Of a stretch of DNA of 64,000 nucleotides, positions 1-64,000 are shown one piece after another. The position numbers and the translations under genes were made by a program. This DNA is from an uncultured virus (IMG/VR IMGVR_UViG_3300037245_001434) (lineage: Duplodnaviria; Heunggongvirae; Uroviricota; Caudoviricetes), in IMG/VR virus record IMGVR_UViG_3300037245_001434. One strand, given 5' to 3'. The notes below the pieces were generated by a model that made no database searches, was not told the origin of the DNA, and worked only from the letters and a program-made list of their open reading frames with translations. Numbering within the stretch: the first letter of the stretch is position 1; the number at the start of each line of letters is the position of its first letter.

Positions 1-219
1 ATCTTGCTTAAGTAGGTACTCATAAAATATCTCACTGTGGTCATCGTGGAGCCAGATAAGGAGGTCGTAGGCTGTATTGGCCGCAGTGTTCATTGTTCGA
101 TCTCCGCGCTCCCATTTATCCAGAGTCCCGCGATCTACGTTTAGTGCGAGCATCATCTCTTTTGTTGATAAGCCTAGGTACAGGCGCTTTTGTTTTGGGG
201 CCATAGCTTTATTTAACAT
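1..219 (-). CDS. XRE-type HTH protein, runs off the window edge
   Basis: Manual translation MLNKAMAPKQKRLYLGLSTKEMMLALNVDRGTLDKWERGDR... fits an XRE HTH pattern; no stop before position 1. Confidence 0.6.
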   Translation of the reverse strand, partial: MLNKAMAPKQKRLYLGLSTKEMMLALNVDRGTLDKWERGDRTMNTAANTAYDLLIWLHDDHSEIFYEYLLKQD

Positions 220-401
220 GTGTATAACGCCCCATCTTTTTTATATGCAGGAGCCATACTAGATCCACCTTTATAGTAAATAATGCCGCGAATGCAATCG
301 GTGCTATAGCCAAATCGATGGTCAGAAGATTCAATCTCATTGCATCCGGTCATAAATAACAAGACGGTCAAGCAAGCCACTAACAGTGGTGCTTTTTTCA
401 T
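213..401 (-). CDS. small predicted lipoprotein
   Basis: MKK, hydrophobic stretch, then MTGC lipobox-like motif. Confidence 0.55.
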   Translation of the reverse strand: MKKAPLLVACLTVLLFMTGCNEIESSDHRFGYSTDCIRGIIYYKGGSSMAPAYKKDGALYTC

Positions 402-408
402 AGCCTGG

Positions 409-708
409 TTATTTGCAATCATTATAAACCTGTCCCTCTAACTCTTCCTTAGTCCCAACAAAAGGAAAATAGCTAGCAGATGTGTAATCAGTTATTTGAT
501 CGCTAATATCAAAGCACTCCCACCCTTTACCCTCAATTAGCTTCATTACCACCTCTTCTTTTTCAGCTATTTTAAGTTGCCTTATCAGTTCAGCGATCCT
601 CTCCTTTAGGCGGTCAGCCTCGCCTATATAGCTACTACCGGCGCTCTTTGCTAGGAAGTCTCTGATCTCTTTATCATCTAAGGTTTCGTGGATGTGTATA
701 TTTTTCAT
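409..708 (-). CDS. hypothetical protein
   Basis: 99-aa ORF with GGAG RBS, downstream of a consensus promoter. Confidence 0.6.
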   Translation of the reverse strand: MKNIHIHETLDDKEIRDFLAKSAGSSYIGEADRLKERIAELIRQLKIAEKEEVVMKLIEGKGWECFDISDQITDYTSASYFPFVGTKEELEGQVYNDCK

Positions 709-747
709 TGTCTTGCTCCGCTTGGTTTGTGTCTTAACTTGTAATCA

Positions 748-775
748 ATTATACCCCCAATGGGGGAATAGTCAA
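748..775 (-). promoter_or_regulatory. sigma70-type promoter TTGACT-N16-TATAAT, spacer palindrome CCCCCAATGGGGG
   Basis: Direct consensus match; the palindrome could be an operator. Confidence 0.65.
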
Positions 776-851
776 GTTAATATCCCACTTGTTTCACCTT
801 ACTAACAGTCAATTAATTGACACAATTACAATCATGCGTCAAAATACCATC

Positions 852-2018
852 ATGACCACAAGAACTGATCGTATAGTAATCGACGGGCTAAAGCGCAATG
901 ACAATGATTTTTTAGTCGTTTCTGCCAAGCCTACCCGCGCCGGTGTCTTTAACTACCTGAATCATGATGGGTCTATGAGGCGAGAGCTTCGACACCCTGA
1001 CGAGGTATTTAAGGCCGACTCTATGGCCACCCTCCAATCAACTCCGCTCACAGATTTACATCCTGCAAATGGTCGAGTCACATCACGCAATAGCAAGGCT
1101 CTCATGGTCGGGATTCAGTCTGGTGACGTAAAGCGAACAGACGACGACTACATTGAGACAAAAATCACCGTTACCGATGAAGATGCAATCAGCAAGATTG
1201 AGGCTAAGTCTCAAGTTGAGCTGTCATGCGGTTACGATGTTGATGTGGTAGATGAGGCTGGTGAATACAACGGCGAACCCTACGACTGCCGCCAAACAAA
1301 CATACGCTACAACCATATAGCCATAGTCCCTAAAGGTCGCGCAGGTTCTAAGGCTCGTATTTATTGCGACAGTATTGATGCTGCTGCATCTGAAGATTTT
1401 GAACTCATACTTGACGAGGAAGAACCGATGACCACTAAGACCCTTATCTCCAAGACCGTCAATAAAATGACACTTGGTTCATTAAAGCTTGATGCTATTG
1501 AGCTTAAACTAGATGAGGATGCGATGCTGGTTATTGCCCCTCTTCTAAAGCGAGCTGATGAACTTGAAGCGCATGCGTCGCAACTGCAGTCAGATAATGA
1601 CGGCCTAACCGGTCAAATTGATCAGCTTAAAGCAGATAGTGAAAAGCTAGTATCTACCGATGGACTTAATGCACTGGCAATTGAGCGTGCAGACGTTCTT
1701 GGTGTTGCTGCTCATGTTGGCCTAGAGAGCTTCGACGAATTATCAAACACCGACATCAAACGCAAGGTAATCGAAAAGCGCAATGACGGTCTTAAGCTTG
1801 ATGGCAAATCAGCTGAATATGTCGCGGCTCGCTTTGATGCCATCACCGAGCAGTTTGCTAGTGAAGTTAAGGGATTCAAATCTTTAGCTCTGCTTCATGC
1901 TGCTGTTAAGGGTGCGCAACCATCTCACGAAGACAGCCAGGACGAACCCGTAAAATCACCGCGTGACACATATCTAGAAAGGGTATCTGACATGCACAAA
2001 GACACCCTTAAGCACTAA
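852..2018 (+). CDS. prohead protease/scaffold (DUF2213 family)
   Basis: TRAGVFNY, ELSCGYD and YNHIAIVPKGRAG motifs; coiled-coil C-terminus; upstream of capsid genes. Confidence 0.85.
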   Translation: MTTRTDRIVIDGLKRNDNDFLVVSAKPTRAGVFNYLNHDGSMRRELRHPDEVFKADSMATLQSTPLTDLHPANGRVTSRNSKALMVGIQSGDVKRTDDDYIETKITVTDEDAISKIEAKSQVELSCGYDVDVVDEAGEYNGEPYDCRQTNIRYNHIAIVPKGRAGSKARIYCDSIDAAASEDFELILDEEEPMTTKTLISKTVNKMTLGSLKLDAIELKLDEDAMLVIAPLLKRADELEAHASQLQSDNDGLTGQIDQLKADSEKLVSTDGLNALAIERADVLGVAAHVGLESFDELSNTDIKRKVIEKRNDGLKLDGKSAEYVAARFDAITEQFASEVKGFKSLALLHAAVKGAQPSHEDSQDEPVKSPRDTYLERVSDMHKDTLKH

Positions 2019-2039
2019 GCTCAATACAGGACAAATACA

Positions 2040-2819
2040 ATGCAAACCGATTACAATGATTTGACCGCATCCGTAGAGGGTGGGCTGGCAGATATCGGAT
2101 TCACCGATAAAGTCAGTCGTGCCGCTGGTGCTAATGTTGCTCAGGTAGCGACTATTACAATTGATACTGAGGCCAATACTACCGCCTATACCTTCGTAGT
2201 CAATGGTCACACTATTACATATACCTCAGATGCTTCTGGCACATTCGCAGAAATTCAGGCTGGTTTAGTTGCGGCTGGTGTCGCTATGAGCTGGCTGACT
2301 GGAGTAGTAACTTTTGGCGGAGTATCGCCCGATGTAACTATTACTGCTGATGTTGCTGGCACTCCAATGACCGTCACCGAGGCAGACTCTAATCTAACCC
2401 TAGTGGCAACCACTGCAAATGCTACTGGCAACCCAATCCCATTTGGACGCGGACTTGCTCAGAACCTAACTAATGCTGAATTGGTAGCACTGCCAGGGGC
2501 TACAGGCTTCACTCTGGCAGGCGTATCTGTACAGACCAACCAGTATCGTGAGAACAGCAATGGTCTTGCTCAGTATCGTGAAGGTCAAGCAATCACCACC
2601 CTGAGAAAAGGCCGTATCTGGGTTACATCAGAAGATGCAATTACCTCGCTAGCTGATGCTGTCTATATCCGGCACACAGCAAATGGGGCGGTTAACCTAC
2701 CTGGTCGATTCCGCACTGATGGTGATTCGTCAAAAGCTGATGTTGTAGCGAATGCCGAATGGAAGTCTCTAACCACAGCCGTCAATCAATTGGCACTTTT
2801 AGAAATCAACCTGCCTTAG
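2040..2819 (+). CDS. head decoration/cement protein with inserted beta-rich domain
   Basis: Between protease and MCP; IPFGRG and LRKGRIWV motifs; Thr/Val-rich insert at about aa 33-128. Confidence 0.7.
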   Translation: MQTDYNDLTASVEGGLADIGFTDKVSRAAGANVAQVATITIDTEANTTAYTFVVNGHTITYTSDASGTFAEIQAGLVAAGVAMSWLTGVVTFGGVSPDVTITADVAGTPMTVTEADSNLTLVATTANATGNPIPFGRGLAQNLTNAELVALPGATGFTLAGVSVQTNQYRENSNGLAQYREGQAITTLRKGRIWVTSEDAITSLADAVYIRHTANGAVNLPGRFRTDGDSSKADVVANAEWKSLTTAVNQLALLEINLP

Positions 2820-2853
2820 TCGGTAGTTAATCAATCCATAAGAGGATACAAAG

Positions 2854-3843
2854 ATGAAACGTCGTTACATTACCGACTGCATTCAGGCCGCTACAGAGCT
2901 TGGTGTTGTCAGCAAAAACGGGCCGCTACATACTGATGCTGGCGAGTCTCTATTTTTAGAGCGCCAACTTGAGGCTGTAGAAACTCGCCTTTACGAGCAG
3001 AAACTACGTGAGCTTCGCTATCGTAAGTTTATCCCGATTACCGGCGTTGCCGGTGCCGGTGCTGCAACCATTACCTACTACCTTTACACTAAGGTAGGTA
3101 TGGCTAAAATCATTGCTAACCCCTCTGATGATCTGCCACGGTCTGACGTATACGCAACACGTCACACCATGAACGTTCACAATGAAGGCACTAGCTTTGG
3201 TTACAGTACCAGTGATCTACGCCAAGCAGTATTTGCAGGTGTACCACTTGACACCATGAAGGCAGATGCTGCACGTCGTGGTATCCATGAGTTAGAGAAT
3301 ACCCTGGCTTGGACTGGTGATAGTGATCATGGCATTGTAGGCTTCTTGGCTAACCCCAATATCCCTACCGTTCAAGCTCCTCAGAATGCAGGCGCAACAT
3401 CCCGCGCATGGGCTGATAAAACAGCTGATGAGCAGATCAATGATGTTCGATTGCTAACCTCGGGTATTCGTACTGCTACTCGTGGTGTTCATGAAGGTAA
3501 TGTGTTGCTCGTACCTCAAGCGCAATACGACATCATGGCCAACACCCCGCGCTCAACTCATAGTGATACTACTGTTCTACAGTTTATTACAAACCCTGGA
3601 AACAGTTTCGGCCTATCTACTGTTGATTGGTTGTTTGAGTTGGAAGGCGCTGGAACCGGTGGTTCAGACATGGCACTATGCTATGAGCTGGATGACGAAG
3701 TATTGCAAATGCACATCCCTATGGAAATGCAGATGCTTCCACCACAAGCCCGAAACATGGAATTCATCATTCCTGTTGAAGCAGAGGTTGCTGGTGTAGT
3801 TGTTCGCTACCCACTAGCTTGTCGTACACTTTACGACATTTAA
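2854..3843 (+). CDS. major capsid protein (DUF2184 family, HK97 fold)
   Basis: FLERQLEAVE, DDLPRSD, AWTGDSDHGIVGFLANPN and GVVVRYP motifs. Confidence 0.9.
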   Translation: MKRRYITDCIQAATELGVVSKNGPLHTDAGESLFLERQLEAVETRLYEQKLRELRYRKFIPITGVAGAGAATITYYLYTKVGMAKIIANPSDDLPRSDVYATRHTMNVHNEGTSFGYSTSDLRQAVFAGVPLDTMKADAARRGIHELENTLAWTGDSDHGIVGFLANPNIPTVQAPQNAGATSRAWADKTADEQINDVRLLTSGIRTATRGVHEGNVLLVPQAQYDIMANTPRSTHSDTTVLQFITNPGNSFGLSTVDWLFELEGAGTGGSDMALCYELDDEVLQMHIPMEMQMLPPQARNMEFIIPVEAEVAGVVVRYPLACRTLYDI

Positions 3844-3882
3844 TAGTTCTCTCAGGCCAGGGAAGGCCACCCCAAATTAGGA

Positions 3883-4371
3883 ATGCTTATGAGCACACCA
3901 AACGCAGTCGTTATTTTTAACGGCACCACTCAACACACGTTCTCAGCAAAGGCCAATTGCCTTGTGACTTTGAACCCAGGTCAGAATGTTGTATCTCTGG
4001 CAAAGATTGCAGCACTATCTGGCGAAACTGACAGTACAGATGAGGAAGAGATCAAGATTGCTACACGATGCACGTCTGAAGCATTTGTAGAAATGATTAT
4101 TGATGGGACGATCAAGGTGATCAACGGGAAAGGAATTGACGCAAATACAACTGAAGGCGTAAATACTTCAGGCACCAAAGATGCAAGCGAAGACACTATC
4201 AATGTTGACATCGTTCAGCTTGGCGCACGTGACGCAGCGGCTATCATTAAAGAAGTAACTGATGTCTCTATTGTTCAGGGCTACCTTGACGCTGAGAACC
4301 TATCAGGCGACCCACGCCCTACCGTAGTAAAGGCATGTGAAAAAGCCATCAAAACATTGACGGTAGATTAA
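3883..4371 (+). CDS. hypothetical virion-associated protein
   Basis: Directly after MCP, RBS present. Confidence 0.5.
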   Translation: MLMSTPNAVVIFNGTTQHTFSAKANCLVTLNPGQNVVSLAKIAALSGETDSTDEEEIKIATRCTSEAFVEMIIDGTIKVINGKGIDANTTEGVNTSGTKDASEDTINVDIVQLGARDAAAIIKEVTDVSIVQGYLDAENLSGDPRPTVVKACEKAIKTLTVD

Positions 4372-4374
4372 GTA

Positions 4375-4737
4375 ATGCTGCCAACACTTGATGAGGTTAA
4401 GATAGTTGCGGGTGACGATGACTATGTACAGAGCATAGAAGACGATAATGACCCTGCTTTTGTTTTGATCTCATCATTTGTTGATACGATGGCTCCTGCT
4501 GCTAAATATGGCAGTAATACAAAGCTAGCTCAAACCTATTTAGCGGCTCATTTTCTCTCTCTCGCTCAAACTGATGCCGGTGGTCGTGGCCCTGTTTCAT
4601 CTGAAACAATTGGCGGGGTGTCGCGTTCATGGACATTGCCATATCTGAACCGCGAAACGATCATAGCCTCAACTCAATACGGGTTAATGTTCCTAGAGAT
4701 CAGAGAAAGCACAACTCCAGGTATATTGGTTGTCTAA
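4375..4737 (+). CDS. head-tail adaptor (DUF4054-like)
   Basis: YLAAHFL, SSETIGGVSRS and STQYGLMF motifs. Confidence 0.8.
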   Translation: MLPTLDEVKIVAGDDDYVQSIEDDNDPAFVLISSFVDTMAPAAKYGSNTKLAQTYLAAHFLSLAQTDAGGRGPVSSETIGGVSRSWTLPYLNRETIIASTQYGLMFLEIRESTTPGILVV

Positions 4738-5078
4738 TGCGTATCGCCTTACTTATCGCCATGATGACGTTCTCACAAGTCGTATCGGCTGATTATTGGC
4801 GCACATCTGCCAACACGCTATTAGTCGTTGATTGGCTTCAAACCCGATATATAGCAGACAATCCAGATAAGCACGGCGAAATAAACCCAATTATGGGTAA
4901 GCACCCGTCAATGGGCGAGGTGAACGCTTATTTCTTAGGCTCCGCTATTGTCATGAATCTAATTGGTGAGTATGCCCTAGATTCACCAGATAAAAAAACA
5001 TTTTATGTATTCATCACGGGCATGGAGACGTTAGCCATTTCAAATAATATTAAGCTTGGGATAAAACTAAGGTTTTAA
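4737..5078 (+). CDS. exported/membrane protein inserted in the neck module
   Basis: Signal-peptide-like N-terminus; DWLQTRYIA..GEINPIMGKHPS; start coupled to upstream stop (TAATG). Confidence 0.55.
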   Translation: MRIALLIAMMTFSQVVSADYWRTSANTLLVVDWLQTRYIADNPDKHGEINPIMGKHPSMGEVNAYFLGSAIVMNLIGEYALDSPDKKTFYVFITGMETLAISNNIKLGIKLRF

Positions 5079-5079
5079 T

Positions 5080-5529
5080 ATGGCGGCCTCTCAAGTCGAA
5101 GATATTGATATGGGTATGCAGGCCATCATAGATGAGATCAATACTGAAACCGGTCATGTTGACATAGGTATCCATGCTGAAGAGTCAGAAGAGCTTTTGA
5201 TTATTGCAGGAGCTAATGAGTTTGGAACCAAAAACATACCAGCAAGGCCATATATTCGCGGCGCTATCGATACAAACGAAACAGAGTTAATGGGCCACGC
5301 TAATGCCCTTAGTGACATGATACTCGCTGGCACAATGACAAAGTATAACGCCCTAGTTGAAATGGGGCAGTTGATTGAAGGCATGACAAAGAGATATATG
5401 ATTAATCTGAGTGAGCCTCCAAACGCACCGGCAACTATCAAAGCAAAAGGTGAAGATAACCCCCTTATTGATAAGGGCCATCTTATGGGTGCTGTTCGCT
5501 ATGTAGTCAAGCCTGGAGCTGCTGCATAA
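5080..5529 (+). CDS. neck/tail completion protein
   Basis: NEFGTKNIPARPYIR, PPNAPATIKAKG and PLIDKG motifs. Confidence 0.8.
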   Translation: MAASQVEDIDMGMQAIIDEINTETGHVDIGIHAEESEELLIIAGANEFGTKNIPARPYIRGAIDTNETELMGHANALSDMILAGTMTKYNALVEMGQLIEGMTKRYMINLSEPPNAPATIKAKGEDNPLIDKGHLMGAVRYVVKPGAAA

Positions 5530-5864
5530 TGGCCGCTTCAATGATCAAAACAATCAGGCGCAATGTGAAGAGCTACACGCTCACCTCTGTCGGCGCATCA
5601 TCCTTTGATAATGACGGATATGGCGTTGATGCTGCTGGCTCAGGCGCGACAGTTAGTGCTCATATTCAACCAGCTGGTGACAAAGACCTTAGAAATATGG
5701 CTGAAGGTCAGAATACATTGCAGTGGATAGTAATATGGTCTGAGGTAAATCTACCTGTTAAGCACAAAGTAACCTATGGCGGCATCGTGTACACCATACA
5801 GAAAACCCAGTATTGGGATGACGGCGGCTTTTATAGAGCTATGGCCGTCTTTGTGGATGACTAA
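5529..5864 (+). CDS. head closure protein
   Basis: Synteny; AHIQPAGDKDLRNMAEG motif. Confidence 0.7.
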   Translation: MAASMIKTIRRNVKSYTLTSVGASSFDNDGYGVDAAGSGATVSAHIQPAGDKDLRNMAEGQNTLQWIVIWSEVNLPVKHKVTYGGIVYTIQKTQYWDDGGFYRAMAVFVDD

Positions 5865-6427
5865 TGGCTATTATTCTCGTTACAGATTACCCAGGCATGA
5901 AGACTGCGCTTCTTACGTGGATTCGCGCCTATGCTGATGTCGGCACCGCTATATTTATCAACCAAGAAGCTGATCGACCAGCAAAGCCATACGCAACACT
6001 TCAGATAATTGCAGACAATATCAAGACCGGCGATGATGATGTGCGTCAAGAATTTGACGGTGGTGGCCCTACCTTAAAACACAGGGTAGTTGGGATGCGT
6101 GAAATGACCGCTCAGCTCACTGTTTATACGGAACCAGCAGAAAGTGTATCTGATGTTGAAGCGGCCGATAAGCTCAATACATTGCTGATTTCACTAGATC
6201 ATCCTGAAGTAGTAAGTGTGCTAAATAGTGCAAATGTGACGGTTTTACGTCATACTCCTGTCATTAGGTTAGATGAGCAGCTTGGCCAAAGATGGGAACG
6301 AAGAGCGGCCTCTGATTTGAGGCTGATGTATACCGCCGAGAGTGTCGATGATGGCAGCTTTGGCGAATGGGTCGAGACAGTTCAGATACCAACCACTGAA
6401 AATGGCAATTTAACAGTAAACACATAG
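5864..6427 (+). CDS. tail terminator/neck protein
   Basis: Precedes sheath; RPAKPYATL and WERRA motifs. Confidence 0.7.
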   Translation: MAIILVTDYPGMKTALLTWIRAYADVGTAIFINQEADRPAKPYATLQIIADNIKTGDDDVRQEFDGGGPTLKHRVVGMREMTAQLTVYTEPAESVSDVEAADKLNTLLISLDHPEVVSVLNSANVTVLRHTPVIRLDEQLGQRWERRAASDLRLMYTAESVDDGSFGEWVETVQIPTTENGNLTVNT

Positions 6428-6436
6428 GATTGAACA

Positions 6437-7714
6437 ATGACTGAAATCACCGATGTCGTTAATGTAACGATTAATGTTGCTGATACACGCATCAGTAGAG
6501 AGGGATTTGGCACTATCCTAGTATTCGATACTGTTGCTGATTCTGTATTCTCTGAGCGAACAAAATCATACCCAAATATTGCAGCTGTTGTCACTGACTT
6601 TGCAGCTACTACGAAAGTGCATAAGGCGTCTACAGCTGTTTTCTCACAGACTCGCACACCAACATCTATTAAGGTTGGTCGTCATGAATCTGGTGATGCG
6701 TCACTGACTACCGCATTAGCGGCTATTCTTGCTGAGGATAGTGATTTCTACGCTGTTGCAAGCGCCAAGAAAGCTAGCTCTGATATTCAGCTGATTGCTG
6801 CATGGTGTGAGGCTAACGGCAAAATCTTCATTGGCCAATCATCAGACGCAGACGTATTGACCGCCGTTGATACTGATATTGCATCACTACTACAGGCATC
6901 AAGCTACAACAAAACCGCATATATGTGGCACCATCAAGTAGTTCAGGATCGTACTGGCGTTGTCGCTGTTGTTGCTTCAGGTATTGCAACCATCACCCAG
7001 GCACTACACGGGCTACGCATTGGCGACCCTGTTACGTTTGATAACTCTGCAACGGTTGCCATTGATGGCGATAATGTTGTTGCAACTATCCCAACCGATG
7101 GAACCTATACAGTAACTACTACCGCTGGAGATGCAACGGGTACAGTTGATTTCTTCTCTGGCTATAACTTCCCAGAGGCGGCTTGGTTAGGTTACATGCT
7201 ACCTTCTGATCCTGGTTCAGAAACTTGGAAGTTTAAAACGCTTGCTGGTATTCAGATCACCTCCAAAACCCATCTATCGCCATCACAAGAGGCGGTTGCG
7301 CTTGGTAAGAACGCGAACCTATATACCTATCTTGCTGGCGTAGGCCATACGCAAGAAGGAACGATGGCCTCTGGTCGATACATTGACATTGAGCGCGGGT
7401 CTGATTGGATTGAGGCACGAATTGAAGAGGCTATTGCCACTCGACTGCTAAACACTCCAAAGATTCCATACAGTGACGCTGGAGCATCTATATTCAATGC
7501 CGAAATGTCTTCTGTTTTCGATCTCGGAGTAACTCGCGGGGTAATGTCTGAGCTTCTGGACGATTCTGGCGATTTCTATCGAATATTTATTCCGAAGGTA
7601 GCTGATCAATTGACCGCTGATCGCCAAGCCAGATACTTTCCAGGGATCACGGCTGAAATTCAATATGCAGGCGCAGTGCATAAAACAGTAATTACCGTTA
7701 ACGCGACCATTTAG
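6437..7714 (+). CDS. contractile tail sheath protein (DUF3383 family)
   Basis: ITDVVNVTI, PGSETWKFKTLAG, GTMASGRYIDIERGSDW and KIPYSDAG motifs. Confidence 0.9.
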   Translation: MTEITDVVNVTINVADTRISREGFGTILVFDTVADSVFSERTKSYPNIAAVVTDFAATTKVHKASTAVFSQTRTPTSIKVGRHESGDASLTTALAAILAEDSDFYAVASAKKASSDIQLIAAWCEANGKIFIGQSSDADVLTAVDTDIASLLQASSYNKTAYMWHHQVVQDRTGVVAVVASGIATITQALHGLRIGDPVTFDNSATVAIDGDNVVATIPTDGTYTVTTTAGDATGTVDFFSGYNFPEAAWLGYMLPSDPGSETWKFKTLAGIQITSKTHLSPSQEAVALGKNANLYTYLAGVGHTQEGTMASGRYIDIERGSDWIEARIEEAIATRLLNTPKIPYSDAGASIFNAEMSSVFDLGVTRGVMSELLDDSGDFYRIFIPKVADQLTADRQARYFPGITAEIQYAGAVHKTVITVNATI

Positions 7715-7722
7715 AGGCCACC

Positions 7723-8142
7723 ATGAGCATAGAAACTTACAACCCAAAAGATATCAGTGTTGTTATAGGCGGCTTCGTCCTCTCTGGCTTTGCTGATGAT
7801 AAAGTGCGTGTATTTCGTGAGGCTGATGCCTGGGACGATGAGGTTGGTTGTGATGGTGATGTTGTTCGCTTTGCAAGTAATGACAAACGCGGAGAGATTG
7901 AAATCACTCTTCTTCAGACTTCATCATCAAACCTAACACTGTCAACATTGGCAAAAACAGATGAGCTATCAGGTGCCGGTACATTCCCCGCTATCGTTCA
8001 GGATTCACGCGGCAGTGATTTACATGTGGCTGCTACTGCCTGGGTGAAGAAGATCCCAGAGGCAAAATACCGCAAAGGTGTGGTGTCTCGTGTGTGGAGA
8101 ATTAGAACCGACAATCTGCAAACCTTTCTTGGTGGCGCTTAA
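7723..8142 (+). CDS. tail tube protein (DUF3277-like)
   Basis: TYNPKDISV, VGCDG and ITLLQTSSSN motifs; follows sheath. Confidence 0.85.
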   Translation: MSIETYNPKDISVVIGGFVLSGFADDKVRVFREADAWDDEVGCDGDVVRFASNDKRGEIEITLLQTSSSNLTLSTLAKTDELSGAGTFPAIVQDSRGSDLHVAATAWVKKIPEAKYRKGVVSRVWRIRTDNLQTFLGGA

Positions 8143-8555
8143 TGCTTAAACAGAAAACTGTAGCCCTTGGCGATACTGACTTCCTAATTGAGCAGCTACC
8201 AGCTACCGAGGGGCTAGAAGTAACTATTGCTCTTGGCAAAATCATTGCCGGTGCTGCCGAAGGTGTTTCTGATGAGTTTGTACTCACTGTTGACTCTACA
8301 AAGGTAAATGTCGGAAAACTTATCGCTGGCGTAATCAATACGACCGATGTTAAAGGCACGCCTGAATTCATCAAACAGACTATTTGTAAAAGCGTTGTTA
8401 AGCCTGACCTAACAAAAGGCGGCAGTGAGTTCGATATCATCTTTGCTGGCCACTACGATTGGATAGCTGAGATTCTTGAAGAGATCATTGTTCACAATGG
8501 GTTCCATGAGCTGGTAAAAAAAAATCTCTCACGAACTATCGCGCTGCTACAGTAA
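8142..8555 (+). CDS. tail assembly chaperone (short form)
   Basis: Between tube and tape measure; A9 slippery run near the 3' end. Confidence 0.8.
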   Translation: MLKQKTVALGDTDFLIEQLPATEGLEVTIALGKIIAGAAEGVSDEFVLTVDSTKVNVGKLIAGVINTTDVKGTPEFIKQTICKSVVKPDLTKGGSEFDIIFAGHYDWIAEILEEIIVHNGFHELVKKNLSRTIALLQ

Positions 8556-8704
8556 AGCATGATAAATGGAAGGTTCACCCATTATTCCAAAGGCTGATAG
8601 TAAGTAAGCTGGCGACATACCACGAATCGTCTCACTTGCTATCGCTTCAGGAGGTTATCGCATTGAATATATTGCTTGACGATATTGAGGAAGATCAAGA
8701 CTAA
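8516..8704 (+). other. programmed -1 frameshift site (A9, 8516-8524) and extended chaperone frame
   Basis: The -1 frame is open (KSLTNYRAATVKHDKWKVHPLFQRLIVSKLATYHESSHLLSLQEVIALNILLDDIEEDQD*) to TAA 8702-8704, which overlaps the TMP ATG. Confidence 0.8.
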
Positions 8705-9789
8705 TGCCGGTACTTCGCGAACTACTCACAAGGTTCTCATTCGAGACTGATAAAAAAGCGGTCAACGACTACCAATCCAATATCGGAGCTATGAAAAAAT
8801 CAGCTCTGAAACTTGCTGCCGTCCTTGGTGCAGGTGTTGGAGCAAAAGAGCTATTTGGTATGGGCGTATCTGCCAAACAAGCAGAGGCTGACCTACGCCG
8901 CCTTTCTGGCGCTGACTTTAATGATATGCGCAAAGGTCTTGCTTCGCTTAGGGGTGAGCTAGATTCAATCAAGGAAGGCGCTGGAGACATCATAAGAACA
9001 AAAACATTTGATGTTATCGCATCTAGATTTATTGGCCAATTTGGCAAATCTAAGGATGAGATTGAAACATTCAATGCAATACTTGAGGCATCTGCTAAGC
9101 AGGCAATTATTACTGGAACCTCTATCGAAGAGATGTATGAAAGCATAGTTGCCGCTCGAACAGGTGGTGGCTTTGCTGGTCTTATTGGTGTTGGCGGATT
9201 TGATGTTGTTCAGAAAAAAATCACAGAAGATATTATTGCAGCAAAAGACCCTGGTGAGCTTGGTGGAAGGATTGGCTTAGATCTCAGAACAAAGGCTCTG
9301 ATAGAGATCATATCAAAAGCAAGTGACAAGCAGACTGATCAACTTGAAAATCTGGATAGCTCATTAATCCTTATAAGGGATCTTCAGACTGACGTTAAAG
9401 AGGCGACTGAAAAAACAGGCAGCTTTTTAATCGAGAGTGTGGCTAAAACGGTTAGAGCGTTAAGTGGAGATATAAAGTTTTCAGAAAAAACAACTGAGCA
9501 GAACATAAAGAAATCTAATGAGGAGTTAAAAAGCACCTTCTTTGGGCTGTTCAAGGTCAGACCTAGAAGTGATGACGAGTTCATTGATAAGAGAAGCGGT
9601 CTAATAGATAGATCTGGTAAGCCAAAGCCGGTCGTCAAAGAGCAAAATATTGAGGTGAGTATGCCAACCACCATCATTATTAAAAATGCCATGAATGATG
9701 ACGATGTAAAACGGATCGTTAGAGAAGAAGATTCAAAGCGGATTAACGAAGCTAAACGCCAAATCATCAAGAGTGAGGAAACTCCGTGA
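8704..9789 (+). CDS. tape measure protein (short, 361 aa)
   Basis: Position; VLRELLTRFSFETD N-terminus; Ala/Gly-rich helical sequence. Confidence 0.75.
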   Translation: MPVLRELLTRFSFETDKKAVNDYQSNIGAMKKSALKLAAVLGAGVGAKELFGMGVSAKQAEADLRRLSGADFNDMRKGLASLRGELDSIKEGAGDIIRTKTFDVIASRFIGQFGKSKDEIETFNAILEASAKQAIITGTSIEEMYESIVAARTGGGFAGLIGVGGFDVVQKKITEDIIAAKDPGELGGRIGLDLRTKALIEIISKASDKQTDQLENLDSSLILIRDLQTDVKEATEKTGSFLIESVAKTVRALSGDIKFSEKTTEQNIKKSNEELKSTFFGLFKVRPRSDDEFIDKRSGLIDRSGKPKPVVKEQNIEVSMPTTIIIKNAMNDDDVKRIVREEDSKRINEAKRQIIKSEETP

Positions 9790-10289
9790 GCTTTGGAAAT
9801 ATATTCGTTGTTCTCTCTTCTGTTGGTGATATTGAGCTTGACGCTTCTCTAAATGAGGATCACCGGTTTCAGGCGCTAATTACCCGCAATCCTGTTGAGG
9901 ATGGATCGGTATATTCTGACAATGTTGTAACCCTGCCGTTTGAGCTAAACATGACCGCTAGGGTTTCTGATGCGTCAATGGTTCCGCTTATTCCTTCTGA
10001 AAATGGAAAGGCAATAGATGCTTATGAGGCATTAGTAGAGCTACAGAGTAATAAGGAGCTGATCGAGGTCGTTACAGGCATCCGCACCTATGCAAATATG
10101 TTTGTTGAGGAAATCAGGGTTCCGCGTGAATCGGCAGACGGTAACTCACTACGGTTTGAGCTGAAACTATCTGAGCTTTTGATAGTTGGCGGTGAGACAG
10201 TGAGCAATAGAGATAGGGTAGAGGCTGGAATACGTCACACGGCCTTACCTGTTAGCGCTGGCGGCACTGTTCAAGGTGTGCCGATATGA
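9786..10289 (+). CDS. baseplate/tail-tube initiator (Dit-like)
   Basis: ITRNPVEDGSVYSDN and VVTGIRTYANM motifs. Confidence 0.75.
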   Translation: MSFGNIFVVLSSVGDIELDASLNEDHRFQALITRNPVEDGSVYSDNVVTLPFELNMTARVSDASMVPLIPSENGKAIDAYEALVELQSNKELIEVVTGIRTYANMFVEEIRVPRESADGNSLRFELKLSELLIVGGETVSNRDRVEAGIRHTALPVSAGGTVQGVPI

Positions 10290-10594
10290 TTGTTAATATT
10301 CCAGTTCGCAGTCTCACAGATGCCTATTCATTCTCCATGCTGTTATCCGGTGATGTGTTTGAATTCTTGCTACGGTTTAATGGCAACGAGCAGAAATGGT
10401 ATATGACGGTTTTACGCAGTGATGCAATTGTCTTGGCTGGCGTTAAGTTGGTGCACTCAGAAGATCTACTTGCTCAATTCATTGCTTACGATATCCCACA
10501 AGGCACGCTATCGATACATGATAAGGATGGCAACTATGCAGATCCAAATGACTTAAACTTTGGTGAGTCAGTATTTTTGAGGTACGAGGAGTGA
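10286..10594 (+). CDS. small baseplate protein
   Basis: Synteny; LRFNG..KWYM..AGVKLV pattern. Confidence 0.65.
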   Translation: MIVNIPVRSLTDAYSFSMLLSGDVFEFLLRFNGNEQKWYMTVLRSDAIVLAGVKLVHSEDLLAQFIAYDIPQGTLSIHDKDGNYADPNDLNFGESVFLRYEE

Positions 10595-11493
10595 AATTCC
10601 TCAGATCTGTTCGCGTTTCTTTTGAGGGTGGGCCAACCATCCAGAACGTAACTAATTTACGTGTAGCGTTTGACGTTAAAAAGTCAGATGGCGAAACGAT
10701 GAATAGTGCCATCATAACTATCTACAATATGAATTCTGCTGGTCGGTATGCGCTATCGACCCCGAGACCATTCAATTCTGCCTTAGTCGGCACTGTTATT
10801 AAATGTTTACTTTATGCTGGATATGAAGGCGATGAGCAAGAGCTTATTGCTGGCGACATATTTCACGCATTTAGTACAAAGGTCGGCCCTGATTGGATAA
10901 CAACTATAGAGATATATTCTGGTATTCTGGCAGCATCTTCATCTAATGTTAATTTTGGCCTTGATGGGAAAACAAGCGCATTGAACGTAGTCAAAAAATT
11001 GACAGCCCCACTTGGCATTGATGTTGAGTACACAGCAGCCGCTAAAACTATTCTACAAAGCAAAACACTCTTTGATTTTTCAGAGTCTGGGATGCCGTTA
11101 AGATCTACTAATCGATTTTTAAATAGCTTTGGGCTTGAATTTACCATTGATGATGATAACCACGGTCTTGTCTATAAAATAGGCACGTCAAGAGATGTAG
11201 ATGCAGTATCTGGAGGTGAAAATACCTTTCATGTTCAAACTGGGCTGATCGGAACGCCAAAAATAAACCGTACTGGTGTTGATATTGTTGCACTACTACG
11301 GCCATCAATTAGCCTAATGCAAAAGGTATTCATCGTATCTAAGACAATTAGCCAACATTTACAGAAAGATGAAGCGCTGAAAAACGAATACTACGTTAAA
11401 GGGCTGCGCCATTATGGCGATACCCATGACGATGAATGGTTTACCGCGCTGGAATGTTATTACGCTGACCTAAACCCAGGGGTTTATACGTGA
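10591..11493 (+). CDS. baseplate hub protein
   Basis: LRVAFDVKK, ITIYNM, LYAGY, TGLIGTP and HYGDTH motifs. Confidence 0.8.
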   Translation: MKFLRSVRVSFEGGPTIQNVTNLRVAFDVKKSDGETMNSAIITIYNMNSAGRYALSTPRPFNSALVGTVIKCLLYAGYEGDEQELIAGDIFHAFSTKVGPDWITTIEIYSGILAASSSNVNFGLDGKTSALNVVKKLTAPLGIDVEYTAAAKTILQSKTLFDFSESGMPLRSTNRFLNSFGLEFTIDDDNHGLVYKIGTSRDVDAVSGGENTFHVQTGLIGTPKINRTGVDIVALLRPSISLMQKVFIVSKTISQHLQKDEALKNEYYVKGLRHYGDTHDDEWFTALECYYADLNPGVYT

Positions 11494-12185
11494 GTGAGCT
11501 GGCAAATCTAATCCGCGATTCGTTTATCAAAATGATGAATGATGTCCATGTGTGCATGCCTGCTCGTATTGAAAAGTACGATCCTGATACAATGCTCTGC
11601 ACTGTTGTCCCGCTGATTAAGAGAAAGTTTTATAGGCAGGAGGCAGAGAGCAACTACCCGCCAATCAATAACGTACCTATTGTGTTTAGTCGTACAGCTA
11701 CCGCCTTGATAAGGCTTCCTGTCACTACTGGCGATATTGTCACTCTGGTTTTTGCTGATACAGAGTTAAGTAACTGGATACACGGCAAGGGTGAGCCGAG
11801 CTTGCCAGCTGACTCAAGACGACACCATATCAATGATTGCTTTGCTTTCGTTGGTGGCTATCCAAAGCTTAAGCCTCACCCAGCTGTAAATCCTAATGCT
11901 CTTGAAGTAATAGTAGAAAGCGGGACAAAGATCACCATCGGTAACAAAACTGATGACCTAGTAGCGATTGCTCATGAGTCGTTTACAAAGCTATCTGAGC
12001 TATGTGCTGAGCTTTCTAGTACACTAGCAAGTGTCCAATTATTGACAGTCACATGCGCAGGTGCCGGGAATCCGTCATCGGTTCCCATAAATGCTGCAAA
12101 TTTTGCTACAATAAAGACCAATGTTGACGCTGTGAAAACAGCTGTAGATACCCAGGTAACTAAGCTAGGAAATATTAAAGTCTGA
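11490..12185 (+). CDS. baseplate central spike (Gp138-like)
   Basis: HVCMPARIEKYD, NVPIVF, GDIVTLVFAD and RRHHIND motifs. Confidence 0.85.
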   Translation: MSELANLIRDSFIKMMNDVHVCMPARIEKYDPDTMLCTVVPLIKRKFYRQEAESNYPPINNVPIVFSRTATALIRLPVTTGDIVTLVFADTELSNWIHGKGEPSLPADSRRHHINDCFAFVGGYPKLKPHPAVNPNALEVIVESGTKITIGNKTDDLVAIAHESFTKLSELCAELSSTLASVQLLTVTCAGAGNPSSVPINAANFATIKTNVDAVKTAVDTQVTKLGNIKV

Positions 12186-12526
12186 TGGATCTTAAACTCG
12201 ACAATACTAATGACCTATCAATTGTATCTGGTGATATTGAAACAATAACCGGAATCAATGAAGATGGCCAGAGAATCAAAGATAGGCTCATGACCTTCAC
12301 GGGTGAATGGTTCATGGATCTATCTTTTGGTGTCGATTATATTGGTAAGATTTTGATCAAGAATGCAAGACAGTCGGTTAGTTCTGCCCACATTAGAACA
12401 GCCATCCTTAAGAGTGTCACCGGAAAAATTACAGCGTTCAGCTCATCCCTGCAAAATAGAGAGCTTACGGCTAGCTATACCGTTAAAATTGGCACTGAAT
12501 CAATAACCGATGAGATCACCATATAA
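12185..12526 (+). CDS. baseplate wedge/sheath initiator (gp25/gp46-like)
   Basis: RLMTFTGEWFMDLSFGVDY motif. Confidence 0.8.
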   Translation: MDLKLDNTNDLSIVSGDIETITGINEDGQRIKDRLMTFTGEWFMDLSFGVDYIGKILIKNARQSVSSAHIRTAILKSVTGKITAFSSSLQNRELTASYTVKIGTESITDEITI

Positions 12527-13902
12527 TGCCATACGGTTTAACATCAAGTGGGTTTATCACAAAGCGCCTTGCTGATAGTCAGGCTGAATTAGAGTCGCTG
12601 TATAGGTCTACTTTTGGGGCAGGAATTAAGACCACGCCGGATACCGTATTTGGTAAGATGATCGGAATTCAGGCAGAGCGAGAGGCTGAAATATGGGAGG
12701 TGGCAGAGGCCACTTACAATAACTTTTACCCTAACTCAGCTTCTGATATCTCGCTTGATAGAGCTTGTGAGATTACCGGCACTGTTCGCAATGCAGCGAC
12801 TCATTCAACAGTTACCGAGTACCTTGCTGGAACAAACCTAACAGCCATACCAGCGCTGACAATATTCAGCGTTGCAGACTCAGAGGTTCAGTTTGAGACT
12901 TTGGCAGCTGCCGTACTATCTGGTAGTAATTTTGCTATAACTAGCGTTACCAGATCAGGTACTACGGTTACGGTAACGACACCCGTCGCACATGGCAGAG
13001 CCGATCAAAGCTTTGTCTTTATGAATGATGCTGTTGAGACAGACTATAACGGACTTAAGCAGATTACAGTAACCGGTGCGAGCACTTACACCTACGAAAT
13101 AGCCACAACACCGGCTACTCCAGCAACCGGTACGATTACTGCCGACCCTGCGACAGCAGTAGATTGTCAAAGTGTTGATGCCGGATCATTTGAGGCTCTT
13201 GCTAATACGCTAACCAATATTGTAACTAATGTTTCAGGGCTTGATCGTGTTGAGAACTATATCGATGCGGTAGAGGGTTCTGATACTGAAACTGATGCAG
13301 AGCTTCGCATTCGTCGCATTAACGCGCTGATCGGCATTGCAGCTGCTAGGATAGATGGTATACGTGGCTACCTATTGGCGGTTCCTAATGTTACGGCGGC
13401 TTCCGTCTATGAAAACACCACTTTAGTAGTTGATGGTGATGGTCGCCCAGGTAAAAGTATTGAATGTCTCGTTGTTGGTGGCACTGATCAAGATATATTT
13501 GACGCCGTATGGAATCGAAAAGCAGGCGGCATAGAGGCTTTTGGCTCAGAATCTGGCACCACCACGGATAGCGAGGGCAATTCACAAGATTCATATTTTA
13601 GCAGGCCAACCGGCGTAGATATCTGGCTAGAGTTAGATGTCGCTGTTGATGCTACTTATCCAAGTGATGGTGACGACCTAGTTGAAGCTGCAATACTAGA
13701 TTATGAGGCAACACTTGAGATTGGCGAGGATGTAGTGGTGTACCCTTACCTCGTATCGTCTATTGCCGGCATCACAGGAATTACCGATGTTGTGGTTAGA
13801 ATCGGGCTTTCAGCAAGCCCAACGCTAGATAACAACATTCCTATTGACCAAACAGAAATAGCCGACTTTGATTCATCAAGAATCATAGTTGCACAGGTAT
13901 AA
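12526..13902 (+). CDS. baseplate J-like wedge protein with inserted domain
   Basis: YGLTSSGF, GSDTETDAELRIRR and VYENTT motifs. Confidence 0.85.
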   Translation: MPYGLTSSGFITKRLADSQAELESLYRSTFGAGIKTTPDTVFGKMIGIQAEREAEIWEVAEATYNNFYPNSASDISLDRACEITGTVRNAATHSTVTEYLAGTNLTAIPALTIFSVADSEVQFETLAAAVLSGSNFAITSVTRSGTTVTVTTPVAHGRADQSFVFMNDAVETDYNGLKQITVTGASTYTYEIATTPATPATGTITADPATAVDCQSVDAGSFEALANTLTNIVTNVSGLDRVENYIDAVEGSDTETDAELRIRRINALIGIAAARIDGIRGYLLAVPNVTAASVYENTTLVVDGDGRPGKSIECLVVGGTDQDIFDAVWNRKAGGIEAFGSESGTTTDSEGNSQDSYFSRPTGVDIWLELDVAVDATYPSDGDDLVEAAILDYEATLEIGEDVVVYPYLVSSIAGITGITDVVVRIGLSASPTLDNNIPIDQTEIADFDSSRIIVAQV

Positions 13903-13906
13903 ATAG

Positions 13907-15310
13907 ATGAGCAGACCAAACGAGCAACCTTCCTGGACTGATGATGATGATCCGGCCAAAGTAACCGAGCCTTCAGGCACTAAAAAACTTCAGGGATGGA
14001 TCTATAAAGAGCGCCCTGCTTTTCAGTATTGGAACTGGATGTTCAGGAACTTTGTTAAATGGCTTTTGCACCTTGATGTAAGCACTAACCACTTTGACCC
14101 TCATGAGGCTGCAACGCCTGATATGACTGTGGTTATTAGTGCCGGTATTGTGCAGAATGGCGTTTTAGTGACTCAAGTTGCTGAGCAGACAACATCAACA
14201 ATTACCGCGCCTTCTGTAAATCCACGTATTGATCGCATTGTAATCGATAATGTTACTGGCGTTTATTCTATTGTAGCTGGTGCTGAGGCCGTTACTCCAG
14301 TAGTGCCAGCAATAACGGCCTATAAAACTGCGATCTGCCAAATTTTACTGGAAACAACAACAACAACAATCACCGATGATTTGATAGTAAACGAAAGAGC
14401 GACCCTATCAAATACCGCTCAGAATGCCGAGTTCATAGCCTCTAATTGGTTTGAGGAGTCAAGCGCTTCGTTTGGCAATTCTGCATCAAACTTCACCATG
14501 AGATTTAATGATGCCGACGGTTATTGGTTAGCTATTCCAGGTTCATCAGGAGGATCAGCTAGAAAATCATTAGATGGTAGAAATTGGACCGCGCATAGCT
14601 TAGCTGCCGGCACATATTCAGCTCAGAGTTTATTTTGGAATGGATCAGATCTATGGGTTACGGTTTTCCTAGGTGCTAGCGATGTAGAGTCTTCGCCTGA
14701 TGGTGAAACGTGGACAGCTAGATCGTTTGCGGCAATGGGTGCTCCATATTGTGTGGCGCACGATCAAAGCGGGCTATGGGTTGCAGGCGGAACGGTCACT
14801 ACCTTAGAAACATCACCAGACGGCATTACCTGGACCGCAAGAACATCCGCCTTCACAGGGTCAAACGGTATATTTGCTGTTGCACATGATGGTAGTGGAT
14901 TATGGGCAGCTGTTGGCAATGGCGGAGAGATCTCCACATCACCAGACGGCATTACCTGGACCGCAAGAACTAGCGGAGTATCTGACACAATAACTAGCGT
15001 GGCACATGACAAGCTTGGCCGGTGGGTTGCTGGAACTGGTGCAGGCGAGCTAATAACGTCGGCTGACGGCATTACGTGGACATCTCTTGGTGTACCTGTC
15101 TCTACTGAACGCATATCATGTTTAGAGTTTCACAATAATACATGGGTAGCAGCAGATGATGATGGCGTATTTATTACGTCAATGGACGGCATTAACTGGA
15201 CTCAACGTCCTGGAGTTGAATCTGGAGTTCGTGGTGCGGCTTACGGCCAGGGACATTGGATGGCGGCTATATTGAAAGCTAATGTAATCCTTAAGTCACT
15301 GGTTAGCTAA
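13907..15310 (+). CDS. tail fibre/receptor-binding protein with BNR (Asp-box) beta-propeller
   Basis: ERPAFQYWNW fibre N-terminus, NPRIDRIV, repeated SPDGxTWT; exact 35-bp repeat at 14810-14844 and 14936-14970. Confidence 0.75.
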   Translation: MSRPNEQPSWTDDDDPAKVTEPSGTKKLQGWIYKERPAFQYWNWMFRNFVKWLLHLDVSTNHFDPHEAATPDMTVVISAGIVQNGVLVTQVAEQTTSTITAPSVNPRIDRIVIDNVTGVYSIVAGAEAVTPVVPAITAYKTAICQILLETTTTTITDDLIVNERATLSNTAQNAEFIASNWFEESSASFGNSASNFTMRFNDADGYWLAIPGSSGGSARKSLDGRNWTAHSLAAGTYSAQSLFWNGSDLWVTVFLGASDVESSPDGETWTARSFAAMGAPYCVAHDQSGLWVAGGTVTTLETSPDGITWTARTSAFTGSNGIFAVAHDGSGLWAAVGNGGEISTSPDGITWTARTSGVSDTITSVAHDKLGRWVAGTGAGELITSADGITWTSLGVPVSTERISCLEFHNNTWVAADDDGVFITSMDGINWTQRPGVESGVRGAAYGQGHWMAAILKANVILKSLVS

Positions 15311-15312
15311 CA

Positions 15313-16890
15313 ATGCCAATAACCGACAACCAAGACCACGTAGAAGAAGCGAAAGCCAGACTGCCACGACAGTTTGACAATTCGCCGAATCTTGTCGCCT
15401 TGGTTGGATTGAATGCAGGTAGGTTTCAGGATCTAAACGACACCCTGATAAAAGTACATGAAGAAACGTCTGTTCTAACTGGATACGGTAAGCAGCTAGA
15501 CAATATAGCCCAATACCTGAACTTAACCAGAATAACTGGTGAGTCTGACTCTGCCTTTGCAGCAAGGATTATTGCCGAAACGGCGGTATTAGCTAAATCA
15601 GGTGAGCCAGAGCATTTAATTGAAACCTATAAGCTATTAACTTCGGCGATTACAATATTCTATGCAGAATACTACCCAGCTGGCGTTCAGTTAACAGCCC
15701 ACGTTGCATCTTATCCCGAAGATCCAGATGTTGATGAGAGTATCGTCACAGGAATGGACAACGCCAGAGCAGGTGGTGTTGATATAGCTCTGATAATCTC
15801 ACCTGAAACTGAATATTTTATGCTGGATTCATCAGATAATGTTGATGGATCTGGAAATGGAACATCAAGCGCTGATTATGGTTTAGGCAGTACGTCGGAG
15901 GCTGACGGCGGCAGGTTATCAAGGGTAATTAGTAGGTCGTATTTGTCTCTCATAGAGAGGTATACGTTTTTTTGGGTGTCTAGAGCGAGTGCAGCTGATA
16001 ATGATTGGCGGTCTATTTGCTGGTCGCCCGAGCTATCACTGTTTGTTGCGGTAGCACTTGACGGCACCGGCAATCGCGTAATGACTTCGCCTGATGGTAT
16101 TAATTGGACGACCAGAACAAGCGCTGCTGATAATACTTGGTATTCTGTTTGCTGGTCTCCTGAGTTGACACTGTTTGTTGCTGTGGCGGCTGGCGGCACC
16201 GGCAATCGTGTCATGACTTCGCCTGATGGCGTTACTTGGACGATCAGAACGAGTGCAGCTGATAATAACTGGCTTTCTATTTGCTGGTCGCCCGAGCTAT
16301 CACTGTTTGTTGCGGTAGCACTTGACGGCACCGGCAATCGCGTAATGACTTCGCCTGATGGTATTAATTGGACGACCAGAACGAGTGCAGCTGATAATGA
16401 TTGGCGTTCTGTTTGTTGGTCGCCTGAGTTGACACTGTTTGTTGCTGTGGCGGGTACGGGCGCAGGTGACCGCGTAATGACCTCGCCTGATGGCGTTAAT
16501 TGGACGATCAGAACGAGTGCAGCTGATAATAACTGGTTTTCTGTTTGCTGGTCGCCTGAGTTGACACTGTTTGTTGCTGTGGCAACTAACGGCACCGGCA
16601 ATCGCGTAATGACTTCGCCTGATGGCGTTAATTGGACGATCAGAACGAGTGCAGCTGATAATAACTGGTATTCTGTTTGCTGGTCTCCTGAGTTGACACT
16701 GTTTGTTGCTGTGGCGGGTACGGGCGCAGGTGACCGCGTAATGACTTCGCCTGATGGCGTTACTTGGACGATCAGAACGAGTGCAGCTGATAATAACTGG
16801 TTTTCTGTTTGCTGGTCGCCTGAGTTGACACTGTTTGCATCGGTATCGGGTACGGGCACAGGCAATCGTGTCATGACTTCTTCTGTTTAA
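15313..16890 (+). CDS. baseplate wedge (DUF2612-like) domain fused to a 7-repeat BNR beta-propeller
   Basis: N-terminal RLPRQF..GKQLDNIA; seven C-terminal 44-aa repeats. Confidence 0.75.
   Translation: MPITDNQDHVEEAKARLPRQFDNSPNLVALVGLNAGRFQDLNDTLIKVHEETSVLTGYGKQLDNIAQYLNLTRITGESDSAFAARIIAETAVLAKSGEPEHLIETYKLLTSAITIFYAEYYPAGVQLTAHVASYPEDPDVDESIVTGMDNARAGGVDIALIISPETEYFMLDSSDNVDGSGNGTSSADYGLGSTSEADGGRLSRVISRSYLSLIERYTFFWVSRASAADNDWRSICWSPELSLFVAVALDGTGNRVMTSPDGINWTTRTSAADNTWYSVCWSPELTLFVAVAAGGTGNRVMTSPDGVTWTIRTSAADNNWLSICWSPELSLFVAVALDGTGNRVMTSPDGINWTTRTSAADNDWRSVCWSPELTLFVAVAGTGAGDRVMTSPDGVNWTIRTSAADNNWFSVCWSPELTLFVAVATNGTGNRVMTSPDGVNWTIRTSAADNNWYSVCWSPELTLFVAVAGTGAGDRVMTSPDGVTWTIRTSAADNNWFSVCWSPELTLFASVSGTGTGNRVMTSSV
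15982..16881 (+). repeat. 7 tandem 132-bp coding repeats (last truncated)
   Basis: GCAGCTGATAAT-type anchor recurs at 15991, 16123, 16255, 16387, 16519, 16651 and 16783. Confidence 0.95.
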
Positions 16891-16939
16891 TGGTTTATTT
16901 TCAATGAAACTAGCATTCTACAAAGGCAAGGGCCTATAA

Positions 16940-17149
16940 ATGGCTACGCACGTCGATAGCGTAACTGGTGGGGGGATAGGTGCAACACTGATAACAGTGC
17001 TAGCCATAGTATTTGAGTTTTTTGATACTCATTACCGTGGTATTGCCGCATTAACTGGCGTCTGTATGCTGCTACTTACGTGGTGGAATATGCGAAGGAT
17101 GCAAGAGATAGCTGAATCTAAGACTGGGAGGCGTAAAGACGATGAGTGA
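16940..17149 (+). CDS. putative holin
   Basis: Two hydrophobic segments, charged C-terminus, directly before endolysin. Confidence 0.65.
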   Translation: MATHVDSVTGGGIGATLITVLAIVFEFFDTHYRGIAALTGVCMLLLTWWNMRRMQEIAESKTGRRKDDE

Positions 17150-17540
17150 ACGACTATCTAAAAACCTATCACGTCATGAGATGGCTTGCCGTGATAACTG
17201 CGGCTTCGATACTGCAGACACAAAACTGGTTTATGTTATCCAGGAGTGTTGCGATCACTTTGCAGCCAAGTACCACCAAAGAGTAAGGCTAGATGTTACC
17301 GGTCCAAATCGATGCCTAAAGCGAAATATAGAAGAGGGTGGATCTGATGATTCAGAACACCTTAACGCCAAGGCAATGGATTACGTTATATCGCTAGCTG
17401 ATGGCACGATAATCACCCCTAAAGAAATTTATGATCACATGGACGCTAAATATCCTGATACTTTCGGCCAGGGAATTTACGACGACCGCAATCATACGGA
17501 TGTAAGGCTGATTAAAGCACGATGGGACAACAGAACATGA
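17142..17540 (+). CDS. endolysin, peptidase M15-like
   Basis: LSKNLSRHEMAC, SEHLNAKAMD and HTDVR motifs. Confidence 0.8.
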   Translation: MSERLSKNLSRHEMACRDNCGFDTADTKLVYVIQECCDHFAAKYHQRVRLDVTGPNRCLKRNIEEGGSDDSEHLNAKAMDYVISLADGTIITPKEIYDHMDAKYPDTFGQGIYDDRNHTDVRLIKARWDNRT

Positions 17541-17649
17541 GAAACATAGCGATGTTTCTAGGTGCAATGCCAGTAATGATAGGCTTGATGGGCATATGCT
17601 TCATTGGTCTTATTGTTGAGCTTATCTCATTAGCTATGGGATCTGCCAG

Positions 17650-18123
17650 ATGGTCTTACTAAAAATACTCATAACCGCACTATCTGCCGCCATATTCCTA
17701 ATGATGTCGGCCCCTGTATCTGCAGCATTAAGCATATTTAACGAGGGCTATGATTGCACAATAACAGCAGATGAAGTGGTTGGATCTGATAAGTACCGCG
17801 TCTATGTTGGTCAATCTACGGTTATGATGCAGCCTGCAGTAGATGGTGATGAGCCTTCGTTTAAATGTTCAGCTGCTGGCGTTATTGATCCAGGTCAATA
17901 CTATATTGCTATGACAGCGTTAAAAGTTGGGGTTGAATCAGTTCTATCTAGTTATGTGATTGCTGTTATTGGTGATGATAAGGCGTGCGGAAAGTTTATT
18001 AGCGGTGCTGGAGGTGAAGTTGAGTTGTGCGTCACTAATAAGTATGGCCAGGACTATTATAAGTCAATTATACTTTATAAAAATAAATCCATCTTAGAAA
18101 GAACTTCAAGGGCCGTACCATGA
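17650..18123 (+). CDS. exported hypothetical protein
   Basis: N-terminal signal peptide; beta-rich body. Confidence 0.5.
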   Translation: MVLLKILITALSAAIFLMMSAPVSAALSIFNEGYDCTITADEVVGSDKYRVYVGQSTVMMQPAVDGDEPSFKCSAAGVIDPGQYYIAMTALKVGVESVLSSYVIAVIGDDKACGKFISGAGGEVELCVTNKYGQDYYKSIILYKNKSILERTSRAVP

Positions 18124-18300
18124 AGAGGCGAATGATATGAACCTAGATAAATTATGTGAAGATATTGCACAAGCTATTCGTGATAGCTATACGAACGCTG
18201 GGGCACATAGTGGCATTTCAAAAAGAGGTGAGGAAGATATTGCAGCCAAACTAAAAGCGCTTGTTGCTGCGGTTATTGAAGAGCTAAAGGAGGTTAAATA

Positions 18301-18807
18301 ATGGACTGGATGAAAAAGCTTGGTGAGTATGCTCCACACATTGTCTCTGCAATAGCCTCTGGTGGTGCGACACTGCCATCTTTAGCTATGAAGGCCGTAG
18401 GCGATGCCTTTGGTGAAGATATCACAGATGAGGGTAAGCTATCAGCTGTTATCGATGCAGCCACGCCAGATCAGCTATTAAAGCTCAAGTCGGTGGATAA
18501 CAATTTCAAACTTGAAATGCAGCGGCTATCTAATGAGTTAGAGTTTGGCGAAATTGCGGACACTCAGCACGCCAGAGAGCAGCATAAAACGTCACGTATG
18601 CCTGCAATCCTGTGTTGCGCTTTAACCATTATGGTTGGGTGTATTGTGGTCGCTCTATTCAATATAGAGATTCCAGCAAAGAATGAAGGGACGCTTTATA
18701 TTGTCGTAGGCCAGATACTCACTCTGTGGGGCGGAAGTGTAGCCTACTGGGTTGGCACTACACGCAGCTCTCACGATAAAACAAAGCTGCTAGGTAAGGA
18801 TAAATAG
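18301..18807 (+). CDS. lysis-module membrane protein (holin-like)
   Basis: DTQHARE, two TM segments and YWVGTTRSSHDK tail, typical of phage 3TM-holin-like proteins. Confidence 0.65.
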   Translation: MDWMKKLGEYAPHIVSAIASGGATLPSLAMKAVGDAFGEDITDEGKLSAVIDAATPDQLLKLKSVDNNFKLEMQRLSNELEFGEIADTQHAREQHKTSRMPAILCCALTIMVGCIVVALFNIEIPAKNEGTLYIVVGQILTLWGGSVAYWVGTTRSSHDKTKLLGKDK

Positions 18808-18842
18808 TAGGCTCAAGAACAACCCCTCCGTAGTAACGGTTT

Positions 18843-18870
18843 AGCCCTCGTATTCTGAGGGCTTCTTTTT
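18843..18870 (+). terminator. intrinsic terminator
   Basis: AGCCCTC/GAGGGCT stem plus T tract. Confidence 0.75.
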
Positions 18871-18950
18871 GCCTTGAATTTGACTTTTTTGGTAGTCGTG
18901 CTAATAATGAACTTGCGATTGATCAATCCAACTTACCTATGGGAGGTAAT

Positions 18951-19283
18951 ATGCATAAAATCGTTCTTTCTATGATCTGCATCAGTGTGATGCTCTTGTT
19001 TTCCGCTAATGCGTCGGCAGTTGAATTCAGCCCCGGCTTTGCCACTCCTGATGGTGCTGGTTATACCGCTACTATTGATACTGGCGTTGCTGTTGCAGCC
19101 AGTGAGCATCAATGCAATGGTTGCCATGCCGTAAAAGTAACTCAGTCATTTAAAATGCAGTCTATTGGAGGTGATCCAAATCTTAATGAGCCGAAAAGTT
19201 ATGGCTCTGAAGTTGCGAGTATTAGCCCTGTAAATATGATCACTGCAAATTACGGCAATCATGAGGTTGCCTGGCCAGCGTAA
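18951..19283 (+). CDS. exported protein with CxxCH motif (moron-like)
   Basis: GGAGG RBS, signal peptide, CNGCH; putative promoter TTGACT-17-AATAAT at 18880-18908; terminators on both sides. Confidence 0.6.
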   Translation: MHKIVLSMICISVMLLFSANASAVEFSPGFATPDGAGYTATIDTGVAVAASEHQCNGCHAVKVTQSFKMQSIGGDPNLNEPKSYGSEVASISPVNMITANYGNHEVAWPA

Positions 19284-19326
19284 GGAGCGAAGTCGGGTAA
19301 ATGTTCTGCATTTTCCCTCTAAAAGG

Positions 19327-19355
19327 AAAGCCACCTCATTAGAAGTGGCTTTTTT
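19327..19355. terminator. intrinsic terminator, possibly bidirectional
   Basis: AAAGCCAC/GTGGCTTT stem plus T tract, between convergent units. Confidence 0.75.
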
Positions 19356-19378
19356 ATTGCCCGGGATAGTCAGGTAAA

Positions 19379-19457
19379 AGTTTCTACCTATTCCAATATG
19401 CCCACTTTCTACATATTACAATATGGCCCGTTCTGTCTAGCTCTCTGTTATGTGTCA
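19379..19457 (+). repeat. attI-like site L (copy 1 of 79-bp inverted repeat), core GTTATGT 19447-19453
   Basis: 21-bp and 27-bp blocks identical to the reverse complement of 40503-40581; lies at the head of attC array 1. Confidence 0.75.
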
Positions 19458-19570
19458 TGTAGGTGGCTTAGCAAACGGTATCAATCTGGCATAATATGCC
19501 GCCATCAATAAACTGTATGACATCAGCCCATTAAGTGAGCAATAAAAAAGCGCCGCAAGTATTAGGTCGG

Positions 19571-19936
19571 TCACTGGTTAAATTCACTCTCTGAGATTTC
19601 AATCAGCTCTGACCGCTTGCGCCATATCCTATTGCCATTTTTAAGCCTAAGATTAACGTCATCGTATGACGCATCAGCATAAGAACCGTCAACTACACCC
19701 TTCTGCCCGGAGAATTTTTCACCACCACCGATCTTGTAGAAAGTACCACCAGCATCTGGGGTATTTAGCGATGCCCACCATTTAGGCTGCTTACTGCCTG
19801 AGTACTCAGCTCCCCATGGCTCCTGAAAAGAGCCACCGGAATAGTAAGCCTGAGTTACTAAGCAATCAGGCATAAATACCAGAACCATTGTATTTGATTC
19901 GGGCTTTTGCTCTTCAATTTGTTTCCATTCAATCAC
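19571..19936 (-). CDS. cassette 1 gene, DUF551-like N-terminus
   Basis: VIEWKQIEEQKPE..VLVF..KWWASL; GAGG RBS before a GTG start. Confidence 0.55.
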   Translation of the reverse strand: MIEWKQIEEQKPESNTMVLVFMPDCLVTQAYYSGGSFQEPWGAEYSGSKQPKWWASLNTPDAGGTFYKIGGGEKFSGQKGVVDGSYADASYDDVNLRLKNGNRIWRKRSELIEISESEFNQ

Positions 19937-19955
19937 AGGGTCACCTCTCGATACC

Positions 19956-20079
19956 ACATAACAAGTAAATAAACTCAGACCAAGGTCTGGTGTTTCTTTT
20001 CTTAATCTTCCCACTCGTCAAACATATCGCACCTCCTTAAGTTCATAGCCACCTTGGCTGGTGATTATGGTCGTTATAT
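19956..20079 (+). repeat. attC site 1
   Basis: ACATAAC...CAGACCAAGG...CCTTGGCTGG...GTTATAT. Confidence 0.85.
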
Positions 20080-20298
20080 TTCATTAAGCTGAAATGACTG
20101 AAGGGTTAGCACGCACTCGTCGTCATCACATGCTATTGATTTAGTCCATTCAATACCTGAGTCCCGCACGTCTACATGCGACAGCTCCTCGAAACCGCCA
20201 AAGTATTCGGCAAGAGTCTCATAACTAATATCTGAGTAGCCAAACACGCCAAGCACCGAATCATTAGCCCCCTCTGTTAATACGTAATATGTAGACAC
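20074..20298 (-). CDS. cassette 2 hypothetical protein
   Basis: GGAGG RBS, GTG start, stop TAA inside the attC core. Confidence 0.6.
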   Translation of the reverse strand: MSTYYVLTEGANDSVLGVFGYSDISYETLAEYFGGFEELSHVDVRDSGIEWTKSIACDDDECVLTLQSFQLNEI

Positions 20299-20313
20299 AA
20301 ACCACCTCCAAAA

Positions 20314-20400
20314 ATATAACAAGCAAAATCCACCGTGACGCTATAAAGCGCCGTTTTCTTAATTAATCACCGAGTGGCGCAGGTGATTTTCACGTTATAC
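20314..20400 (+). repeat. attC site 2
   Basis: ATATAAC...CACCGTGACGC...GCGCAGGTG...GTTATAC. Confidence 0.85.
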
Positions 20401-20748
20401 CTCTAAAGGCTCATACTTAACTTTCTCAAAATGCCAGTATCCATCGCCAATACCGCCAAGCTCATAATCAGGCGGCTCATAGCACATTCTAAATAAGTAA
20501 TCACCGTCACCACTATCAAATAAATTAAGAGTGTCTTCGTCGTCCATCTCAGCTACTTGCGTTTCTACGTCTTCGAGAATAGCTAAAGGCCAGTGACCCA
20601 CTGAGCCAGCAATAAATGGCGGATTGCCCTCCTGATAAAAGACCTGTACAAGCGCCTCTTTCAGCCTCGAAGGCATAACACGGCATTCGTTCTGACCTGC
20701 TACAACGTCGTTTTTTCCAACTTCATCACCACTTTCACCATCGCTCAT
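20395..20748 (-). CDS. cassette 3 hypothetical protein (starts in attC loop)
   Basis: ATG at 20748 inside attC3; stop in the attC2 core. Confidence 0.55.
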   Translation of the reverse strand: MSDGESGDEVGKNDVVAGQNECRVMPSRLKEALVQVFYQEGNPPFIAGSVGHWPLAILEDVETQVAEMDDEDTLNLFDSGDGDYLFRMCYEPPDYELGGIGDGYWHFEKVKYEPLEV

Positions 20749-20802
20749 CTCTTCATCCTCATGGTGTAATTGTCGCAGGCAGCACAATATAAATCGTTAT
20801 GT
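20673..20802 (+). repeat. attC site 3
   Basis: GCATAAC...CTGACCTGC...GCAGGCAG...GTTATGT. Confidence 0.8.
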
Positions 20803-20952
20803 GGCCTTCCATCCGTAAATAGTGCTCCCAAAAGGCACGATTCCCTCTTTTACCATTGCACCTTCACCAACCACCGCGTTTATTTTCCGCCACCCTTTTG
20901 CGGTTTTAATTCTCTGTCCAACTTGAATATTTTTACTTAATGTATAAGTCAT
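20797..20952 (-). CDS. cassette 4 small protein (51 aa)
   Basis: Manual translation MTYTLSKNIQVGQRIKTAKGWRKI...; stop in the attC3 core. Confidence 0.55.
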   Translation of the reverse strand: MTYTLSKNIQVGQRIKTAKGWRKINAVVGEGAMVKEGIVPFGSTIYGWKAT

Positions 20953-20954
20953 GT

Positions 20955-21266
20955 CTATTTCCCTATTAATTGTGAAGTTGTTGCAAGCTGGGTGAAGCTG
21001 AAAACCGTGTGGTTCATATATCCAGGGGTCTTTTTAAGTAGCCTCTCAACCCACTCACCTAGTCTTTCAGGTGAGTTAGGGGCTTTCCCTCTCGCCTGGG
21101 CGCACCCAAATATGGTCTCACCTTTCAAGCTGAGAAATTCAAATGCTACTGAGGTAACCCATTTCCCGCGTGGTTTCGCTGCGTTCTTTCGGGCTGCTTT
21201 GGTTTTTGCTTCAGAGGTCGCCTTGCCACCTTTAGCCCCAAGTTCCTGCGCTGCTACGTTTACCAT
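20955..21266 (-). CDS. cassette 4 basic protein with KGG-like N-terminus
   Basis: AQELGAKGGKATSEAKTKAARKNA; AGGAG RBS. Confidence 0.6.
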   Translation of the reverse strand: MVNVAAQELGAKGGKATSEAKTKAARKNAAKPRGKWVTSVAFEFLSLKGETIFGCAQARGKAPNSPERLGEWVERLLKKTPGYMNHTVFSFTQLATTSQLIGK

Positions 21267-21292
21267 GTCTCTCTCCTAAGTAAGTAATGGCA

Positions 21293-21320
21293 ATTATAGC
21301 AAAGCGCTTGGGTAAGTCAA
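21293..21320 (-). promoter_or_regulatory. cassette-borne sigma70 promoter TTGACT-N16-TATAAT (extended -10)
   Basis: Direct consensus match, TGCTATAAT. Confidence 0.7.
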
Positions 21321-21332
21321 GTATCCAAACCC

Positions 21333-21401
21333 ACATAACAATTAAATTCACGCGGACAACCTACGCTGCGCTCCGGTTTCCGGTGATTATGGGCGTTATA
21401 T
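21333..21401 (+). repeat. attC site 4
   Basis: ACATAAC...CACGCGGACAACC...GGTTTCCGGTG...GTTATAT. Confidence 0.9.
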
Positions 21402-21403
21402 TG

Positions 21404-21721
21404 CTAGTCCCACACTTTAGTGTTGGCAACCTTCCATATTTGCCCGGTTATGTTTGTTAGCTCTAACATCTGTCGCTCACCAAGCTTTCCAGAGAGTAGC
21501 TCATACAAATTCACTCTCGCTTGCTCTAGTTTTTCCAGCTCTAAAACAGGCACAGCCACGCACTTAGTGGTTGGTTTGGCCGGTAAGTCAGGCAGCATTG
21601 AAAGAGAGTGTGGTGGCTCTATCTGCTTTCCATGCTGCTCAATAACGCAGTTGCACGCATTACATACAGTGCTGCTGTCATGGTACGGTTCACATTGGTC
21701 TTTTGGGTGTTTACAGGTCAT
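21404..21721 (-). CDS. cassette 5 Cys-rich hypothetical protein
   Basis: CKH..C..CNAC; GGAG RBS. Confidence 0.55.
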   Translation of the reverse strand: MTCKHPKDQCEPYHDSSTVCNACNCVIEQHGKQIEPPHSLSMLPDLPAKPTTKCVAVPVLELEKLEQARVNLYELLSGKLGERQMLELTNITGQIWKVANTKVWD

Positions 21722-21740
21722 CTTCTGCTCTCCATCAGCA

Positions 21741-21826
21741 ATATAACAATTGCTTGAATTTTGACGGTTAAAGGTCGTCGTGTTTCCTGGTACTTGGTTC
21801 CGCCGCAAATTAAGCAGGCGTTAGGC
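21741..21826 (+). repeat. attC site 5
   Basis: ATATAAC..TGCTTGAATTTTGACGG...CCGCCGCAAATTAAGCAGGCGTTAGGC. Confidence 0.9.
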
Positions 21827-21858
21827 CGCACAACCAGAGGGCTATGCGGCCTGTATGT

Positions 21859-22350
21859 TTAGCTCTTGGTTTCCACTGTAGTTTTCTGCTCCACTGTTGG
21901 CCGTTGGTCAACAAATCCACAACAATCATTACCACCATCAACAGCGGTGAACGCCTCCTTCTGTGTTGTCACTTTAACGCCAGGGTGTCCAAAAACTTTA
22001 TCCACCAGTCGCTCAACCGTAGCGTTTCGGTCATTTGCAGAGTTCAGCTCTACCCGCATAACCTCCATGCTTATATTGCGTTCTCTAATGCTTACGTCTT
22101 TTTCTCTATCGCTCACTTCTTTGGCCGCTTTCTCAAGTGCATCGGCAGTGGTTTCAGCCATTCTTAGCACTTTAATTAGCTCGGCCTTTTCTTCAAGCTC
22201 TTGGTCTTGGTCTTTGATTCTACCGTTTGCTATTCTAAGTTCTCCCTTCGTTACCTTAGCCTCTGCAATAAAGTCACTCATTGCACCGGCTGTAGCTGCT
22301 GGTAGGTTATCGGCAATTAACTTTTTCATTTCTTTGGTAATATCAGTCAT
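21859..22350 (-). CDS. cassette 6 coiled-coil protein
   Basis: AGGA RBS; heptad-rich sequence. Confidence 0.6.
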   Translation of the reverse strand: MTDITKEMKKLIADNLPAATAGAMSDFIAEAKVTKGELRIANGRIKDQDQELEEKAELIKVLRMAETTADALEKAAKEVSDREKDVSIRERNISMEVMRVELNSANDRNATVERLVDKVFGHPGVKVTTQKEAFTAVDGGNDCCGFVDQRPTVEQKTTVETKS

Positions 22351-22397
22351 CGTCTTTTCCTTTTGTGTGTGTAATTCGTATTTCTTAAGAGGTGCCG

Positions 22398-22484
22398 GCC
22401 TAACACTCACATTCAGCGGATGGTGCTAGTCAAGCGTGTTTACTGGTACAGCAAACCGCCACCGTTGATGCTTAATCGTTATGT
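22398..22484 (+). repeat. attC site 6
   Basis: GCCTAAC...TCAGCGGATGG...CCACCGTTGA...GTTATGT. Confidence 0.85.
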
Positions 22485-22889
22485 GTCTACAGACTCAAGC
22501 ATTGTCCACACTTCGCCATAGGCCTCTTTCACATACCAGCCATTTTCCTCACCATCCACGCCAGATGGCCCAGTAGAAATAAAGCATTTAGCAAACTTAT
22601 GAGTACTTAGCTCCATTATCCCGGTTATTTTTTCCACCGGTATGCCGACTCTTTGATTTGCTACTGATGTAAATCCAATTATCTTCATTCTATTAATCCT
22701 CAGTTCATTCCAAATGCCAATTAGTAAGCTGAACTTCATCTCAGTATCTTGCACAGTTAACGGGCATCCAGTGCAATAAATCATATGCTCTTCAAAATCA
22801 ACAGCCGCATCATTCCCGCACCTAGGGCATGCTTGTACTGCTAACCCATTCCATAAATCACCCCTATTCCCCTCGATACCACATAACAA
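22479..22889 (-). CDS. cassette 7 ORF, Lar-like zinc ribbon plus second domain (start uncertain)
   Basis: CPRCG..CTGC..WNE, then MKIIGF...; stop in the attC6 core. Confidence 0.45.
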   Translation of the reverse strand: MLCGIEGNRGDLWNGLAVQACPRCGNDAAVDFEEHMIYCTGCPLTVQDTEMKFSLLIGIWNELRINRMKIIGFTSVANQRVGIPVEKITGIMELSTHKFAKCFISTGPSGVDGEENGWYVKEAYGEVWTMLESVDT

Positions 22890-23013
22890 TTCAAATTCAC
22901 AGCAGACTTGCTACAGTGTCGCGCTTTTCAATTATGTCGCCGTAAAGTATTACGGTAACATCTGCCAACTCATTGTATTTATTCACGCAAGATGGTGATT
23001 ATGGTCGTTATGT
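22881..23013 (+). repeat. attC site 7
   Basis: ACATAAC...TCACAGCAGACTTGC...GCAAGATGGTGA...GTTATGT. Confidence 0.8.
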
Positions 23014-23042
23014 TTCAAAACCACTTATCAATGGTAACGTAT

Positions 23043-23546
23043 ATGGCTACAGATAATGATATAACAAAAGAACACGCCAATAGTATAAAAGCAGCTGATG
23101 CTGGCAATAGAATTATTGGCATTTTAAAATCGCTATCAACAACATCTTCATCTACCATTGTTTTGTCAGTGATGCTCGTTTTCTTGCTGCATTCATATAT
23201 AGCATTTACATTATGTGATGCCTCATGGGTCGCATCATTTGGCGCATTATTATCCATTTTCTCTATCCTGTTAATTGCATCTGAATCATTATTTTCTGAA
23301 TTTAAAATTGATGTCATGAATATTTATGTAAATGGGTATCAAGATGAAATAGATACATTTGGCAATGACGGAATGTCGTGTCAAATACCAAAGGACAAAA
23401 TTGACTCAGAGCTTGAAGCTAGGCGAAAAAAGTTCAATATTAAATATAAAAACATAAGTCTTTATCTAAAGCTGTCTGTTTTTGGCACCTTAATATGGGC
23501 CTATGCTGGGTTCATAAACTTAAATAAACTAAACCTATGCTGCTAA
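23043..23546 (+). CDS. cassette 8 membrane protein (only sense-oriented cassette gene)
   Basis: About 3 TM segments, visibly AT-rich, ends 4 bp before attC8. Confidence 0.7.
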   Translation: MATDNDITKEHANSIKAADAGNRIIGILKSLSTTSSSTIVLSVMLVFLLHSYIAFTLCDASWVASFGALLSIFSILLIASESLFSEFKIDVMNIYVNGYQDEIDTFGNDGMSCQIPKDKIDSELEARRKKFNIKYKNISLYLKLSVFGTLIWAYAGFINLNKLNLCC

Positions 23547-23550
23547 ATAA

Positions 23551-23608
23551 ACATAACAATCAAATTCAGCCGACGCAAAAAGCCGCGCGGCTGATTTAAG
23601 CGTTATAC
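23551..23608 (+). repeat. attC site 8 (58 bp, classic 59-base element)
   Basis: ACATAACAATCAAATTCAGCCGACGCAAAAAGCCGCGCGGCTGATTTAAGCGTTATAC. Confidence 0.92.
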
Positions 23609-23642
23609 CGCTCTCAGCTTATGCCTTGAGCGGCACTATCCG

Positions 23643-23834
23643 TTAAAACAACTCTATTCTTCGGCTCAAAGTATTAACGTAATTTTCCATTGCTACTACT
23701 TGAACCATAAGTAAACCTTGGTCTACGGCTGTAAGATTTGCATAGGTATCTGTATGCATAAAATCTTTCAGCTTATCTAGCTTACTATCAAGCTCGTGCA
23801 TTTCATCTACTACTCGTTGTTGGTGTGGCTGCAT
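23643..23834 (-). CDS. cassette 9 crAss001_48-like small protein
   Basis: PHQQRVVDE..ELDSKLDKL..F...LL.VQ..AM..Y...LSRRI motif. Confidence 0.7.
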   Translation of the reverse strand: MQPHQQRVVDEMHELDSKLDKLKDFMHTDTYANLTAVDQGLLMVQVVAMENYVNTLSRRIELF

Positions 23835-23857
23835 AGTGCAAACTCCTTAGTAAATCG

Positions 23858-23986
23858 GTATAACAAGTCAAATTCACGCAGACCAAGGTCTGGCGTTTTC
23901 TCTAATAGCTTGGTTGCTTAATACTTATTCATGTCGTATCTCCTTAAGTTTCTAGCCACCTTGGCTGGTGATTATGGTCGTTATAC
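23858..23986 (+). repeat. attC site 9 (close relative of attC1)
   Basis: GTATAAC...CAGACCAAGGTCTGG...GCCACCTTGGCTGGTGATTATGGTCGTTATAC. Confidence 0.85.
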
Positions 23987-24598
23987 CTCATTCCCCCATA
24001 CGTCCCACCCATCGCGGGGCCGTCTAGCAAAAAGCTCTATTCGAGGGCCGTTGCTCATCTGTTCTATCATGTCCTGAAAAAACTCAGGCTTCTTACTGTG
24101 CTTCATAGGGCGCTTAACTTCCCACCATGTAGTGTCTAATCTGGTCTTTCCCTTCGGCATCTTCCCGCGCCTACCCAAAATTAGGTATTCTGTTGTAGGG
24201 CAATACAAGCCTCCTTGCCCCGTTCCTTTTGGTTTCTTGCACCATGTTAGCGTTTGGCAATATTTAAACCCCCACGCCTTTAGCACATCAAAAGCTGCAG
24301 GCAGGTATTTACCTGTAGTCCACAAATATAAATCACAGTTATCAGCGGCCAGCCCTTTCACATTCATCGCGCTTATCTCATCCACGCTCATGGTGTTGTA
24401 TGGCATCTCGCTGTCTTGTGGCTGGTAGCTAGAGCCACGCGGCGCAACACTGGCTTTACCCCACTTCCCATATTGCCAAGGTGGGTCAGCAACTATACAT
24501 TCGTAACCTCCATGAGGTATAACAATACCATCAAGCAGACCCGCTACTGCGCGATTTTCTTCTGGGTTTATCTCTTCATTCATGCTCTTAGCTTCCAT
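23981..24598 (-). CDS. MT-A70 family adenine methyltransferase (cassette 10)
   Basis: IVADPPW, LYLWTT, AWGFKY, HSKKP and IELFAR motifs. Confidence 0.9.
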   Translation of the reverse strand: MEAKSMNEEINPEENRAVAGLLDGIVIPHGGYECIVADPPWQYGKWGKASVAPRGSSYQPQDSEMPYNTMSVDEISAMNVKGLAADNCDLYLWTTGKYLPAAFDVLKAWGFKYCQTLTWCKKPKGTGQGGLYCPTTEYLILGRRGKMPKGKTRLDTTWWEVKRPMKHSKKPEFFQDMIEQMSNGPRIELFARRPRDGWDVWGNEV

Positions 24599-24637
24599 AG
24601 TTTTATTTACGCGGGCGGCTTATGCAAACCGTTATAT
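24517..24637 (+). repeat. attC site 10
   Basis: GTATAAC...AAGCAGACCCGC...GCGGGCGGCTT...GTTATAT. Confidence 0.85.
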
Positions 24638-24865
24638 TGCCCTACTTTTTAACCAATCAAAAATTGCTATTGGTGAATAAGCTTGACCTGGGAACTCATC
24701 AGTAAACTCTAAAATAACCTGCTCCCATGCTGGCACCCACCACCAATCAGTCCAGTCTATAGTGTCATGCCATCCATATATCCCATCTTCGTTTTTACAG
24801 TAGTTGATTCTTGTGTCTAACTCAGCAGCCCTTTTGCATAGCTTTTTAAATTGCCTTGGCTTCAT
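24632..24865 (-). CDS. cassette 11 hypothetical protein
   Basis: MKPRQFKKLCKRAA start; stop in the attC10 core. Confidence 0.55.
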   Translation of the reverse strand: MKPRQFKKLCKRAAELDTRINYCKNEDGIYGWHDTIDWTDWWWVPAWEQVILEFTDEFPGQAYSPIAIFDWLKSRAI

Positions 24866-24871
24866 CTGTCA

Positions 24872-25078
24872 TCACTCCGTAGGCTGTCGAAATCTATGCT
24901 CACCAACAATATCTCGACATAGATCCACACACACATTACAAATGTAAATCTGACTATCTAGAGGAGTTTTATTTGCAACTAAAACCTCTACTTCAGTCTG
25001 ACTCTTGCCACAAAAAGAGCAATATAACAATAGCTTCAACGCAGATTCGGTGCTTTCGTTCATTTTCTCGGTCTCCAT
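24872..25078 (-). CDS. ClpX C4-type zinc-finger protein (cassette 11)
   Basis: [22 protein letters not shown]. Confidence 0.8.
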
Positions 25079-25116
25079 CGTGTTAATTTCGCTCTCTGGT
25101 TAAGCGGTCGTTATAA
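25022..25116 (+). repeat. attC site 11
   Basis: ATATAAC..GCTTCAACGCAGA...TCTGGTTAAGCGGTCGTTATAA. Confidence 0.75.
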
Positions 25117-26765
25117 ATCACTCATAGTAACTTCGTTTTCATTGGCGATATCTTGCAATATCTGAGCCCTGTTTTTCTCTGCCTTGCCAGTAATATATTC
25201 TCGAATCCACTCCTCTACTCGGCTATTGAATTCATAGAGCGCTGCCAACTTACCCTCATCACAATCAGCAGTACGCATTGCAATATGTAGTGCGGCGTAT
25301 TCGGTCTCATGTCGAGCACCATAGACGGCTTCGGTCAGATGGTCGTCATAATCCTTTTTACTGGTGAGTACCCGGCACAACTCATTGACTTTCCATTGCT
25401 CTATGGCTTCCTCTTCTACACAAAGCTCAGCCATGCCGCCTAGATGCTCATTCAGGTCGCTATCAACCTTGCAGAACTCTGAGTTCAATGACTGACCATC
25501 AATTTGTAGCTCTCTGTTCATCTCATCAACTCAATTACTTTAAGCACTACAACATCAAAAGCGATATATCCAATAAATAATGACGCTACGAATGCACAAG
25601 CTATAAGCATGAGCAATGGAATTGGTGAGTAGGTTTGTTTATTGCTAGTCATTCTGCTTGCCTCTTTATTTCGAATGGGATGATATTGGTTGTTCCGTTG
25701 GTTTCAGCCTCATTCCTTCGAACAGTAGATAGCGGAGTGATGACTAAATCACCATTCCCGTGGTCGACAACCTCGCAATCGAGCATCTTGGTTATGAGGT
25801 ACACTTCCATGGTGGTGATATCTTGGTGCAGACTTATCGGCATCTCATTCATCTCCAGAGTTCCTGAAAAATTCTTTACGCTGAGCCACAGCTACGCATG
25901 GAAGGTGACACCACTTTCCGGCGTAAAACATGGCTGGCTGATCCGGTGTTAATGGTTCGTTGCATTTGCTGCACTGGATCGTCTCTGTTGGTCTTGTTAG
26001 AAGCATAATTTTCTATACTCCATGATCATGCTGTCAAAAACCGGCTTTGCGCCCATTGTAAAACTTGGTCCCCATATTTTAGCGGCCGCCCATATTTCCA
26101 TTTCAATGGTTTCATTGTGTGGTGGAGGCGCAATACATAACTCAAGATAGTGCTCGCGCCATATTTCCCAGCCACGCGAATTTGGTTTTAACGTTACATG
26201 GTCATTCCAATTAATATTGATCACATCAATCTCCTTAATTAATCAGATTGGCAGTGGATAACGAAAGGCGGGTGAGTCACACTCTTACCATTGGAAGTGA
26301 CCAATGAAGCAACATGCCAAACCTTAGATCCTTCTATTGTATCTTCCACCACAAACTCATATGAAATCGTGGACATTTCACCTCGTAACTCATTCTTGCA
26401 CTCAAGCCAGAAGAGGTATTCCATGTATATGGTGAATACCGGGTGATGGCCTTCAGCGACCAACCGGCTACGCTTTTCACGCAGCTCCTTTAGTAACTTA
26501 TCAAGTTTCATGACTTCACCTCTGCCAGCGCCTTTAATGCTAATCGCTCTTCAAAGGTGTCTCGCTCATCTTTCTCGAGGTTAGCCTTCCTGATTTCAAC
26601 ATTATGTTTATTTAGCACAAAATGATGCGGGTCTTCCCGTGGCGGATTCATCATAAGCGCATGGCGTCGATGAAATTTAGCTACTGCATGACCGCCTCTA
26701 TTTTCTATCCCTACAAAAGTGATGTCTTTCTCTCTCATATCAGCCTCATTGTTAAGTAGCAACAT
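25111..26765 (-). other. cluster of small leftward hypothetical genes (25111-25521, 25649-25852, 25997-26224, 26239-26511, 26508-26765)
   Basis: Closely packed co-oriented ORFs, no recognisable family. Confidence 0.55.
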
Positions 26766-26890
26766 TTATCTGTGTTTTGCTTCGATGAGTTAACTTTAGG
26801 CCTGATTGTTGGCGGTGTCAACATATTTTTCATGTCGGGTTGACATATAGCAGGCATATCATTATAGTTACTAAAACACAGGAGCAAATA

Positions 26891-27055
26891 ATGGCTAATA
26901 AAGATAATCACCCCTACAAATCGTCATACCCAAAGAACATTTGGGGAAGGATCGTCGCGGCGCAGCAAAAGTCTGATGAGCACTCAAGCATTATGTCTTG
27001 GCTGCTGAAGGCTGCGCTTGAGAAGCTGAAGAAGGATGAGGGGAAATTAAAATGA
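26891..27055 (+). CDS. small Arc/RHH-like regulator
   Basis: GGAG RBS; short strand-helix-helix-like pattern; divergent from the leftward cluster. Confidence 0.4.
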   Translation: MANKDNHPYKSSYPKNIWGRIVAAQQKSDEHSSIMSWLLKAALEKLKKDEGKLK

Positions 27056-28195
27056 AAGGTGCAAACGAATACTGCAATACCTTTAAAAAAGCCGAGCAGG
27101 TTGGCAGATTGTATTTACTGCCATCAAGCCACGCCAGAGGCCCAACATTTCACATTTATGTTTTACCCGAAGGAGTGGCCGTAATTGAAAACGGCGGACG
27201 CAACCCACCACTAAATAAAAACTCTGTTGAGGTTTATGGAATTATTGGAGGTCAGCCAGGGTGGACTGAAAGCTACGGCTGGCTGCACGATGGTAAATGG
27301 CAAGACGACTTCAACAAGCTTTATGAGCAGCGTAAGGCAGAAATAGAAAAGGCTAGCAAGCTTAATCGTAAGCGGCAATTAGAGCGTGAGCAAGCAGCAA
27401 AGAACACTACTGATGATCTTCTCGGATCGTACACCTAACAAGCCAACAACCAAACTTTGTACGGAAATAACGGAGAGAGAATGCCTGCGACCAATAAACA
27501 ATGCTTACTTATCGATGAGCTGCAGACGCTAGGGGCTGTGATACCTGAAAATTACAGAGGAAACCCAAGCAATGAAATGTACGAGAGCATTGCCGCTGCT
27601 GATTGTTACATAAAAAAATGGATTCACTTAATGCCCTCAACAAAAGTGAGTGCGGGTGAATGGGGCGGCGTACTTAATTGCTGAGCGAAATATAACCGAG
27701 ATAGAAAAGGAATATTGAAATGTGCAAATTAACCGCAAGAGCAAGGCTAAACGAGGCCAGAGAGCAGTATTTAATGGCCAAGCATTACAATGGCATGATT
27801 AGGAATCGTGACCCCTTGAAAGGGTTATGGCTATCTAAATGTGCCATGGCAAAGCGGAGATTGCGCTATTGTTGCAACGCTCTACATTCGGCGCTTAATT
27901 GGGTTGATAGTGATATCACTAAGTTAAGGGCATAATTATGAATGACGAACCGGATTTTATGGAACTTGATGAAGCTGGGCTTGGCGCCGCAGTAGTGAAT
28001 CAGGGTAGTGATGCCATTATTGAGGAGTGTGTTTTCCCACAAAATCAGCCTGACATGTTGTTTTTTTGCCCTTCATGCGGTGGGCCTCATTTTCACTTTG
28101 TTAATTCTGGTACGCTTATTTGCTCATCGGTGTCATTTAAAGATAATGAGCGAGTAAATGGGTGCGGCTGGAAGGGTAAGGTTATCTCAGGTTAA
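27052..28195 (+). other. rightward hypothetical genes (27052-27438, about 27481-27684, 27720-27935, 27938-28195 Zn-ribbon)
   Basis: Co-oriented ORFs ending at a hairpin. Confidence 0.5.
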
Positions 28196-28201
28196 TTATT
28201 G

Positions 28202-28221
28202 CGCCCTCATTTGTGGGGGCG
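28202..28221. terminator. bidirectional terminator between convergent genes
   Basis: CGCCCTCA/TGGGGGCG stem with AT-rich flanks. Confidence 0.6.
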
Positions 28222-28236
28222 TTTATTAACCTAGGT

Positions 28237-30371
28237 TCAGGTAGCCGACCTTACCGGTGACGATTTAACAAACTCAGTGCATTTGCAGTTAAAGAACCCA
28301 TAATTATTGGCATCTACATCACTCCACTCATCGGGGGCTTTAAACTCCATCTTCTTTTTCTTTTTACATGGGTTGTAATTTTCACCTGCATTTTCTTTTG
28401 CCGCAAAAAACAGGCAGTCATCACACCAATGATCTGACTTCGTAGCTTCAGCAGAATCAAACCTCTTTCCAATCTCATCAAGAAGCTCAGTTGTTGTGTA
28501 TTTTTCTAGGCCCATGATAGCTAATCTCCTGATCTAGCAGCCTGTTTAAGAGTCTCTCTCATCTCATTGACGCTCAATGCTTTGATCTGCTTCTGCCTCT
28601 TATGCTCGTCAATCATGGCCTGTTTTAGCTCCTTGGTTGAGCTGGGACCATGCCTTTTTTCCATTGCTGCAAGTAAATTTTGCCTTTCGTATTTCTTCAT
28701 TCTAAGCATGGTTATAGCTAGGCTTAAAACTCTATGTTCTTCGCATGGCCCTGGATCTATTGTTGATCCGCCTCTAAGTAGCACTTAGCGCCCTCTCTTT
28801 GGCAATATGATCCCAAGCGGCAACCTCAAGCATCTCAACGCACTCGGGGTGTAGGTGTGGGAACCAATCATTTCCGTCTAATGTTACCTGGGTTATATCG
28901 AGGCTTTCGCTGATTCCCTCCTCAAAAGCTGTTTCCTCTTGTCCTGGGTAGAACTCAAATTCAACATCTACCTTGATGTCGCCTATCGTCGCCTCGAATG
29001 TGCTGCTCATAATTCTCTGCCCAATAGTCGCCTAAATTCTCTCTGAGTTTTTGTACTGAGAACCTCACCAGACTCACACCTATCAACAAACTTATTCATT
29101 GAAGCTTCAAGCCTTTCTATCCTGGCCTGCATTAGTGACATCCTACGGTGCGCCTCTGCCATGTCTTTTGCTCTTCTCATCACTCTCTCCATTATTTATT
29201 TAGGCTGCTGGTAGTTCTTAGTCTCCAATACTCTGCCAAGTCCAATAACAAAGTACATTTTTTCAGAGTCAATAGGCTCGCTGTTATTAGGCGTGACGTG
29301 GCATCCTTGAATGATTGATGTTCCCTTAAACTCACACCGCATGAATGGCCCATGAGATCCGTAACCATTGGTAAAATGCACCTCATCAAAGCTTCTGCAT
29401 GCGCCTTTATTAATTAGCCTTGATATCCAATGATCCTTGTATTCTCGATACTCGAACCGCTTCTCACCACTAGCGATTAGATCAAACCATTCTCTCTTTA
29501 GAGTTAGCTTTAAGTTCATCTTCTCTCTCCTGGTATTGTGTTAAGTGTCATACAGTAAGCTCGCTTTCAAGCTCATCAATAGTGCTTTGCAGTTCGATCT
29601 GGTTTGTCTCGGCATTGGTTAACTCGTCCTCTAGCTGAGAAACGCTATCTATCACTTCATCAATATCATTCACATAATGCTCATACTCATTAACTACGTC
29701 TCGCAATGTCTCCATTAAAGCATCGTCAACACAATTATCTAGTAGCTCCATTGTATTCTTCATTTCTTCCAATGCTTTCTCAAAGTCTGCTCTGTTTGAT
29801 TCTAAACTCATCTCATTTCTCCACTTCATCATATCCAACTGGAACTAAAAGCACTCGACAACCGCTATCACACATCTTGTCAATTATTTGCCTAGCTGTG
29901 TAATTCTCAATAGCATTACTTAGCAGTGGGCTAGATAGCTCTTGAACAACTTTCGCTGCTAACGAATCTTTTGCACGAAGTTCTTGCGCTTCTCTTTGTG
30001 TGTATCCAGCGGGTGAGCTACGGTTAAAATCACCAACATTCGCAATCTCTCTGCCATCTTCAGCCACGAATACAGCAACTACGCCCTGTGGGTCTTTTGT
30101 AAGTTTAGTCATTTCTATTTCCTGTAAGAATTCCAAGTAAATGGGATAACTGGCCCGCCGCCTTTCTTTATTTCTTCTTTGCTCTGCTGCTCTTGGTTAC
30201 AAAGTCAAGCATCGTTATATTGTGCACCCATAACATAGGCTCAACGTACTTATCAAAATCTGCTTTTGTGACCTCTAATCGCCCGTAGGCGCAATGACGA
30301 AACAGATGTTCATCACTAATTGGCCTTACCCATATCCTCTTATCAGCCCCTCTACTTGTTTCAAGTCTCAT
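28237..30371 (-). other. leftward hypothetical gene cluster downstream of the replication genes
   Basis: Translationally coupled small ORFs. Confidence 0.55.
29196..29519 (-). CDS. ASCH/PUA-like domain protein
   Basis: LTLKREWFDLIASGEKRFEYRE..HWISRL..FTNGY. Confidence 0.8.
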   Translation of the reverse strand: MNLKLTLKREWFDLIASGEKRFEYREYKDHWISRLINKGACRSFDEVHFTNGYGSHGPFMRCEFKGTSIIQGCHVTPNNSEPIDSEKMYFVIGLGRVLETKNYQQPK

Positions 30372-31054
30372 TACGCTCTCCCCATGCTTTTCTTTAAATC
30401 AGCTAAGAATTTCCGACCAAATTCAGAGCTACTAATTTTCTCTTCCTGCTCTTTGGTTGGGCCTGTTAGTTTTCTGGCATCTTCTTTTTTGCATTCAATC
30501 AATAGATCCTTATTTTTAGTTGCAGTAGCGAGCGCCTTATATGAGTCGTAGTCGGTCCGGCTCTTTACGTAGTTAACTAACAGCCTGCCATCTACAGCGG
30601 CTTCGATCAGCACAGAATCGCGACCATCTTTATCGTGTCCTAGTGATGCCGTCCAATCTGTTGGTACGCCACTCTCTCGACTTTCGTCAACAAGCCGTTG
30701 GTATTCGCGCTTAAATGATATCTGCGCCCCTACGACGTCTTTAGTGCAGTACTGCTCCCAAGCTACCGACCACGCCCCAAGCATCTCCTGAGTGACTACA
30801 GCGGTCTCTGATTCATCTTTTGGCATGGTTGCCCACGCAACATCTACAGAAGGGCGACCATCTTCAGCTTGAATATATTCTTCAACAACGCTAATCGAAA
30901 ATCGAACCCGCTTTTTTCTCATCTTCCTTAGGGCTCGATCGACATCATTGATATTGTAGGCCGATAAATCTTCAGCCATTAACGCTATGCCTTCAGGGTT
31001 CATCTGCTGGCCCATTGCGTATGCTGTAGCTGTTAGTTTTTCAATAAGTGTCAT
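30371..31054 (-). CDS. putative helicase loader/replication protein
   Basis: Follows the initiator; DGRPSVDVAWA and SLGHD motifs. Confidence 0.55.
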   Translation of the reverse strand: MTLIEKLTATAYAMGQQMNPEGIALMAEDLSAYNINDVDRALRKMRKKRVRFSISVVEEYIQAEDGRPSVDVAWATMPKDESETAVVTQEMLGAWSVAWEQYCTKDVVGAQISFKREYQRLVDESRESGVPTDWTASLGHDKDGRDSVLIEAAVDGRLLVNYVKSRTDYDSYKALATATKNKDLLIECKKEDARKLTGPTKEQEEKISSSEFGRKFLADLKKSMGRA

Positions 31055-31890
31055 CTACCTTGCCTCTCATCAAGAATTCTTTGTGCTTCAATTGCTGTAT
31101 TAGATACGCTCTGTCTCTCGTCTACCTGCTGAGCTGTTTGGCGCGTCATCTGCTTATTTGTTGCCCACTCGGTTCGTAGTTTTTCAGCATCGCTTAACAT
31201 AATTCCAATCGGGTGCATTTTATTCACGTAAAAAGAATTGTTATGCGAGACATAAAAAGCTGCAATGTGAGGAGCCTCATCTATTGGCACCCGCTTAATG
31301 AAATTAGAGAGCTGACCATTAACCGTCGCATTGCGCACCGGCTCGATGTTGTAGCGTCGGTAGTAGGCATCTGAGTATGATTGCCAAACAAATGTAGATG
31401 GTGCGGGCTCTTTTTTCTTTCGTGGCTTAGTCGGAGACTTAGCCGCAACTGTTTCTGTAGGTGGAGTTGAAGAAGAAGAGGAAGACTGAAGTTGAAGAGC
31501 TATAATTCCGTCATTGGGGTTGCTATTAGCATCGCCAATAGGGTCGCTATTAGGCTTGCTATCTTTAGCCCATCTTTTCTTTGCACCCTCTCGCCCTGCT
31601 TCAGCTTGTTTATCGCGGTACGCCTGTTGTTGCTGCCTAGTTTCCTCTAAACGTGGATTACGACGACGACCATCTTCATCAACTGGGAACTTATGCTTTA
31701 ATTCATCCCACACACTAACGACCCCTATGGCAACCCCATTAGCAAGCCTATTAGGGTCGCTATGTAGAGAGCCATTTACCCACTGATGAGATAGCAATCT
31801 TATATATACACCAACCTCCTGATCGGTCATTTCTGCCGTGTCAGTTAAGAAGTCAGCTGCATAGAACTGGAATGCAGGCGATTTAGCCAT
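31051..31890 (-). CDS. replication initiator (DUF1376/YdaU-like)
   Basis: KSPAFQFYAADFL..EVGVYIRLL..QW..GREGAKKRW. Confidence 0.8.
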   Translation of the reverse strand: MAKSPAFQFYAADFLTDTAEMTDQEVGVYIRLLSHQWVNGSLHSDPNRLANGVAIGVVSVWDELKHKFPVDEDGRRRNPRLEETRQQQQAYRDKQAEAGREGAKKRWAKDSKPNSDPIGDANSNPNDGIIALQLQSSSSSSTPPTETVAAKSPTKPRKKKEPAPSTFVWQSYSDAYYRRYNIEPVRNATVNGQLSNFIKRVPIDEAPHIAAFYVSHNNSFYVNKMHPIGIMLSDAEKLRTEWATNKQMTRQTAQQVDERQSVSNTAIEAQRILDERQGR

Positions 31891-31892
31891 AG

Positions 31893-32090
31893 CTACTCAC
31901 CCTTTGCTATGAACTCACTCGGAGTGAGAGAAAATAGCTCAGCCAGCTTTTCAACGTGTATCAACCCCTTGTTAGGGTGATTGGTGATCGTACTTGTATG
32001 CGTCATATTGATGCCAAGAGCACTAGATACATCAGCCCTTGTTAATGACTTTTCAACCATGCATATCTTTATCGACTTACCTATATTCAT
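31893..32090 (-). CDS. XRE/Cro-like HTH regulator
   Basis: MNIGKSIK..LTRADVS..LG..EKLAELF..SEFI. Confidence 0.7.
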   Translation of the reverse strand: MNIGKSIKICMVEKSLTRADVSSALGINMTHTSTITNHPNKGLIHVEKLAELFSLTPSEFIAKGE

Positions 32091-32243
32091 TTCTATATCC
32101 TGATATTCGTATTGTTGCTAGATATTGTAGCCACTTTTAATGTCATGTCAATGTATTTCACTTTCTGCGAAATAAGGCGTTGACTAGGCTTTATTTTTAG
32201 ACAATACTCTGTCCATAGATTTTGATTTGTAGGGCGGGTAGAG

Positions 32244-32630
32244 ATGAACGACTTAGAGTACAAAATACATGTTGCGCTGGTTGAATACGTGACTCTCAAA
32301 TATCCTAACGTCGATCACAGAAGTGACTTAGGCGGCATAAGGCTACCTATGGGGCTTGCTATTAAGGTAAAGCGGCTAAATGGACATACAAAATCATGGC
32401 CTGACTATTTCATAGCGCAGCCAACAGGAAGATATTGCGGTCTGTTTATCGAGATTAAAAAGGATCGTAACGCAGCATATAAAAAAGACGGCCTATTAAG
32501 AGAAAGCGAACACATAACAGAGCAGCATTGGCAGCTAGTTAAGCTCAGAGAGAAGGGCTACAAGGCTGTATTTGGATGCGGTCTTGATGAATGTATGGCC
32601 ATTGTGGATGAGTACCTAAATCGAATTTAA
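32244..32630 (+). CDS. VRR-NUC family nuclease
   Basis: WPDYFI..GLFIEIK..EQ..LREKGYKAV. Confidence 0.75.
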   Translation: MNDLEYKIHVALVEYVTLKYPNVDHRSDLGGIRLPMGLAIKVKRLNGHTKSWPDYFIAQPTGRYCGLFIEIKKDRNAAYKKDGLLRESEHITEQHWQLVKLREKGYKAVFGCGLDECMAIVDEYLNRI

Positions 32631-32660
32631 CACCAACCTAAACCAAAGAGTGAGTTTATT

Positions 32661-32963
32661 ATGAAAGAATATGACGTACATATTGTAATCCCAATTGATG
32701 GAATGGGATCGGTGACAGGCTTCTGCTCTGAACCTGGGGATAGATTATCCTCTTATTGTTATGAAAATTACCTACCAGTCGGCGTCATCAAGAACGCCCA
32801 TCTTCATGTTGAGAAAGTAGATGATACTGAAGCCAAAAACATTGCCGTAAAATCACTAAAGGAGAAGATGAAAAGCACCAGAGCAGAGGCTGAGGCTTCA
32901 TGCCAGCTAATGGAAGAGCGTATTCAGTCTCTACTGGCTATTGGTCATGATGGAGGTGAGTGA
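32661..32963 (+). CDS. hypothetical protein
   Basis: ORF within the operon; ERIQSLLAIGH end. Confidence 0.55.
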   Translation: MKEYDVHIVIPIDGMGSVTGFCSEPGDRLSSYCYENYLPVGVIKNAHLHVEKVDDTEAKNIAVKSLKEKMKSTRAEAEASCQLMEERIQSLLAIGHDGGE

Positions 32964-33862
32964 TGGGCGATAAGCAAATACACATTGATCTCCTAAAAAA
33001 ACTAAGAGACCCATTCCCTCCTGAAGATGTTGAGTGGAGGGTTCAGTCATGCGGCATAAGTGGCACCCGGGCGTGGGTGATGGTAATTCCATACATCACT
33101 AATAGGGCCATCCAAAACCGTCTTGATGAGGTTTTCCCGTTTGCCTGGGAGAATGTGCAGAGACAAACAGCCGATGGTAAAGGCTACTTATGCGGAATAA
33201 CTATTCACATCGACGGTAAGGAGCTTACCAGATGGGATGGCGCAGAGTTCACTAACATAGAAGCTCTGAAGGGGGCGCTATCAAATGCAATGAAAAGGGC
33301 CGGGGCGCAATGGGGAATTGGCCGCTACCTATACAACATGGATGAGGCGTTCGCTGTTTGCGCGAAAAAAGAGAAAAGAAATGCTTGTATAGCAAATGCA
33401 GCAAAAACCAAAGAAAACGAGTGGATAGACTGGGAGACCCCTCCTCTACCAAAGTGGGCGCTTCCTTCTATCGGCCCTGGCCATTTCAAGGAGGCAATGG
33501 CAACCACCACCGATATGGAGCAATTGAAAGAGGCGTTTGAGAATGCCTGCAAATACTGCAAAACATCCGGTACAGATGAGATGCTTAAAGACTTCACTGC
33601 CGAGAAGGACAAGGAAGTTGATCGGATCACGAAACTACTAGAAAGCCAGAAAGAGGTTAACCTTGCCGCAGTAACAAAGTGGTTAAATAGAGAGGTATCT
33701 AACTTTGCAAGAGTCTCTAATGTTCCGGCAATTGATAGCGTTTATAAAACAATAAAAACATCTCTTACTTTGAAGTGCAAAGGGCAGGCGTTTGAAAGCG
33801 AGCCTCTGCATGCGCTTCTCAATGAATCATACACTAATCGTAAAAACGAGCTAGGGAGCTAG
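32960..33862 (+). CDS. Rad52/Sak-like single-strand annealing protein
   Basis: PFPPEDVEWR, YITNRAIQNRLDEV and KGALSNAMKRAGAQWGIGRYLY motifs. Confidence 0.85.
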   Translation: MMGDKQIHIDLLKKLRDPFPPEDVEWRVQSCGISGTRAWVMVIPYITNRAIQNRLDEVFPFAWENVQRQTADGKGYLCGITIHIDGKELTRWDGAEFTNIEALKGALSNAMKRAGAQWGIGRYLYNMDEAFAVCAKKEKRNACIANAAKTKENEWIDWETPPLPKWALPSIGPGHFKEAMATTTDMEQLKEAFENACKYCKTSGTDEMLKDFTAEKDKEVDRITKLLESQKEVNLAAVTKWLNREVSNFARVSNVPAIDSVYKTIKTSLTLKCKGQAFESEPLHALLNESYTNRKNELGS

Positions 33863-33864
33863 AC

Positions 33865-34947
33865 ATGAGCAACGGCCAGAAAAAACCATCATCAATTAAA
33901 GAATATGACGCTATTGAAGCAGGCATTAGTAAACTGAAAGAGACTTATCCAACAGTGCCAGACTGCCAATCTACAAGCGGCCTAGAGCTTTGCAAGGCAA
34001 GCTATCGCAACATAAGAAAGATAGAGACCACTATTGAGAAAAAACGAAAAGATATCAATGAGGAGTCGCAAGCGAAAATCAAACTTGTTAATAGTGAGGC
34101 AAAGCGGGTTACGGCATTGGTTCAAGGCGTAAGTGGCCCATTCAAGATAGCTAGAGATGAGCGCCTGGAAGAGATTGAGCTTGAAGAAGAGAAGCGTGTC
34201 GCCGGCATTAGAGAGGAGATAGACGGGCTAAAGGTTTTTGTCAGTGATGGACATCAAGCTGACTCTGAAGGTGTGTCAGGTCTTATTGAGGCCGTAAAGC
34301 TTATTGACTGCTCAGAGAGCTTCGCTGAATTCACTCAGGAGGCTGTCAGGACTCAGAAAGAAGTGCTTGAGCAGCTTGGTAACATCCTTCAGTCAAAGCT
34401 TACAGCAGAGGCAGCAGAGCGCGATAGAGTGGCTGCTGAAGAGCGCCAACGTGACATTGATATTCAAGAGAAGATTAATAATATCCGCATGATCTCGGCA
34501 GACTGTTTTGATATGTCATCTGCTGAGATTAAAGAGAAGCATGATGAACTTACCACGAAGGTAGTTGGCACAACAGAGTTTGGTAATCGCGGCAATGAGG
34601 CTGAGGCCGCTATAGTTGTGGAATTAGAGCGACTTAACACCATGATAGGTCGAGCAAAGCAGATTGAGGAGGTGGAAGCCGAAAAGCTACGTAAGGAAGA
34701 AGAGGCGGAGAAGACCACTCAGGAAGAGGCTACGCTTACTGCTGCTGAAGTTATTGAGACACCAGCACCTGTGTATGTAGCGAAATCCGCTCCAGTTTCT
34801 TCTGTTTCGATTGCTAGCCAAGAGAAGCCGAGTGATGACCTCTATGATCAGGTAGCAACATGGGCAAATAAGCATGGCGTTTCGCTTAAGGCTACAAATG
34901 AGCTTAACGCTATTTTTGATCGATACATATTCACGCTCAAGGAGTAA
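33865..34947 (+). CDS. coiled-coil protein of the recombination module
   Basis: IEKKRKDI..VNSEAKRV heptads; next to the annealing protein. Confidence 0.55.
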   Translation: MSNGQKKPSSIKEYDAIEAGISKLKETYPTVPDCQSTSGLELCKASYRNIRKIETTIEKKRKDINEESQAKIKLVNSEAKRVTALVQGVSGPFKIARDERLEEIELEEEKRVAGIREEIDGLKVFVSDGHQADSEGVSGLIEAVKLIDCSESFAEFTQEAVRTQKEVLEQLGNILQSKLTAEAAERDRVAAEERQRDIDIQEKINNIRMISADCFDMSSAEIKEKHDELTTKVVGTTEFGNRGNEAEAAIVVELERLNTMIGRAKQIEEVEAEKLRKEEEAEKTTQEEATLTAAEVIETPAPVYVAKSAPVSSVSIASQEKPSDDLYDQVATWANKHGVSLKATNELNAIFDRYIFTLKE

Positions 34948-35258
34948 TGTATGTCAAACCTAATAGACAGCTATCGTATTTTGTCTTTGATCATAACTGG
35001 CATTGTGATCATTTTCTTTGGGCCGATAACTAGAGGCATATTTGCGGCGTTAGGCTGGCAATAACTCAAGGGGTAAATTATGCAAAGGAAGAAACTAACC
35101 GACGCGCAGAAGGCGGTATTTAGCAGCATTATTGCGCCAGAAGATCAAGGTAGATTCCCAAAAGAGACGACTCCTGAGATGGTAGCAAAGGGAGATAAGA
35201 GGCGAGGAGTTGAGATTGCTATTGAAGAGAAAAAGTCACGTGATGAGTGGGATTTGCT

Positions 35259-35696
35259 GTGAAGATCACATTCACAAAGCAATTAGGCGGCGCTCTTATT
35301 CCTGCATCAGAAGTCGAGGCGGGCCGAATGGATCGCTTTAAGAGTGGCGAGATATATGAGATTGATATCAAGCTGACTCGCAACCCGTCTTTTCACGGCA
35401 AGGTTTTTGAATTCTTCACATTTTGCTTCAATTACTGGAGGTCAGATAGAGAATTTATGGATGATCCTGCTCAGTTTGATGTGTTCAGAAAGCACATGAC
35501 CGTACTAGCTGGATATTACGATGAGTTTTACACCATAGATGGAACTGTAAGGGTTGAGGCTAAATCAATCTCATATGCCAATATGGATCAGGCTGACTTT
35601 GAGGCTTTGTATTCGGCGTTGATTAATGTTGCGTTGGCTAAAATCTTTGTAGGTGCCGATGAAAATATTGAAGCGCAATTGTTGAGCTTCTTTTAA
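35259..35696 (+). CDS. DUF1367/NinB-like protein
   Basis: RNPSFHGKVF, FDVFRK..TVLAGY and AKSISYANMDQADF motifs. Confidence 0.8.
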   Translation: MKITFTKQLGGALIPASEVEAGRMDRFKSGEIYEIDIKLTRNPSFHGKVFEFFTFCFNYWRSDREFMDDPAQFDVFRKHMTVLAGYYDEFYTIDGTVRVEAKSISYANMDQADFEALYSALINVALAKIFVGADENIEAQLLSFF

Positions 35697-35998
35697 TGAG
35701 CGCAATCACGGCATCAGCAAAAGGCCAGCCATGCGTTAGATGTGGCCGAGAAGACGGCACCACATGCGCTAGGCATTATAACGGTTTACGTCAACACCAG
35801 TACGGCAAGGGTCGAAGCGTAAAGGGCCATGATATGGGTAGTGCTGAACTATGCGATACGTGTGAGCCTGATTTCTCAGAGGGAGTGAATATATTTGATG
35901 ATGAAAGAGCTGGAAAATCAATCGAGAGGTCAGAGGAGTTTCTGCACCTTATCATGCTAACCAATATCGCTAGATTTGAACGAGGTGATTTAAAATGA
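35696..35998 (+). CDS. DUF1364/YbcO-like nuclease
   Basis: SAKGQPCVRC..H..KGHD..CDTC. Confidence 0.65.
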   Translation: MSAITASAKGQPCVRCGREDGTTCARHYNGLRQHQYGKGRSVKGHDMGSAELCDTCEPDFSEGVNIFDDERAGKSIERSEEFLHLIMLTNIARFERGDLK

Positions 35999-36307
35999 AA
36001 GCAATACACTATTCCGGCCCTGGATGCGGAGGAATGTTGCCAGGGTGGCCGGTTTGCGGGTCTGGTGACTTCGCTTACAAGGTAGTCGACGATGGAAATC
36101 ACACCCACTTAATTGGTGCTGTGACGTGTAAAAAATGCCTGAAGAAAATGGATAAATTTAACTTACTTACTGAGCAAGGGTCTAACTCTCCCTAGGTGTG
36201 ATTGGCCATCATGCTCATTCGGCCCGTGTTGATCGCCCCTCATAATTGGTTAGTCGCCATGAGGGGTTGGTCGGCTCGTTAATATAGAAATTAATTGCTA
36301 TTAACTG

Positions 36308-36335
36308 TTGACGAATAGAAATATACTGCTATAAT
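36308..36335 (+). promoter_or_regulatory. sigma70 promoter TTGACG-N16-TATAAT (extended -10)
   Basis: Direct consensus match. Confidence 0.7.
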
Positions 36336-36934
36336 TAACTCAACATCAACGCAAACAGAGAGCAAGCAAATGAGCACATTCAACGCAACCAAAGTAGCCG
36401 CCTTCATCTCTTCACAGACTTACACTCAGTACGATTACCAAGTTCGCGGATTAGTTGCTACTCATTTCGGTATTACCCTGATCACTGCTGCTCGCTGGGT
36501 GGAGCGCGTTACTCAGGCTGGGATGGTTCGTGCCAGCGGCAAAGTGGCCTTGTCGGTAGCTTAAATAATGTGGGAATGCCTGTGGGCGAACAGGAGGTGG
36601 CGGAACCAGGAGGGAATGGTAATAGAGCGGAGATGGCAGCTTATAGCTGAGGCCAAAGAAAATTACTTCTTCTGCTACAGATCAGCTGATGACTTCCATG
36701 CTGGCAATAACTTCACAACTAAATCAACGCTAAGAGAAGCAAAGAAGGTGTTTGAATGCACGACTTTACAAGGCAAGCAAAAGCCAAAGGCTGGACAAAT
36801 AAAGCCATAGGCCATAGATGGGGAGGCTTAACAGGGCGGCAGATGAGCAATATATCGGCCAACCCAAAACAAAAAGACTGGGACGCTCTCAGCGGCCTTC
36901 CTAATCTTAGTAAATTAATCAATAGGGCATAACT

Positions 36935-37855
36935 ATGTTTTTCAAGAATCTACGTTTGTACCAATTAACCAGTGAGTTCTCGCTAACAGGTGAGGAGCTT
37001 CACGACAAGCTGCTTGAGCGGGAATTTAAACCGTGTGGCAGTCACTCGCCAAATAGCTTTGGCTGGTCTCAGCCGCTCGGCAGTGATGCTAAGTTACTAA
37101 CCCACACCGCTAACATCTGCATCATGATTTGTGCGTGCCAGGAACAGAAGATTTTACCTGCTTCGGTTATCAATGAATATTTGCAGGATAAAGTGTCAGC
37201 TATTGAGGGCGTTGAAGGTAGAAAAATTCGAGGCAAAGAAAAGGCCCGAATGAAGGATGAGATTATTTTTGAGCTACTACCGCAGGCATTCTCTAAGATC
37301 GTCAAGACCTACGCCTATATCGATGTAAAAAACGGCTGGTTAATCGTTGATTCTCCATCAGCGAATCGCGCTGAAGAGTTGATTTGTCTACTTCGTGAAT
37401 CGCTGGGTAGTTTTCCAGTAGTGCCGGCATTAACTAACCGCAATCCTGTTGAGGTGCTGACCAAGTGGATGACTGGCGATGAGAATCACGAAGGCTTCAC
37501 CATTCAAGGTGATTGTGAATTGCGTGACTACTACGACACTGAAGGAAGCGTTATTCGCTGCAAGGGGCAAGACCTATCATCAACCGAAGTCATCGCGCAT
37601 ATAAGCGCCGGAATGACAGTAGCGAAGCTTACGATTGAGCTAAACGAGCGAATCAGCTTCAATCTATGTGATGATTTCTCAATTAAGCAACTCAAGTTCC
37701 TTGATATGGTTCAGGAGGAAGTGGCTGATATTGAATCTGACGATCACGCTTCTCGATTTGATGCCGATTTCTCAATAATGAGCCTTGAGCTTGAACGGCT
37801 TATTTCTCGGCTGTTTGAGATTTTTGGTGGCACCCTTAATGAGCAGAAGGAATAA
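36935..37855 (+). CDS. rdgC: recombination-associated protein RdgC
   Basis: MFFKNLRLYQL, EQKILPASVI, ELLPQAF, LLRESLGS and FDADF motifs. Confidence 0.92.
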   Translation: MFFKNLRLYQLTSEFSLTGEELHDKLLEREFKPCGSHSPNSFGWSQPLGSDAKLLTHTANICIMICACQEQKILPASVINEYLQDKVSAIEGVEGRKIRGKEKARMKDEIIFELLPQAFSKIVKTYAYIDVKNGWLIVDSPSANRAEELICLLRESLGSFPVVPALTNRNPVEVLTKWMTGDENHEGFTIQGDCELRDYYDTEGSVIRCKGQDLSSTEVIAHISAGMTVAKLTIELNERISFNLCDDFSIKQLKFLDMVQEEVADIESDDHASRFDADFSIMSLELERLISRLFEIFGGTLNEQKE

Positions 37856-37857
37856 AA

Positions 37858-38121
37858 ATGGCGCATCATGATTTAAAGACAGACCCAGAAGTGTTTCAAG
37901 CTTCAGCAGATGGAGTTAAGAATTTTGAGATACGGTTTAATGACAGGGATTACCGCCCCGGTGATGAACTTACTTTGCACGAAACAGAGTATAGCGGCAA
38001 AGAAATGAAAGATGGAAAGCCGCTGATTTACACTGGTCGCTCCGTTAAATGCGAGGTTGATTACGTGCTGCACGGTGGCAATTATGGATTAGAAAAAGGA
38101 TGGGTAATCCTTTCCGTTTAA
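37858..38121 (+). CDS. DUF3850/ASCH domain protein
   Basis: HDLKT..F....DGVKNFEIRFNDRDY..GD. Confidence 0.85.
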   Translation: MAHHDLKTDPEVFQASADGVKNFEIRFNDRDYRPGDELTLHETEYSGKEMKDGKPLIYTGRSVKCEVDYVLHGGNYGLEKGWVILSV

Positions 38122-38218
38122 CACTAAAAACGCTTGGTTGGCGTTCTCAGCAGGCTGAGTTAATTAGCGTCATGGCCTGGAATGTGGCGCTTACCCTTTA
38201 AGAAAACAGGTTTCTACA

Positions 38219-38446
38219 ATGGCAAAAAGTATTGAAGCAATAATAAGTGAGTATCTTGGCGTAAAGATGGAAGAGGTCACGCCGGACGCTCATATTTTTG
38301 ATGATCTTGGGGCGGACTCACTAGATCATGTCGAAATAGTTATGGCTATCGAGGAGGAATATTCAATAGAAATACCTGATGATGATTGTGAGAAGTGGAA
38401 AACAGTTCAGGATATTACTGCCACGGTAGAGAGGCTCAAAAAATGA
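38219..38446 (+). CDS. acpP: acyl carrier protein
   Basis: [21 protein letters not shown] with the phosphopantetheine Ser motif. Confidence 0.9.
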
Positions 38447-38688
38447 ATAAAACACTAGCCGATAGATTGCGTCGCAGAAGGCGAGAGTGCGGGGTCACGC
38501 AGGCTCAACTTGCTGCAAAAGCCTGCACATCACAAGGCGTAATAGCAAAGATTGAAAACGGTAAATCTAAGTTACCACGCATTATCGAGGAAATAGCTAA
38601 AGTGCTGGGAGTTAATCCAGGCTGGTTAATGTTTGGGCCAAAGAGTGCACCGAAGATCGTTCCTGAGTCGCCTTTTCCAGAAGACTAA
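38443..38688 (+). CDS. XRE family HTH regulator
   Basis: [33 protein letters not shown]. Confidence 0.85.
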
Positions 38689-38855
38689 AGCGCCTAAGTA
38701 ATGGTCGATCTACACCTATGCAATACCTGTGAAAATCAATCAGGGTATAACGTCGAGCATCCAGCCATTTGCTCCACCCTGGTAGTGGTTAGAGTCAAGC
38801 CTAATCCAGCTACTTCTGATGGGTGCGAATGTAGGCAGGTAGTGATTTGTCTCGG

Positions 38856-38942
38856 GTATAACGATTTGAATAACCAGCGGCATACTAAAGGTTAAATAGA
38901 GGCGGTAAGTTTGCACCGTCTGCGTTAATTACCTTGTTATAC
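38856..38942 (-). repeat. attC site (array 2, third)
   Basis: Minus strand GTATAACAAGG..AACGCAGACGG...CCGCTGGTT..CGTTATAC. Confidence 0.8.
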
Positions 38943-38968
38943 ATGCACTTACTTTAGAGGTTAAGTTA

Positions 38969-39496
38969 ATGACAAAGAAGTACCAGATAATATATGCCGA
39001 CCCCCCGTGGCGATATAGTTTTAGCAAAAGCAACTCACGGAAGATAGAAAATCAATACCCCACAATGACCCAAAAGGAGCTATGCGCCCTAAGTGTTCCA
39101 GCAGACGACAATAGCGCTCTCTACTTATGGACTACCGCCCCAAAGCTTTTAGAGGGGCTGGAGGTAATGAAGGCGTGGGGGTTTACTTATAAATCACAAG
39201 CGGTATGGGACAAGAAGAGAATAGGGATGGGCTACTGGTTTAGAGGGCAGCACGAAATTCTGTTAGTTGGCACCAAAGGTAAGTTTAGCCCCCCAGAGCA
39301 AAAGGACAGGCGCAGCAGTGTTTTTGAGTTTACAAGAGGCCAGCACAGCAAGAAGCCGGACGAGGTGCGCGATTTAGTAAAGGCGTGGTTCCCAGATGCA
39401 AACAGAGTTGAGCTATTTTGCCGATACCCCGCCGAAGGCTGGGACGTATGGGGTAACGAAGTTGAATGCACCGCCGAATTACACTGTGCTGTATAA
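38969..39496 (+). CDS. MT-A70 family adenine methyltransferase (second copy)
   Basis: IYADPPW, LYLWTT, GMGYWFRGQHE, HSKKP and VELFCR motifs; stop in attC core. Confidence 0.9.
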   Translation: MTKKYQIIYADPPWRYSFSKSNSRKIENQYPTMTQKELCALSVPADDNSALYLWTTAPKLLEGLEVMKAWGFTYKSQAVWDKKRIGMGYWFRGQHEILLVGTKGKFSPPEQKDRRSSVFEFTRGQHSKKPDEVRDLVKAWFPDANRVELFCRYPAEGWDVWGNEVECTAELHCAV

Positions 39497-39576
39497 CGAT
39501 TACAATAAATTGCGGCGGAACCAAGCTGATACAGAGCGCGTAGCTTGAACCGTCGATTTGATTTTGCTTGTTATGT
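39491..39576 (-). repeat. attC site (array 2, second; relative of attC5)
   Basis: Minus strand ACATAACAAGC..AAATCGACGGTT...CTTGGTTCCGCCGCAATTT..CGTTATAC. Confidence 0.85.
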
Positions 39577-39602
39577 GGTGTTGAAAGGAATAGAGGTAAT
39601 TT

Positions 39603-39830
39603 ATGAGTGAATGGATAAAGGTTACTGACAGGCTGCCAGAAATCTTCGACACATATTATGTATACCCATCTGGAAAGTACAGCGGGAGCTTTGTTGAATT
39701 CTGGACGTTCGAAGACTTTAAGGGCCACAAGAAAAACACTTTTGAATGGACGAATAGTGACGATGATGTGTTTCAAGTTGATGTTACGCACTGGATGCCG
39801 ATACCAGCCCCACCGATAGCTGAGGATTAA
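39603..39830 (+). CDS. DUF551-like protein
   Basis: MSEWIKVTDRLPE...VTHWMPIPAPP. Confidence 0.8.
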   Translation: MSEWIKVTDRLPEIFDTYYVYPSGKYSGSFVEFWTFEDFKGHKKNTFEWTNSDDDVFQVDVTHWMPIPAPPIAED

Positions 39831-39834
39831 TAGA

Positions 39835-40020
39835 ATGATTTGCTCTAACTGCATGTACAGGAATGATTGCTACCTATACGGCAAAGTAAAAGACCAATGC
39901 ACCTATAAGGAGGAAGGTGAGATAAGCATGTCGCTTGGAGCGATTACCGCGACTATTGAAGAAGCAAAAAAAGACGACCCAGAGTTTTACCAAGAGTTGA
40001 AAGAAATGTTTAACACATAA
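39835..40020 (+). CDS. small Cys-rich protein
   Basis: CSNC..C..C; stop in attC core. Confidence 0.5.
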   Translation: MICSNCMYRNDCYLYGKVKDQCTYKEEGEISMSLGAITATIEEAKKDDPEFYQELKEMFNT

Positions 40021-40144
40021 CGATAAATAGTAAGCCGCCGCGAGAACGTGGCAGTGACTTAATAAAGGAATTATGAATATGAACACACTAAACTCTAAAA
40101 AAAGAGCGATGCTGTTAGCGGTCTGCTTGACTGCCGTGTTATGT
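40015..40144 (-). repeat. attC site (array 2, first)
   Basis: Minus strand ACATAACACGG..AAGCAGACCGC...GCGGCGGCTT..CGTTATGT. Confidence 0.8.
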
Positions 40145-40345
40145 GTGGGTTCACTTAGCGGGTGCATGTATCAAGAGATAGACCAGAACGACATTGCTAA
40201 TGCTGTGGATGCCTGTAAAAACAAAGGCGGTGTATTTCATATAGAAGAGCACTTTACAGGAGACACCGTAGTAACCTGCAAAAACGCAAAAATAGTAAAT
40301 ATCGACAAGTGGGCAATAGCCGATGTTGCTGGAGATCAAAAATGA
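40073..40345 (+). CDS. predicted lipoprotein starting in the attC loop
   Basis: AAGGA RBS; KKR, hydrophobic stretch, LSGC lipobox. Confidence 0.65.
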   Translation: MNMNTLNSKKRAMLLAVCLTAVLCVGSLSGCMYQEIDQNDIANAVDACKNKGGVFHIEEHFTGDTVVTCKNAKIVNIDKWAIADVAGDQK

Positions 40346-40512
40346 AAAAGTTTATTTTACGGCGCAAGATGATTTACACCGAACGTGCCGAGGTTGAAGC
40401 CGAAAGCTTTGATGCTGCAAAAGAAATATTAGAAGGTGACGATGTTGATTTTGAAGTACAGAACGACGACATGCTGCACGATAGTAGCTATGAATACATT
40501 GGTGACACATAA
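40342..40512 (+). CDS. small acidic protein
   Basis: MKKFILRR..EVEAESFDAAKE; stop in the attI-like core. Confidence 0.55.
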   Translation: MKKFILRRKMIYTERAEVEAESFDAAKEILEGDDVDFEVQNDDMLHDSSYEYIGDT

Positions 40513-40581
40513 CAGAGAGCTAGACAGAAGGTGAGCGTATTGAGATATATAGAATAGGCTATATTGGAATAGGTAGAAACT
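40503..40581 (-). repeat. attI-like site R (copy 2 of 79-bp inverted repeat)
   Basis: Reverse complement of 19379-19457; minus-strand core GTTATGT at 40507-40513. Confidence 0.75.
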
Positions 40582-40644
40582 AGCAAATTACCCTTTATCT
40601 CTATATGTTGTATAATGGGAGTTATATTTAATAGGGGATAAAGA

Positions 40645-40863
40645 ATGGCAATTATTAGAGACGCAAAGAGAGCTAAAACAGGGCAGTTATTAGTTGATTA
40701 CGAGGCACAAGCAATAAACGCAATCAATCAGCTAACAACCATTAAAATAGAATTGTCAAGCATTAAGTCCACTGTTAACTCAGACGCTGATTTCGATGTA
40801 GATGATTCAGCGGAAGTTCAAGAAACCCTCGACCGCTTAGCTGGGCTGCTTTCTAGCATCTAA
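40645..40863 (+). CDS. hypothetical protein
   Basis: First gene of the rightward block; TATAAT near 40610. Confidence 0.55.
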   Translation: MAIIRDAKRAKTGQLLVDYEAQAINAINQLTTIKIELSSIKSTVNSDADFDVDDSAEVQETLDRLAGLLSSI

Positions 40864-41550
40864 ATGGCAATCGCTGAGACAGGCAGTGCTAAAAACAGCG
40901 CAACAACGGGTACTGCCGTCTCTGTTACTCACGGCCTGACGATAAATAGCGGTGACGTTATAGTTGCTATTGTGCATGCTAACGGTAACGGTAATACCAT
41001 TACTGATAACAATGGTGGTGATTCGTTTACTCAAGAGATACAGGAAGATGGCGGCATTTTCACTAATCGCTATGCAATTTATAGCAGAGTAGCAGGCGGT
41101 AGCGAGCCTGTAAGTTATGCGTGGACACTAAATTCATCAGATAGATGGTCTGTGCAGATACGGGTATTTTCAGGGGTGGATAATTCCACCATTTTTGATA
41201 TTGCTCCATCAGTTTCTACCAGAAGTGCGGACAATAGCGCTACCGCTACCGCGCCAACAATGACCACTACAGTAGCCAATACTCTTGGAATTATGTCGAT
41301 TTTGATCGATAGTCCAACAATTACGGTAAGCTCACCAACTAATGGATATGACACCGAGGTTGAGGAGGCCAATCAGATCAACGTAAGCTACATAAGGGCG
41401 TGGGCATCTGCTGGAGCTACTGGGGCATCTAGCGCCACGTTATCAGCGTCTGGCGGCTGGACCGCTCATCAATTCGCATTAAATCCAGCAGCACCACCAA
41501 CAGGCAATCCTTGGCATTACTATGCTCAACAACAGGCAATATTGGCATGA
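40864..41550 (+). CDS. putative virion accessory protein (beta-rich)
   Basis: Ser/Thr/Ala-rich; SGDVIVAIV and EPVSYAWT. Confidence 0.55.
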   Translation: MAIAETGSAKNSATTGTAVSVTHGLTINSGDVIVAIVHANGNGNTITDNNGGDSFTQEIQEDGGIFTNRYAIYSRVAGGSEPVSYAWTLNSSDRWSVQIRVFSGVDNSTIFDIAPSVSTRSADNSATATAPTMTTTVANTLGIMSILIDSPTITVSSPTNGYDTEVEEANQINVSYIRAWASAGATGASSATLSASGGWTAHQFALNPAAPPTGNPWHYYAQQQAILA

Positions 41551-44297
41551 TTTGGCTAGATGTAGATACGGCAATAAATGTACCGGTAAATGTACTGGCT
41601 CTAATTGATGACACTGATTTCAAAACTAGAGAAACCGGCATTGTTTATAATCAGGCTGGAATGGATCTGGTCTGGAATTTTGTCACGACGGCAGGAGTTA
41701 CAACTCAAGCAGCAGTAACACCCACAACAGCCGGTGATTATGACTGGGCGCATTCTGGCGATGCGATGTATAAAATTGAAATGCCTGCTAGTGGCGGTGC
41801 TTCAGCCAATAATGACACAGAAGGACACGGTTGGTTTAGCGGTATTTGCACGGGTGTATTGGCGTGGTCTGGGCCTGTTTTTGGGTTCCGTGCAGCCGCT
41901 CTTAATAATGCATTAATTGACGGTGGAGATGTACTAGATACCAATGTGACCGAAATCAGCGGTGATTCAACGTCAGCCGATAATTTAGAGGCACAATACG
42001 ATGGCGCCGGACTAACAGGCGACACGTTCCCAGCAAATCAGGCTCAGCTATCAGGCATTGCAAATGTTGGGTCAGCATCGCATCAAAAGTTTACAGGCGA
42101 GGTTTTAACTACTCCCGCTACGACAACAGGCGGTAGCTATGCAGATACCGAAGAGTTCGATAGTGTTTATATGTACTGGGATGCCGTTACTGGTGGATTT
42201 GAGAACGAACTAACAACTAATATAGGATCAGGAATACCGTCTGGCATTAAGATATCAGGATATCTCCAAGGAAGTAACGACACTCTTAGGGTTCAGCAGT
42301 GGGATTATCAAGCAGGAACTCCTGCATGGAAAACCATCGGGACGTGGAAAGGGTTTAATCCAATAGTAGATCAGGTTCTCCCTCTTGACGCATTTATTGG
42401 GTACGTGGGCATAGGGGCAAACAAGGGCGATATAAGGATTAGGCTATATAATGACAATGGCGGAACAGATACAGCCCTAACTGGGGCCAATATTTACATA
42501 GACCAAGTATTTGTAGAGTTTAATTCTGGCGCAGCAAGCGTTTTAGACAGAATATATTTAGACACAAATGCCTCAAACACTAATACCGTTCCAGGCCAAG
42601 ACGGCATCCCGGGAAACCCAGTATCTACAATGGGAGCGGTTAACACACTGCTTACATCTACCGGTCTCAAAAGAATAGAGGTCGCTCCTGTTTCATCGGT
42701 AATTTTGACAGCAACACAAAGCAACCAAGTGTTTTCCGGTGAAAATTGGTTATTGGCTCTTGGTAGTCAGAATATAGCTGGGTCACATTTCACAGGGGCG
42801 CATGTAAGCGGTATAGCTTCAGGCACTGGAACAGAGCAAACTTTTGAAAAGTGCCATATGGACACCTCTTCCCACATTAAAGAAACCCATTTCCTAGAGT
42901 GCGGAATGGCAGGCACTCAAACCGTAGTAGAGGCTGGTGAGTATCATTACGATAGGTGTCATTCATCTATTGCCGGAACAGGTACGTGGATATTTGATTT
43001 TGGTGCAGCAATAGGTAATACAAACCTTAGTTGGCGCAACGGCTCGGGCGGTATCCAATTAGAGAGCATGGGCGACACAGGAACAGACGCTGCCTCCATT
43101 GAGGGAAGAGGGCAGGTTGTAGAGGGTACGTGTACTGGCGGAACAGTGGCGATACGAGGCCCGTTCACAACTACAGGCATCACTAATTTAACGCTTTCTG
43201 ATAATGCTAGATTAGACACACTACAGATTAATGCTGAATGTGATTCAGCCCTAGCCGACTATGACGGCCCAACCAATGCAGAGATGATTGCAAGAACATT
43301 GTTGGCGGCAGATTATTTTGATTTCACGACTGATGATGTGACTGTAGGAGACTACGCAGCAACCAAAGCACCAAACACTATGGTGTGGTCAGACCTCTTG
43401 ACTGGGTATAGCGGAAACATGGCGGGGCTGCTACTGAAGAAACTGTTAGTCCAAATAGCTACCGATGGAGCGGTTGATGATGCAGCGGCAACCAGAACGT
43501 CATTTATAACCAACATCACAGGCGCGCCAAGCTTAGCTGATCAAACATTAGTGTTTGAGAATCACGGCTCAACAGTAAATGGTGGTCAGGGTCATATCAT
43601 CGAAACCCACGACATCAATACTGGAGAAATGACATTCTTTGGTGATGGGTTTGATACTGCGCCAACCGATGGCGATACGCTCGTTGTCTTTGCTCTCGGC
43701 GGCAGGACAGCAACAGATCTTAAAGCATTGGTTCTTGATGCGATTACTGATGATGCAACTAGATTTAGTGGTGCTGATATCGCGCTAATCGTTGAAGATA
43801 CTAACGAGCTGCAAACTGATGATGTGCCGGGGCTCATAGCTGCGCATGACTCAAGCATTGATACTCAATTAAACGCCATCGGTGTAATAGTAACCGCTAT
43901 CCAGGCAATTACAGATGCCATTCCTAACTCTGGCGCAATGACTAGCATAGGCCAAGAGGACACGCTGACAGCAATGAAGGGCGCAGGGTGGACGAGCGAG
44001 AGCCTTAAATCTATATCTGATGCTGTAGCGGCACTGAACAACCTAGATGCAGCGACAGTAAATGCAGAGCTTGTTGATGTGCTAACAGTAGATACTCATG
44101 TAGAGTTGGCAGTAATACCGCCTGCAACAGCATCATTTTTACAGATGGTACAGCTAGTTTTCATGGCAACAAGGAACGGTGGAACATTTACGGCTGCAAC
44201 TGGTGCTCAAACGATAGAGAATGATGCTGGTACATCAATAGGGACGGCAACAGTTACAGACGACGGGCTGGTAACCGATCACGGGAAGTTCTCCTAA
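41547..44297 (+). CDS. large acidic Gly/Thr-rich virion fibre-like protein
   Basis: About 916 aa, adhesin-like composition, repeated INAE/VNAE segments. Confidence 0.55.
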   Translation: MIWLDVDTAINVPVNVLALIDDTDFKTRETGIVYNQAGMDLVWNFVTTAGVTTQAAVTPTTAGDYDWAHSGDAMYKIEMPASGGASANNDTEGHGWFSGICTGVLAWSGPVFGFRAAALNNALIDGGDVLDTNVTEISGDSTSADNLEAQYDGAGLTGDTFPANQAQLSGIANVGSASHQKFTGEVLTTPATTTGGSYADTEEFDSVYMYWDAVTGGFENELTTNIGSGIPSGIKISGYLQGSNDTLRVQQWDYQAGTPAWKTIGTWKGFNPIVDQVLPLDAFIGYVGIGANKGDIRIRLYNDNGGTDTALTGANIYIDQVFVEFNSGAASVLDRIYLDTNASNTNTVPGQDGIPGNPVSTMGAVNTLLTSTGLKRIEVAPVSSVILTATQSNQVFSGENWLLALGSQNIAGSHFTGAHVSGIASGTGTEQTFEKCHMDTSSHIKETHFLECGMAGTQTVVEAGEYHYDRCHSSIAGTGTWIFDFGAAIGNTNLSWRNGSGGIQLESMGDTGTDAASIEGRGQVVEGTCTGGTVAIRGPFTTTGITNLTLSDNARLDTLQINAECDSALADYDGPTNAEMIARTLLAADYFDFTTDDVTVGDYAATKAPNTMVWSDLLTGYSGNMAGLLLKKLLVQIATDGAVDDAAATRTSFITNITGAPSLADQTLVFENHGSTVNGGQGHIIETHDINTGEMTFFGDGFDTAPTDGDTLVVFALGGRTATDLKALVLDAITDDATRFSGADIALIVEDTNELQTDDVPGLIAAHDSSIDTQLNAIGVIVTAIQAITDAIPNSGAMTSIGQEDTLTAMKGAGWTSESLKSISDAVAALNNLDAATVNAELVDVLTVDTHVELAVIPPATASFLQMVQLVFMATRNGGTFTAATGAQTIENDAGTSIGTATVTDDGLVTDHGKFS

Positions 44298-44563
44298 TGG
44301 CAATTGATACTTTCACAAAGCGAGCTAGTGTATGGGGATTTAACAAACCATACAGAACAGTAATCATACCAAACGGATCAATTGACCAAGGGGATAGGCA
44401 AACAGCACTATCGCTGTATAGCGGAATGTTGGCAGGCGTTGCCATTGGAGGTGAAATTATCAACTTCACGCTATCAATAACAAGGAAGCTAGATTTCAAT
44501 CTTGGCATTACACGCATAAGTGGCCATACTCTTGATATAACTAGGCTTGTGAGTAAAGACTAA
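44297..44563 (+). CDS. hypothetical protein
   Basis: Translationally coupled ORF. Confidence 0.5.
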   Translation: MAIDTFTKRASVWGFNKPYRTVIIPNGSIDQGDRQTALSLYSGMLAGVAIGGEIINFTLSITRKLDFNLGITRISGHTLDITRLVSKD

Positions 44564-44877
44564 TGAGTAAAGTACACGTAGGTGATATAGGAACCGTCCT
44601 TAGGGTCAAGATCGTTGATGAGGACGGCTCAGGCGTAGATGTAAGCGCGGCCACCACCAAAACACTAAAGCTATTAAAGGCAGATGGATCATGCGTAGAG
44701 AAAGACGCAGAATTCACCACAGACGGAACAGACTCATATATTGAATATGTAACTATTGCAGGGGATATTCTAGAAGGCCATAAAGGTGGATGGAAGATAC
44801 AGGGGTTCGTGATTACTCCAATATTCTCTGCTCACTCTAGTATTGATAAGTTTAACGTGTATGAGAATTTGTGCTGA
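44563..44877 (+). CDS. BppU-like Ig-fold structural protein
   Basis: HVGDIGT..VDVSAAT..DGTD..IEYVTIAGD..GGWKIQ. Confidence 0.6.
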   Translation: MSKVHVGDIGTVLRVKIVDEDGSGVDVSAATTKTLKLLKADGSCVEKDAEFTTDGTDSYIEYVTIAGDILEGHKGGWKIQGFVITPIFSAHSSIDKFNVYENLC

Positions 44878-45434
44878 TGGCTAAGGAGTGGCAAGCAAGG
44901 AACCCAGAAGGCAAGGAGTGCACCTATACCCCAGAGATAGGATTGGAGATATGCGATAGGCTAGTAAGGGTTGGATCATTACGAAAGGTTTGCTTGTCTG
45001 AAGATATGCCGGACAAGTCGACATTCTTTCGTTGGTTGCTTAGGGCTGAGATGGAAGAGCCAGAAGAGCAATTCATTAAACTTCGCGACCAATACATACG
45101 TGCAAGGGAGCTAGCGAAGGATTATAAGTTCGATGAACTAGAGCATGAGCTGCACGAAATGGCGCAAACTCCAGTCATTATTGACGATAAACCGCTGCGC
45201 GATGATAACGGCAAAATACTGATGACAGTAACAAGTGCATCGGTACAATTTGCCAATATGCACCTTAACGCATTCAAGTGGCAGTCATCTAAAGAGAACC
45301 CAAAGAAGTATGGAGAAAAAGTTACTCAAGAGCATGTAGGGGCCAACGGTGGGCCAATAGCTACATCTGACATTGATCTAAGCGACCAGAATGCAGTAGA
45401 CGCATACATGGATCTAGTTAAGAAGCCTGAGTAA
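44877..45434 (+). CDS. terS: terminase small subunit
   Basis: YTPEIGLEICDRL..SLRKVC..MPDKSTFFRWL..PKKYGEKV. Confidence 0.85.
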   Translation: MAKEWQARNPEGKECTYTPEIGLEICDRLVRVGSLRKVCLSEDMPDKSTFFRWLLRAEMEEPEEQFIKLRDQYIRARELAKDYKFDELEHELHEMAQTPVIIDDKPLRDDNGKILMTVTSASVQFANMHLNAFKWQSSKENPKKYGEKVTQEHVGANGGPIATSDIDLSDQNAVDAYMDLVKKPE

Positions 45435-45509
45435 TGAAATGATGTATAATCGGAAAGCGGGGTGCTGAAACACCCCGTCCCTATTCACAAACTTACTTGA
45501 GGTAAGCTA

Positions 45510-46121
45510 ATGACGTCAACCAATTTTATCACAAAAGAATGCAGTAGCTGCGAAGATATTAAGCCGTTAAATGAGTTTTACAAAAGAAAATCATCTAAAG
45601 ATGGTTATCATTGCCATTGTAAATCATGCGTATCATTGAACGATGATGAATACAAAAGAACAAAAAAAGGCCTCGTTTTAAAAATATACAAATCTCAAAT
45701 ATCAAGATCAAAAGCAAGGGGTTATGCTAAGCCTGATTATAGTCTTAATGAATTAAGAGAATGGGTATTTAGTCAAGATAATTTCAATGAGATATATGAA
45801 TCGTGGGTTTTGTCTGATTATAAAAAGATGCTAATACCTTCTTGTGATAGATTAGATGATTACAAGCCATATAGCTTGCCAAACATTAGACTTGTAACGT
45901 GGCAAGAAAACAAAAGCAAATCTTATTGTGACAGAAAAAATGGCCTGAATAATAAACACAGTAAATATGTTGCACAGTTTAATATCGATGGTGAATTGAT
46001 AAGTGGATATTATTCGACAAAGCAAGCAGAGAGGGAAACAGGGGTGGCAAATACAAGCATTTCCGCTTGCTGTCTTGGGAAAAGAAAAACGGCAGGTGGC
46101 TTTATATGGAAAAGAAGATAA
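45510..46121 (+). CDS. putative homing endonuclease with NUMOD1 HTH
   Basis: KECSSC..CKSC, PSCDRLDD..YSLPNIRLVTWQEN, C-terminal CCLGKRKTAGGFIW; AT-rich. Confidence 0.75.
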   Translation: MTSTNFITKECSSCEDIKPLNEFYKRKSSKDGYHCHCKSCVSLNDDEYKRTKKGLVLKIYKSQISRSKARGYAKPDYSLNELREWVFSQDNFNEIYESWVLSDYKKMLIPSCDRLDDYKPYSLPNIRLVTWQENKSKSYCDRKNGLNNKHSKYVAQFNIDGELISGYYSTKQAERETGVANTSISACCLGKRKTAGGFIWKRR

Positions 46122-47711
46122 GTGGCTTTCAATTTCAAAAATCCCGACTACGACGAAGTATTCAGGTTAAGAGCTGGCAATCTAAATAAAATTAGAGAGT
46201 CCCCAGCTAAACTGCCAGCAATAAAGAAATACTACTCCACTAACTACGCCGACTTCATAGAGGATTGGATATTAACCATTGATCCTCGTGTAGCTGGTCG
46301 CCCTACCATCATGCCGTTTCTTCTGTTCCCTAAGCAGAGAGAGTTTATCGAGTGGCTATATCAGCATAGGCTTGACGGTAAAGACGGATTGGTTGAGAAA
46401 ACTCGTGATTCTGGCTTCACCTACATGTGCGGTGCGTTTGCGATATGTGAGTGGATTTTCTGTTCTGGATCTAAGATTGGCTTTGGCTCAAGAAAGCAAG
46501 ACCTAGTAGACAGAACGGGCGACCCAGATTCAATATTTGAAAAGCTTCGGTTCATGATTAGGACTTTGCCAGATGAGTTCCTGCCAGAAGGATTAAGCGA
46601 GAGGAAGCACTTTTCTTTTATGCGGATATTAAATCCTGTTAATGGATCGGCCATTACTGGAGAGGCTGGCGATAATATCGGAAGAGGAGGGAGATCTAGC
46701 TGCTATTTTAAAGATGAAAGTAGTTTTTATGAACGGCCAAAGCTAATTGATGCCGCATTGTCTCAAAACACCAAGTGCCAAATAGACATATCAACCGTTA
46801 ACGGGGTAGGAAACCCTTTTTTCCTAAAAAGACACAGGATGCCTGCTGAAGACGTTTTTATCTTCGATTGGAGGGACGACCCTAGAAAGGACGATGAGTG
46901 GTATGCCGATCAATGCCAAAGACATTCACCCGAGATTGTAGCCCAAGAGATTGATCGTGATTACTTTGCCTCTACTGAAGGAATATGTATTCCTGCAAAA
47001 TATGTCAAAGCCGCTGTAAACTTTGCTGAGAAGATGGAAATAGAGCCAAGTGGTAAAGTAATAGCCGGGTTCGATCCTGCTGATGATGATGAAAGCTCAG
47101 ATCCTAAAGGTATGATTATTAGGAAGGGGATTAGCGTATATCATGCTGAAGAGTGGAAGGCTGGCAATGTCACCGAATCAACTCGGCGAGTCTATGGCGT
47201 ATGCAAGGATGAGCGTGTTGAGGTGTTACACTATGACTCTATTGGCCTTGGTGCTGGCGTAAAGGGCGAGATCAAGTCACTCGTTCAGTTGAATGTTAAG
47301 TCGCCATATAATCTAACAGCGCGGGGCATTAATGTAGGCAAGCCGCCCACAAAGGACGAATACTACGAAGAGGATAAGCTCTGTGTTGACATGTTCGCTA
47401 ATCTTAAGGCTGAATTGTATACTAAGCTATCACGTAGATTCAGGCGCACCTATGAGGTTGTTAATGATATCAAGGATCACCCGTTTGATGATTGTATCTC
47501 TATTCCTGACAATCAACAGCTTATTGCTGAACTATCCTCATTCAAGAGTGGGCATAACGAAGCAGGAAAGGTTGCGATAGAATCAAAAGCAGCACTTGCA
47601 AGGCGTGGCGTTCCATCACCAAACATAGCAGAGGCGTTGGCCGTGGCATTTGATCAGATACAGATTAGCACCGCCGAGGCAATGGCATCGACAAGAGTTA
47701 GGATATTTTAA
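46122..47711 (+). CDS. terL: terminase large subunit
   Basis: EKTRDSGFT Walker A-like, YFKDES Walker B, GFDPA and YDSIGLGAG nuclease motifs. Confidence 0.9.
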   Translation: MAFNFKNPDYDEVFRLRAGNLNKIRESPAKLPAIKKYYSTNYADFIEDWILTIDPRVAGRPTIMPFLLFPKQREFIEWLYQHRLDGKDGLVEKTRDSGFTYMCGAFAICEWIFCSGSKIGFGSRKQDLVDRTGDPDSIFEKLRFMIRTLPDEFLPEGLSERKHFSFMRILNPVNGSAITGEAGDNIGRGGRSSCYFKDESSFYERPKLIDAALSQNTKCQIDISTVNGVGNPFFLKRHRMPAEDVFIFDWRDDPRKDDEWYADQCQRHSPEIVAQEIDRDYFASTEGICIPAKYVKAAVNFAEKMEIEPSGKVIAGFDPADDDESSDPKGMIIRKGISVYHAEEWKAGNVTESTRRVYGVCKDERVEVLHYDSIGLGAGVKGEIKSLVQLNVKSPYNLTARGINVGKPPTKDEYYEEDKLCVDMFANLKAELYTKLSRRFRRTYEVVNDIKDHPFDDCISIPDNQQLIAELSSFKSGHNEAGKVAIESKAALARRGVPSPNIAEALAVAFDQIQISTAEAMASTRVRIF

Positions 47712-49147
47712 TGGGCACTGTAAACCAAACTGACATCTATATTAAGCAGCTGAAGAGTATGACTCGACAGGATAGATGGGTAAACGAGCGGAATAGTTTC
47801 GGCGGGTCTAATGATCCCATGGTGAATACCGCGTTCTATCGTGAGAATGCCTTAGCCCGTGGTGAGCTTGAGGCTATGTACTCGCAGGATTGGTTAGCGC
47901 GTCGGGTTATTGACATAATCGGTAAGGACGCTACTCGCAATTGGATCAGTATCACAGCAGGCCAAAACAAAGACAAAGCCGAGAAGATTGAGAAAGAGCT
48001 ACGCCGGTTAAACGTTCGCGAGAAAGTAAACGAGGCTATCAGGCTTGGTCGGCTGCATGGTGGAGCGCTTCTGATTGTTGGCGCGTTTGATGGCCAAGAA
48101 ACAGATATGCCGCTTAATAAGGTTAGATCTGTTGAGTTCTTTGATGCTGTAGACCGCTGGCAGACATTCCCGCAGCGATACTATACCGACGAAAACAGCA
48201 TGAACTATGGCATGCCTGAAACGTACCTCATTAACAGAATTCAGGTTAGAGGCACAACTACAGCTATCGTCCATGAATCGCGAGTAATCCGCTTTGACGG
48301 TCACTACCTACCGCCTATTGAACGAATGAGAAACCTAGGCTGGCATGCTTCAGTTCTGGAAAACCTCAAATCAGAGCTAAAGAGCTTCGGAACATCCAAC
48401 CAAGCAGCCAGTTCAATCATTCAGGACTTCATAACAAAGAAAGTCCAGATTAAGAACCTGCGTGAGCTATTGCTAAACGATAAGGGTGAGGCTCAGCTAA
48501 TGGCCCGCCTTGCTACTCTCGCTTATGGGATGTCGATTCATAACATTGCTATCTTTGGTGATGATGAGCAGTTTGAGAAGATGGGAACGCCTCTCACGGG
48601 GCTAGATAAGATACTCACTCATTTCATTGATATCGTCTCTGCTGCTGCCGAGATACCAAAGGGCCGCCTATTCCACAATCAGTCTGGGATACTCGGCGGT
48701 GATGCTGGTGGCAGTGATCTGCGTGTTCACTACGACAATATTGGAGCGTATCAAGAGAATGATCTACGACCTAAGCTAAAAACCATCATTGATGTTGTAG
48801 CAGAGGGTATTGGCGTTGATAGTGCTGATGTGGAGTTTGAGTTCAACCCATTGTGGATGTTGTCAGAGCTAGAAGAGTCTACAGTTCGCAAGAATATTGC
48901 TGATTCTGATGCTGCCTATATTACAGCTGGAGTTGTTGAGGCCGAAGAGGTCGCACTATCTCGATTTGGTGGTGACGGGATCAACCTTGATGAAATGACC
49001 ATTGATACAGATCGAAGAGAAAAGTATCTTGAGCAGCTGTCAAAGCAAGAGATTGATCTTGATGAGGGTGATGTAGATGATGACGTTAGTAGTGGCGAAG
49101 AGCTTGAAGGTGAAGTGAATGTTAAAAACAACGAGGAAAAACCATGA
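47711..49147 (+). CDS. portal protein (DUF1073 family)
   Basis: YSQDWLARRVID, VHESRVIRF, AAEIPKGRLF and FEFNPLW motifs. Confidence 0.88.
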   Translation: MGTVNQTDIYIKQLKSMTRQDRWVNERNSFGGSNDPMVNTAFYRENALARGELEAMYSQDWLARRVIDIIGKDATRNWISITAGQNKDKAEKIEKELRRLNVREKVNEAIRLGRLHGGALLIVGAFDGQETDMPLNKVRSVEFFDAVDRWQTFPQRYYTDENSMNYGMPETYLINRIQVRGTTTAIVHESRVIRFDGHYLPPIERMRNLGWHASVLENLKSELKSFGTSNQAASSIIQDFITKKVQIKNLRELLLNDKGEAQLMARLATLAYGMSIHNIAIFGDDEQFEKMGTPLTGLDKILTHFIDIVSAAAEIPKGRLFHNQSGILGGDAGGSDLRVHYDNIGAYQENDLRPKLKTIIDVVAEGIGVDSADVEFEFNPLWMLSELEESTVRKNIADSDAAYITAGVVEAEEVALSRFGGDGINLDEMTIDTDRREKYLEQLSKQEIDLDEGDVDDDVSSGEELEGEVNVKNNEEKP

Positions 49148-49494
49148 GTGAAAAAGATATTGAGCAAGAAATCAAAGACAAAGGTTTAACTGCCCCGCGT
49201 CTCACCCCCGCCCTTATCGATGCAACTATTGCTAGTGAGGATTACCATGTTTTTGAGGGCAGTCAGTTGACCGTATGCTGCTTGACTCTTCAAAATGGGT
49301 TTACCGTGACGGGCGAGAGCGCATGTGCTAGCCCTGAAAACTTCAATGCAGAGATAGGTCAGAAGATTGCAAGAGAGAACGCCAGAGGTAAAATTTGGGC
49401 TCTTGAAGGCTATCTGCTAAAGCAAGCGCTAAGCAAAAACCTACTATGCGTTGCCGTTGGTGTGGAGATTGATCGCGATTATAGCGCCAAATAA
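49144..49494 (+). CDS. Gp49/Sf6 gp66 family protein
   Basis: LTAPRLTP..LTVCCLTLQNGFTVTGESACASPENFNAEIG..IWALEGYLL. Confidence 0.85.
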   Translation: MSEKDIEQEIKDKGLTAPRLTPALIDATIASEDYHVFEGSQLTVCCLTLQNGFTVTGESACASPENFNAEIGQKIARENARGKIWALEGYLLKQALSKNLLCVAVGVEIDRDYSAK

Positions 49495-50292
49495 ATGGCC
49501 CGTAGAATCCCAAAGCTGAAAAGCACTATTAGTGACGAACAGCGCTACGAAGCCTCTATCAAGGTGATGATTAACGACCTGAGAAAGCTAACTAGACGAC
49601 ACGTAGAGCCTTCCCTAGAATCGATAGTCGATAAGGTGGCTATCAGGGTAGATGAAGAAGCCGGAGTTATTGACACGGCCATAGGTAAGCTCAGAGCGTC
49701 ATTTTCTCGCATGTATTCGCCAAGAGACTACCGTAGAGCAGCCAAAGCAGCCGCTGACCGTACAAACAAGACCAATATATCTAACCATGCCGCTTTGATG
49801 AAGTTTGTCGTTAAAGCGGACGTGGTTAAGTTTGAGTCTTGGTTGGATTCAGAGATTAAGAGCTTCGTTAATCAGAATGTTTCACTGATTGAGTCTCTGC
49901 CTGAAACCACCATGCAAGATATTGAACAGATGCTTTATCGTGAGTCTCGGCGTGGGTTATCTCCTAAAGAACTCAAGGCAGCGATTAAGGAAAAGTTCAA
50001 AGCTACTGACAATCAAGCCAAGCTAATTGCACGGGATCAGGTGAGTAAGTTCAATGGGTCACTAACTGAGCTTAGGCAGAAGAACGCCGGAATCACTCAC
50101 TATGAGTGGCTTACCTCTGATGATGGCAGGGTGAGACCTGATCATGACAGGCTAAATCATACTATTCAGGCTTGGGATAGCCCGCCTATAACGGTGACAA
50201 CTGGCAAAAGAGCTGGAGAAAGAAACCACCCAAATGGTGATATTTTATGTAGATGTATCGCTGCGCCGATCATCCCAAAGCGCGGTAAATAG
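49495..50292 (+). CDS. minor head protein (SPP1 gp7/Mu F-like)
   Basis: AKLIARDQ, YEWLTSDDGRVRPDH and CRC motifs. Confidence 0.88.
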   Translation: MARRIPKLKSTISDEQRYEASIKVMINDLRKLTRRHVEPSLESIVDKVAIRVDEEAGVIDTAIGKLRASFSRMYSPRDYRRAAKAAADRTNKTNISNHAALMKFVVKADVVKFESWLDSEIKSFVNQNVSLIESLPETTMQDIEQMLYRESRRGLSPKELKAAIKEKFKATDNQAKLIARDQVSKFNGSLTELRQKNAGITHYEWLTSDDGRVRPDHDRLNHTIQAWDSPPITVTTGKRAGERNHPNGDILCRCIAAPIIPKRGK

Positions 50293-50353
50293 TGCCGCGT
50301 TATATTTATACATCATCACCGACGCGGCCAGCGGGGAAATTGTAGTATATCAG

Positions 50354-53300
50354 TTATTCTTTGGAGTCACCGGTAAAGCTTCTGATTTTAAGGCTTGAAA
50401 TCTCTATATCCCACTGACTATCAATTGAATACCCTTCTTCCATTCTACTACCGCCAAACCTGTATCCCTGATCCTTCATTTCTTTGGGCATAGCGTCCTC
50501 TGCTTTTTGCATGGCAATTTCGCTACCTTCATCAGAAATAAGAGATCCTACGATTTCCGGTATTTCAGAATCCTTGGGGCAGTAAAAATATATATATAAA
50601 TCATTCGCTTTCTCTCCACCAGTCAAAGGTGGTGCATACCTGTAAATTCATTGCTCAGCCTCATGTTTAGCCAGCCAGAGTAGAAATATGTAGTAGCATG
50701 CGCTATCAACGCTATATCCAGGCATGACTTTTAGTTTTCCGCCAAGCGAATCAATGATGTTTTGCGGGTCTTGAGTGGTTACTCTTCTGTGTAATGATAC
50801 CTTCTCAAATCTTTCAATTTGCCGCTGTAGTTCGTCTTGTAGTTTGCTGTCACTCATTGGTCTATTCCTGTTGTTCCGAAGCGCGGGTGATGGTTATGGT
50901 TCAAGCGAAACCTTAAAATCACGTAGTTCGATCTTGTCACCACAATCCCACTCTTCTATCTCTGGATGCTTCTCTGAAAGAAAGATGGTCTTGTTGCAAT
51001 CACATGAATAGTTGCCATCAAAAAACATGAATCTAGCTGAGTCCTCACCAAAATCATATCCAAAATCATATTCATACGGAAACTCTCTGCCATCTGGCAA
51101 GGCCATCACCATTCGCGCAATAGTTCTAAACCTGACTTGATTTCCCTCTTCTTCTTTAAATGCGATTGTAACTTTGTGAGTTTCAGCAAAACCAATAAGC
51201 TTGGCTTTAAATTCAGACCGATCATTTGAAGTAGGAAACCAGAAGTCCCTTTCTTTTATTCCAAGGTATCGCTCTACTAGATTATCGTTGGTAATCTGAC
51301 CACGGAACCCAAGGTAGTATTCAAAGTCGCCTACATCAGAAGCGTTAAAGGTGATTTCATGCTCACGTACCGCGCCTGGAAGCCTAGCGTTTACTTCACC
51401 GTTAAATAGTCCATTACAGATAAGCCCATCGACAACAGCCTTATCTAGTACAGCCTCAATCTTCCCTGTAATTTCATCAATGCCCTTACCTTCAATAGCC
51501 GCATTAACTCTACTGGCTATTTCTTCGATTCTGTCGGCCTCGTCATCTGGGGTGACTTTATGCCAGTTGCGTACTTCGTTATCAATTTCACTCATGATTT
51601 TTCCTAATCCACCCCAGCTGATCCATTTCGTGATCGTCGAGAGATTCAATTGTTTGGTCTCTGTCTAATACGATAATCATGACACGCTTTAGCTTTCTCC
51701 TTGATATCTCCTCCGCAAACTGGTCAAGCATCACTATCTCTGCGTCTCCTGATATTACTAGGGTGCTGCCATCGGTTACGCCTATTAGGTGTGTTTCCAT
51801 ATCGCTCATGACTTTACTCCAATTCAGCCAAAGACTTTCCGACAAAGATTATTATAGTGATCTCCCATCTCTTCATCGAACTGCCTAGGGATAATCTTCA
51901 TTGCCTTAATAATATATCTAGTAGAGTCAGGTCTGGTAAATCCAGGCATATACCCATGTTTAGAATATGATTCTTTGGTTATTTCAACAACAGTATAGTT
52001 ATTGCCTATTAGCTCGATAATGCGGTCACCAGACATAGCGCTATCTAGTAGATCTTGTTCATGCTTATTTTCCTTTATCGAGTCGCTATATAGGACTAGG
52101 GTTAGGTCGTGTTCTGGCTTGAGTATGTCGCTCATTGTCTTTCCTTGAAGTTATTAAATAGTCTCTGCACAGATCGCGAATTACTACCGGATGGGTGGCA
52201 AGCGCTCTTAGCTATCTCAATAAACAAATTACAATGCATCGTAAGATCTTTATGGTCAAACCAAGCGTGCTTAGTTTCTTCACCTACCATCCACTGTACG
52301 GCATATTGAACTTGATGTTCTGGGTAGTGCTGACCTTCATTGAGACTGACTTCCTGTATAAAGCCTACGTCACCACCCTCATTCGTCACTACGTCAAATG
52401 GCTTGTATGACCATTCAAGGGTTTCTTTTGAAATGCTACTCATGACTTATCTCCTAGCTTAAATTCAAGCGGTACACCGCACCCACTACAGTAGTTATCA
52501 TTTTTTGCTAGAGTGGTTATCCCGCACTTAGGGCATTCATATGTGACGTAATACATTTCCTCTACGCCTTGCAAGTGATTATCCGTCACAGTAGCGATAC
52601 ACTCATCCTCTGCTGACACAAGATTGCTTAATTCAGCCCATACTTTGTAACCATTAGAAAACTCAACCATACCAAGACCTGATTCGATATCATGCTGTAT
52701 TAATGCGCACCTCTCGCCAGCAGGCATAACAGTATCTGGATCAACTAACCCCCCAAGTAGCGGCAAGTCTCTTTTTAGAGAGTATATCTTGGTGTCGCAA
52801 TACTTGTCTGTCGCGTCCATTTCCTCATCGGTATCGTAGTGTTCAGGTAGCGATTTACTTAGTCGCTCAATCAGCTGCTCAACATCCCTATTCTCCCAGA
52901 CTGCAAAGAGCTGGTCTTTATCAAAGCAACCATCTCTGCATAGAGTTTCAAAGTCCATGCTAAAGCTCTCGCCAGATCTTGAGTTATGAAGTAGCTCCAC
53001 CTCCTCATCAGAACTTCTTGCCTCCACAGAGGTAGCAATTTCGTTATAGAAAAAGTCACCGCTATCTAATATTGAATCACACTTTATTAGTAGATCCTCG
53101 AAGCAGCAAGACTCATACTTAGAAAACACGGTATTAGCTGGCAGCTTTAGAAACTCATCTAGGTTTACTATTTTCATTCTATTTGTCCTAGTTAGATTTT
53201 AAACGCGCCACGAAAATTTGGTGGCGCGTCAACATTGCGAATTAAGCAGTGATCTTTCATGTTCTTCATCTGCTCGATCAACCCTCTAAATTCACCATCA

Positions 53301-54993
53301 CCAATATCATAAAACCGCACGTAGGCTTGGTTTCTGTAAACTCCAGTCAGTATGATGGTGTTATTGCCTCTCATCCCTATATCAGCATCAACCCGAGTAT
53401 ATTTCTTGAGTTCCGCAACCTTGCGTTCTACAAACATTTCATGACGCCGTAAGTCAGCCAGTAGTAATCTGTTCTCGTTTTCAATGGCTGTGATACCAAG
53501 CGTTTTCTTAATCCAGTTTTTAATCCGCTCTTTCACTTTGATTCACTCCTTACTTTAAGTAACAAAGCGGCCCCGTCATAAATTGACTGCTTTGTAGAAT
53601 TAAGACATATATGCTCAAAATCTGGTATATGCGCCCACAAATAAGCTTCAAAATCATCGCAGCATTTAAACTCACGCAAGATACTCTCATGCTCTTGAAA
53701 GTCTTTGCTGGCATCTGAGCTGCTATGTTCTATCCACCAATGCGTACATGGATAATGCCACTCGTCGCGCCAGTATGGTGGCTTTCCTACTATCGCCACA
53801 TGATCAGTAGCCATGCGCTTTATAACGCGCACCCGCTCAAATTTAAGCCACGTCCACGGCTTTAAAAGCTCGCCGCAATATCTCCACTTTGGTTTCTGGT
53901 TAAAGGTAACGTCGTAGCCTACAGATGCTTCTGGTATGTTTGGTTCTTTCATTTTCCACCTTCCAATTTCACCTGGATATTAACAAGCCTACTTTGACGA
54001 TAAATTGCTATGTAGTCGTAGGTTATTGGACGCTCAACAGTTATGCCGAGATCTGCAATGTGGCTAAGTTCAGGCTCATTAGCCAGAAGATACTTAGTGC
54101 TTTCGTCTGATGGGTGAATTAGTAAGCTGCTATCTACTGCGTCAAATAGCTTCTCATCAGCGTAGATTCGACCATAAGTGCCTGCATCGGTTATTTTGAT
54201 CGTCGGGCTATCACTCTCTACCCATGCAATATCCCGCTTAGGGCTATACAGCTTACCCTCAAACACAATCCAGCCGTCACGAATCCAAGGGGTAACAGAC
54301 TGCGGATTCTTTAGCCCCATTGCTCGAGCAAAGGCGGCATTGTTCCCGCCGTGGCATCGTTTGATGTAGTCTCTTAGGGGTTCTGCTTCCATTAAGTATC
54401 CTCTAATGCGTTATTTATCAGCTTAACCATAAATGCTGCATTTGCGTCTGCTTTGTCACTCATTCCAATGAACGAGACCAAGTTATCATCAGCGTCATAG
54501 ATGGCTGTATATACCGCAGTTCTAGCCACCCTTACAGGAGGCGTTATGTTTATGTTAAATTGCACCCTTAGATCTCAAGAATTCTTTTTGCTCAGCCTGG
54601 GTGCTGAATAAGTATGCAACTAGAAGCCCCTCCATTTTCACGCTGAAAGCTGCAAAGCTTACGCGAGCCGTTGATATTTCAGCCCCACTCGATTCTAGGC
54701 TATCAATGGAGATTTCTTCATTGCACCACTTACTTCCGTCTATTAGAGCTGAATACATTGTCTTGTTCCCGTTGGTTATTGCCTTAACTTGGATACAAGT
54801 ATAAACGCTACTGCTTTATATGTAAAGCTTTTTTATTTACTATCTTAACTCCAACAAACTCACTCACAGGCAAAAACCTATACAGCATCTGAAACCACAC
54901 GCCTAGCTCACCATTACGCTCCACTACCTCAATGGTTCGCGTGTTACCGGCGTGGGTTTCTACTGTGTAGGTTCCTGGGGCGTTGAATTGCAT
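50354..54993 (-). other. cluster of about 13 leftward hypothetical genes (includes Zn-ribbon protein 52440-53177 and Cro-like HTH protein 53949-54392)
   Basis: Closely coupled ORFs; promoter TTTACA-17-TATACT at 54798-54826. Confidence 0.55.
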
Positions 54994-55012
54994 AGGTGAT
55001 CCGTTTTAAGAT

Positions 55013-55086
55013 TGGAAGCGGCACAAGGAATTGAACCTTGATGCGCGGAGTCAAAGTCCGCTGCCTAACCATTCGGCCATACCGCT
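55013..55086 (-). tRNA. tRNA-Gln (TTG)
   Basis: GCGGA-CTTTGAC-TCCGC anticodon arm, GGTTCAATTCC T-arm, CCA. Confidence 0.9.
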
Positions 55087-55092
55087 TTAAAT

Positions 55093-55179
55093 TGGCAGAG
55101 AGCAATGGAGTTGAACCATAAGCGTAAACACTCACATTGCTTAGCAGGCAAGCTCTAGCACCGGCTAGAATTACTCTCT
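55093..55179 (-). tRNA. tRNA-Ser (GCT)
   Basis: CTGCTAA loop, long variable arm, GCCA end. Confidence 0.85.
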
Positions 55180-55183
55180 ATAT

Positions 55184-55269
55184 TGGAGGAAGGTGAAGGA
55201 ATCGAACCCTTGACGGTTACGTCACCCTGGTTTTCAAGACCAGTTGCCAGCCATTTAGCGGCACCTTCC
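55184..55269 (-). tRNA. tRNA-Ser (TGA)
   Basis: CTGGT-CTTGAAA-ACCAG, long variable arm, CCA. Confidence 0.9.
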
Positions 55270-55274
55270 TTAAT

Positions 55275-55357
55275 TGGTAGCGGGGGAGAGACTCGAACTC
55301 TCAAAGGTCGTGGGTCTAAACCACGTAGCTGTGCCAATTTACATTAACCACCCCGCC
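55275..55357 (-). tRNA. tRNA-Leu (TAG)
   Basis: CGTGG-TTTAGAC-CCACG, GAGAGTTCGAGTCTCTC, ACCA. Confidence 0.85.
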
Positions 55358-55362
55358 AGAAG

Positions 55363-55447
55363 TGGTGGATGAACTAGGAATCGAACCCAGAATGCCTTAC
55401 GGAACGGGGTTACAGCCCGCACGCGATCCATACGCGTCTATTCATCC
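55363..55447 (-). tRNA. tRNA-Tyr (GTA)
   Basis: GCGGG-CTGTAAC-CCCGT, long variable arm, ACCA. Confidence 0.88.
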
Positions 55448-55452
55448 TTATA

Positions 55453-55529
55453 TGGTACCCACCCTCAGAGTCGAACTGAGAATCACAGAGGCTTAAACTC
55501 TGTGGCGTTGCCAATTAGCCTAGGTGGGC
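55453..55529 (-). tRNA. tRNA-Leu (TAA)
   Basis: CAGAG-TTTAAGC-CTCTG, CTCAGTTCGACTCTGAG, ACCA. Confidence 0.88.
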
Positions 55530-55545
55530 ATTAAATATTAATAGG

Positions 55546-55620
55546 TCGGAATGGTAGGATTCGAACCTACGGCCTCTCGGTTCCAAACCGAGTCGTCTAC
55601 CAAGCTGACAATACACTCCG
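55546..55620 (-). tRNA. tRNA-Pro (TGG), CCA not fully encoded
   Basis: CGGAGTG start, CTCGG-TTTGGAA-CCGAG, GGTTCGAATCC; followed by CCT. Confidence 0.9.
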
Positions 55621-55640
55621 CCTATTAACACTCAGGCAAT

Positions 55641-55676
55641 AAAAAAGCCCTCGTAACTTTCGCTATGAGGGCTTTT
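55641..55676 (-). terminator. attenuator terminator upstream of the tRNA array
   Basis: Minus strand AAAAGCCCTCATAGC-GAAA-GTTACGAGGGC-TTTTTT. Confidence 0.85.
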
Positions 55677-55704
55677 CAGAATACTTCTTGTGCTGCTGAA
55701 AAAA

Positions 55705-55770
55705 CTACATAGCTGTCCCGTCCGAATAACTCGGCGATTGCGGGAGAACTTGTAATAGTAGTGCTTTCAT
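55705..55770 (-). CDS. putative attenuator leader peptide MKALLLQVLPQSPSYSDGTAM
   Basis: Codons CTA, CTA, TTA, CAA, CCG, CAA, TCG, CCG, AGT, TAT, TCG match the 7 downstream tRNAs; stop lies in the antiterminator strand. Confidence 0.7.
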   Translation of the reverse strand: MKALLLQVLPQSPSYSDGTAM

Positions 55771-55778
55771 AATGAAGA

Positions 55779-55807
55779 AGTATATATCAACCTTTCACGT
55801 TTATCAA
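55779..55807 (-). promoter_or_regulatory. sigma70 promoter TTGATA-17-TATACT for the leader/tRNA array
   Basis: Consensus match overlapping the 3' end of rtcB; 8 nt before the leader ATG. Confidence 0.65.
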
Positions 55808-56890
55808 CGGCGTTACGTGATGGATAGTATCCACTAAATCAGCCTGCAGGCGCATCACTTCAAAGATGTCCTTGTAAGCTAATGGCGATTCATCCAAGGT
55901 GCTTTCATCGACAAGCGCGGTAACGCCTTGCATGGTTGCCTTGAAATCCTCTACGTTAAGCTCTCGTTCTGCTTGCTTGCGCCCCATCACGCGCCCAGCC
56001 CCGTGAGAGCTAGAATATAAAGAATCAGGGTTTCCTTTACCTCGCACAATGAATGAGCCATCACGCATATTTCCAGGTATCACGCCCATCATTCCATCTT
56101 CTGCATGGGTAGCACCTTTCCGGTGAATCCATAAACCGTCTTTCTCTTCTGCATGGTTATGGTTACGGTTAATAAGATGATCCCATTCACCATGCCCATC
56201 ACAATAAAAAGCCATTGCATCAAGAACTGAAATTAACATCTGCTGGCGGTTTATTAATGCGTACTCAAGCGCCCAATTCAGATCATTGATGTATGCCTGA
56301 CCATTATCACTATCAACTCTAAATCCATAGTGCCCGTCACGTACCTTGCCCTCGGGATCTGCAAGCCGTACATATTCAGTAGCTATGCCATGGCCTACGC
56401 CGCGTGAACCGGAATGAATAATAATCCAAACCTTGTTAGTTTCATCTTTGCCAATCTCGATAAAGTGGTTCCCACCTCCAAGAGTACCAATACCTCTAAA
56501 CCCCTTACGCTTTTCAAAGGCTTTCCGGCCAAGGTCTGCCAAGTGCCAGGGATCTAAATCACATCCTGCAGGGTGTTGGTGTACTTTGCCAACGCCGACA
56601 GGAACGCGCGTGTATATCTCATCAAAGATCATCCTCCCGTTTTTTATAATGTCATCAACATCAAATGTAGTTGGCAGTGCGCACATTCCACACCCGATAT
56701 CGAAGCCCACCCATGATGGTAGAATCACTCCCTCAGTGGCTACGACTGCACCAATAGGCAATGAATATCCCGTGTGAGCATCTGGCATTAATGCACCCTT
56801 AATAGAAAAGTCTTGCTCCATTGCGCTGTTAAACTGCTCTAATGCGGTTTCTTCTAAGTGTTCTGCATAAATTTTAATCTGCTTGCTCAT
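55787..56890 (-). CDS. rtcB: RNA ligase RtcB
   Basis: MPDAHTGY, VGFDIGCG, GTLGGGNHFIE, HSGSRG, NHNH, HRKGAT and SSSHGAGR motifs. Confidence 0.95.
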   Translation of the reverse strand: MSKQIKIYAEHLEETALEQFNSAMEQDFSIKGALMPDAHTGYSLPIGAVVATEGVILPSWVGFDIGCGMCALPTTFDVDDIIKNGRMIFDEIYTRVPVGVGKVHQHPAGCDLDPWHLADLGRKAFEKRKGFRGIGTLGGGNHFIEIGKDETNKVWIIIHSGSRGVGHGIATEYVRLADPEGKVRDGHYGFRVDSDNGQAYINDLNWALEYALINRQQMLISVLDAMAFYCDGHGEWDHLINRNHNHAEEKDGLWIHRKGATHAEDGMMGVIPGNMRDGSFIVRGKGNPDSLYSSSHGAGRVMGRKQAERELNVEDFKATMQGVTALVDESTLDESPLAYKDIFEVMRLQADLVDTIHHVTPLINVKG

Positions 56891-56959
56891 TCAATATCTC
56901 CATCCCTCTCTCAACCAGCCGATCAAATACCGGCCACGTATGCGGCTTAGATAGCTGCT

Positions 56960-57901
56960 TTACAATTGCCGTTCAACTGCACTAACTAGAAAATCATCCC
57001 AAAAGCCGCGATCAACATTCTCTGGCAGCTCGCACGTAGAAGACAGCTCCTCTACTCGATCCATTAAGGCCTCAAGCGTTGGCGCTACCTCTGATAAGTA
57101 ATCAGCCTCACCACGCTTGATCCTCTTCAAGTAACCTGCCTGCTCAAGAGGGAAAACAATGGTTCCTTTGGTGTAAATCTCTTCAAGTTGATAAGCGGCT
57201 CTCATGGCATGTGAGAGTGCTTTCCAGTCAATGCCCTGGTTCTTTGCGGCTAACTCTGCCCTTGATCCAAATGCTGTTACGAATATAGCCAGTGATTCAA
57301 TGACGCTATCAACCTTTACTGTTTCGAGGAACTTCTTACCGCATACCTGATAGATTTTGCATTTGTTTGTATCTTTGTCGTTTGGCTCAAGGTGGTGGAT
57401 ATGCTCCCCTGTTGGTAGCATGCTCCATACGTCACGCATCCGTGTATCAGACGGAAGCCCACTAAGTAAAGCGATCACCTCTTTAGCTGCATTTAGCCTG
57501 CTACCTTTAACGCCATACTTAGCCGCCTGCCTTCTACAGTAACCAACAAACGCCTTAAGGTTCTTGGTGTAGAACTTATCTCTATTAGCAGCGATAGCTT
57601 TCCACACATCACTAGACTCGATGATCATTGAATCAGGAGCGTGTAGCATGTCAATCGCAACTGTTTGACCTTCACACGCAAGCTCAATGAACCGGTGCAG
57701 AGAAAACATTTCATCATCAATATCGCCAGCGCCGTTCTTTCCGTGCTTATCGCCGGTAGAGGTGCTGATTGATTTGGGAAATTTAGCCAGCAATATCTGC
57801 CGTTTCGTTGGCATATAAATACCCTTAAAGTCATCATCAGATGATTCTGTATTGGTGCCGTAAAGATGTGACCCAAACTTCATATAAACTAGCTTCTGCA
57901 T
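56960..57901 (-). CDS. DNA pol beta-superfamily nucleotidyltransferase (RlaP-like)
   Basis: FGSHLYGTNTESSDDDFKGIY and DWKALSHAMR motifs. Confidence 0.85.
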   Translation of the reverse strand: MQKLVYMKFGSHLYGTNTESSDDDFKGIYMPTKRQILLAKFPKSISTSTGDKHGKNGAGDIDDEMFSLHRFIELACEGQTVAIDMLHAPDSMIIESSDVWKAIAANRDKFYTKNLKAFVGYCRRQAAKYGVKGSRLNAAKEVIALLSGLPSDTRMRDVWSMLPTGEHIHHLEPNDKDTNKCKIYQVCGKKFLETVKVDSVIESLAIFVTAFGSRAELAAKNQGIDWKALSHAMRAAYQLEEIYTKGTIVFPLEQAGYLKRIKRGEADYLSEVAPTLEALMDRVEELSSTCELPENVDRGFWDDFLVSAVERQL

Positions 57902-58479
57902 TTTAGCTCTCCCTCTGCGCTTCTTGCGCGTTGGTGGTAGTATTCGATGATCTGATTCATTGCCCTGATGTAGAGTGTTTTATCTCCATCTATCAGGTAT
58001 GGCATGAGCTTCACTATTTCACTCATGTAGACCTTTGCGAAATTCTTATCGTTGGTGCAAATGCACTTGGTATTGTGAATAATATCAGCAAGCTTAATGG
58101 TCTTGCCGCCCGGTGTGGCGTTTGCAAGATGCTCTCTATCAAGGGCTTTCCTGATCTCTCTATTCCCATCCTCTGGCCGAGAAACATCAGTTACATCGCC
58201 AACCATTTGCGCTACATAGTTGCAAAAGCCAGCCTCTTTAATCTCATCAATGGTGACTGGCGTATCTTCAACCACATCGTGTAGGAATGCAGCGCTGATT
58301 GTGTCGCAACAGGTAGTAACAGAGGCCACTATCTGCGCTACAGCTATAGGGTGAACAACATAAGGCTCACCGGTGTACTTTCTCTTTTGCTCACCGTGTG
58401 CTTCAGCGGCAAACTCACACGCGTAGTCGATTAACTGCTGACTGCGATCATGCTTAATTCCGTGGTCGTACATTTTCAT
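57889..58479 (-). CDS. HD-domain hydrolase, small alarmone hydrolase/SpoT-like
   Basis: AEAHGEQKRKYTGEPYVVHP, FLHDVVEDT and IKLAD motifs. Confidence 0.85.
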   Translation of the reverse strand: MKMYDHGIKHDRSQQLIDYACEFAAEAHGEQKRKYTGEPYVVHPIAVAQIVASVTTCCDTISAAFLHDVVEDTPVTIDEIKEAGFCNYVAQMVGDVTDVSRPEDGNREIRKALDREHLANATPGGKTIKLADIIHNTKCICTNDKNFAKVYMSEIVKLMPYLIDGDKTLYIRAMNQIIEYYHQRARSAEGELKCRS

Positions 58480-58585
58480 CTCCTTTTAATTTAAACTCAG
58501 CTGTATCATTGCGCTCTTTTGGTTTTGCGTAGGTTCCCATTGTTTGTGGCCTTGATGTTAGCCGCCTTCCTTGGCAGCTATTTGG

Positions 58586-60055
58586 TTAGCTAGAAATACG
58601 CGCTCTAATAGCCGCTAAAGTTTCATCAACTTTCAGCTCACCATTTAGGAAGATGGTTTGCATCAAACATGGCTCAGTATGGTTTAGAGCCAATCGATCC
58701 TTGCATACCAGCTCACCATCAACCATCTGCACGGCGACACAACCAGTATTTGATTTCTTCGTTCCATCATCCGTTTTAGGGTCTTTGAAGATCATCTTCT
58801 CTTCACCGTCAATGACCACCATTGTTGACTTCATGGCAAAGCCAAACGTATCTCTGGTGTTGTATTGGTAGGTGTATGAGCCAATACCAAAAACCACATT
58901 GGTAGATGCAAACCCTTTCTCAGCCAGGATATAGCAAATAGCCTCGCATCGCTCTGGCGTAATAGAATCGCCATAGATCGCCCCAATATGTGAATCAAGC
59001 TCAATATAGCCCTGTGCGTTCTTCTCACCACCAAAGATATCGTAAAGACACTCAACCACGCCTTTGTATTCTTGCGAACCCTCTTCCGCTGTTAAGTCAC
59101 CACAAATGATATCTACAGGGTCGCCACTATCAGGCCGAATAACGACCTTGCCATCTCTGGCCATAATTTCAGGCTTTAGCGGCTTGATGATAGTTTCTAA
59201 GCAGCCGAACAGATCCCACGTATCGGAAACAATGCTAATAATGCCTGTAGGGTAGACCTCAGAAATTAACCGGCGATAGGTTTCAAATTCATTATCAGCG
59301 CCACCGGCACACATTACAGAGTGCTCTGTAGCGTTAACTGATGTACCAACCAACTCCTTCTCAATATCAGCGTTATAGTACCGCTCAAGGTAAGCAATAG
59401 CAGGAACGGTATCAGTGCCAACAAACGAAAGAAGATGCCCTGCACCAGATAGCATTGCAGCGTCAATGCCTGCCATCCCCCTCATACTGAAGTCATGACC
59501 CTGGAATGGCACGAAGTCAGTCGAACCTGCCGTTTTTAGTGCGTACTCATCAAGGATAGACCGATAAGAAAGTGCAATCGTCGCCGCTGTTGAAGTTAGC
59601 CACATCTCAGTAGAGGCTAAAGTTTCAATGTAGTTAGTTAGCCAAAAGAATCGGCTATCAACGTTATGCACTGTTAGCATTGGCACCCGCATAGGAACAA
59701 GCGTGCCTTCTGGCAAAGCTTTAATGTGCAACGGCATATATCCAAGCTCATGCAGCTCTTCAATATGCTTGGTTTCTGGATTCTCGATAAACAGCGTGTA
59801 TTTGATGTATCGCGCATATTCGGCAACAACATCATCAATCGGGCGAGAGAAGAAGTTTTCATTGAAGTAATCGATGAGTATCTTCTTAATCATCCCTTGT
59901 GCGCCAAAAGCTACAACTGATTCAGCTCTTGGGAAATATTTGTTAGAACGAGGTGTCCACGTTGAATAGACGACCTCTGTTTTATCTGGGTACTGTGCGC
60001 GGTGTGATATTTTGTAGAAATCACAAAGTAATGTTGCTGGTGTTGTATGTCTCAT
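58586..60055 (-). CDS. nicotinamide phosphoribosyltransferase-like protein (Namat candidate)
   Basis: CDFYKISH, HDFSMRG, ATEHSVM, SIVSDTWD, VIRPDSGDP and KDPKTDDGTKKS motifs. Confidence 0.92.
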   Translation of the reverse strand: MRHTTPATLLCDFYKISHRAQYPDKTEVVYSTWTPRSNKYFPRAESVVAFGAQGMIKKILIDYFNENFFSRPIDDVVAEYARYIKYTLFIENPETKHIEELHELGYMPLHIKALPEGTLVPMRVPMLTVHNVDSRFFWLTNYIETLASTEMWLTSTAATIALSYRSILDEYALKTAGSTDFVPFQGHDFSMRGMAGIDAAMLSGAGHLLSFVGTDTVPAIAYLERYYNADIEKELVGTSVNATEHSVMCAGGADNEFETYRRLISEVYPTGIISIVSDTWDLFGCLETIIKPLKPEIMARDGKVVIRPDSGDPVDIICGDLTAEEGSQEYKGVVECLYDIFGGEKNAQGYIELDSHIGAIYGDSITPERCEAICYILAEKGFASTNVVFGIGSYTYQYNTRDTFGFAMKSTMVVIDGEEKMIFKDPKTDDGTKKSNTGCVAVQMVDGELVCKDRLALNHTEPCLMQTIFLNGELKVDETLAAIRARISS

Positions 60056-60066
60056 GCTATCTCTCC

Positions 60067-60825
60067 CTAAATTAGCTTGATTTTCTGACTTGTCGCAGAA
60101 AGTAAGTTGTCTTTTGATGTGTAAAGCCCGTCTATATGGTCGAATAATTCTCCTGTGAACACGTTATTTTCTAAATGCGCCACTAACAAAAATACTTCTT
60201 TAGCGCCCTTAGCTCTTAATTCCTTGGCGGCCCCTATAAAGGTGCCACCTCTACTGCATAGGTCATCAACGATTAGTACACGCTCACCTACATCACCTAA
60301 GATGCTGTATGACTGAATATCGCCGCTCTCGAAGTCACGATGCTTATGCCCGACTGCATACTTTAATGGTGATAGGTATCTCTTTTGTGCCCCCGCATCA
60401 GGGAAAAGTAGCGAGTCTGCGAGAATGTCGCGACCCACAGATCCAATCTTTTGCTGACACCACTCAATAGCTTTGCACTTATCTAGTAGCGGCTGAGAAA
60501 CATCAGAATGCGGTTCAATTATGGTGACGCTATCGAACTCCAGGTTGTTAATAAGGTCAGCAGAAACTTTGAGGCCCATGCAATAATGATCGTTTACTCT
60601 ATCCATTCTTGAGTGAGGCATATACCGAATAGTAAGATCGTTTATCGACTTATCAATCCTATTTAATTCGTGCTTCAGCATAGCTAACTGAAAAAACTCT
60701 TCATCTCCCTCATAGACCCACTCGACAACATTGCGCTGCTGCATGCCGATAGCACTAATAGGCAAATAGGACTCATTATTTGGGAACTTACCAAACTCAA
60801 TATCATTACAATTTAGCTTTATCAT
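60067..60825 (-). CDS. ribose-phosphate pyrophosphokinase-like protein (Adps candidate)
   Basis: FPNNE, YMPHSRMDR, FPDAGAQKRY and IVDDLCSRGGTF motifs. Confidence 0.9.
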   Translation of the reverse strand: MIKLNCNDIEFGKFPNNESYLPISAIGMQQRNVVEWVYEGDEEFFQLAMLKHELNRIDKSINDLTIRYMPHSRMDRVNDHYCMGLKVSADLINNLEFDSVTIIEPHSDVSQPLLDKCKAIEWCQQKIGSVGRDILADSLLFPDAGAQKRYLSPLKYAVGHKHRDFESGDIQSYSILGDVGERVLIVDDLCSRGGTFIGAAKELRAKGAKEVFLLVAHLENNVFTGELFDHIDGLYTSKDNLLSATSQKIKLI

Positions 60826-60958
60826 TAACCCTCTCCATCCCTACAGTTTAGTAGGCTGATACATTACAGCCTGCCCATTGATATCTCTAGCGCCCTCTAA
60901 TCCTGCGCCTACGGTCTTTCCTTTGCATGTAGCACACATGACTCCATCTTCTGGTATT

Positions 60959-61756
60959 TCAGCGTACATACGGCCTTTGTGTATGAAGATTGCCGTTACA
61001 TTTAACACTGGCACAGTGAGTATCAGCTAGGTAATCTAGAAACTCCTCTATTCCATCGTCAATACCAGCATTGAACTCAAACTCAAAGCGGCTGATATCA
61101 GCCTTTAGCGCACTAGAAACATAGTCATACATCTGCTGGATATTGCTTCCAGTCGTGTAAACATAAACAACTTCGCCGCCCATTTGCTTGAACTCTAACA
61201 ATATTGAGTCAAGCTCATCTTCTGAATGCTCCGACAGATTTACGATGTATGAATATTTTTTATCCACTGTGCGTAAGTAGTCTTTTGCACGGCTTTCTAG
61301 TTTTGGATCATTTTCTAAGTTTATATACTTAGTGCCTGTCTTTATTTTGTAGCTGCTTTCTTTAACATAGGGTGATGAATGAACTATTGAATGACAATTA
61401 GAATCAAAGAAGCAAAAGCCACCAACATCGTTTACAAGCATTGTTTTCCCATCAAAAATATAGCTAAGCATCTGTATGGATTTTTTCTGCGCATGCTCTG
61501 CCATACAGATTAGTGGGTTCTTTCCCTGTATTTTGGCCTGTACAACCCCCGCACCTAGCAATGACCCAGATAAGTTATCTAGGCACATATGGTCTATCCT
61601 TTCAGGATGAATGCCAGACTTCATTACGCTAGATATCTTTCTTTCAACCAAGATGTTCATCATTGCCGTATATTCAAGCACATCAGCAGAACCCTCTAAC
61701 ATGATGTACTTCAAATTCTCGTCGAAGCCTACACTGTTTATAATCACGCTCTTCAT
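60959..61756 (-). CDS. hypothetical protein
   Basis: 265-aa ORF within the operon. Confidence 0.6.
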   Translation of the reverse strand: MKSVIINSVGFDENLKYIMLEGSADVLEYTAMMNILVERKISSVMKSGIHPERIDHMCLDNLSGSLLGAGVVQAKIQGKNPLICMAEHAQKKSIQMLSYIFDGKTMLVNDVGGFCFFDSNCHSIVHSSPYVKESSYKIKTGTKYINLENDPKLESRAKDYLRTVDKKYSYIVNLSEHSEDELDSILLEFKQMGGEVVYVYTTGSNIQQMYDYVSSALKADISRFEFEFNAGIDDGIEEFLDYLADTHCASVKCNGNLHTQRPYVR

Positions 61757-61816
61757 TTCCTATCTCCAGTATTTTAAACACACCCAGCCCTCTTTCTTCT
61801 ATGCAATAACTCTAGG

Positions 61817-62452
61817 CTACAACTCGATAAACGATAGCTTGCCACTACGGAAGGCGAGCGTATCAATAAAATGTACGTTACCTATATTCATAGGTTCATC
61901 AACCTGCGTGTGGCCATGAATCGTCATCGTAACGCCGCTTACATCATCCATAGATATATCTTCAATCCAATGCCTTGCCCATATCATGACCTCTTTTGAC
62001 CGATCATCAGGGTCTATTGTGTCGTTCCAGTCCAGGCTTGGCGGTTGAGCATGGCAAATCCCGGCTGATCCTTTGTCAGTTTGCACTGTCATGGAGTACG
62101 GTAGTTTATTAACCACTTCTGCATACGACATCAGAACGATGTCATTTGCTTCATTCGCCCACAGCCCACCATTCATCATCCACATATAAGAATCTTCACC
62201 CTCCAGTAAGACCTTAACCATCATGTCTTCATGATTTCCTCTCACAGCATGGAACCAAGGCTCTGTAATAAGCATCAAGCACTCCATGCTTTTTGGGCCT
62301 CTGTCGATCAGGTCGCCAACAGAGAATATCCTATCCACTCTCTTGTCGAAATTGACCTTTACCAGTACTTCATTAAACAGATCCAGGCATCCATGTAGGT
62401 CACCTATCACGAAGTCACGACCCTGTTTATTCTGCTCATACTCTTTGTGCAT
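61817..62452 (-). CDS. serine/threonine protein phosphatase (NinI/PrpA-like metallophosphoesterase)
   Basis: GDLHG, SVGDLIDRGP, RGNHE and HGHT motifs. Confidence 0.92.
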   Translation of the reverse strand: MHKEYEQNKQGRDFVIGDLHGCLDLFNEVLVKVNFDKRVDRIFSVGDLIDRGPKSMECLMLITEPWFHAVRGNHEDMMVKVLLEGEDSYMWMMNGGLWANEANDIVLMSYAEVVNKLPYSMTVQTDKGSAGICHAQPPSLDWNDTIDPDDRSKEVMIWARHWIEDISMDDVSGVTMTIHGHTQVDEPMNIGNVHFIDTLAFRSGKLSFIEL

Positions 62453-62501
62453 ATCTATTCCCCAGCGTCTAAAACATAGTTGTCAATTAAGATGCCTTCA
62501 T

Positions 62502-63077
62502 TTACTTTGGCATCAAGTTGGCGCGTGACATAACTATCATCGCCTCTGGTTTAAACCATTCACCGCTTACGCTGTATTTCCTAAGCCGCTCATGGAATGC
62601 TTTCTCCATGCATAAGGCATGGGCGTCATTATCGGCATTTATTCTAGCTAGAATGGTAAGGCTGTACGGTGATGCTGTTTGCAGAGCCTTTACTCGTTTA
62701 TCAACATCCCTAGCCTTGCCTATCTTAATAAAGTTGCCGCCTCCTTGCTGTTGAATTATGTATACATAACATCCGCCGCACTCTACTTTTTTAGTCTGTC
62801 TTGATGCAATAACGCCAGTAAGCTTCATATGCTCATATATGATTCTTTTGGCAACCTCCTTTGTCATCTCCCTTGGCTGCTTATCACCTCTTGATTCAAC
62901 TATCTTTGACGCTAAAACAATAGAAGGCAACCGCTTACGGTCAAGCCCCATTACCTTTTGCAGTCTGCAGACATGAGCCGCCTTGAATGCTCCTCTAAGT
63001 CTCTTTCTCTTTATCATCTCCAGCCCTCTCAGATCTACTTTAAAGTCAGTTACTCCACTTTCCCCTGTAGAATCCAT
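62502..63077 (-). CDS. GIY-YIG (T5orf172-like) domain protein
   Basis: YVYII..IKIGKA..RVKALQTASP..EKAFH..GEWF. Confidence 0.8.
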   Translation of the reverse strand: MDSTGESGVTDFKVDLRGLEMIKRKRLRGAFKAAHVCRLQKVMGLDRKRLPSIVLASKIVESRGDKQPREMTKEVAKRIIYEHMKLTGVIASRQTKKVECGGCYVYIIQQQGGGNFIKIGKARDVDKRVKALQTASPYSLTILARINADNDAHALCMEKAFHERLRKYSVSGEWFKPEAMIVMSRANLMPK

Positions 63078-63079
63078 GC

Positions 63080-63558
63080 ACTACAGCTCAACCGTAATTG
63101 AGTAAAGGTACTAGCTAATCCCCTTTCTGTTTCCAGAATAACCAACACCATGTTAGTTAGCGTCATCACCCGCTAAGGCTCTACAGGCTAGGTTGCAAGT
63201 GGTCAGCATTGCCTAGATTGATTTGTTAGCTTCTTTAATTCCTGGCCTGCGAAGATCGACAGCACTGCTAACGAGAGGAGTCCGATCGATGTGATAAATT
63301 AGCTTAGGTCTGGCAGCGATGCGACCTTGAAACTTGGACTCACTGCATTAGCGGCTTCAAGGGCAACTAAATTAAGCCAAGGCGTACTCTTCAGTACATT
63401 ACACCACTGCCAGAATTAAACTAACTCATCGAGGGATTGAAACAGTTGAACATAAAGAGGGATTGAGCTATGATTCGGTTGTGGCTCGGTGCCACTGTTG
63501 GATCGATATCCGTCAAGCATTCTATCTGTTCAACATGGGTTCCAGCCCACGCCGATGA
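63080..63558. ncRNA. candidate structured non-coding RNA
   Basis: Long ORF-poor stretch with nested complementary pairs (63309-16/63407-14, 63325-31/63356-62, 63445-52/63527-34, 63426-31/63553-58). Confidence 0.4.
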
Positions 63559-63629
63559 TTCATTTTACATCTCCTTAGCTTTAAATTGCAAGCCCCTTCG
63601 CTCCATCGTCGGGGCTTTCTTTTTGGGTG

Positions 63630-63830
63630 TTATATCTCATCAACCCATGGTAATTCCCACGATCTACAGTCACTCAAAAAATGTGGTGGCCTTGTTTTTT
63701 GTGTTCTGTAGAAATCTAGAAACGCTTCTTTCAAGGAATCGCCAAACCCAGCATGGTCTGTTGCTAGGCATTTGAAATGCGCATCCGTAGCGCATACTTG
63801 GTTTCCGTCAATCGAATAATTTAAAGCCAT
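63630..63830 (-). CDS. hypothetical protein
   Basis: AGGAGAG RBS; DGNQVCA..AGFGDS. Confidence 0.6.
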   Translation of the reverse strand: MALNYSIDGNQVCATDAHFKCLATDHAGFGDSLKEAFLDFYRTQKTRPPHFLSDCRSWELPWVDEI

Positions 63831-64000
63831 TTCTCTCTCCTAATCTTGAATCATCATTCACTTGGTGGGGCTTTGTTTTTGGGTGCTAATCTTTCAGTTT
63901 ATTAATTGTTTCAGCCAGGCCATAGGCAAGAGAAACAGCTTTATGCCTAACATGTCGCTCAACCTCTCGACCAAACATCATTAGGTATCTCTCGGCATGC

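Follow-up and report, generated by a model that had tools for sequence, protein, structure and literature searches.

Integrons are viewed as gene-capture devices of bacteria, and many cassettes of chromosomal integrons have now been linked to anti-phage defence. In the usual, although not obligatory, layout of a cassette, the gene is encoded on the attC top strand and precedes its attC site, and box complementarity across a cassette is left behind when an integrase crosses over within the GTT box of a folded attC site. In T4-type phages, the PeSL mobile regulatory cassettes provide repeated intergenic hairpins that bound shuffled accessory genes of the early region, as is the case in the locus described here, and are thought to act via homologous recombination between promoter-hairpin units. 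PeSLs are not known to have attC boxes or cross-cassette complementarity, unlike the elements of this locus. The closest described systems are integrase-less clusters of attC sites (CALINs), which have already been published for phage genomes (Qi et al. 2023, Front Microbiol, PMC9892861). In that study, IntI1 recombined five out of six phage-borne attC sites with attI1, and the action of bacterial IntI in trans was proposed.

The stretch of viral DNA analysed here (64 kb, termed the window) contains 14 imperfect-palindrome elements of 58-133 nt, eleven of which are located on the + strand (19956-25116) and three on the - strand (38856-40144), so that the count, strands, range and lengths given in the original prediction were confirmed by delineation. 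The + strand of the window carries 25 CGTTAT words, ten of them between positions 20072 and 25109, and the half-site ATAACGNCCATAATCACC occurs four times against an expectation of 0.15. With eleven plus three attC sites and no integrase in the window, the two arrays correspond to the definition of CALINs, for which at least two neighbouring attC sites without a nearby integron integrase are required. They share with the phage CALINs of Qi et al. (2023) the attC-bounded cassettes, the lack of an integron integrase and the presence of DNA methyltransferase cassettes. Among the rows listed from Table S1 of that study, two to three attC sites are predicted per phage (three in TJE1), in contrast to 14 sites in two arrays in the window. 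The window differs further from these phages by mirror-image arrays that surround the replication and early-control region and are each headed by a copy of a 79-bp repeat, by genes antisense to attC in 13 of 14 cassettes and by a relative with an array at the same place. Compared with these published clusters, the size of the array, the paired repeat-headed rows and the antisense orientation of the genes in 13 of the 14 cassettes are new here. The coordinates of all features are compiled in the table.

Table. Features of the two cassette arrays and of the region between them (R1 and R2, covariance models described in the text)
Feature	Position	Strand	Evidence
Left copy of 79-bp inverted repeat, head of left array	19379..19457	+	Repeat search, alignment of copies
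Eleven left-array cassettes, 321-658 bp, 1-2 ORFs each	19448..25110	-	ORFs, Pfam, PHROGs
attC E1, 124 nt	19956..20079	+	R1 12.1 bits; R2 70.1 bits (in training set)
attC E2, 87 nt	20314..20400	+	R1 12.3 bits; R2 62.9 bits (in training set)
attC E3, 130 nt	20673..20802	+	R2 40.2 bits, E 1.8e-6 (outside training set)
attC E4, 69 nt	21333..21401	+	R1 17.2 bits; R2 match
attC E5, 86 nt	21741..21826	+	R1 26.7 bits, E 8.8e-5; R2 match
attC E6, 87 nt	22398..22484	+	R2 57.6 bits (in training set)
attC E7, 133 nt	22881..23013	+	R2 65.7 bits (in training set)
Sole cassette in usual orientation: membrane-protein ORF 23043-23546(+), then attC E8	23008..23602	+	
attC E8, 58 nt	23551..23608	+	R1 23.0 bits; R2 46.3 bits (outside training set)
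attC E9, 129 nt	23858..23986	+	R1 15.6 bits; R2 match
attC E10, 121 nt	24517..24637	+	R2 65.3 bits (in training set)
attC E11, 95 nt, innermost of left array	25022..25116	+	R1 27.4 bits, E 5.5e-5; R2 match
Iteron-like repeats inside O-like replication gene 31051-31890(-)	31509..31763	.	Repeat family D2, PHROGs
attC F1, 87 nt, innermost of right array	38856..38942	-	R1 8.4 bits, E 8.1; R2 70.9 bits (in training set)
Three right-array cassettes, 492-635 bp	38862..40512	+	Pfam, PHROGs
attC F2, 86 nt	39491..39576	-	R2 match
attC F3, 130 nt	40015..40144	-	R2 52.5 bits (in training set)
Right copy of inverted repeat, head of right array	40503..40581	-	9-nt complementarity with F3

Two covariance models were applied to the window. 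Model R1 was derived from the integron of the Vibrio phage Va_90-11-286_p16 (15 attC sites) and yielded 18 matches at E <= 10, with seven of the best eight representing elements at their exact limits and all on the + strand. In total, R1 recovered eight of the 14 elements at E <= 10 (five at E < 0.1 and three at >= 20 bits, the threshold used by Qi et al.), all on the predicted strand, and missed E3, E6, E7, E10, F2 and F3 in the window at this cut-off. Model R2 was trained on twelve sites of the window and four sites of the relative, with E3 and E8 left out, and detected exactly the 14 elements at E <= 1.8e-6, including the two omitted sites, the next best match having an E value of 0.33. Applied to the Vibrio integron record, R2 identified 16/16 attC sites with 25.7-37.8 bits and none in the other 28 kb of the record; it also found six sites in three Desulfobacterales integron loci and gave a match at E <= 1e-5 in 21 of 151 sampled genomes of Gammaproteobacteria, whose sites show the build CATAACAA..CAC.CGGAC...CCGGTGAT..GCGTTAT, as in the phage sites. 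The sites predicted by Qi et al. in the phages H188 and jenny 12G5 were not recovered by R2 (one match, 17 bits, E 0.34).

An attC site consists of two pairs of imperfect inverted repeats (R''-L'' and L'-R') around a variable middle, with AAC and GTT conserved in the outer boxes. The outer boxes TAAC...GTTA are present in all 16 aligned sites. The inner stems are paired to 82.6%, and nine of twelve pairs change on both sides, the stem structure of R2 having been taken from the same alignment on which the pairing was counted. In the comparison with shuffles, 84.8% of cells are paired versus 72.0%. Covariation of the inner stems amounts to 0.327 versus 0.134 in shuffles, and none of 500 shuffles reached the observed value. 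According to the inferred structure, a one-base bulge of varying base identity is located on the first arm, 8 nt past the AAC, at the position seen in the Vibrio sites; in attC sites, extrahelical bases on the R''-L'' arm set the choice of strand. The marine gammaproteobacterial sedentary chromosomal integrons, represented by the control fragment from Vibrio anguillarum (prophage Va_90-11-286_p16, MK672802), resemble the window in the TAAC/GTTA boxes, a spacer of 4-5 nt, the inner stem, the equally distant predicted one-base bulge, the cross-cassette box complementarity and similar cassette sizes. The Vibrio integron differs from the window in having intIA beside the array, genes that lie mostly along the attC top strand, and sites of a uniform length of about 130 nt rather than 58-133 nt.

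The organization into cassettes is indicated by the boxes themselves, since the sequence at the end of a site recurs as an exact reverse complement, in runs of 8-12 nt, in the box with which the following site opens, at 13 of the 14 junctions, and this integron crossover signature bears out the predicted cassette arrays. Permutations gave a mean of 3.07 such junctions, and 0/200,000 attained 13. The same cross-cassette pattern was seen by eye at the first three junctions of the control Vibrio integron. As examples, the start of E10 shows 12-nt complementarity to the end box of E9, the end box of E5 is the canonical GTTAGGC, and the start box of E6 is the canonical GCCTAAC. Some sites share sequence, namely E1 and E9 over 63 nt at 89%, a part within which the - strand has a ribosome-binding site and a mini-ORF of seven codons, and F2 and E5 over 20 nt at 95%. 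The elements might be regarded instead as hairpins acting at the RNA level, i.e. as terminators, processing sites or stabilisers of early transcripts that are merely attC-like, as they are intergenic and oriented along transcription in both operons, terminator-like stems are present in E1, E8 and E9, and folding is slightly better for the gene-sense strand in 13 of 14 sites. This explanation is nevertheless highly improbable: complementarity of at least 8 nt connects boxes across a whole gene at 13 of 14 junctions but occurs within a single hairpin in only two of 14 sites, the models match bacterial attC sites in both directions, the core of E8 is identical to integron sites, and the numbers of terminator-like and promoter-like signals do not exceed those of shuffles. 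As a by-product, the attC sites could still terminate transcription weakly.

A connection to bacterial integrons is provided by the 34-nt core of E8 (23563-23596), which is identical in nine of 44 bacterial loci and has at most two mismatches in 22 of them, these loci belonging to metagenome-assembled genomes of many phyla. IntI was detected above the NCBIfam cut-off in four of five tested genomes among the bacteria with the E8 core, and in two of these genomes it appears 3.7-10 kb from the E8-type locus in the expected divergent geometry. The core is shared with a widespread attC type of sediment bacteria (58-60 nt, GCCTAACAAGGCT...AGCGGCGTTAGGC), and E8 likewise comes after its gene in the usual orientation, whereas its outer boxes and spacers are of the ATAAC/GTTAT kind of the phage instead of the CCTAAC/GTTAGG kind of the sediment bacteria. 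The identity of this core, along with the matches of R1 and of R2 in both directions, upholds the assignment of the elements as attC-type sites, and the attC covariance-model check that had been asked for was thereby carried out with recovery of eight elements by R1, on the predicted strands, and of all 14 by R2. Taken together, it is likely that the 14 elements are genuine attC sites that delimit 14 cassettes in two integrase-less arrays, or CALINs, at the far ends of divergent early operons.

The cassettes are compact, with one or two ORFs in 321-658 bp, and neighbouring sites within the arrays are 0.3-0.7 kb apart. All genes of the left array are encoded on the - strand, except for 23043-23546, and specify an MT-A70 DNA methyltransferase, a protein of the crAss001_48 family and a ClpX-type zinc finger, the remaining proteins of this array having no family match in Pfam and PHROGs. 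The right array encodes a second MT-A70 methyltransferase with 39% identity to the first one, in addition to a DUF551 protein, a lipoprotein-like protein and small ORFs, and the first arm of F3 is located inside the signal-peptide coding part of the ORF 40073-40345(+). Genes are antisense to the attC top strand in 13 of 14 cassettes, an orientation on which the original prediction was silent, and the crossover box contains the stop codon of the abutting gene in ten of 14 cases. The region around the E8 cassette has a low G+C content (0.366 in the 23001-24000 bin). A contig of 516 nt from a different metagenome (run X2) spans positions 23050-23564 with five differences (99% identity) and is devoid of the phage genes that flank the E8 cassette.

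Each array is headed by one of the two copies of the 79-bp inverted repeat, as proposed initially and as evident from the repeat arms and the positions of the heads. The arms 19431-19457/40503-40529 (27 nt) and 19379-19399/40561-40581 (21 nt) are 100% identical, and the aligned copies have about 80 nt in common, with the similarity ending 4 nt beyond a GTTATGT box. In the left copy, two direct repeats (19381-19400 and 19406-19425) with 18/20 identical positions precede this crossover-type box (19447-19453), and complementarity over 8 nt links the box to the start box of E1. The direct repeats and the box are placed and oriented as in attI, and the attI1 site has direct repeats DR1 and DR2 (Qi et al. 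2023, PMC9892861). The repeat at the head of each array may serve as an attI-like entry site, and a role of the two copies as dedicated capture platforms is plausible. This reading is weakened by the relative, since by eye the head of its array resembles the 79-bp repeat only in the box. It is quite possible, if short of probable, that the repeat is a regulatory or boundary element of the early/late junctions, the box being the scar of a first insertion at a secondary site: both copies are positioned exactly at these junctions, the left one beside a bidirectional terminator-like hairpin (19330-19360) and the right one beside a promoter-like TATAAT site that precedes gene 40645, and the array head of the relative is unrelated in sequence. 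On the other hand, a boundary element does not readily account for the end of the similarity 4 nt past the box or for two 18/20 direct repeats ahead of it, resembling DR1/DR2 of attI1.

A tyrosine recombinase was not found in the 64 kb by searching 117 ORFs with Pfam and 84 ORFs with PHROGs, and tblastn with the Vibrio IntIA protein revealed no IntIA-like stretch, in agreement with the original prediction for the window. Lacking a visible integrase gene, the phage is probably reliant on an enzyme of bacteria for the exchange of its accessory genes. The integrase would then be supplied in trans, most likely as IntI of an integron-bearing marine host, or alternatively by a gene in the rest of the phage genome beyond the window. 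At least about 16 kb of genome lie beyond the window, because a contig of run X1 (56,254 nt) reaches about that far past the window end, and a recombinase gene of the phage itself might reside there. We consider such a gene quite unlikely, as the 45-kb record of the relative, which has terminal repeats but a CheckV completeness of only 69%, contains an array and neither a PF00589 match nor an IntIA-like stretch.

The comparison with related phages that had been suggested was performed with this one relative, whose TerL is 75% and whose structural genes are 65-71% identical to those of the window. The relative has four attC sites with the same chain of boxes and the same antisense gene layout, in an array about 6 kb upstream of TerL and hence at the same genomic place as in the window, and none of its cassette proteins matched a protein of the window. 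Excised, reordered or inverted forms were not found in the contigs of two runs, in which rare forms cannot become visible, and the inversion of about 21 kb raised in the original prediction has no support in the data. The arrays might represent fossils, with cassettes that are now fixed accessory genes, decaying attC sites and no recombination today. Such a state would be in line with the lack of an integrase in both the window and the relative, with the single arrangement in the contigs and with the six sites missed by R1. It would also be in line with the imperfect junction of E3, the only one without an exact 8-mer match (eight of the first nine nucleotides agree), and with the overlap of E3 by the 5' coding end of ORF 20395-20787(-), of the first arm of E10 by that of the MT-A70 methyltransferase gene 23981-24598(-) and of the first arm of E11 by that of the ClpX-type zinc-finger gene 24872-25078(-). 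Fossil arrays are nevertheless unlikely, considering that the other 13 junctions are still exact over 8-12 nt, that the stems still co-vary, that the cassettes at this location are entirely different in a relative with such similar structural genes, and that one cassette is nearly identical to a contig of another metagenome without the neighbouring phage genes.

The iteron-like repeats between the two arrays are presumed to represent the origin, and divergent promoter-like sites are located at 32151-32124(-) and 32180-32208(+). With this mirror layout, forks that start at the central origin would have the attC bottom strand as their lagging-strand template, and early transcription would have it as the non-template strand, in either arm. 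In published work, such a strand orientation was linked to easy folding and fast cassette turnover. The bottom strand is kept on the template of the leading strand in 25 of 30 sedentary chromosomal integrons (Loot 2017), and with respect to the presumed origin the phage appears to be opposite to them in strand placement. The cassette genes, mostly inverted relative to their attC sites, would be read through from the early promoters. It is tentatively conceivable, though rather doubtful, that the phage lineage maintains these platforms as a lasting means of exchanging accessory genes of phages. Cassettes would enter where each early operon ends, via the attI-like repeat, and form a phage-adapted pool, antisense to attC so that early promoters read the genes, with bacterial cassettes such as that of E8 also being drawn on. 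Replication from the central origin and early transcription would both expose the recombinogenic strand in both arrays, and the SOS-induced IntI of the host might therefore be hijacked during infection, resulting in fast cassette turnover. From the original prediction, the attC sites, the arrays, their repeat heads and the lack of an integrase in the window have stood, the dedicated capture platforms and the action of a host IntI or of an enzyme beyond the window are plausible, and the inversion is unsupported.

The phage originates from marine sediment, and 14 well-formed cassettes would mean that integron exchange also serves viruses, for accessory genes of their own such as the two DNA methyltransferases, which may confer protection against restriction. 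The observations extend beyond an isolated case, as the relative turns over cassettes at the same spot and the core of one site is identical to that of bacterial integron sites. The mirror layout offers a natural test of how the directions of replication and transcription set cassette mobility. The locus provides a case, concrete and testable, in which a phage would rely on a recombinase of its host, and opens a possible route for cassettes between bacteria and viruses.

The 64-kb window is phage DNA, and its gene content is compiled in the table below. Genes of the early region are encoded on the - strand to the left of the control region and on the + strand to its right, and recombination genes specifying Erf-like, NinB and RdgC proteins were detected there with PHROGs. 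A megablast search with positions 19300-25300 revealed no close relatives among 50,697 deposited phage records, and the best TerL match in these records was 42.5% identical. The 928-aa ORF located just beyond the right repeat copy gave no tblastn match in the same records. The genes surrounding the four tRNA genes form an RNA-repair and NAD-salvage block, a type associated with evasion of host defences.

Positions of the phage gene blocks, the attC arrays and further features in the window
Feature	Position	Strand	Remarks
Head, neck, tail and baseplate genes	0.8-19.3 kb	+	E217/Pam3 kind
Left copy of the 79-bp inverted repeat	19379-19457	+	heads the left array
Lambdoid-style early region	19.4-40.6 kb
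Left array, elements E1 to E11	19956-25116	+
Iteron-like repeats	31509-31763		internal to an O-like replication gene
Divergent promoter-like sites	near 32.1-32.2 kb		early region
Acyl-carrier-protein-like gene	38219-38446	+	PP-binding, E 3.7e-15; early right operon, immediately inward of the right array's innermost attC
Right array, elements F1 to F3	38856-40144	-
Right copy of the 79-bp inverted repeat	40503-40581	-	heads the right array
928-aa ORF	41511-44297	+	no Pfam or PHROG family
Small and large terminase, portal and Mu F-like genes	44.9-50.3 kb
Endonuclease VII/HNH-like gene	45510-46121	+	I-HmuI-type NUMOD-like domain; flanked by the genes for the small and the large terminase
Block with RtcB, NAD-salvage genes and four tRNAs	50.3-63 kb	-
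RNA-repair and NAD-salvage block	55013-60825	-	tRNA genes Gln, Tyr, Leu and Pro adjoining the RtcB ligase; RlaP-like nucleotidyltransferase, HD-domain protein, NAMPT/NAPRTase-family enzyme, phosphoribosyltransferase-like protein

The delineation of the elements agreed with the original prediction of eleven sites on the + strand and three on the - strand, each 58-133 nt in length. Within 20072-25109, the + strand contains 10 of the 25 CGTTAT words of the window, and one half-site motif occurs four times against an expectation of 0.15. On the top strand, the elements start with RY(A/C)TAAC, a spacer of 4-5 nt and an inner arm (often AAATTCAC) followed by GCGGAC-like letters, and they end after a variable middle with a return arm (often GGTGAT), a 4-nt spacer and (C/G)GTTA plus three variable letters. 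A structure alignment of 12 window sites, with E8 omitted, and four sites from a related IMG/VR record showed that the outer box is paired in all 16 sites and that the inner stem is paired to 82.6%, both partners having changed in 9 of its 12 pairs. The covariation of the stem was 0.327 compared with 0.134 in shuffles, none of 500 being as high; the structure was derived from the same alignment, so a control with slid partners is biased in favour of the stem, whereas the shuffle control is unbiased. In the predicted structure, a single unpaired base, whose identity varies between sites, is located on the first arm 8 nt past AAC, where the Vibrio attC consensus has one too.

Two covariance models, whose E-values are rough owing to short calibration, were applied to the sequence. 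The training set of the first model (R1) consisted of 15 attC sites belonging to the integron that is linked to intIA in Vibrio phage Va_90-11-286_p16, and with filters off R1 yielded 18 matches at E <= 10 in the window. Seven of its best eight matches are elements with exact limits, all on the + strand (E11, 27.4 bits; E5, 26.7; E8, 23.0; E4, 17.2; E9, 15.6; E2, 12.3; E1, 12.1); F1 scored 8.4 bits on the - strand, and six elements were missed at this threshold. The second model (R2), trained on the 16 aligned phage sites, detected its 12 window sites as well as E8 (46.3 bits) and E3 (40.2 bits), neither of which was in the training set, and beyond these 14 sites no match in the window was better than E 0.33. 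In the Vibrio record, R2 recognized each of the 16 attC sites on the correct strand and nothing in the other 28 kb, which together with the exact limits found by R1 bears out the originally claimed attC character of the elements. R2 also matched six sites in three Desulfobacterales loci, and at E <= 1e-5 sites of phage-like build, with up to 56.7 bits, in 21 of 151 sampled Gammaproteobacteria genomes. The two attC sites predicted in each of the Vibrio phages H188 and jenny 12G5 (Qi et al. 2023, PMC9892861) were not recovered by R2 (one match, 17 bits); either R2 is narrower than the pipeline of Qi et al. or these predictions are weak.

Attenuated similarities to the elements are present elsewhere in the window. 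The R2 match of E 0.33 (16.3 bits) at 351-417 (+) has self-complementary AAATAAC/GTTATTT boxes and overlaps the signal-peptide end of a lipoprotein-like ORF at 213-422 (-), beside whose stop the word GGGGCGTTATAC is found (223-234, - strand). This match and the adjacent word could represent the edge of a third array leaving the window's start. The end-box-like words CGTTATAT, CAGTTATTC and GGTGATGGTTATGG at 50294-50359 and 50880-50899 lie at the 3' ends of the - strand ORFs 50354-50626 and 50894-51649, whose stop codons are placed inside GTTA as in the arrays. These words possess neither a first arm nor a match to R1 or R2 and may be decayed half-sites.

The integron crossover takes place inside the GTT box, so that the letters following GTT at a site's end are part of the cassette that comes next; these variable letters complement the start box of that next cassette's own site. 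The 14 junctions, leading from the repeat copy to the first site and then from site to site, were examined for this signature, with permuted partners as the comparison. At 13 of the 14 junctions the boxes proved to be exactly complementary over at least 8 nt (runs of 8-12 nt), whereas the permutations gave a mean of 3.07 and none of 200,000 reached 13. Within single sites, box complementarity of at least 8 nt was detected in only 2 of 14 cases. At the failing junction, E2 to E3, 8 of the first 9 nt match the E3 start as placed by R2, and the control Vibrio integron displayed the same cross-cassette complementarity at its first three junctions, inspected by eye. The ordered junctions were used because the count of generic 8-nt GTTA...TAAC inverted pairs in the whole window is uninformative (66 versus a shuffle mean of 34 and a maximum of 62). 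These data show that the elements bound cassettes joined by crossover in the GTT box. An interpretation as hairpins acting at the RNA level is very improbable, since a local RNA hairpin does not predict box complementarity across cassettes. Other assignments were rejected as well: counts for sigma-70 promoters or terminators did not exceed those of shuffles, no polymerase family matching a single-subunit RNA polymerase promoter system was found with Pfam or PHROGs, and the boxes, 50-120 nt apart, do not form the compact 28-bp two-arm site of a Xer/dif-like module.

R1 and R2 agree on the top strand of the sites; in 13 of 14 cassettes the genes run antisense to this strand. At 10 of the 14 junctions the stop codon TAA of the abutting gene is the complement of TTA in the crossover box, and the 5' coding ends of the respective genes extend into E3, E10, E11 and F3. 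The cassettes are 321-658 bp in size, and their recognizable products comprise two MT-A70 methyltransferases with a mutual identity of 39%, a crAss001_48-family protein, a ClpX-type zinc finger, a DUF551 protein and a lipoprotein-like protein, while the remaining products had no family match in Pfam or PHROGs. E1 and E9 have 63 nt in common at 89% (20023-20085 and 23930-23992) next to unrelated genes; on the gene strand, this stretch contains a strong ribosome-binding site together with mini-ORFs, 7 and 4 codons long, that lie inside attC, as if it were a leftover gene start. The best sigma-70-like site of the left array (21293-21320, - strand; TTGACT, 16 nt, TATAAT with TG) is located just inside a cassette and upstream of ORF 20955-21266, and this cassette may carry its own promoter.

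The inverted repeat postulated at the heads of the arrays was confirmed, as its arms of 27 nt and 21 nt are both 100% complementary and the aligned copies have about 80 nt in common, with the likeness ending 4 nt past the GTTATGT box. Read on the top strand, both arrays start with this repeat, which contains direct repeats at 19381-19400 and 19406-19425 (18 of 20 nt identical) plus a looser third one. As direct repeats also precede the core boxes in attI1, according to the description given by Qi et al. (2023, PMC9892861), the 79-bp repeat is compatible with, and by this analogy fits, a putative attI-like entry site. Since both copies coincide with early/late boundaries, a role as boundary or regulatory element instead of attI is a live, although less probable, explanation. 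Nothing similar was detected at the array head of the relative. The 21 kb lying between the two repeat copies could in principle invert.

In line with the original prediction, no integrase was found in the window by Pfam (117 ORFs), PHROGs (84 ORFs) or tblastn with the Vibrio IntIA, which gave only an 8-residue match (E 5.9). The genome is not confined to the 64 kb, since a 56-kb contig from the run that probably supplied the window continues for about 16 kb beyond the end of the window. An integrase of the phage itself might be encoded there, but this is quite improbable, as the relative carries an array and its record has no PF00589 match. The relative (45,405 bp with terminal repeats, rated 69% complete) encodes a TerL 75% identical to that of the window, and the two have structural genes of 64-75% nucleotide identity but no early region in common. 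Its four attC sites, on the strand opposite to the genes, reached 34.7 and 26.7 bits with R1 and 39-51 bits with R2, all four being part of the R2 training set, and they are chained by box complementarity of 8, 8, 8 and 9 nt. Like the head of the right array in the window, its array head is located about 6 kb upstream of TerL, and the cassette proteins are unrelated to those of the window; the position has therefore been kept in the lineage with different content. Searches of IMG/VR with half-site patterns gave 3 and 11 single matches, which were taken as chance because R2 found no further site beside any of them, and the 22-nt repeat pattern had no match in the JGI metagenomes.

Contigs of the two metagenome runs were placed on 19300-39299, and all read evidence consists of assembled contigs. 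No recombination was seen in the assembled contigs of the two runs; four joints at element edges in the second run (20077>22401, 21398>22880, 21399>22881 and 21402>23859) were rejected as cassette loss, their sides being only 20-24 nt long at 80% likeness. That the arrays are fossils is an unlikely reading. The contig depth over E8 was 359 compared with about 23 elsewhere, and dozens of contigs contained the E8 middle but with the flanks GCCTAACAAGGCT and AGCGGCGTTAGGC. A scan for this motif in one genome per species yielded 44 loci (L019-L062) from Desulfobacterales, Syntrophales, Chlorobi, Calditrichia, Gammaproteobacteria and other groups; the 34-nt core of E8 is identical in 9 of them and has at most two mismatches in 22. 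Four of five genomes tested among those with such loci encode IntI above the curated cut-off, and in two genomes IntI lies 3.7-10 kb from the locus, apparently on the same contig as judged by its number, in the divergent geometry expected of an integron. E8 closes the sole cassette of the usual layout, in which a low-G+C membrane-protein gene (23043-23546) on the top strand is followed by attC, and its outer boxes are of the ATAAC/GTTAT kind of the phage. Positions 23050-23564 are matched, with five differences, by a 516-nt contig from the second run, which is a different metagenome and lacks the neighbouring phage genes; no relative of this cassette was found in the metagenome or genome collections. 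The E8 cassette looks bacterial.

In the most likely mode of action, an IntI-type integrase supplied in trans would excise and insert the cassettes, and IntI1 was reported to recombine five of six phage-borne attC sites (Qi et al. 2023, PMC9892861). Replication proceeding both ways from the iterons near 31.6 kb would make the attC bottom strand the lagging-strand template in both arrays, and this strand would also be the non-template strand of early transcription. According to the results reported by Loot et al. (2017), such a location favours folding and excision, whereas 25 of 30 sedentary chromosomal integrons have the orientation opposite to that proposed here for the phage. The mirror image of the arrays would be a design for high turnover, provided that a bidirectional origin is located near 31.6 kb, but it could equally be a by-product of gene co-directionality with the early operons.

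Integrase-less attC clusters in phages have already been published, as Qi et al. (2023, PMC9892861) screened 10,705 phage genomes and described 17 of them, with 2-3 sites per phage in the rows of their Table S1 considered here, compared with 14 sites in this phage. No description of large paired arrays in a phage was found in the literature searched. New are the 14 sites in two facing arrays, each headed by one copy of the same repeat, the systematic antisense layout of the genes, the array position conserved in a relative with different cassettes, and an attC core that recurs unchanged in a widespread type of bacterial site. This 58-60-nt attC type with its nearly fixed core occurs at the 44 loci in MAGs of very different phyla, among them Desulfobacterota, Chlorobiota, Calditrichota, Gammaproteobacteria, Acidobacteriota and Spirochaetota, and its distribution suggests a broad cassette traffic in sediments.

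Follow-up and report, generated by a model that had tools for sequence, protein, structure and literature searches.

Two integrase-less attC arrays with mostly antisense cassettes in a marine phage

The 64,000-nt stretch of DNA analysed here (the window) comes from a marine phage and carries two arrays, at 19.4-25.1 kb and 38.9-40.5 kb, with together 14 genuine integron-type attC sites. A tyrosine-recombinase domain was found in none of the 116 ORFs scanned in the window, nor was an integron integrase, and both arrays are integrase-less (CALINs). Genes are coded on the recombining bottom strand of attC in 13 of the 14 cassettes. Each array lies at the outer end of one of two divergent operons, and its polarity is mirrored about the genome centre. 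The arrays as a whole are probably best explained as genuine phage CALINs, whose antisense cassettes are mobilised in trans in a way that preserves the operon. An integrase may still be coded by the phage itself, because its genome continues past the window: a 56-kb contig of run X1 crosses coordinate 64000.

Arrangement of the arrays

The 14 cassettes are 321-658 bp long each and are bounded by the 14 attC sites and two terminal cores. Sites A to K of the left array are on the plus strand and sites R1 to R3 of the right array on the minus strand. Bit scores are those of a covariance model described below.

Left array:
19379..19459, plus: left terminal element, with two 19-nt direct repeats, a spacer and core GTTATGT (19447-19453)
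19571..19942, minus: gene of cassette c1 (19448-20073), antisense, stop outside the core
19956..20079, plus: attC A, 124 nt, 22.4 bits on the plus strand
20074..20322, minus: c2 gene, stop TAA is the complement of 20074-20076, in R' of A
20314..20400, plus: attC B, 11.6 bits, 5'-arm extra bases at 17, 22 and 25
20395..20748, minus: c3 gene, stop in R' of B, start within attC C
20673..20802, plus: attC C, 6.7 bits with exactly these ends, overlapping the c3 gene at its 5' end
20797-20952 and 20955-21266, minus: two ORFs of c4, stop in R' of C
21293..21320, minus: sigma-70-like promoter in cassette c4, between attC D and the gene
21333..21401, plus: attC D, 22.3 bits
21404..21808, minus: c5 gene, stop 9 nt past the R' core
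21741..21826, plus: attC E, R' GTTAGGC, 35.6 bits, E 1.2e-8
21859..22410, minus: c6 gene (ORF)
22398..22484, plus: attC F, R'' GCCTAAC, 6.5 bits, 5'-arm extra bases at 15 and 23
22479..22889, minus: c7 gene, stop in R' of F
22881..23013, plus: attC G, 8.2 bits, four extra bases on the 5' arm
23043..23546, plus: c8 gene, predicted membrane protein, in the only sense cassette (23008-23602)
23551..23608, plus: attC H, 58 nt, mobile-integron type, 23.1 bits
23643..23834, minus: c9 gene, crAss001_48-like
23858..23986, plus: attC I, 30.0 bits, extra bases at 16, 21 and 25, repeat families D1 and D10
23981..24598, minus: c10 gene, MT-A70 DNA methyltransferase, stop in R' of I, start within attC J
24517..24637, plus: attC J, 16.3 bits, extra bases at 16 and 23 (bottom-strand G and T)
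24632-24865 and 24872-25078, minus: two ORFs of c11, stop in R' of J, the second starting within attC K
25022..25116, plus: attC K, innermost site of the left array, 26.0 bits
25111..25521, minus: flanking phage gene, stop in R' of K

Right array:
38856..38942, minus: attC R1, innermost site of the right array, 19.2 bits on the minus strand
38969..39496, plus: r3 gene, second MT-A70 methyltransferase, stop in R' of R2
39491..39576, minus: attC R2, from R boxes and arms only, with a fitting R-box chain
39603-39830 (DUF551) and 39835-40020, plus: two ORFs of r2, stop in R' of R3
40015..40144, minus: attC R3, 12.0 bits on the minus strand, extra bases at 16 and 23 (bottom-strand G and T)
40073-40345 and 40342-40512, plus: two ORFs of r1, the first lipoprotein-like and starting within R3
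40503..40581, minus: right terminal element, a homologue of 19379-19459 with the reverse complement of 40507-40513 as its core

The sequence-only reading had counted 13 of 14 cassettes with genes opposite to the canonical direction, transcribed towards an attI-like site. The same count was obtained when cassettes were delimited by the 14 attC sites and two terminal cores, the gene at 23043-23546 being the single sense one. Transcription of the antisense genes does run towards a terminal element, which is conserved, has the core GTTATGT and stands at the outer end of each array. On the left, its repeats lie at 19381-19399 and 19406-19424, the element occupies the place expected for attI, and 40503-40581, when reverse-complemented, can be aligned with it. 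The terminal repeat motif is confined to the two array ends (3 matches, 0.31 expected). As was also held in that reading, bacterial cassettes are mostly sense: 39 of 46 are so in a Vibrio control array, and the antisense share of 13/14 in the phage differs from the 7/46 found there, counted by longest ORFs, with Fisher p = 1.8e-7.

Every R'', taken together with its flank, shows complementarity to the preceding site's R' at 8-10 of 10 positions. In the left array this amounts to 99/110 positions, while complementarity to the site's own R' is weaker (71/110), and five different core variants occur among the sites. The cargo is partly of phage type, with 6 of 20 proteins matching PHROGs, two of them the MT-A70 DNA methyltransferases; the product of ORF 24872-25078 has a ClpX-type zinc finger. 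A close relative of the phage was searched for comparison of cassette content and none was found.

Strand polarity of the attC sites

In an attC site's bottom strand, the extrahelical bases are on the arm opposite the AAC triplet, and they are usually a G at position 16 plus a T at either 23 or 24, joined in some cases by one at 20 (Nivina 2016, PMC5027507). A Vibrio chromosomal integron with 51 sites, taken on the strand pointing away from intI, was used as polarity control and has extra bases at 16, 20 and 24 on the 5' arm, with 149 on this arm and 4 on the 3' arm. When the 14 phage sites were placed on the top strand proposed in the sequence-only reading, 27 extra bases were on the 5' arm and 4 on the 3' arm, which assigns the bottom strand as that reading did. 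The 5' arm was richer in ten sites, the 3' arm in one (R2), and three were ties; site C has extra bases at 16 and 23 in one arm alignment, but symmetric scoring gives a tie. Bottom-strand T at 23-25 is present in nine sites, and in several sites A or C stands in place of the usual G as the first bottom-strand extrahelical base.

A covariance model trained on 19 Vibrio chromosomal-integron attC sites, with the top strand pointing away from intI, matched 13 of the 14 phage sites, all on the same proposed top strand and eight of them at E < 0.01; all hits of this quality were confined to the two clusters. The only overlapping match on the opposite strand is partial, with 6.0 bits. At 6.5-8.2 bits, sites C, F and G do not rise above scattered background matches, and R2 has no match with the model and a single extra base, on the wrong (3') arm. 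When applied to a class 1 integron, the same model places its attC on the cassette-gene strand, and in a second Vibrio array it picks the strand that points away from an intI remnant. Over 52 nt (query bases 10-61), site H shares 90.6% identity with an attC of an E. coli plasmid class 1 integron, which follows a cassette gene between intI1 and qacEdelta1 and has the same orientation as that gene. The strand called by the model, the arm with the extra bases and the orientation of site H therefore all agree with the proposed polarity, and the recombinogenic strand is not the opposite one.

Stop codons in the core and start codons in the loop

Ten stop codons had been attributed to the core TTA, and all ten sit in an R' core, as ORF ends either on the TTA of the GTTA core or, in the right arm on the plus strand, on the TAA of ...ATAAC. 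On the minus strand these ends are at 20074, 20395, 20797, 22479, 23981, 24632 and 25111, and on the plus strand at 39496, 40020 and 40512; the TAA at 40510-40512, which ends r1, sits in the terminal core. Nine of them belong to antisense cassettes and the tenth (25111) to the gene flanking the array. The R' core thus forms the TAA of the gene in 9 of 13 antisense cassettes (binomial p = 0.009 against the one-in-three expectation for the frame), and this is the last triplet before the crossover (TAA|C). The other four antisense cassettes stop elsewhere, at 19571, 21404, 21859 and 23643. Likewise borne out by reading of the sequence are four gene starts in the attC variable loop, at 20748 (site C), 24598 or 24583 (site J), 25078 (site K) and 40073 (site R3), from which the genes are translated through the R''-side arm. 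Along the direction of transcription a cassette therefore consists of attC, then a ribosome site and start, sometimes within the attC loop, and then the gene.

The sense cassette

Cassette c8 has a GC content of 33.9%, against 40-48% in the other cassettes. It was found in a second metagenome (run X2) with 5 differences in 515 nt (about 99% identity), where none of the neighbouring phage genes was found at a likeness of at least 85%. Its homologues are few, one of them in a Cellvibrio MAG. Copies of the attC H core, joined to other R boxes, abound in the source metagenome, at a depth of 983 versus 22. The cassette would be a recent capture from the bacterial cassette pool, inserted with its attC polarity kept, so that its gene would face against phage transcription.

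Proposed mobilisation and alternative explanations

Insertion, excision or permutation at the attC sites would leave an intact polycistronic operon, because crossover takes place at the cassette boundaries and the stop moves along with its cassette. The cassettes may be moved by an integron integrase acting in trans, which would most likely be that of the host because none is present in these 64 kb. With the reversed polarity, the strand that recombines would be the non-template one in transcription, and the array orientation in the phage would favour attC folding and excision, opposite to chromosomal integrons. An O-like or primosomal gene at 31051-31890 contains a 12-nt tandem array of 4.2 copies, and cumulative GC skew is lowest at 30-32 kb. 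These point to a putative replication origin there, although GC skew tracks gene direction as well as replication; later rolling-circle replication, being unidirectional, would break the symmetry argument. The genes may be expressed from inner early promoters, as the sequence-only reading proposed. Landing of new cassettes at the terminal element is an assumption, since they could just as well enter by attC x attC insertion at any place in the array. From the antisense polarity it follows that the cassettes are predicted to be silent from Pc in a host integron.

It is unlikely, though worth weighing, that the attC-derived hairpins are no longer recombined and function today chiefly as intercistronic RNA or transcription elements, such as attenuators, terminators, or processing or translation-control hairpins, the reversed strand being kept because it is the bottom-strand version of the hairpin that is of use in mRNA. 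Terminator-like hairpins with T runs in the arms of attC A and its paralogue I speak for such a role, as do mini-ORFs with strong ribosome-binding sites in the loops of both (seven codons in A, four in I) and the four gene starts inside attC loops. At least one cassette, c4, also has its own strong sigma-70-like promoter (21320-21293, minus strand; TTGACT, a 16-nt spacer, TATAAT and an upstream TG, 11/12 matches), but promoter-like sites are not enriched (12 found, 13.3 expected). Site-specific exchange at G|TT would produce just such cassette-specific R''/previous-R' pairing, which extends across 8-10 nt in five different core variants, and an RNA role would not keep it. The extra-base geometry specific to integrase binding is kept, and the foreign sense cassette, whose attC is of bacterial type, entered the array in register. 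The two roles are compatible and do not exclude each other.

Very improbable is passive pick-up of fragments of bacterial chromosomal integrons, with antisense genes by accident, even if phages with captured chromosomal-integron fragments are described among Vibrio anguillarum phages in the published text (Qi 2023, PMC9892861). The two arrays of the present phage have mirrored polarity, each co-oriented with its flanking operon, and both end in the same 80-nt element. The cargo, with methyltransferases, DUF551 and the crAss001_48-like protein, is of phage type, the antisense share of 13 in 14 cassettes contrasts with 7 in 46 for a real chromosomal array, and a search for a bacterial integron array with the attC family of the phage found none.

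In many bacterial sense cassettes the stop codon is in R'', overlapping the ...TAAC box. Such stops would come naturally if the polarity were misassigned and the minus strand of the left arm were the top one, with conventional sense genes entering R'', and the R boxes alone are symmetric and the R''/previous-R' complementarity fits both orientations, but this is hardly credible against model matches on the proposed strand at 13 of 14 sites without a full-length match on the other, extra bases at canonical positions, and a site H homologous to a class 1 attC oriented as the genes of that integron.

Comparison with known systems

Class 1 mobile integron cassettes are resembled by site H, which has 58 nt and two extrahelical bases 7-8 nt apart and shares about 91% identity with the attC of the final cassette in the E. 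coli plasmid integron, and by the canonical sense layout of c8. In the phage, however, this layout occurs in 1 of 14 cassettes only and points against phage transcription.

Vibrio VCR-type chromosomal integrons have several features in common with the phage: R''/R' cores of the ATAAC...GTTAT type, a 4-nt spacing of the three extrahelical bases, cassette lengths of a few hundred bp and attC sites that are related paralogues inside one array. The Vibrio model finds the phage sites. Vibrio arrays adjoin intI and attI and have mostly sense genes (39/46), while the phage window is without integrase and 13/14 antisense. Bottom strands of Vibrio arrays are on the leading-strand template (Loot 2017), and those of the phage would be on the lagging-strand template.

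Reverse-oriented cassettes of chromosomal integrons, such as toxin-antitoxin ones, also have the gene antisense to attC and need a promoter other than Pc. Toxin-antitoxin cassettes in integrons are usually inverted. Reversed cassettes are a minority in bacteria (7/46 longest ORFs in the control) and the rule in the present phage, where the layout is tied to operon read-through, core stops and loop starts. A toxin-antitoxin cassette with its own promoter is mentioned in the text of Qi 2023 (PMC9892861).

The same polarity was sought in another phage, and Pseudoalteromonas phage H101 shows it, with four attC sites on the plus strand and all 14 annotated genes of the region on the minus strand. 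H101 is a published case, but the reversed layout is unmentioned in the main text of Qi, Rajabal, Ghaly, Tetu and Gillings 2023 (PMC9892861), in which the words antisense, opposite and reverse are absent. The existence of a phage-adapted cassette class, as had been proposed, is supported in part, by the phage-type cargo, the H101 layout and the contrast with the bacterial-looking sense cassette. According to the text of Qi 2023 (PMC9892861), IntI1 carried out recombination with attI1 for five of six attC sites from phages, with bottom strands outperforming top strands in the assay. The phage CALINs described there are likewise integrase-less attC arrays in virulent phages with DNA methyltransferase cargo. 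In the present phage and in H101 the genes are on the attC bottom strand, and the present phage differs further in its two mirrored arrays with a shared terminal element, core stops and loop starts.

Integron cassettes in the two arrays

Fourteen hairpin sites of attC type are present in the window, in two arrays:

19956-25116, + strand, left array of 11 sites (A-K), each reading AAC-AA...GC/TC-GTT on this strand; cassettes c1-c11
38856-40144, - strand, right array of three sites (R1-R3), with the same reading on this strand; cassettes r1-r3

All 14 sites carry core boxes of the form ...TAAC and GTTA... and conform to the pattern RYYYAAC/GTTRRRY; at inner positions, several R boxes (e.g., ACATAAC) do not keep to the strict R/Y consensus. 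The sites are 58-133 nt long, within the attC range of 57-141 nt. Alignment of the arms revealed an unpaired spacer of 5-7 nt followed by paired stems, as in the imperfect hairpin of attC. A scan for AAC...GTT hairpins was noisy (61 and 62 matches per strand at its threshold) and was used for arm alignment at known sites only. With 11 and three attC sites and no integrase within the window, the arrays classify as CALIN, that is, attC clusters without an integron integrase. No tyrosine-recombinase Pfam match was found among the 116 ORFs of the window, a result that holds for the window only, as the phage runs past it.

The six bases that follow the G of R' are, in an integron array, part of the next cassette, and they match the R'' of that cassette. 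Here, at every site, R'' and its flanking bases complement the R' of the preceding site in 8-10 of 10 positions. The left array gives 99 complementary positions out of 110 across five different core variants, as against only 71 of 110 for R'' and its own R', and the outermost right cassette has nine of 10 when read by eye. This chain of R boxes is the product expected of exchange at the core; it fits either polarity and does not discriminate between the strands. Judged from their sequence, the hairpin sites belong to integron cassettes and are more than hairpins.

Polarity of the attC sites

The sequence-only reading had placed 13 of the 14 cassette genes antisense to attC, a claim that depends on which attC strand is the recombinogenic one. 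Polarity was examined in four mutually independent ways, namely, by the published rule, an oriented Vibrio control, a covariance model, and homology. According to Nivina 2016 (PMC5027507), both attC strands start with RYYYAAC and end with GTTRRRY, and the usual extrahelical bases are a G at position 16 and a T at position 23 or 24; some sites have one more, at position 20. In attC, these bases belong on the R''-L'' arm, the 5' arm of the top strand, with the bottom-strand T as the one farthest from the R box. The positive control was an array of known orientation adjoining an intact integron integrase in a Vibrio genome, which was reached via a chance match. On the strand pointing away from intI, its 51 sites have 149 extra bases on the 5' arm, at positions 16, 20, and 24, versus four on the 3' arm.

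In the orientation that the sequence-only reading took as the top strand, the 14 phage sites have 27 extra bases on the 5' arm versus four on the 3' arm. The 5' arm is favoured in 10 of the 14 sites, the arms tie in A, C, and E, and the 3' arm is favoured in R2. Their spacing is canonical: extra bases occur at 16 and 23 in J and R3 and at 15 and 23 in F and H, and two or three of them are spaced about 4 nt apart in B (17/22/25), I (16/21/25), K (16/20), and R1 (20/24). With slightly different scoring, A gives a clean 16/20/24 pattern and C a clean 16/23 pattern. A bottom-strand T at 23-25 is present in nine of the 14 sites; the first extrahelical base is G only in B, J, K, and R3.

The covariance model was our own, computed from 19 of the 51 Vibrio sites in top-strand orientation with the published pairing, and is distinct from the curated model of IntegronFinder. 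With regard to the phage, the model involves no circularity. Applied to DNA outside its training set, it placed a class 1 integron attC on the same strand as the cassette genes, and it placed seven sites beside a decayed Vibrio intI on the strand leading away from intI. Over the whole window with filters off, 23 matches were obtained at E <=10; 11 of them lie on the sites, all on the presumed top strand, and the other 12 are scattered and reach at most 10.1 bits. When only 19-41 kb was analyzed, 13 of 24 matches were on sites, all of them with the same polarity, eight sites having E < 0.01 (1.2e-8 to 0.008), and the opposite strand gave a single overlapping match, partial and of 6.0 bits. Sites C, F, and G scored only 6.5-8.2 bits, yet their ends were exactly as predicted. 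R2 is the exception in two of the tests, since it was missed by the model and has its extra base on the wrong arm.

Over 52 nt, site H shares 90.6% identity with an E. coli plasmid sequence that immediately follows the final cassette gene in a class 1 integron. The order on the plasmid is intI1, two cassette genes, the H-like match, qacEdelta1, and sul1, and the H-like sequence is oriented as the cassette genes of that integron. By these four approaches, the top strand is assigned to the + strand in the left arm and to the - strand in the right arm. They did not reverse the strand assignment, and the claimed polarity holds on the extrahelical bases (27 versus 4), the model matches at 13 of 14 sites, and the homology of site H.

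Structure of the cassettes

With this orientation, 13 of the 14 cassettes are antisense to attC, compared with seven of 46 in the Vibrio control (Fisher p = 1.8e-7). In that control, 47 intervals were examined, and among the 46 with an ORF of at least 40 aa, the longest ORF was sense in 39 and antisense in seven. The canonical layout, with the gene on the top strand upstream of attC, is found in c8 only; in the other 13 cassettes, the gene is on the bottom strand and attC lies 5' of it. The cassettes are 321-658 bp long. As the integron crossover takes place at G|TT (section 3.4 of Qi 2023, PMC9892861) and the genes are on the bottom strand, attC is the leader of its own gene in the antisense cassettes. 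The order on the coding strand is C, L' arm, loop, L'' arm with the extra bases, R'', ribosome site and gene, ending in ...TATAA.

The ten stop codons that had been attributed to the core are all ORF ends on the TTA of a GTTA core. Nine of them end genes of antisense cassettes, of which there are 13 (binomial p = 0.009 if one frame in three is expected to stop there), and in these nine the stop codon is the very last triplet of the cassette; the tenth ends the gene next to the left array on its inner side. Starts within the attC loop, which had also been proposed, were recovered at 20748 (site C), 24598 or 24583 (J), 25078 (K), and 40073 (R3), with reading frames that cross the R''-side arm.

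Three small elements were observed within the left array:

20003-20026, - strand, seven-codon mini-ORF in the loop of attC A, with a strong AAGGAG ribosome site
23924-23938, - strand, four-codon mini-ORF in the loop of attC I, with a strong AAGGAG ribosome site
21293-21320, - strand, near-consensus sigma-70 promoter (TTGACT, 16-nt spacer, TG-TATAAT) in c4, between attC and gene

Downstream of each mini-ORF lie a local hairpin (CAGACC..GGTCTG) and a T-rich stretch flagged as terminator-like, and A and I are paralogous. The arrangement looks like a leader peptide or attenuator upstream of the next gene. According to the predicted promoter in c4, at least one cassette may be self-expressed; the left array has no excess of promoter-like sites, with 12 found and 13.3 expected.

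Terminal elements of the arrays

Each array ends with the same 80-nt element, at the end expected for attI:

19379-19459, element at the end of the left array
40503-40581, reverse complement of the same element, at the end of the right array

The element is made up of two direct repeats of 19 nt (TTTCTACNTATTNCAATAT), then a spacer, and then the core GTTATGT, which pairs with R'' of the first cassette. The repeat motif is absent elsewhere in the window (three matches versus 0.31 expected). In 301 Vibrionaceae genomes, only two weak matches of 19-32 nt were found (E 0.005-0.008) and were taken as chance; exact-pattern scans of viral contigs found nothing. The element may be an equivalent of attI or simply an operon boundary.

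Cargo genes and the sense cassette c8

Two different MT-A70 DNA methyltransferases are coded in the arrays, one per arm. Further cargo includes a ClpX-type zinc-finger protein, a DUF551 protein, a crAss001_48-like protein, and a small lipoprotein-like protein. Six of the 20 cargo proteins matched PHROG families, and the remaining proteins match nothing.

The sense cassette c8 (23008-23602) has a G+C content of 33.9%, versus 40-48% in the other cassettes, and carries site H, which resembles sites of mobile integrons. Its product, a predicted membrane protein, has few relatives; a Cellvibrio genome contains one of these. In a hydrothermal-vent metagenome, c8 was found with five differences in 515 nt, and the neighbouring phage genes had zero depth there at >=85% likeness. 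The homology in this second metagenome starts within the conserved attC arm, 6 nt upstream of G|TT; like the chain of R boxes, this is indirect evidence for recombination by an integron integrase at G|TT. In the source metagenome, the core of site H (23563-23596) has a depth of 983 versus 22 for the phage (about 45x), and the R boxes joined to this abundant core are different ones there, GCCTAAC and GTTAGGC among them; the attC family of H is therefore common in the integrons of the source community. From these data, drawn from runs with short contigs, we infer that c8 is a recent capture from the bacterial cassette pool. Integrase-type insertion preserves attC polarity, so a normal bacterial cassette points against the phage operon.

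Sequences related to H are also present on plasmids of Desulforapulum (six places), Thiolapillus, Desulfosarcina, and Alteromonas. In X2, a metagenome sequencing run containing c8, R'-to-R'' joints of 20077 to 22401, 21398/21399 to 22880/22881, and 21402 to 23859 were considered as excision products and rejected; their sides are only 20-24 nt long, and they were taken as repeat artefacts.

The phage and its relatives

The window is phage DNA, with Pfam matches to major capsid protein, portal, Mu-F-like protein, baseplate proteins, and terminase small subunit; other matches are a Rad52/Erf-type annealing protein, RdgC, RtcB, and a NAD-salvage pair. From about 32 kb, genes are directed leftwards as far as 19.5 kb and rightwards as far as 50 kb. 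The sign of the GC skew switches in step with gene direction and the cumulative skew has its minimum at 30-32 kb, a skew in which the effects of replication and transcription are not separable. A marine sediment metagenome run contains 99% of the sampled words of the window and is probably its source. One contig of this run extends beyond coordinate 64000, so the phage is larger than the window.

When the array region was compared with the phage collection by megablast, no match was found, and the best portal match was only 34% identical; by sequence comparison, the phage is distant from any catalogued phage. RdgC as a query found no relative. The terminase found one distant relative, G027 (L082), with structural proteins 34-77% identical and no attC arrays. 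As no array-bearing relative was found, cassette content is not comparable between strains. G027 has a single attC-like hairpin (CCTAAC...GTTAGGC) at its terminal repeat (106-190, - strand), and the 5' arm of this hairpin has two extra A bases that lie 7 nt apart.

Other genes observed in the window are as follows:

38219-38688, acyl-carrier-protein-like gene (PP-binding) overlapping a helix-turn-helix regulator gene, just inside the right array
45510-46121, homing-endonuclease-like gene
55787-60825, - strand, RNA-repair/NAD-salvage block of RtcB ligase, RlaP-like nucleotidyltransferase, HD-domain protein, nicotinamide phosphoribosyltransferase, and PRPP-synthetase-like protein
62502-63077, homing-endonuclease-like gene

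One of the two homing-endonuclease-like genes, with an I-HmuI NUMOD-like domain, lies between the small and large terminase subunits, and the other codes for a T5orf172/MUG113 protein. The pair of NAMPT and ribose-phosphate pyrophosphokinase is also present in Pseudoalteromonas phage H101.

Proposed mechanism

Since no tyrosine recombinase was identified among the scanned ORFs of the window, the integrase must come in trans, and most simply it would be supplied by the host. Within the O-like/primosomal replication gene (31051-31890), a 12-nt repeat is present in 4.2 tandem copies at 31513-31562, and inverted copies of the repeat are located nearby, at 31730-31754. The replication origin of lambda sits inside gene O. 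By analogy, the repeats likely represent a replication origin located between the two arrays. Forks leaving this region would have the coding strand as lagging-strand template in both arms. The coding strand being the bottom strand, this would be the most recombination-prone orientation, with genes not head-on to replication. Loot 2017 reports that excision is higher when the lagging-strand template carries the bottom strands, and that 25 of 30 chromosomal integrons are in the opposite, stabilising orientation. The same layout would make the bottom strand the non-template strand displaced by RNA polymerase.

A tentative joint reading of these features, to which we give rather little credence as a whole, is that phages keep their own mirror-image cassette pool, which would be compatible with bacterial integrons in recombination and isolated from them in expression, the reversal being adaptive. 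Inside a host integron, a phage cassette would then run antisense to Pc; conversely, the phage operon would have a bacterial cassette in antisense, as it has c8 here. The bottom strand would lie both on the non-template strand and in the template of the lagging strand, and a host integrase, met briefly at infection, could reshuffle accessory and anti-defence genes. The stop in the core and the start in the loop would keep every permutation translatable, and the 80-nt terminal elements would serve the phage in place of attI.

Integrons are understood as bacterial devices in which attC polarity ensures that a captured gene faces Pc. A phage lineage with its genes systematically on the opposite strand would mean that the recombination module is separable from the expression logic of Pc; in the phage version, the hairpin is the leader of the gene and the crossover core is its stop codon. 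This suggests a route by which phages may exchange small accessory genes, such as the two DNA methyltransferases found here, via an integrase that they do not encode. It also offers a testable link among attC strand, transcription, replication direction, and recombination rate, which would extend the leading/lagging rule of chromosomal integrons. For annotation, finders that assume sense cassettes will mis-describe phage arrays.

Relationship to known systems

Neither a host integron nor a sister phage with this attC family was found in searches with an 18-mer and a 22-mer. The 18-mer, from the attC 3' arm, occurred at two loci in viral contigs and 49 in genome contigs, with about 35 expected by chance (estimate), and none of six inspected loci out of the 51 (L001, L002, L018, L025, L028, and L035) is in an attC array. 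The 22-mer variant occurred at three loci in metagenome contigs, none in an array. The Vibrio-type model gave no matches on three other published CALIN phages, MW202573, TJE1, and P12002L, whose attC sites are of types different from those it was trained on. Neither a full-text literature search nor the available passages of a 2026 preprint yielded a description of the reversed layout.

Phage attC clusters without integrase are known, and five of six phage sites were recombined by IntI1, according to Qi 2023 (PMC9892861). The arrays of H101 and TJE1 are called typical in structure in the main text of that paper, where, figures aside, the words antisense, opposite, and reverse are absent. On the H101 genome, our model finds four attC sites on the + strand at 75919-77987, with 36-41 bits, of which the first equals, in reverse complement, the oligonucleotide PH101_attC1 from the supplement of Qi 2023 (PMC9892861). 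The - strand carries all 14 genes annotated in the H101 array region. A published and experimentally validated case thus has the reversed layout: like the phage studied here, H101 carries its genes on the bottom strand of attC, although its array was described as typical in the main text of Qi 2023 (PMC9892861).

Follow-up and report, generated by a model that had tools for sequence, protein, structure and literature searches.

Organization of the tRNA locus

The window, i.e., the whole 64,000-nt stretch of the IMG/VR record IMGVR_UViG_3300037245_001434 that was analysed here, carries on its minus strand a sigma-70-like promoter, a 21-codon open reading frame (ORF), an intrinsic terminator and seven tRNA genes, arranged in this order (Table 1). 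All of these elements had been claimed in a preliminary description of the locus and were recovered on the minus strand. Directly upstream of the leader lies rtcB, the final gene of an HD / RlaP / RtcB RNA-repair operon, the stop codon of which falls into the spacer between -35 and -10 of the leader promoter. The RlaP and HD phosphohydrolase genes (56960..58479) lie upstream of rtcB and also matched phrog_388 and phrog_990. Genes for NAD salvage are located farther upstream of this operon. The window has no close DNA relatives in INPHARED, where only tRNA and rtcB fragments matched and the best RtcB was 52% identical, and one 928-aa ORF of the window is without a phage match. A marine-sediment metagenome DNA run, possibly the source, is the only listed sequencing run with a full match, and no RNA run is among those listed.

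Promoter-like sequences of the quality seen here are not rare, as judged from 6 such sites in 5 kb compared to 9.6 expected from shuffled sequences. A sigma-70 scan, to which other promoter types are invisible, showed no promoter-like site between the terminator and the tRNAs.

The tRNA array spans 55620-55013. Default ARAGORN finds four of the seven genes (Pro-TGG, Leu-TAA, Tyr-GTA and Gln-TTG) and Rfam finds all seven. Relaxed ARAGORN assigns the Ser-TGA and Leu-TAG anticodons and misregisters Ser-GCT as Gln-CTG; the Rfam-aligned anticodon loop of the latter gene reads CUGCUAA (GCU). The claim of a seven-tRNA array is hence supported, if unevenly, with Leu-TAG and Ser-TGA scoring below the gathering scores of their models. 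A 21-nt word from the D-arm of Leu-TAG recurs as exact copies in 9 IMG/VR and 10 metagenome stretches. The corresponding search with the Leu-TAA D-arm word returned only three non-tRNA chance matches and the contig of one related leader itself (L014, see below).

Table 1 Features of the leader and tRNA locus, listed in the direction of transcription.
Feature	Position	Strand	Evidence or remark
HD phosphohydrolase	57889-58479	-	Pfam HD_4 E 4e-17
RlaP-family RNA-repair nucleotidyltransferase	56960-57901	-	Pfam RlaP PF10127 E 2.8e-11
rtcB, RNA 3'-phosphate/5'-OH ligase	55787..56890	-	phrog_1075 E 9.8e-110; Pfam RtcB PF01139 E 1.1e-87
Sigma-70-like promoter TTGATA-17-TATACT	55807..55779	-	10/12 consensus positions matched
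Leader ORF, 21 codons + TAG, MKALLLQVLPQSPSYSDGTAM	55770..55705	-	short ATG ORF, stop at 55707-55705
Proposed sensing run, codons 4-16, CTA CTA TTA CAA GTT CTC CCG CAA TCG CCG AGT TAT TCG	55723..55761	-	
Hairpin inside ORF, TCCCG...CGGGA with inner CCGA/TCGG stem	55716..55745	-	MFE and centroid fold; fold of the ORF alone
Segment 2, antiterminator 5' strand	55696..55713	-	spans leader stop codon 55707-55705
Segment 3, common to antiterminator and terminator 5' arm	55662..55679	-	duplex and fold computations
Intrinsic terminator, stem + GAAA loop + T-run	55641..55677	-	-20.0 kcal/mol
tRNA-Pro (TGG)	55544..55620	-	ARAGORN; Rfam 40.9 bits
tRNA-Leu (TAA)	55453..55529	-	ARAGORN; Rfam 50.7 bits
tRNA-Tyr (GTA)	55363..55447	-	ARAGORN; Rfam 33.7 bits
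tRNA-Leu (TAG), atypical	55275..55354	-	Rfam 19.9 bits (gathering score 29); relaxed ARAGORN
tRNA-Ser (TGA), long variable arm	55184..55269	-	Rfam tRNA-Sec model 41.5 bits (gathering score 47)
tRNA-Ser (GCT), long variable arm	55096..55180	-	Rfam tRNA-Sec model 47.3 bits (gathering score 47)
tRNA-Gln (TTG), final array gene	55013..55086	-	ARAGORN; Rfam 60.1 bits

The leader ORF probably starts without a leader sequence

The -10 hexamer of the promoter ends 8 nt before the ATG of the leader, which predicts a transcript with a 5' UTR of 0-3 nt. These 8 nt contain no Shine-Dalgarno sequence, a caveat that had already been raised, and none precedes the six related leaders described below. Moreover, the distance from the end of a -10-like hexamer to the ATG is 5-8 nt in the window leader and five others; for L034 it amounts to 7 or 9 nt, according to which hexamer is taken. 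Two modes of initiation had been put forward for the window leader, i.e., a near-leaderless start and re-initiation from rtcB. The -10/ATG spacing favours the first and makes the second less likely, and we infer that the leader starts on a leaderless transcript.

Further hints come from L023, one of the related leaders, and its 92%-identical variant L049. The two differ by two indels within the ORF, each of 3 nt, and their identity is 64/78 in the ORF compared to 81/86 in the structured part downstream. Together, the in-frame indels and the spacing between -10 hexamer and ATG are indirect signs that the leader may be translated.

The codon content of the leader matches the tRNA array

According to the preliminary description, the array tRNAs read 11 of the 13 codons in the run from position 4 to 16, and each of the seven tRNAs has a codon there. 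We reproduced both parts of this statement under wobble rules (U34:A/G, G34:C/U); CTC and GTT are the codons of this run that fall outside the array-read set. Of the short ATG ORFs of the window, 688 in number, only the leader itself contained at least 11 array-read codons in 13, and none of the 15,278 13-codon windows within 72 long ORFs reached 11. Taking all 20 codons after the ATG, 11 are strictly array-read against a background of 0.183 (binomial P = 2.5e-4), and 12 encode P, L, Y, S or Q against a background of 0.244 (P = 7.5e-4), with 8 of the 20 codons outside the set. Simulation of the composition match of the window leader gave P = 3.9e-4. A codon match of this kind is unlikely by chance. 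A preference for particular codons within families, suggested by two rare codons of the window leader (CCG and TCG), was inconsistent in the other leaders and was dropped.

A terminator and a mutually exclusive antiterminator

The terminator ends 20 nt before tRNA-Pro. A simple terminator scan missed it because its stem contains an internal mismatch, and a strict search for GAAA-loop terminators fails to detect those of the window and of L014. Terminators with a CGAAAG loop on different stems are also present in L014, L023 and L028.

Within the transcript, the segment spanning the leader stop codon (segment 2) had been claimed to pair with the 5' arm of the terminator (segment 3) to form an antiterminator. 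This pairing (55713-55696 with 55679-55662) indeed emerged as the best duplex, with -15.4 kcal/mol compared to a shuffle mean of -9.0 (z = -2.70), and was equalled by 13 of 500 shuffles (0.026). As segment 2 spans the stop codon, a terminating ribosome would cover it, and with the stop codon occupied, the 5' arm in the window pairs upstream over 6 nt, compared to 13 nt otherwise. Such a drop is found in five of the seven leaders, being absent in L023 and weak in L028A. In all seven leaders, the strongest pairing of the terminator 5' arm with upstream sequence exceeds that of shuffles (0.004-0.032 each; Fisher combined 1.1e-7), and the partner sits at -24 to +16 nt relative to the stop codon.

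The region as a whole folds more stably than any of 200 shuffles (z = -5.06). Its minimum free energy (MFE) structure contains the terminator and the previously noted hairpin within the ORF, and pairs the 5' half of the leader with segment 2. The ORF hairpin could serve as the core of this leader (1:2) structure and is a candidate RNA polymerase pause hairpin. Equilibrium folding under ribosome-footprint masks leaves the terminator as MFE wherever the ribosome is placed on the window leader. Furthermore, in a transcript lacking the terminator 3' arm, the 5' arm already pairs upstream as antiterminator when no ribosome is present. A switch between the two structures thus needs kinetic, co-transcriptional assumptions.

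Related leaders track their own tRNA arrays

The same layout is found in six more leader/array pairs on five uncultured phage contigs, i.e., L014, L023, L028 A, L028 B, L025 (identical in L035) and L034, with leader ORFs of 19-32 codons across the seven elements. The order of residues in the leader peptides is scrambled among these relatives, so that a MAFFT alignment of four leader regions was uninformative; the composition of each peptide tracks its own array. In all seven leaders, every amino-acid type of the array occurs in the peptide in front of it. His codons accompany tRNA-His (L028A and L025), Trp codons accompany tRNA-Trp (L023, L034 and L028B), and one related Lys/Glu/His leader stands before a Lys/Glu/His array. 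The two leaders of L028 have nearly disjoint amino-acid sets, each matching its own tRNA block. Behaviour of the leader in relatives had been named as a check that could refute the attenuator reading; we find leaders retained, with a composition that follows the array, in six pairs.

Pairing each leader with its own array ranks first among 5040 permutations, whether the arrays are defined broadly or strictly. The arrays were defined after the leaders had been seen, and five of the seven pairs form one Leu/Ser/Pro/Gln/Tyr class sharing a tRNA, so that the pairs are not independent. Simulated probabilities for the single leaders range from 1.5e-5 to 2.2e-3. L014 is an exception, as its leader holds two Ser codons and one Tyr codon in front of an array of only Pro, Leu and Leu, with 7/18 codons in the set. 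A scan without a composition criterion found a terminator and an ORF upstream of 7 of 43 tRNA blocks (6 distinct), and all of these ORFs match their own array in composition. The element is absent from 36 of the 42 distinct tRNA blocks.

Several candidates were set aside. Two cultured Vibrio phages carry a similar tRNA-Pro, but neither has an element of this kind: in D497 it is a single tRNA among small ORFs, and in VPG01 a 51-codon ORF with a Shine-Dalgarno sequence is followed by the array with no terminator in between. L050 possesses the terminator loop of L028A and a 10-bp antiterminator, and was excluded as ambiguous because of a consensus promoter between its terminator and the tRNAs. 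Two blocks of L024 were not counted, one (His/Thr/Glu) having a terminator but no ORF, the other (Lys) being preceded by a Lys-rich 85-codon ORF with a Shine-Dalgarno sequence.

A putative attenuation mechanism and its alternatives

The anatomy of the locus, the codon match and the co-variation among relatives support the attenuator reading of the preliminary description, at least as far as its architecture is concerned. We consider it likely that the element is a leader-peptide transcription attenuator gating the phage tRNA array, and that the tRNAs are probably made only when ribosomes decode array codons slowly. The steps outlined below are derived from the anatomy and the comparison. Transcription from the promoter overlapping the end of rtcB would yield an mRNA beginning at, or at most ~3 nt from, the AUG, on which a ribosome translates the leader. 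With plentiful aminoacyl-tRNAs for the Leu, Gln, Pro, Ser and Tyr codons, the ribosome would soon arrive at the UAG and cover segment 2, the terminator would form, and only a leader RNA of ~130 nt would be made. If any of the sampled codons is read slowly, the ribosome would stall within codons 4-16, leaving segment 2 free to pair with segment 3. The terminator would then be blocked and the polymerase could continue into the tRNA genes in the order tRNA-Pro, Leu, Tyr, Leu, Ser, Ser and Gln. Because the products of the array would relieve the stall, the circuit would work as a homeostat by negative feedback, with OR logic across seven tRNAs.

The shortage sensed in this way could arise from host tRNAs that are scarce for the codons preferred by the phage, from decay of host tRNAs during infection, or from cleavage by a defence nuclease. 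Simple feedback is the plainer reading compared to an anti-defence trigger and fits the same anatomy.

A more specific proposal makes the element a counter-defence sensor, in which cleavage or depletion of any of seven host tRNAs by an anticodon nuclease induces replacements, together with the RNA-repair operon. Classic anticodon-nuclease targets are the tRNAs for Lys, Tyr/His/Asn/Asp and Arg; apart from Tyr, these differ from the Leu, Ser, Pro, Gln and Tyr sampled here. The array directly follows the HD / RlaP / RtcB operon, with NAD-salvage genes farther upstream, and an OR gate over many codons would suit an unpredictable target. Published work shows that infection can be rescued by phage tRNAs when a defence cleaves tRNAs (PMC11555353 and PMC10264068), and PMC11555353 covers a retron effector depleting tRNA-Tyr. 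L014 retains the order of rtcB, leader and tRNA-Pro, but is the only one of 22 IMG/VR RtcB relatives with a leader; another relative, L001, has tRNA-Pro directly after rtcB without one. Moreover, rtcB was not seen in the stretch examined of four of the five other leader contigs, and sequence cannot tell nuclease damage from ordinary scarcity. We therefore regard a dedicated counter-defence role as rather unlikely. Slightly broader, and tentative as well, is the picture of a "repair and replace" island, in which nuclease attack on any of the seven tRNAs might stall the leaderless peptide and free nuclease-naive tRNAs while HD/RlaP/RtcB reseals the cut ones, with phage tRNA genes partitioned into blocks that each have their own codon-matched leader, as exemplified by the complementary leaders of L028. 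This would make a modular monitor of decoding capacity for each codon class, to which nothing published on tRNA genes corresponds; it may exist, although we would not expect it.

The ORF might also be untranslated, the locus then comprising a terminator for the rtcB operon plus a promoter, or an sRNA gene of ~130 nt, with tRNAs made via leaky read-through or a phage-specific promoter. Promoter, short RNA and terminator are the usual layout of an sRNA gene, the Shine-Dalgarno sequence is missing, the promoter match is not above chance, and the terminator remains MFE at all simulated ribosome positions. However, chance would not make this ORF the only extreme among 688, nor would it let composition track the arrays over seven leaders despite scrambled residue order. 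The frame is kept through the two 3-nt indels, and the antiterminator partner lies beside the stop codon in 7/7 leaders, a position that matters only if the frame is read. An untranslated ORF is accordingly improbable.

Leader-peptide attenuators sense charged tRNA, as established for trp, his and leu, and amino-acid starvation would hence also give read-through here. The translated leader could in principle report amino-acid starvation or general translation capacity, with the tRNAs lying in a starvation-induced unit. Extra tRNA does not cure amino-acid starvation, though, and each leader closely tracks its own tRNA genes, including those for the rare Trp and His and the complementary pair of L028, which argues for tRNA supply as the selected signal. 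We judge the starvation reading very improbable. A small functional protein of sequence-specific activity, whose gene precedes the array by coincidence, would account for the retention of a 19-32-codon ORF at the same position in seven elements, but is highly implausible given that composition alone is retained, residue order being too little conserved for MAFFT to align, and that no motif is held in common beyond starting MK or MI.

Implications and comparison with known systems

For decades it has been debated whether phage tRNAs compensate for codon usage, replace host tRNAs that have been degraded or allow the phage to escape defences that cleave tRNAs, and the control of their genes is largely unaddressed. 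In the literature that we searched, control of tRNA genes by a leader peptide is not described. Should the attenuator reading hold, a phage would gauge decoding speed codon by codon and make tRNA on demand, and the leader would be a sequence-readable list of the codons that the phage treats as limiting. With ~170 nt, the element is small and portable, and could be employed as a natural biosensor for shortages of particular tRNAs.

In T5-like phages, tRNA-Tyr is expressed constitutively from a strong promoter, according to PMC11555353. As in the element described here, the quantity of phage tRNA matters there against tRNA-depleting defences; unlike our case, that paper treats promoter strength only and mentions neither 'attenuat' nor 'leader'.

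Similar to T-box riboswitches, tRNA status would switch between terminator and antiterminator ahead of translation-related genes. T-boxes, however, bind uncharged tRNA directly and without translation, whereas the phage element is built around an ORF, and Rfam, searched up to E = 1 over 54500-56500, returned no T-box. Homology to amino-acid operon leaders is lacking in both sequence and structure. Of the corresponding Rfam families (His_leader RF00514, Thr_leader, Leu_leader and Trp_leader), none reached its gathering threshold in our search; the sole leader match was to His_leader (23.3 bits compared to a gathering score of 49, E = 0.53), mainly over the terminator.

The closest parallels are the leader-peptide attenuators of enterobacteria, i.e., ilvGMEDA (Ile/Leu/Val codons), thr (Thr/Ile codons), trp, his, leu and pheA. 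Common to these and the phage element are a short ORF enriched in the sensed codons, mutually exclusive antiterminator and terminator hairpins, an antiterminator whose 5' strand adjoins the stop codon of the leader, and OR logic over codon types. The phage leader also uses slowly read codons such as CTA, in which it resembles leuL. It differs in sampling five amino acids and seven anticodons through mostly single, scattered codons rather than runs, and in being phage-borne and devoid of a Shine-Dalgarno sequence on an apparently leaderless transcript. Moreover, it would regulate the tRNAs themselves and not amino-acid biosynthesis. In this respect it resembles pheST, where a leader-peptide attenuator that senses one amino acid controls phenylalanyl-tRNA synthetase, a component of the decoding machinery and not a biosynthetic enzyme. 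While in pheST the synthetase is controlled, the product of the phage element would be the sensed molecule itself, providing direct feedback. If correct, this would extend classical attenuation from the supply of amino acids to the tRNA pool.

Organization of the leader region

On the minus strand between 56100 and 54800, promoter, leader ORF, terminator and tRNA genes follow each other as in the preliminary description of this region. Promoter-like sites number six in 5 kb against 9.6 expected, and the hexamers of the leader promoter taken alone are non-significant. As had also been stated, no Shine-Dalgarno sequence is found in the eight bases between the -10 element and the leader ATG. The fold of the leader-terminator region (55790-55630), for which the same description had suggested co-transcriptional folding, consists of a long hairpin in the leader and the terminator, at -49.3 kcal/mol (z = -5.06; 0/200 shuffles as good). 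Downstream, a 61-codon ORF begins 20 nt past the last tRNA gene; read-through of an attenuator may thus also feed downstream genes.

Features of the window around the leader
Feature	Position	Strand	Remarks
Nicotinamide phosphoribosyltransferase (489 aa) and ribose-phosphate pyrophosphokinase-like protein (252 aa)	58586-60825	minus	adjoin the RNA-repair operon
RNA-repair operon (HD phosphohydrolase, RlaP-family nucleotidyltransferase, RtcB)	55787-58479	minus	ends at the leader promoter
rtcB 3' end	gene 56890-55787	minus	367 codons; RtcB: phrog_1075, E 9.8e-110; Pfam PF01139, E 1.1e-87
Promoter-like site TTGATA-17-TATACT	55807-55779	minus	overlaps the rtcB stop codon
Leader ORF, 21 codons	55770-55705	minus	peptide MKALLLQVLPQSPSYSDGTAM
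Segment 2 (antiterminator 5' strand)	55713-55696	minus	
Segment 3 (shared with terminator 5' arm)	55679-55662	minus	
Terminator hairpin	55677-55641	minus	GAAA loop and T-run; -20.0 kcal/mol
tRNA array	to 55013	minus	seven tRNA genes; starts 20 bases past the terminator
Leu-TAG	55275-55354	minus	
61-codon ORF	54808-54993	minus	no family match
Next promoter-like site past the array	54826-54798		

All seven tRNAs of the preliminary description match Rfam, although with uneven support. Four score above the tRNA gathering score, and default ARAGORN likewise calls four (Pro-TGG, Leu-TAA, Tyr-GTA and Gln-TTG). Both long-arm Ser tRNAs match the Rfam tRNA-Sec model, one at threshold (47.3 bits) and one below (41.5 bits). 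The atypical Leu-TAG scores 19.9 bits, below the gathering score of 29, and is missed by default ARAGORN. Relaxed ARAGORN backs Ser-TGA and Leu-TAG and misregisters Ser-GCT, whose anticodon loop reads GCU in the Rfam alignment; Leu-TAG-type tRNAs of the window and of contigs L023-L041 are often misread as 'acta' or 'act'. Leu-TAG is nevertheless probably a real tRNA, judging from a 21-nt D-arm word that recurs exactly in 9 IMG/VR and 10 metagenome stretches from very different phage contigs and stands inside tRNA arrays in all of them except L037, where it lies at the contig end.

The leader codons match the tRNA array

The leader had been proposed to spell out the array behind it. As background we used 72 long ORFs of the window that do not overlap (16,142 codons). 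The 14 codons read by the seven anticodons (U34 reading A/G, G34 reading C/U) have a share of 0.183 there, and P, L, Y, S and Q residues one of 0.244. After the ATG, 11 of the 20 leader codons are array-read (binomial P = 2.5e-4) and 12 of the 20 residues are P, L, Y, S or Q (P = 7.5e-4). To correct for the earlier choice of positions 4-16, all 13-codon windows were scanned: none of the 15,278 within the long ORFs attains 11 array-read codons. Over all six frames, 688 ORFs of 15-40 codons start with ATG; a single one of them does so with all seven tRNAs represented, and this is the leader, which bears out the proposed match.

Leader composition follows the array in other phages

INPHARED contains no close relative of the window phage. 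Among 22 IMG/VR loci with RtcB relatives (44-68% identity), only L014 (59%) has the rtcB-leader-array arrangement. Here rtcB is followed by TTGACA-17-TATATT, six bases, a 19-codon ORF and a terminator that has the CGAAAG loop of the window on a different stem. In L001, tRNA-Pro lies immediately past rtcB with no leader, and in the remaining 20 loci rtcB is not directly followed by a tRNA array. With the Leu-TAG D-arm word as anchor, we found four more contigs sharing the layout. The word occurs in 14 distinct contigs. Of these, 6 have a leader, or 5 when L025 and its TARA copy are taken as one; the other 8 have none within 2.5 kb on either side.

Leaders and tRNA arrays of the uncultured-virus and metagenome contigs
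Contig	Leader	Array
L014	MKFICPSYLSLLPPKRLEV	Pro-TGG, Leu-TAA, Leu-TAG
L023	MKTFTSLQLSWSQSYPLLSERTTCL	Gln, Pro, Trp, Ser, Ser, Tyr, Leu, Leu
L028, leader A	MITFLHLSQSLSLYPYPHGYFGLRM	Gln, Pro, His, Leu, Leu, Tyr, Ser, Ser
L028, leader B	MINLTTNTNRIFTNEIRWGGFACVKNTGIDKM	Trp, Asn, Asp, Lys, Ile, Phe, Arg, Glu, Gly, Cys, Val, Ala, Met, Arg
L025 (identical in L035)	MKTLLLKLEQLEKHEKSCAGMVSFS	His, Glu, Lys, Lys, Glu, then Leu, Leu, Lys
L034	MKKILLSSSWSLSLYLGRGPNCLET	Leu, Tyr, Tyr, Ser, Leu, Trp, Ser

The leaders are unalignable by MAFFT and their residue order is not conserved. Codon content unrelated to the array in relatives had been named as a refutation; instead, composition follows the array in all seven leaders, each containing every amino-acid type of its own array (5/5, 2/2, 6/6, 6/6, 13/13, 4/4 and 6/6). 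His codons occur only where a tRNA-His lies behind, and Trp codons only with a tRNA-Trp. The two L028 leaders have nearly disjoint, complementary amino-acid sets, each matching its own tRNA block, and leader B draws 1 of its 31 residues from L/S/P/Q/Y. L014 is a partial exception, as its leader includes two Ser codons and one Tyr codon while its three-gene array lacks Ser and Tyr tRNAs. The simulated P per leader, for reaching the in-set count with all types present, ranges from 1.5e-5 to 2.2e-3. Of 5040 permutations, none but the identity attained the summed own-array match, for broad and for strict arrays (first contiguous block and confident tRNAs only) alike; with raw fractions, 2/5040 did so. 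Five of the seven pairs form one related Leu/Ser/Pro/Gln/Tyr class, so that effectively three classes carry this test, and the array definitions were fixed after the leaders had been viewed. Furthermore, a composition-blind scan, accepting any ATG ORF of 12-46 codons that ends near a terminator lying ≤70 nt from a tRNA block, gave 7 hits in 43 blocks, or 6 distinct in 42 (L035 duplicates L025; six other duplicates excluded). Every ORF recovered was a composition-matched leader, and one further block had a terminator without an ORF.

The contigs showed several additional features. On the 13-kb contig L028, two leader/terminator elements stand in series (277-455 and 1198-1392, plus strand). Protein-coding ORFs split several arrays between blocks (L028 2187-2623, plus strand; gaps in L034 and L029). 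Just downstream of the array behind its leader, L023 carries a GOLLD RNA (1563-2014, minus strand; Rfam RF02032), which scores 174.3 bits where the gathering score is 150 and contains a tRNA-like match. L050 (1100-1300, plus strand) has the terminator loop of L028 leader A. Upstream of this terminator, 10 bp are perfectly complementary to its 5' arm, and a putative 21-codon ORF with a TTG start ends just past this stretch; a consensus promoter between terminator and tRNAs makes L050 an ambiguous case. In L024 (~1810-2230, array orientation), a Shine-Dalgarno-led, Lys-rich ORF of ~85 codons and a terminator precede the block Lys, Lys, Lys, Ser, Ser, Leu; this ORF may be a longer variant of a codon-matched leader or an ordinary basic protein.

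Terminator and predicted antiterminator

The pairing of segment 2 with the terminator 5' arm, previously put forward as antiterminator, proved to be the best pairing that this arm can form with upstream RNA (-15.4 kcal/mol; shuffle mean -9.0; at least matched by 0.026 of 500 dinucleotide shuffles) and spans the stop codon. The best upstream partner beats shuffles in all seven leaders (0.004-0.032 each; Fisher combined 1.1e-7) and invariably lies -24 to +16 nt from the first base of the stop codon. A partner so placed would be occluded by a terminating ribosome and free under a ribosome stalled earlier.

We then folded the transcript without the terminator 3' arm while blocking, codon by codon of the A site, the stretch that a ribosome would cover. 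In the window, 13 nt of the 5' arm paired upstream for codons 2-15 and 6 nt at the stop; 5/7 leaders show a comparable drop at the stop codon. In the full transcript of the window element, the terminator remained the minimum free energy structure at every ribosome position, and the truncated transcript already formed the antiterminator without a ribosome. These models argue against a purely thermodynamic switch, and a kinetic co-transcriptional order and a pause would be needed, as likewise for classical attenuators.

Signs of leader translation

All seven leaders lack a Shine-Dalgarno sequence. For the window leader and five others, a -10-like hexamer ends 5-8 nt ahead of the ATG, and for L034 the distance is 7 or 9 nt; in four (L014, L023 and both of L028), a perfect TTGACA lies ~17 nt upstream of it. 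This spacing predicts transcription starts at or adjoining the A of the ATG and thus a leaderless mRNA. The consensus promoter of L025 stands farther upstream, at 38 nt, and the one site near the ATG is an extended -10-like element. Between L023 and its 92%-identical variant L049, the two indels within the ORF are both of 3 nt, and substitutions swap residues inside the array set (S-Q-S to S-L-S, both Ser codons synonymously changed); the ORF is more diverged (64/78 identical) than the structured downstream part (81/86). Together, SD-less starts, -10/ATG spacing, 3-nt indels and within-set substitutions are indirect signs, read from sequence comparison, of possible leader translation.

Proposed mechanism and trigger

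We consider it likely that the element is a leader-peptide attenuator gating the tRNA array. It is supported by the anatomy, its statistics and the conservation with co-variation; from these we infer leader translation, leaderless initiation, pausing and a read-through response. When the sampled codons are decoded fast, the ribosome would reach UAG and cover segment 2, the terminator would form and the array would stay silent. If any sampled codon were decoded slowly, segment 2 would remain available for pairing with segment 3, RNA polymerase would enter the seven tRNA genes, and their products would speed up decoding again.

The preliminary description went a step further and named host tRNA cleavage as the trigger, which we regard as rather improbable. 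Its support is contextual: the HD/RlaP/RtcB operon directly upstream, with NAD-salvage genes beyond. This operon ends at the leader promoter, so that genes for tRNA repair and tRNA replacement are adjacent. The neighboring phosphoribosyltransferase and pyrophosphokinase-like genes look like a phage NAD-salvage pair, which may be linked to NAD-depleting defences. Phage tRNAs can defeat tRNA-cleaving defences (PMC11555353, PMC10264068). In the searchable text of these two articles, the words 'attenuat' and 'leader' do not occur.

Comparison with known attenuators

The window element falls outside the Rfam leader families (His_leader, 23.3 bits against 49) and is not a T-box by Rfam search. Searches of full-text literature, subscription-only papers excepted, returned no account of tRNA genes controlled by a leader peptide, be it in phages or in cells. 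Among known systems, amino-acid operons with multivalent leader-peptide attenuators and the pheST attenuator come closest in function. Three traits set the window element apart from these systems: it would regulate tRNA genes, its leader samples seven anticodons, mostly by single codons, and the leader start is SD-less and apparently leaderless.
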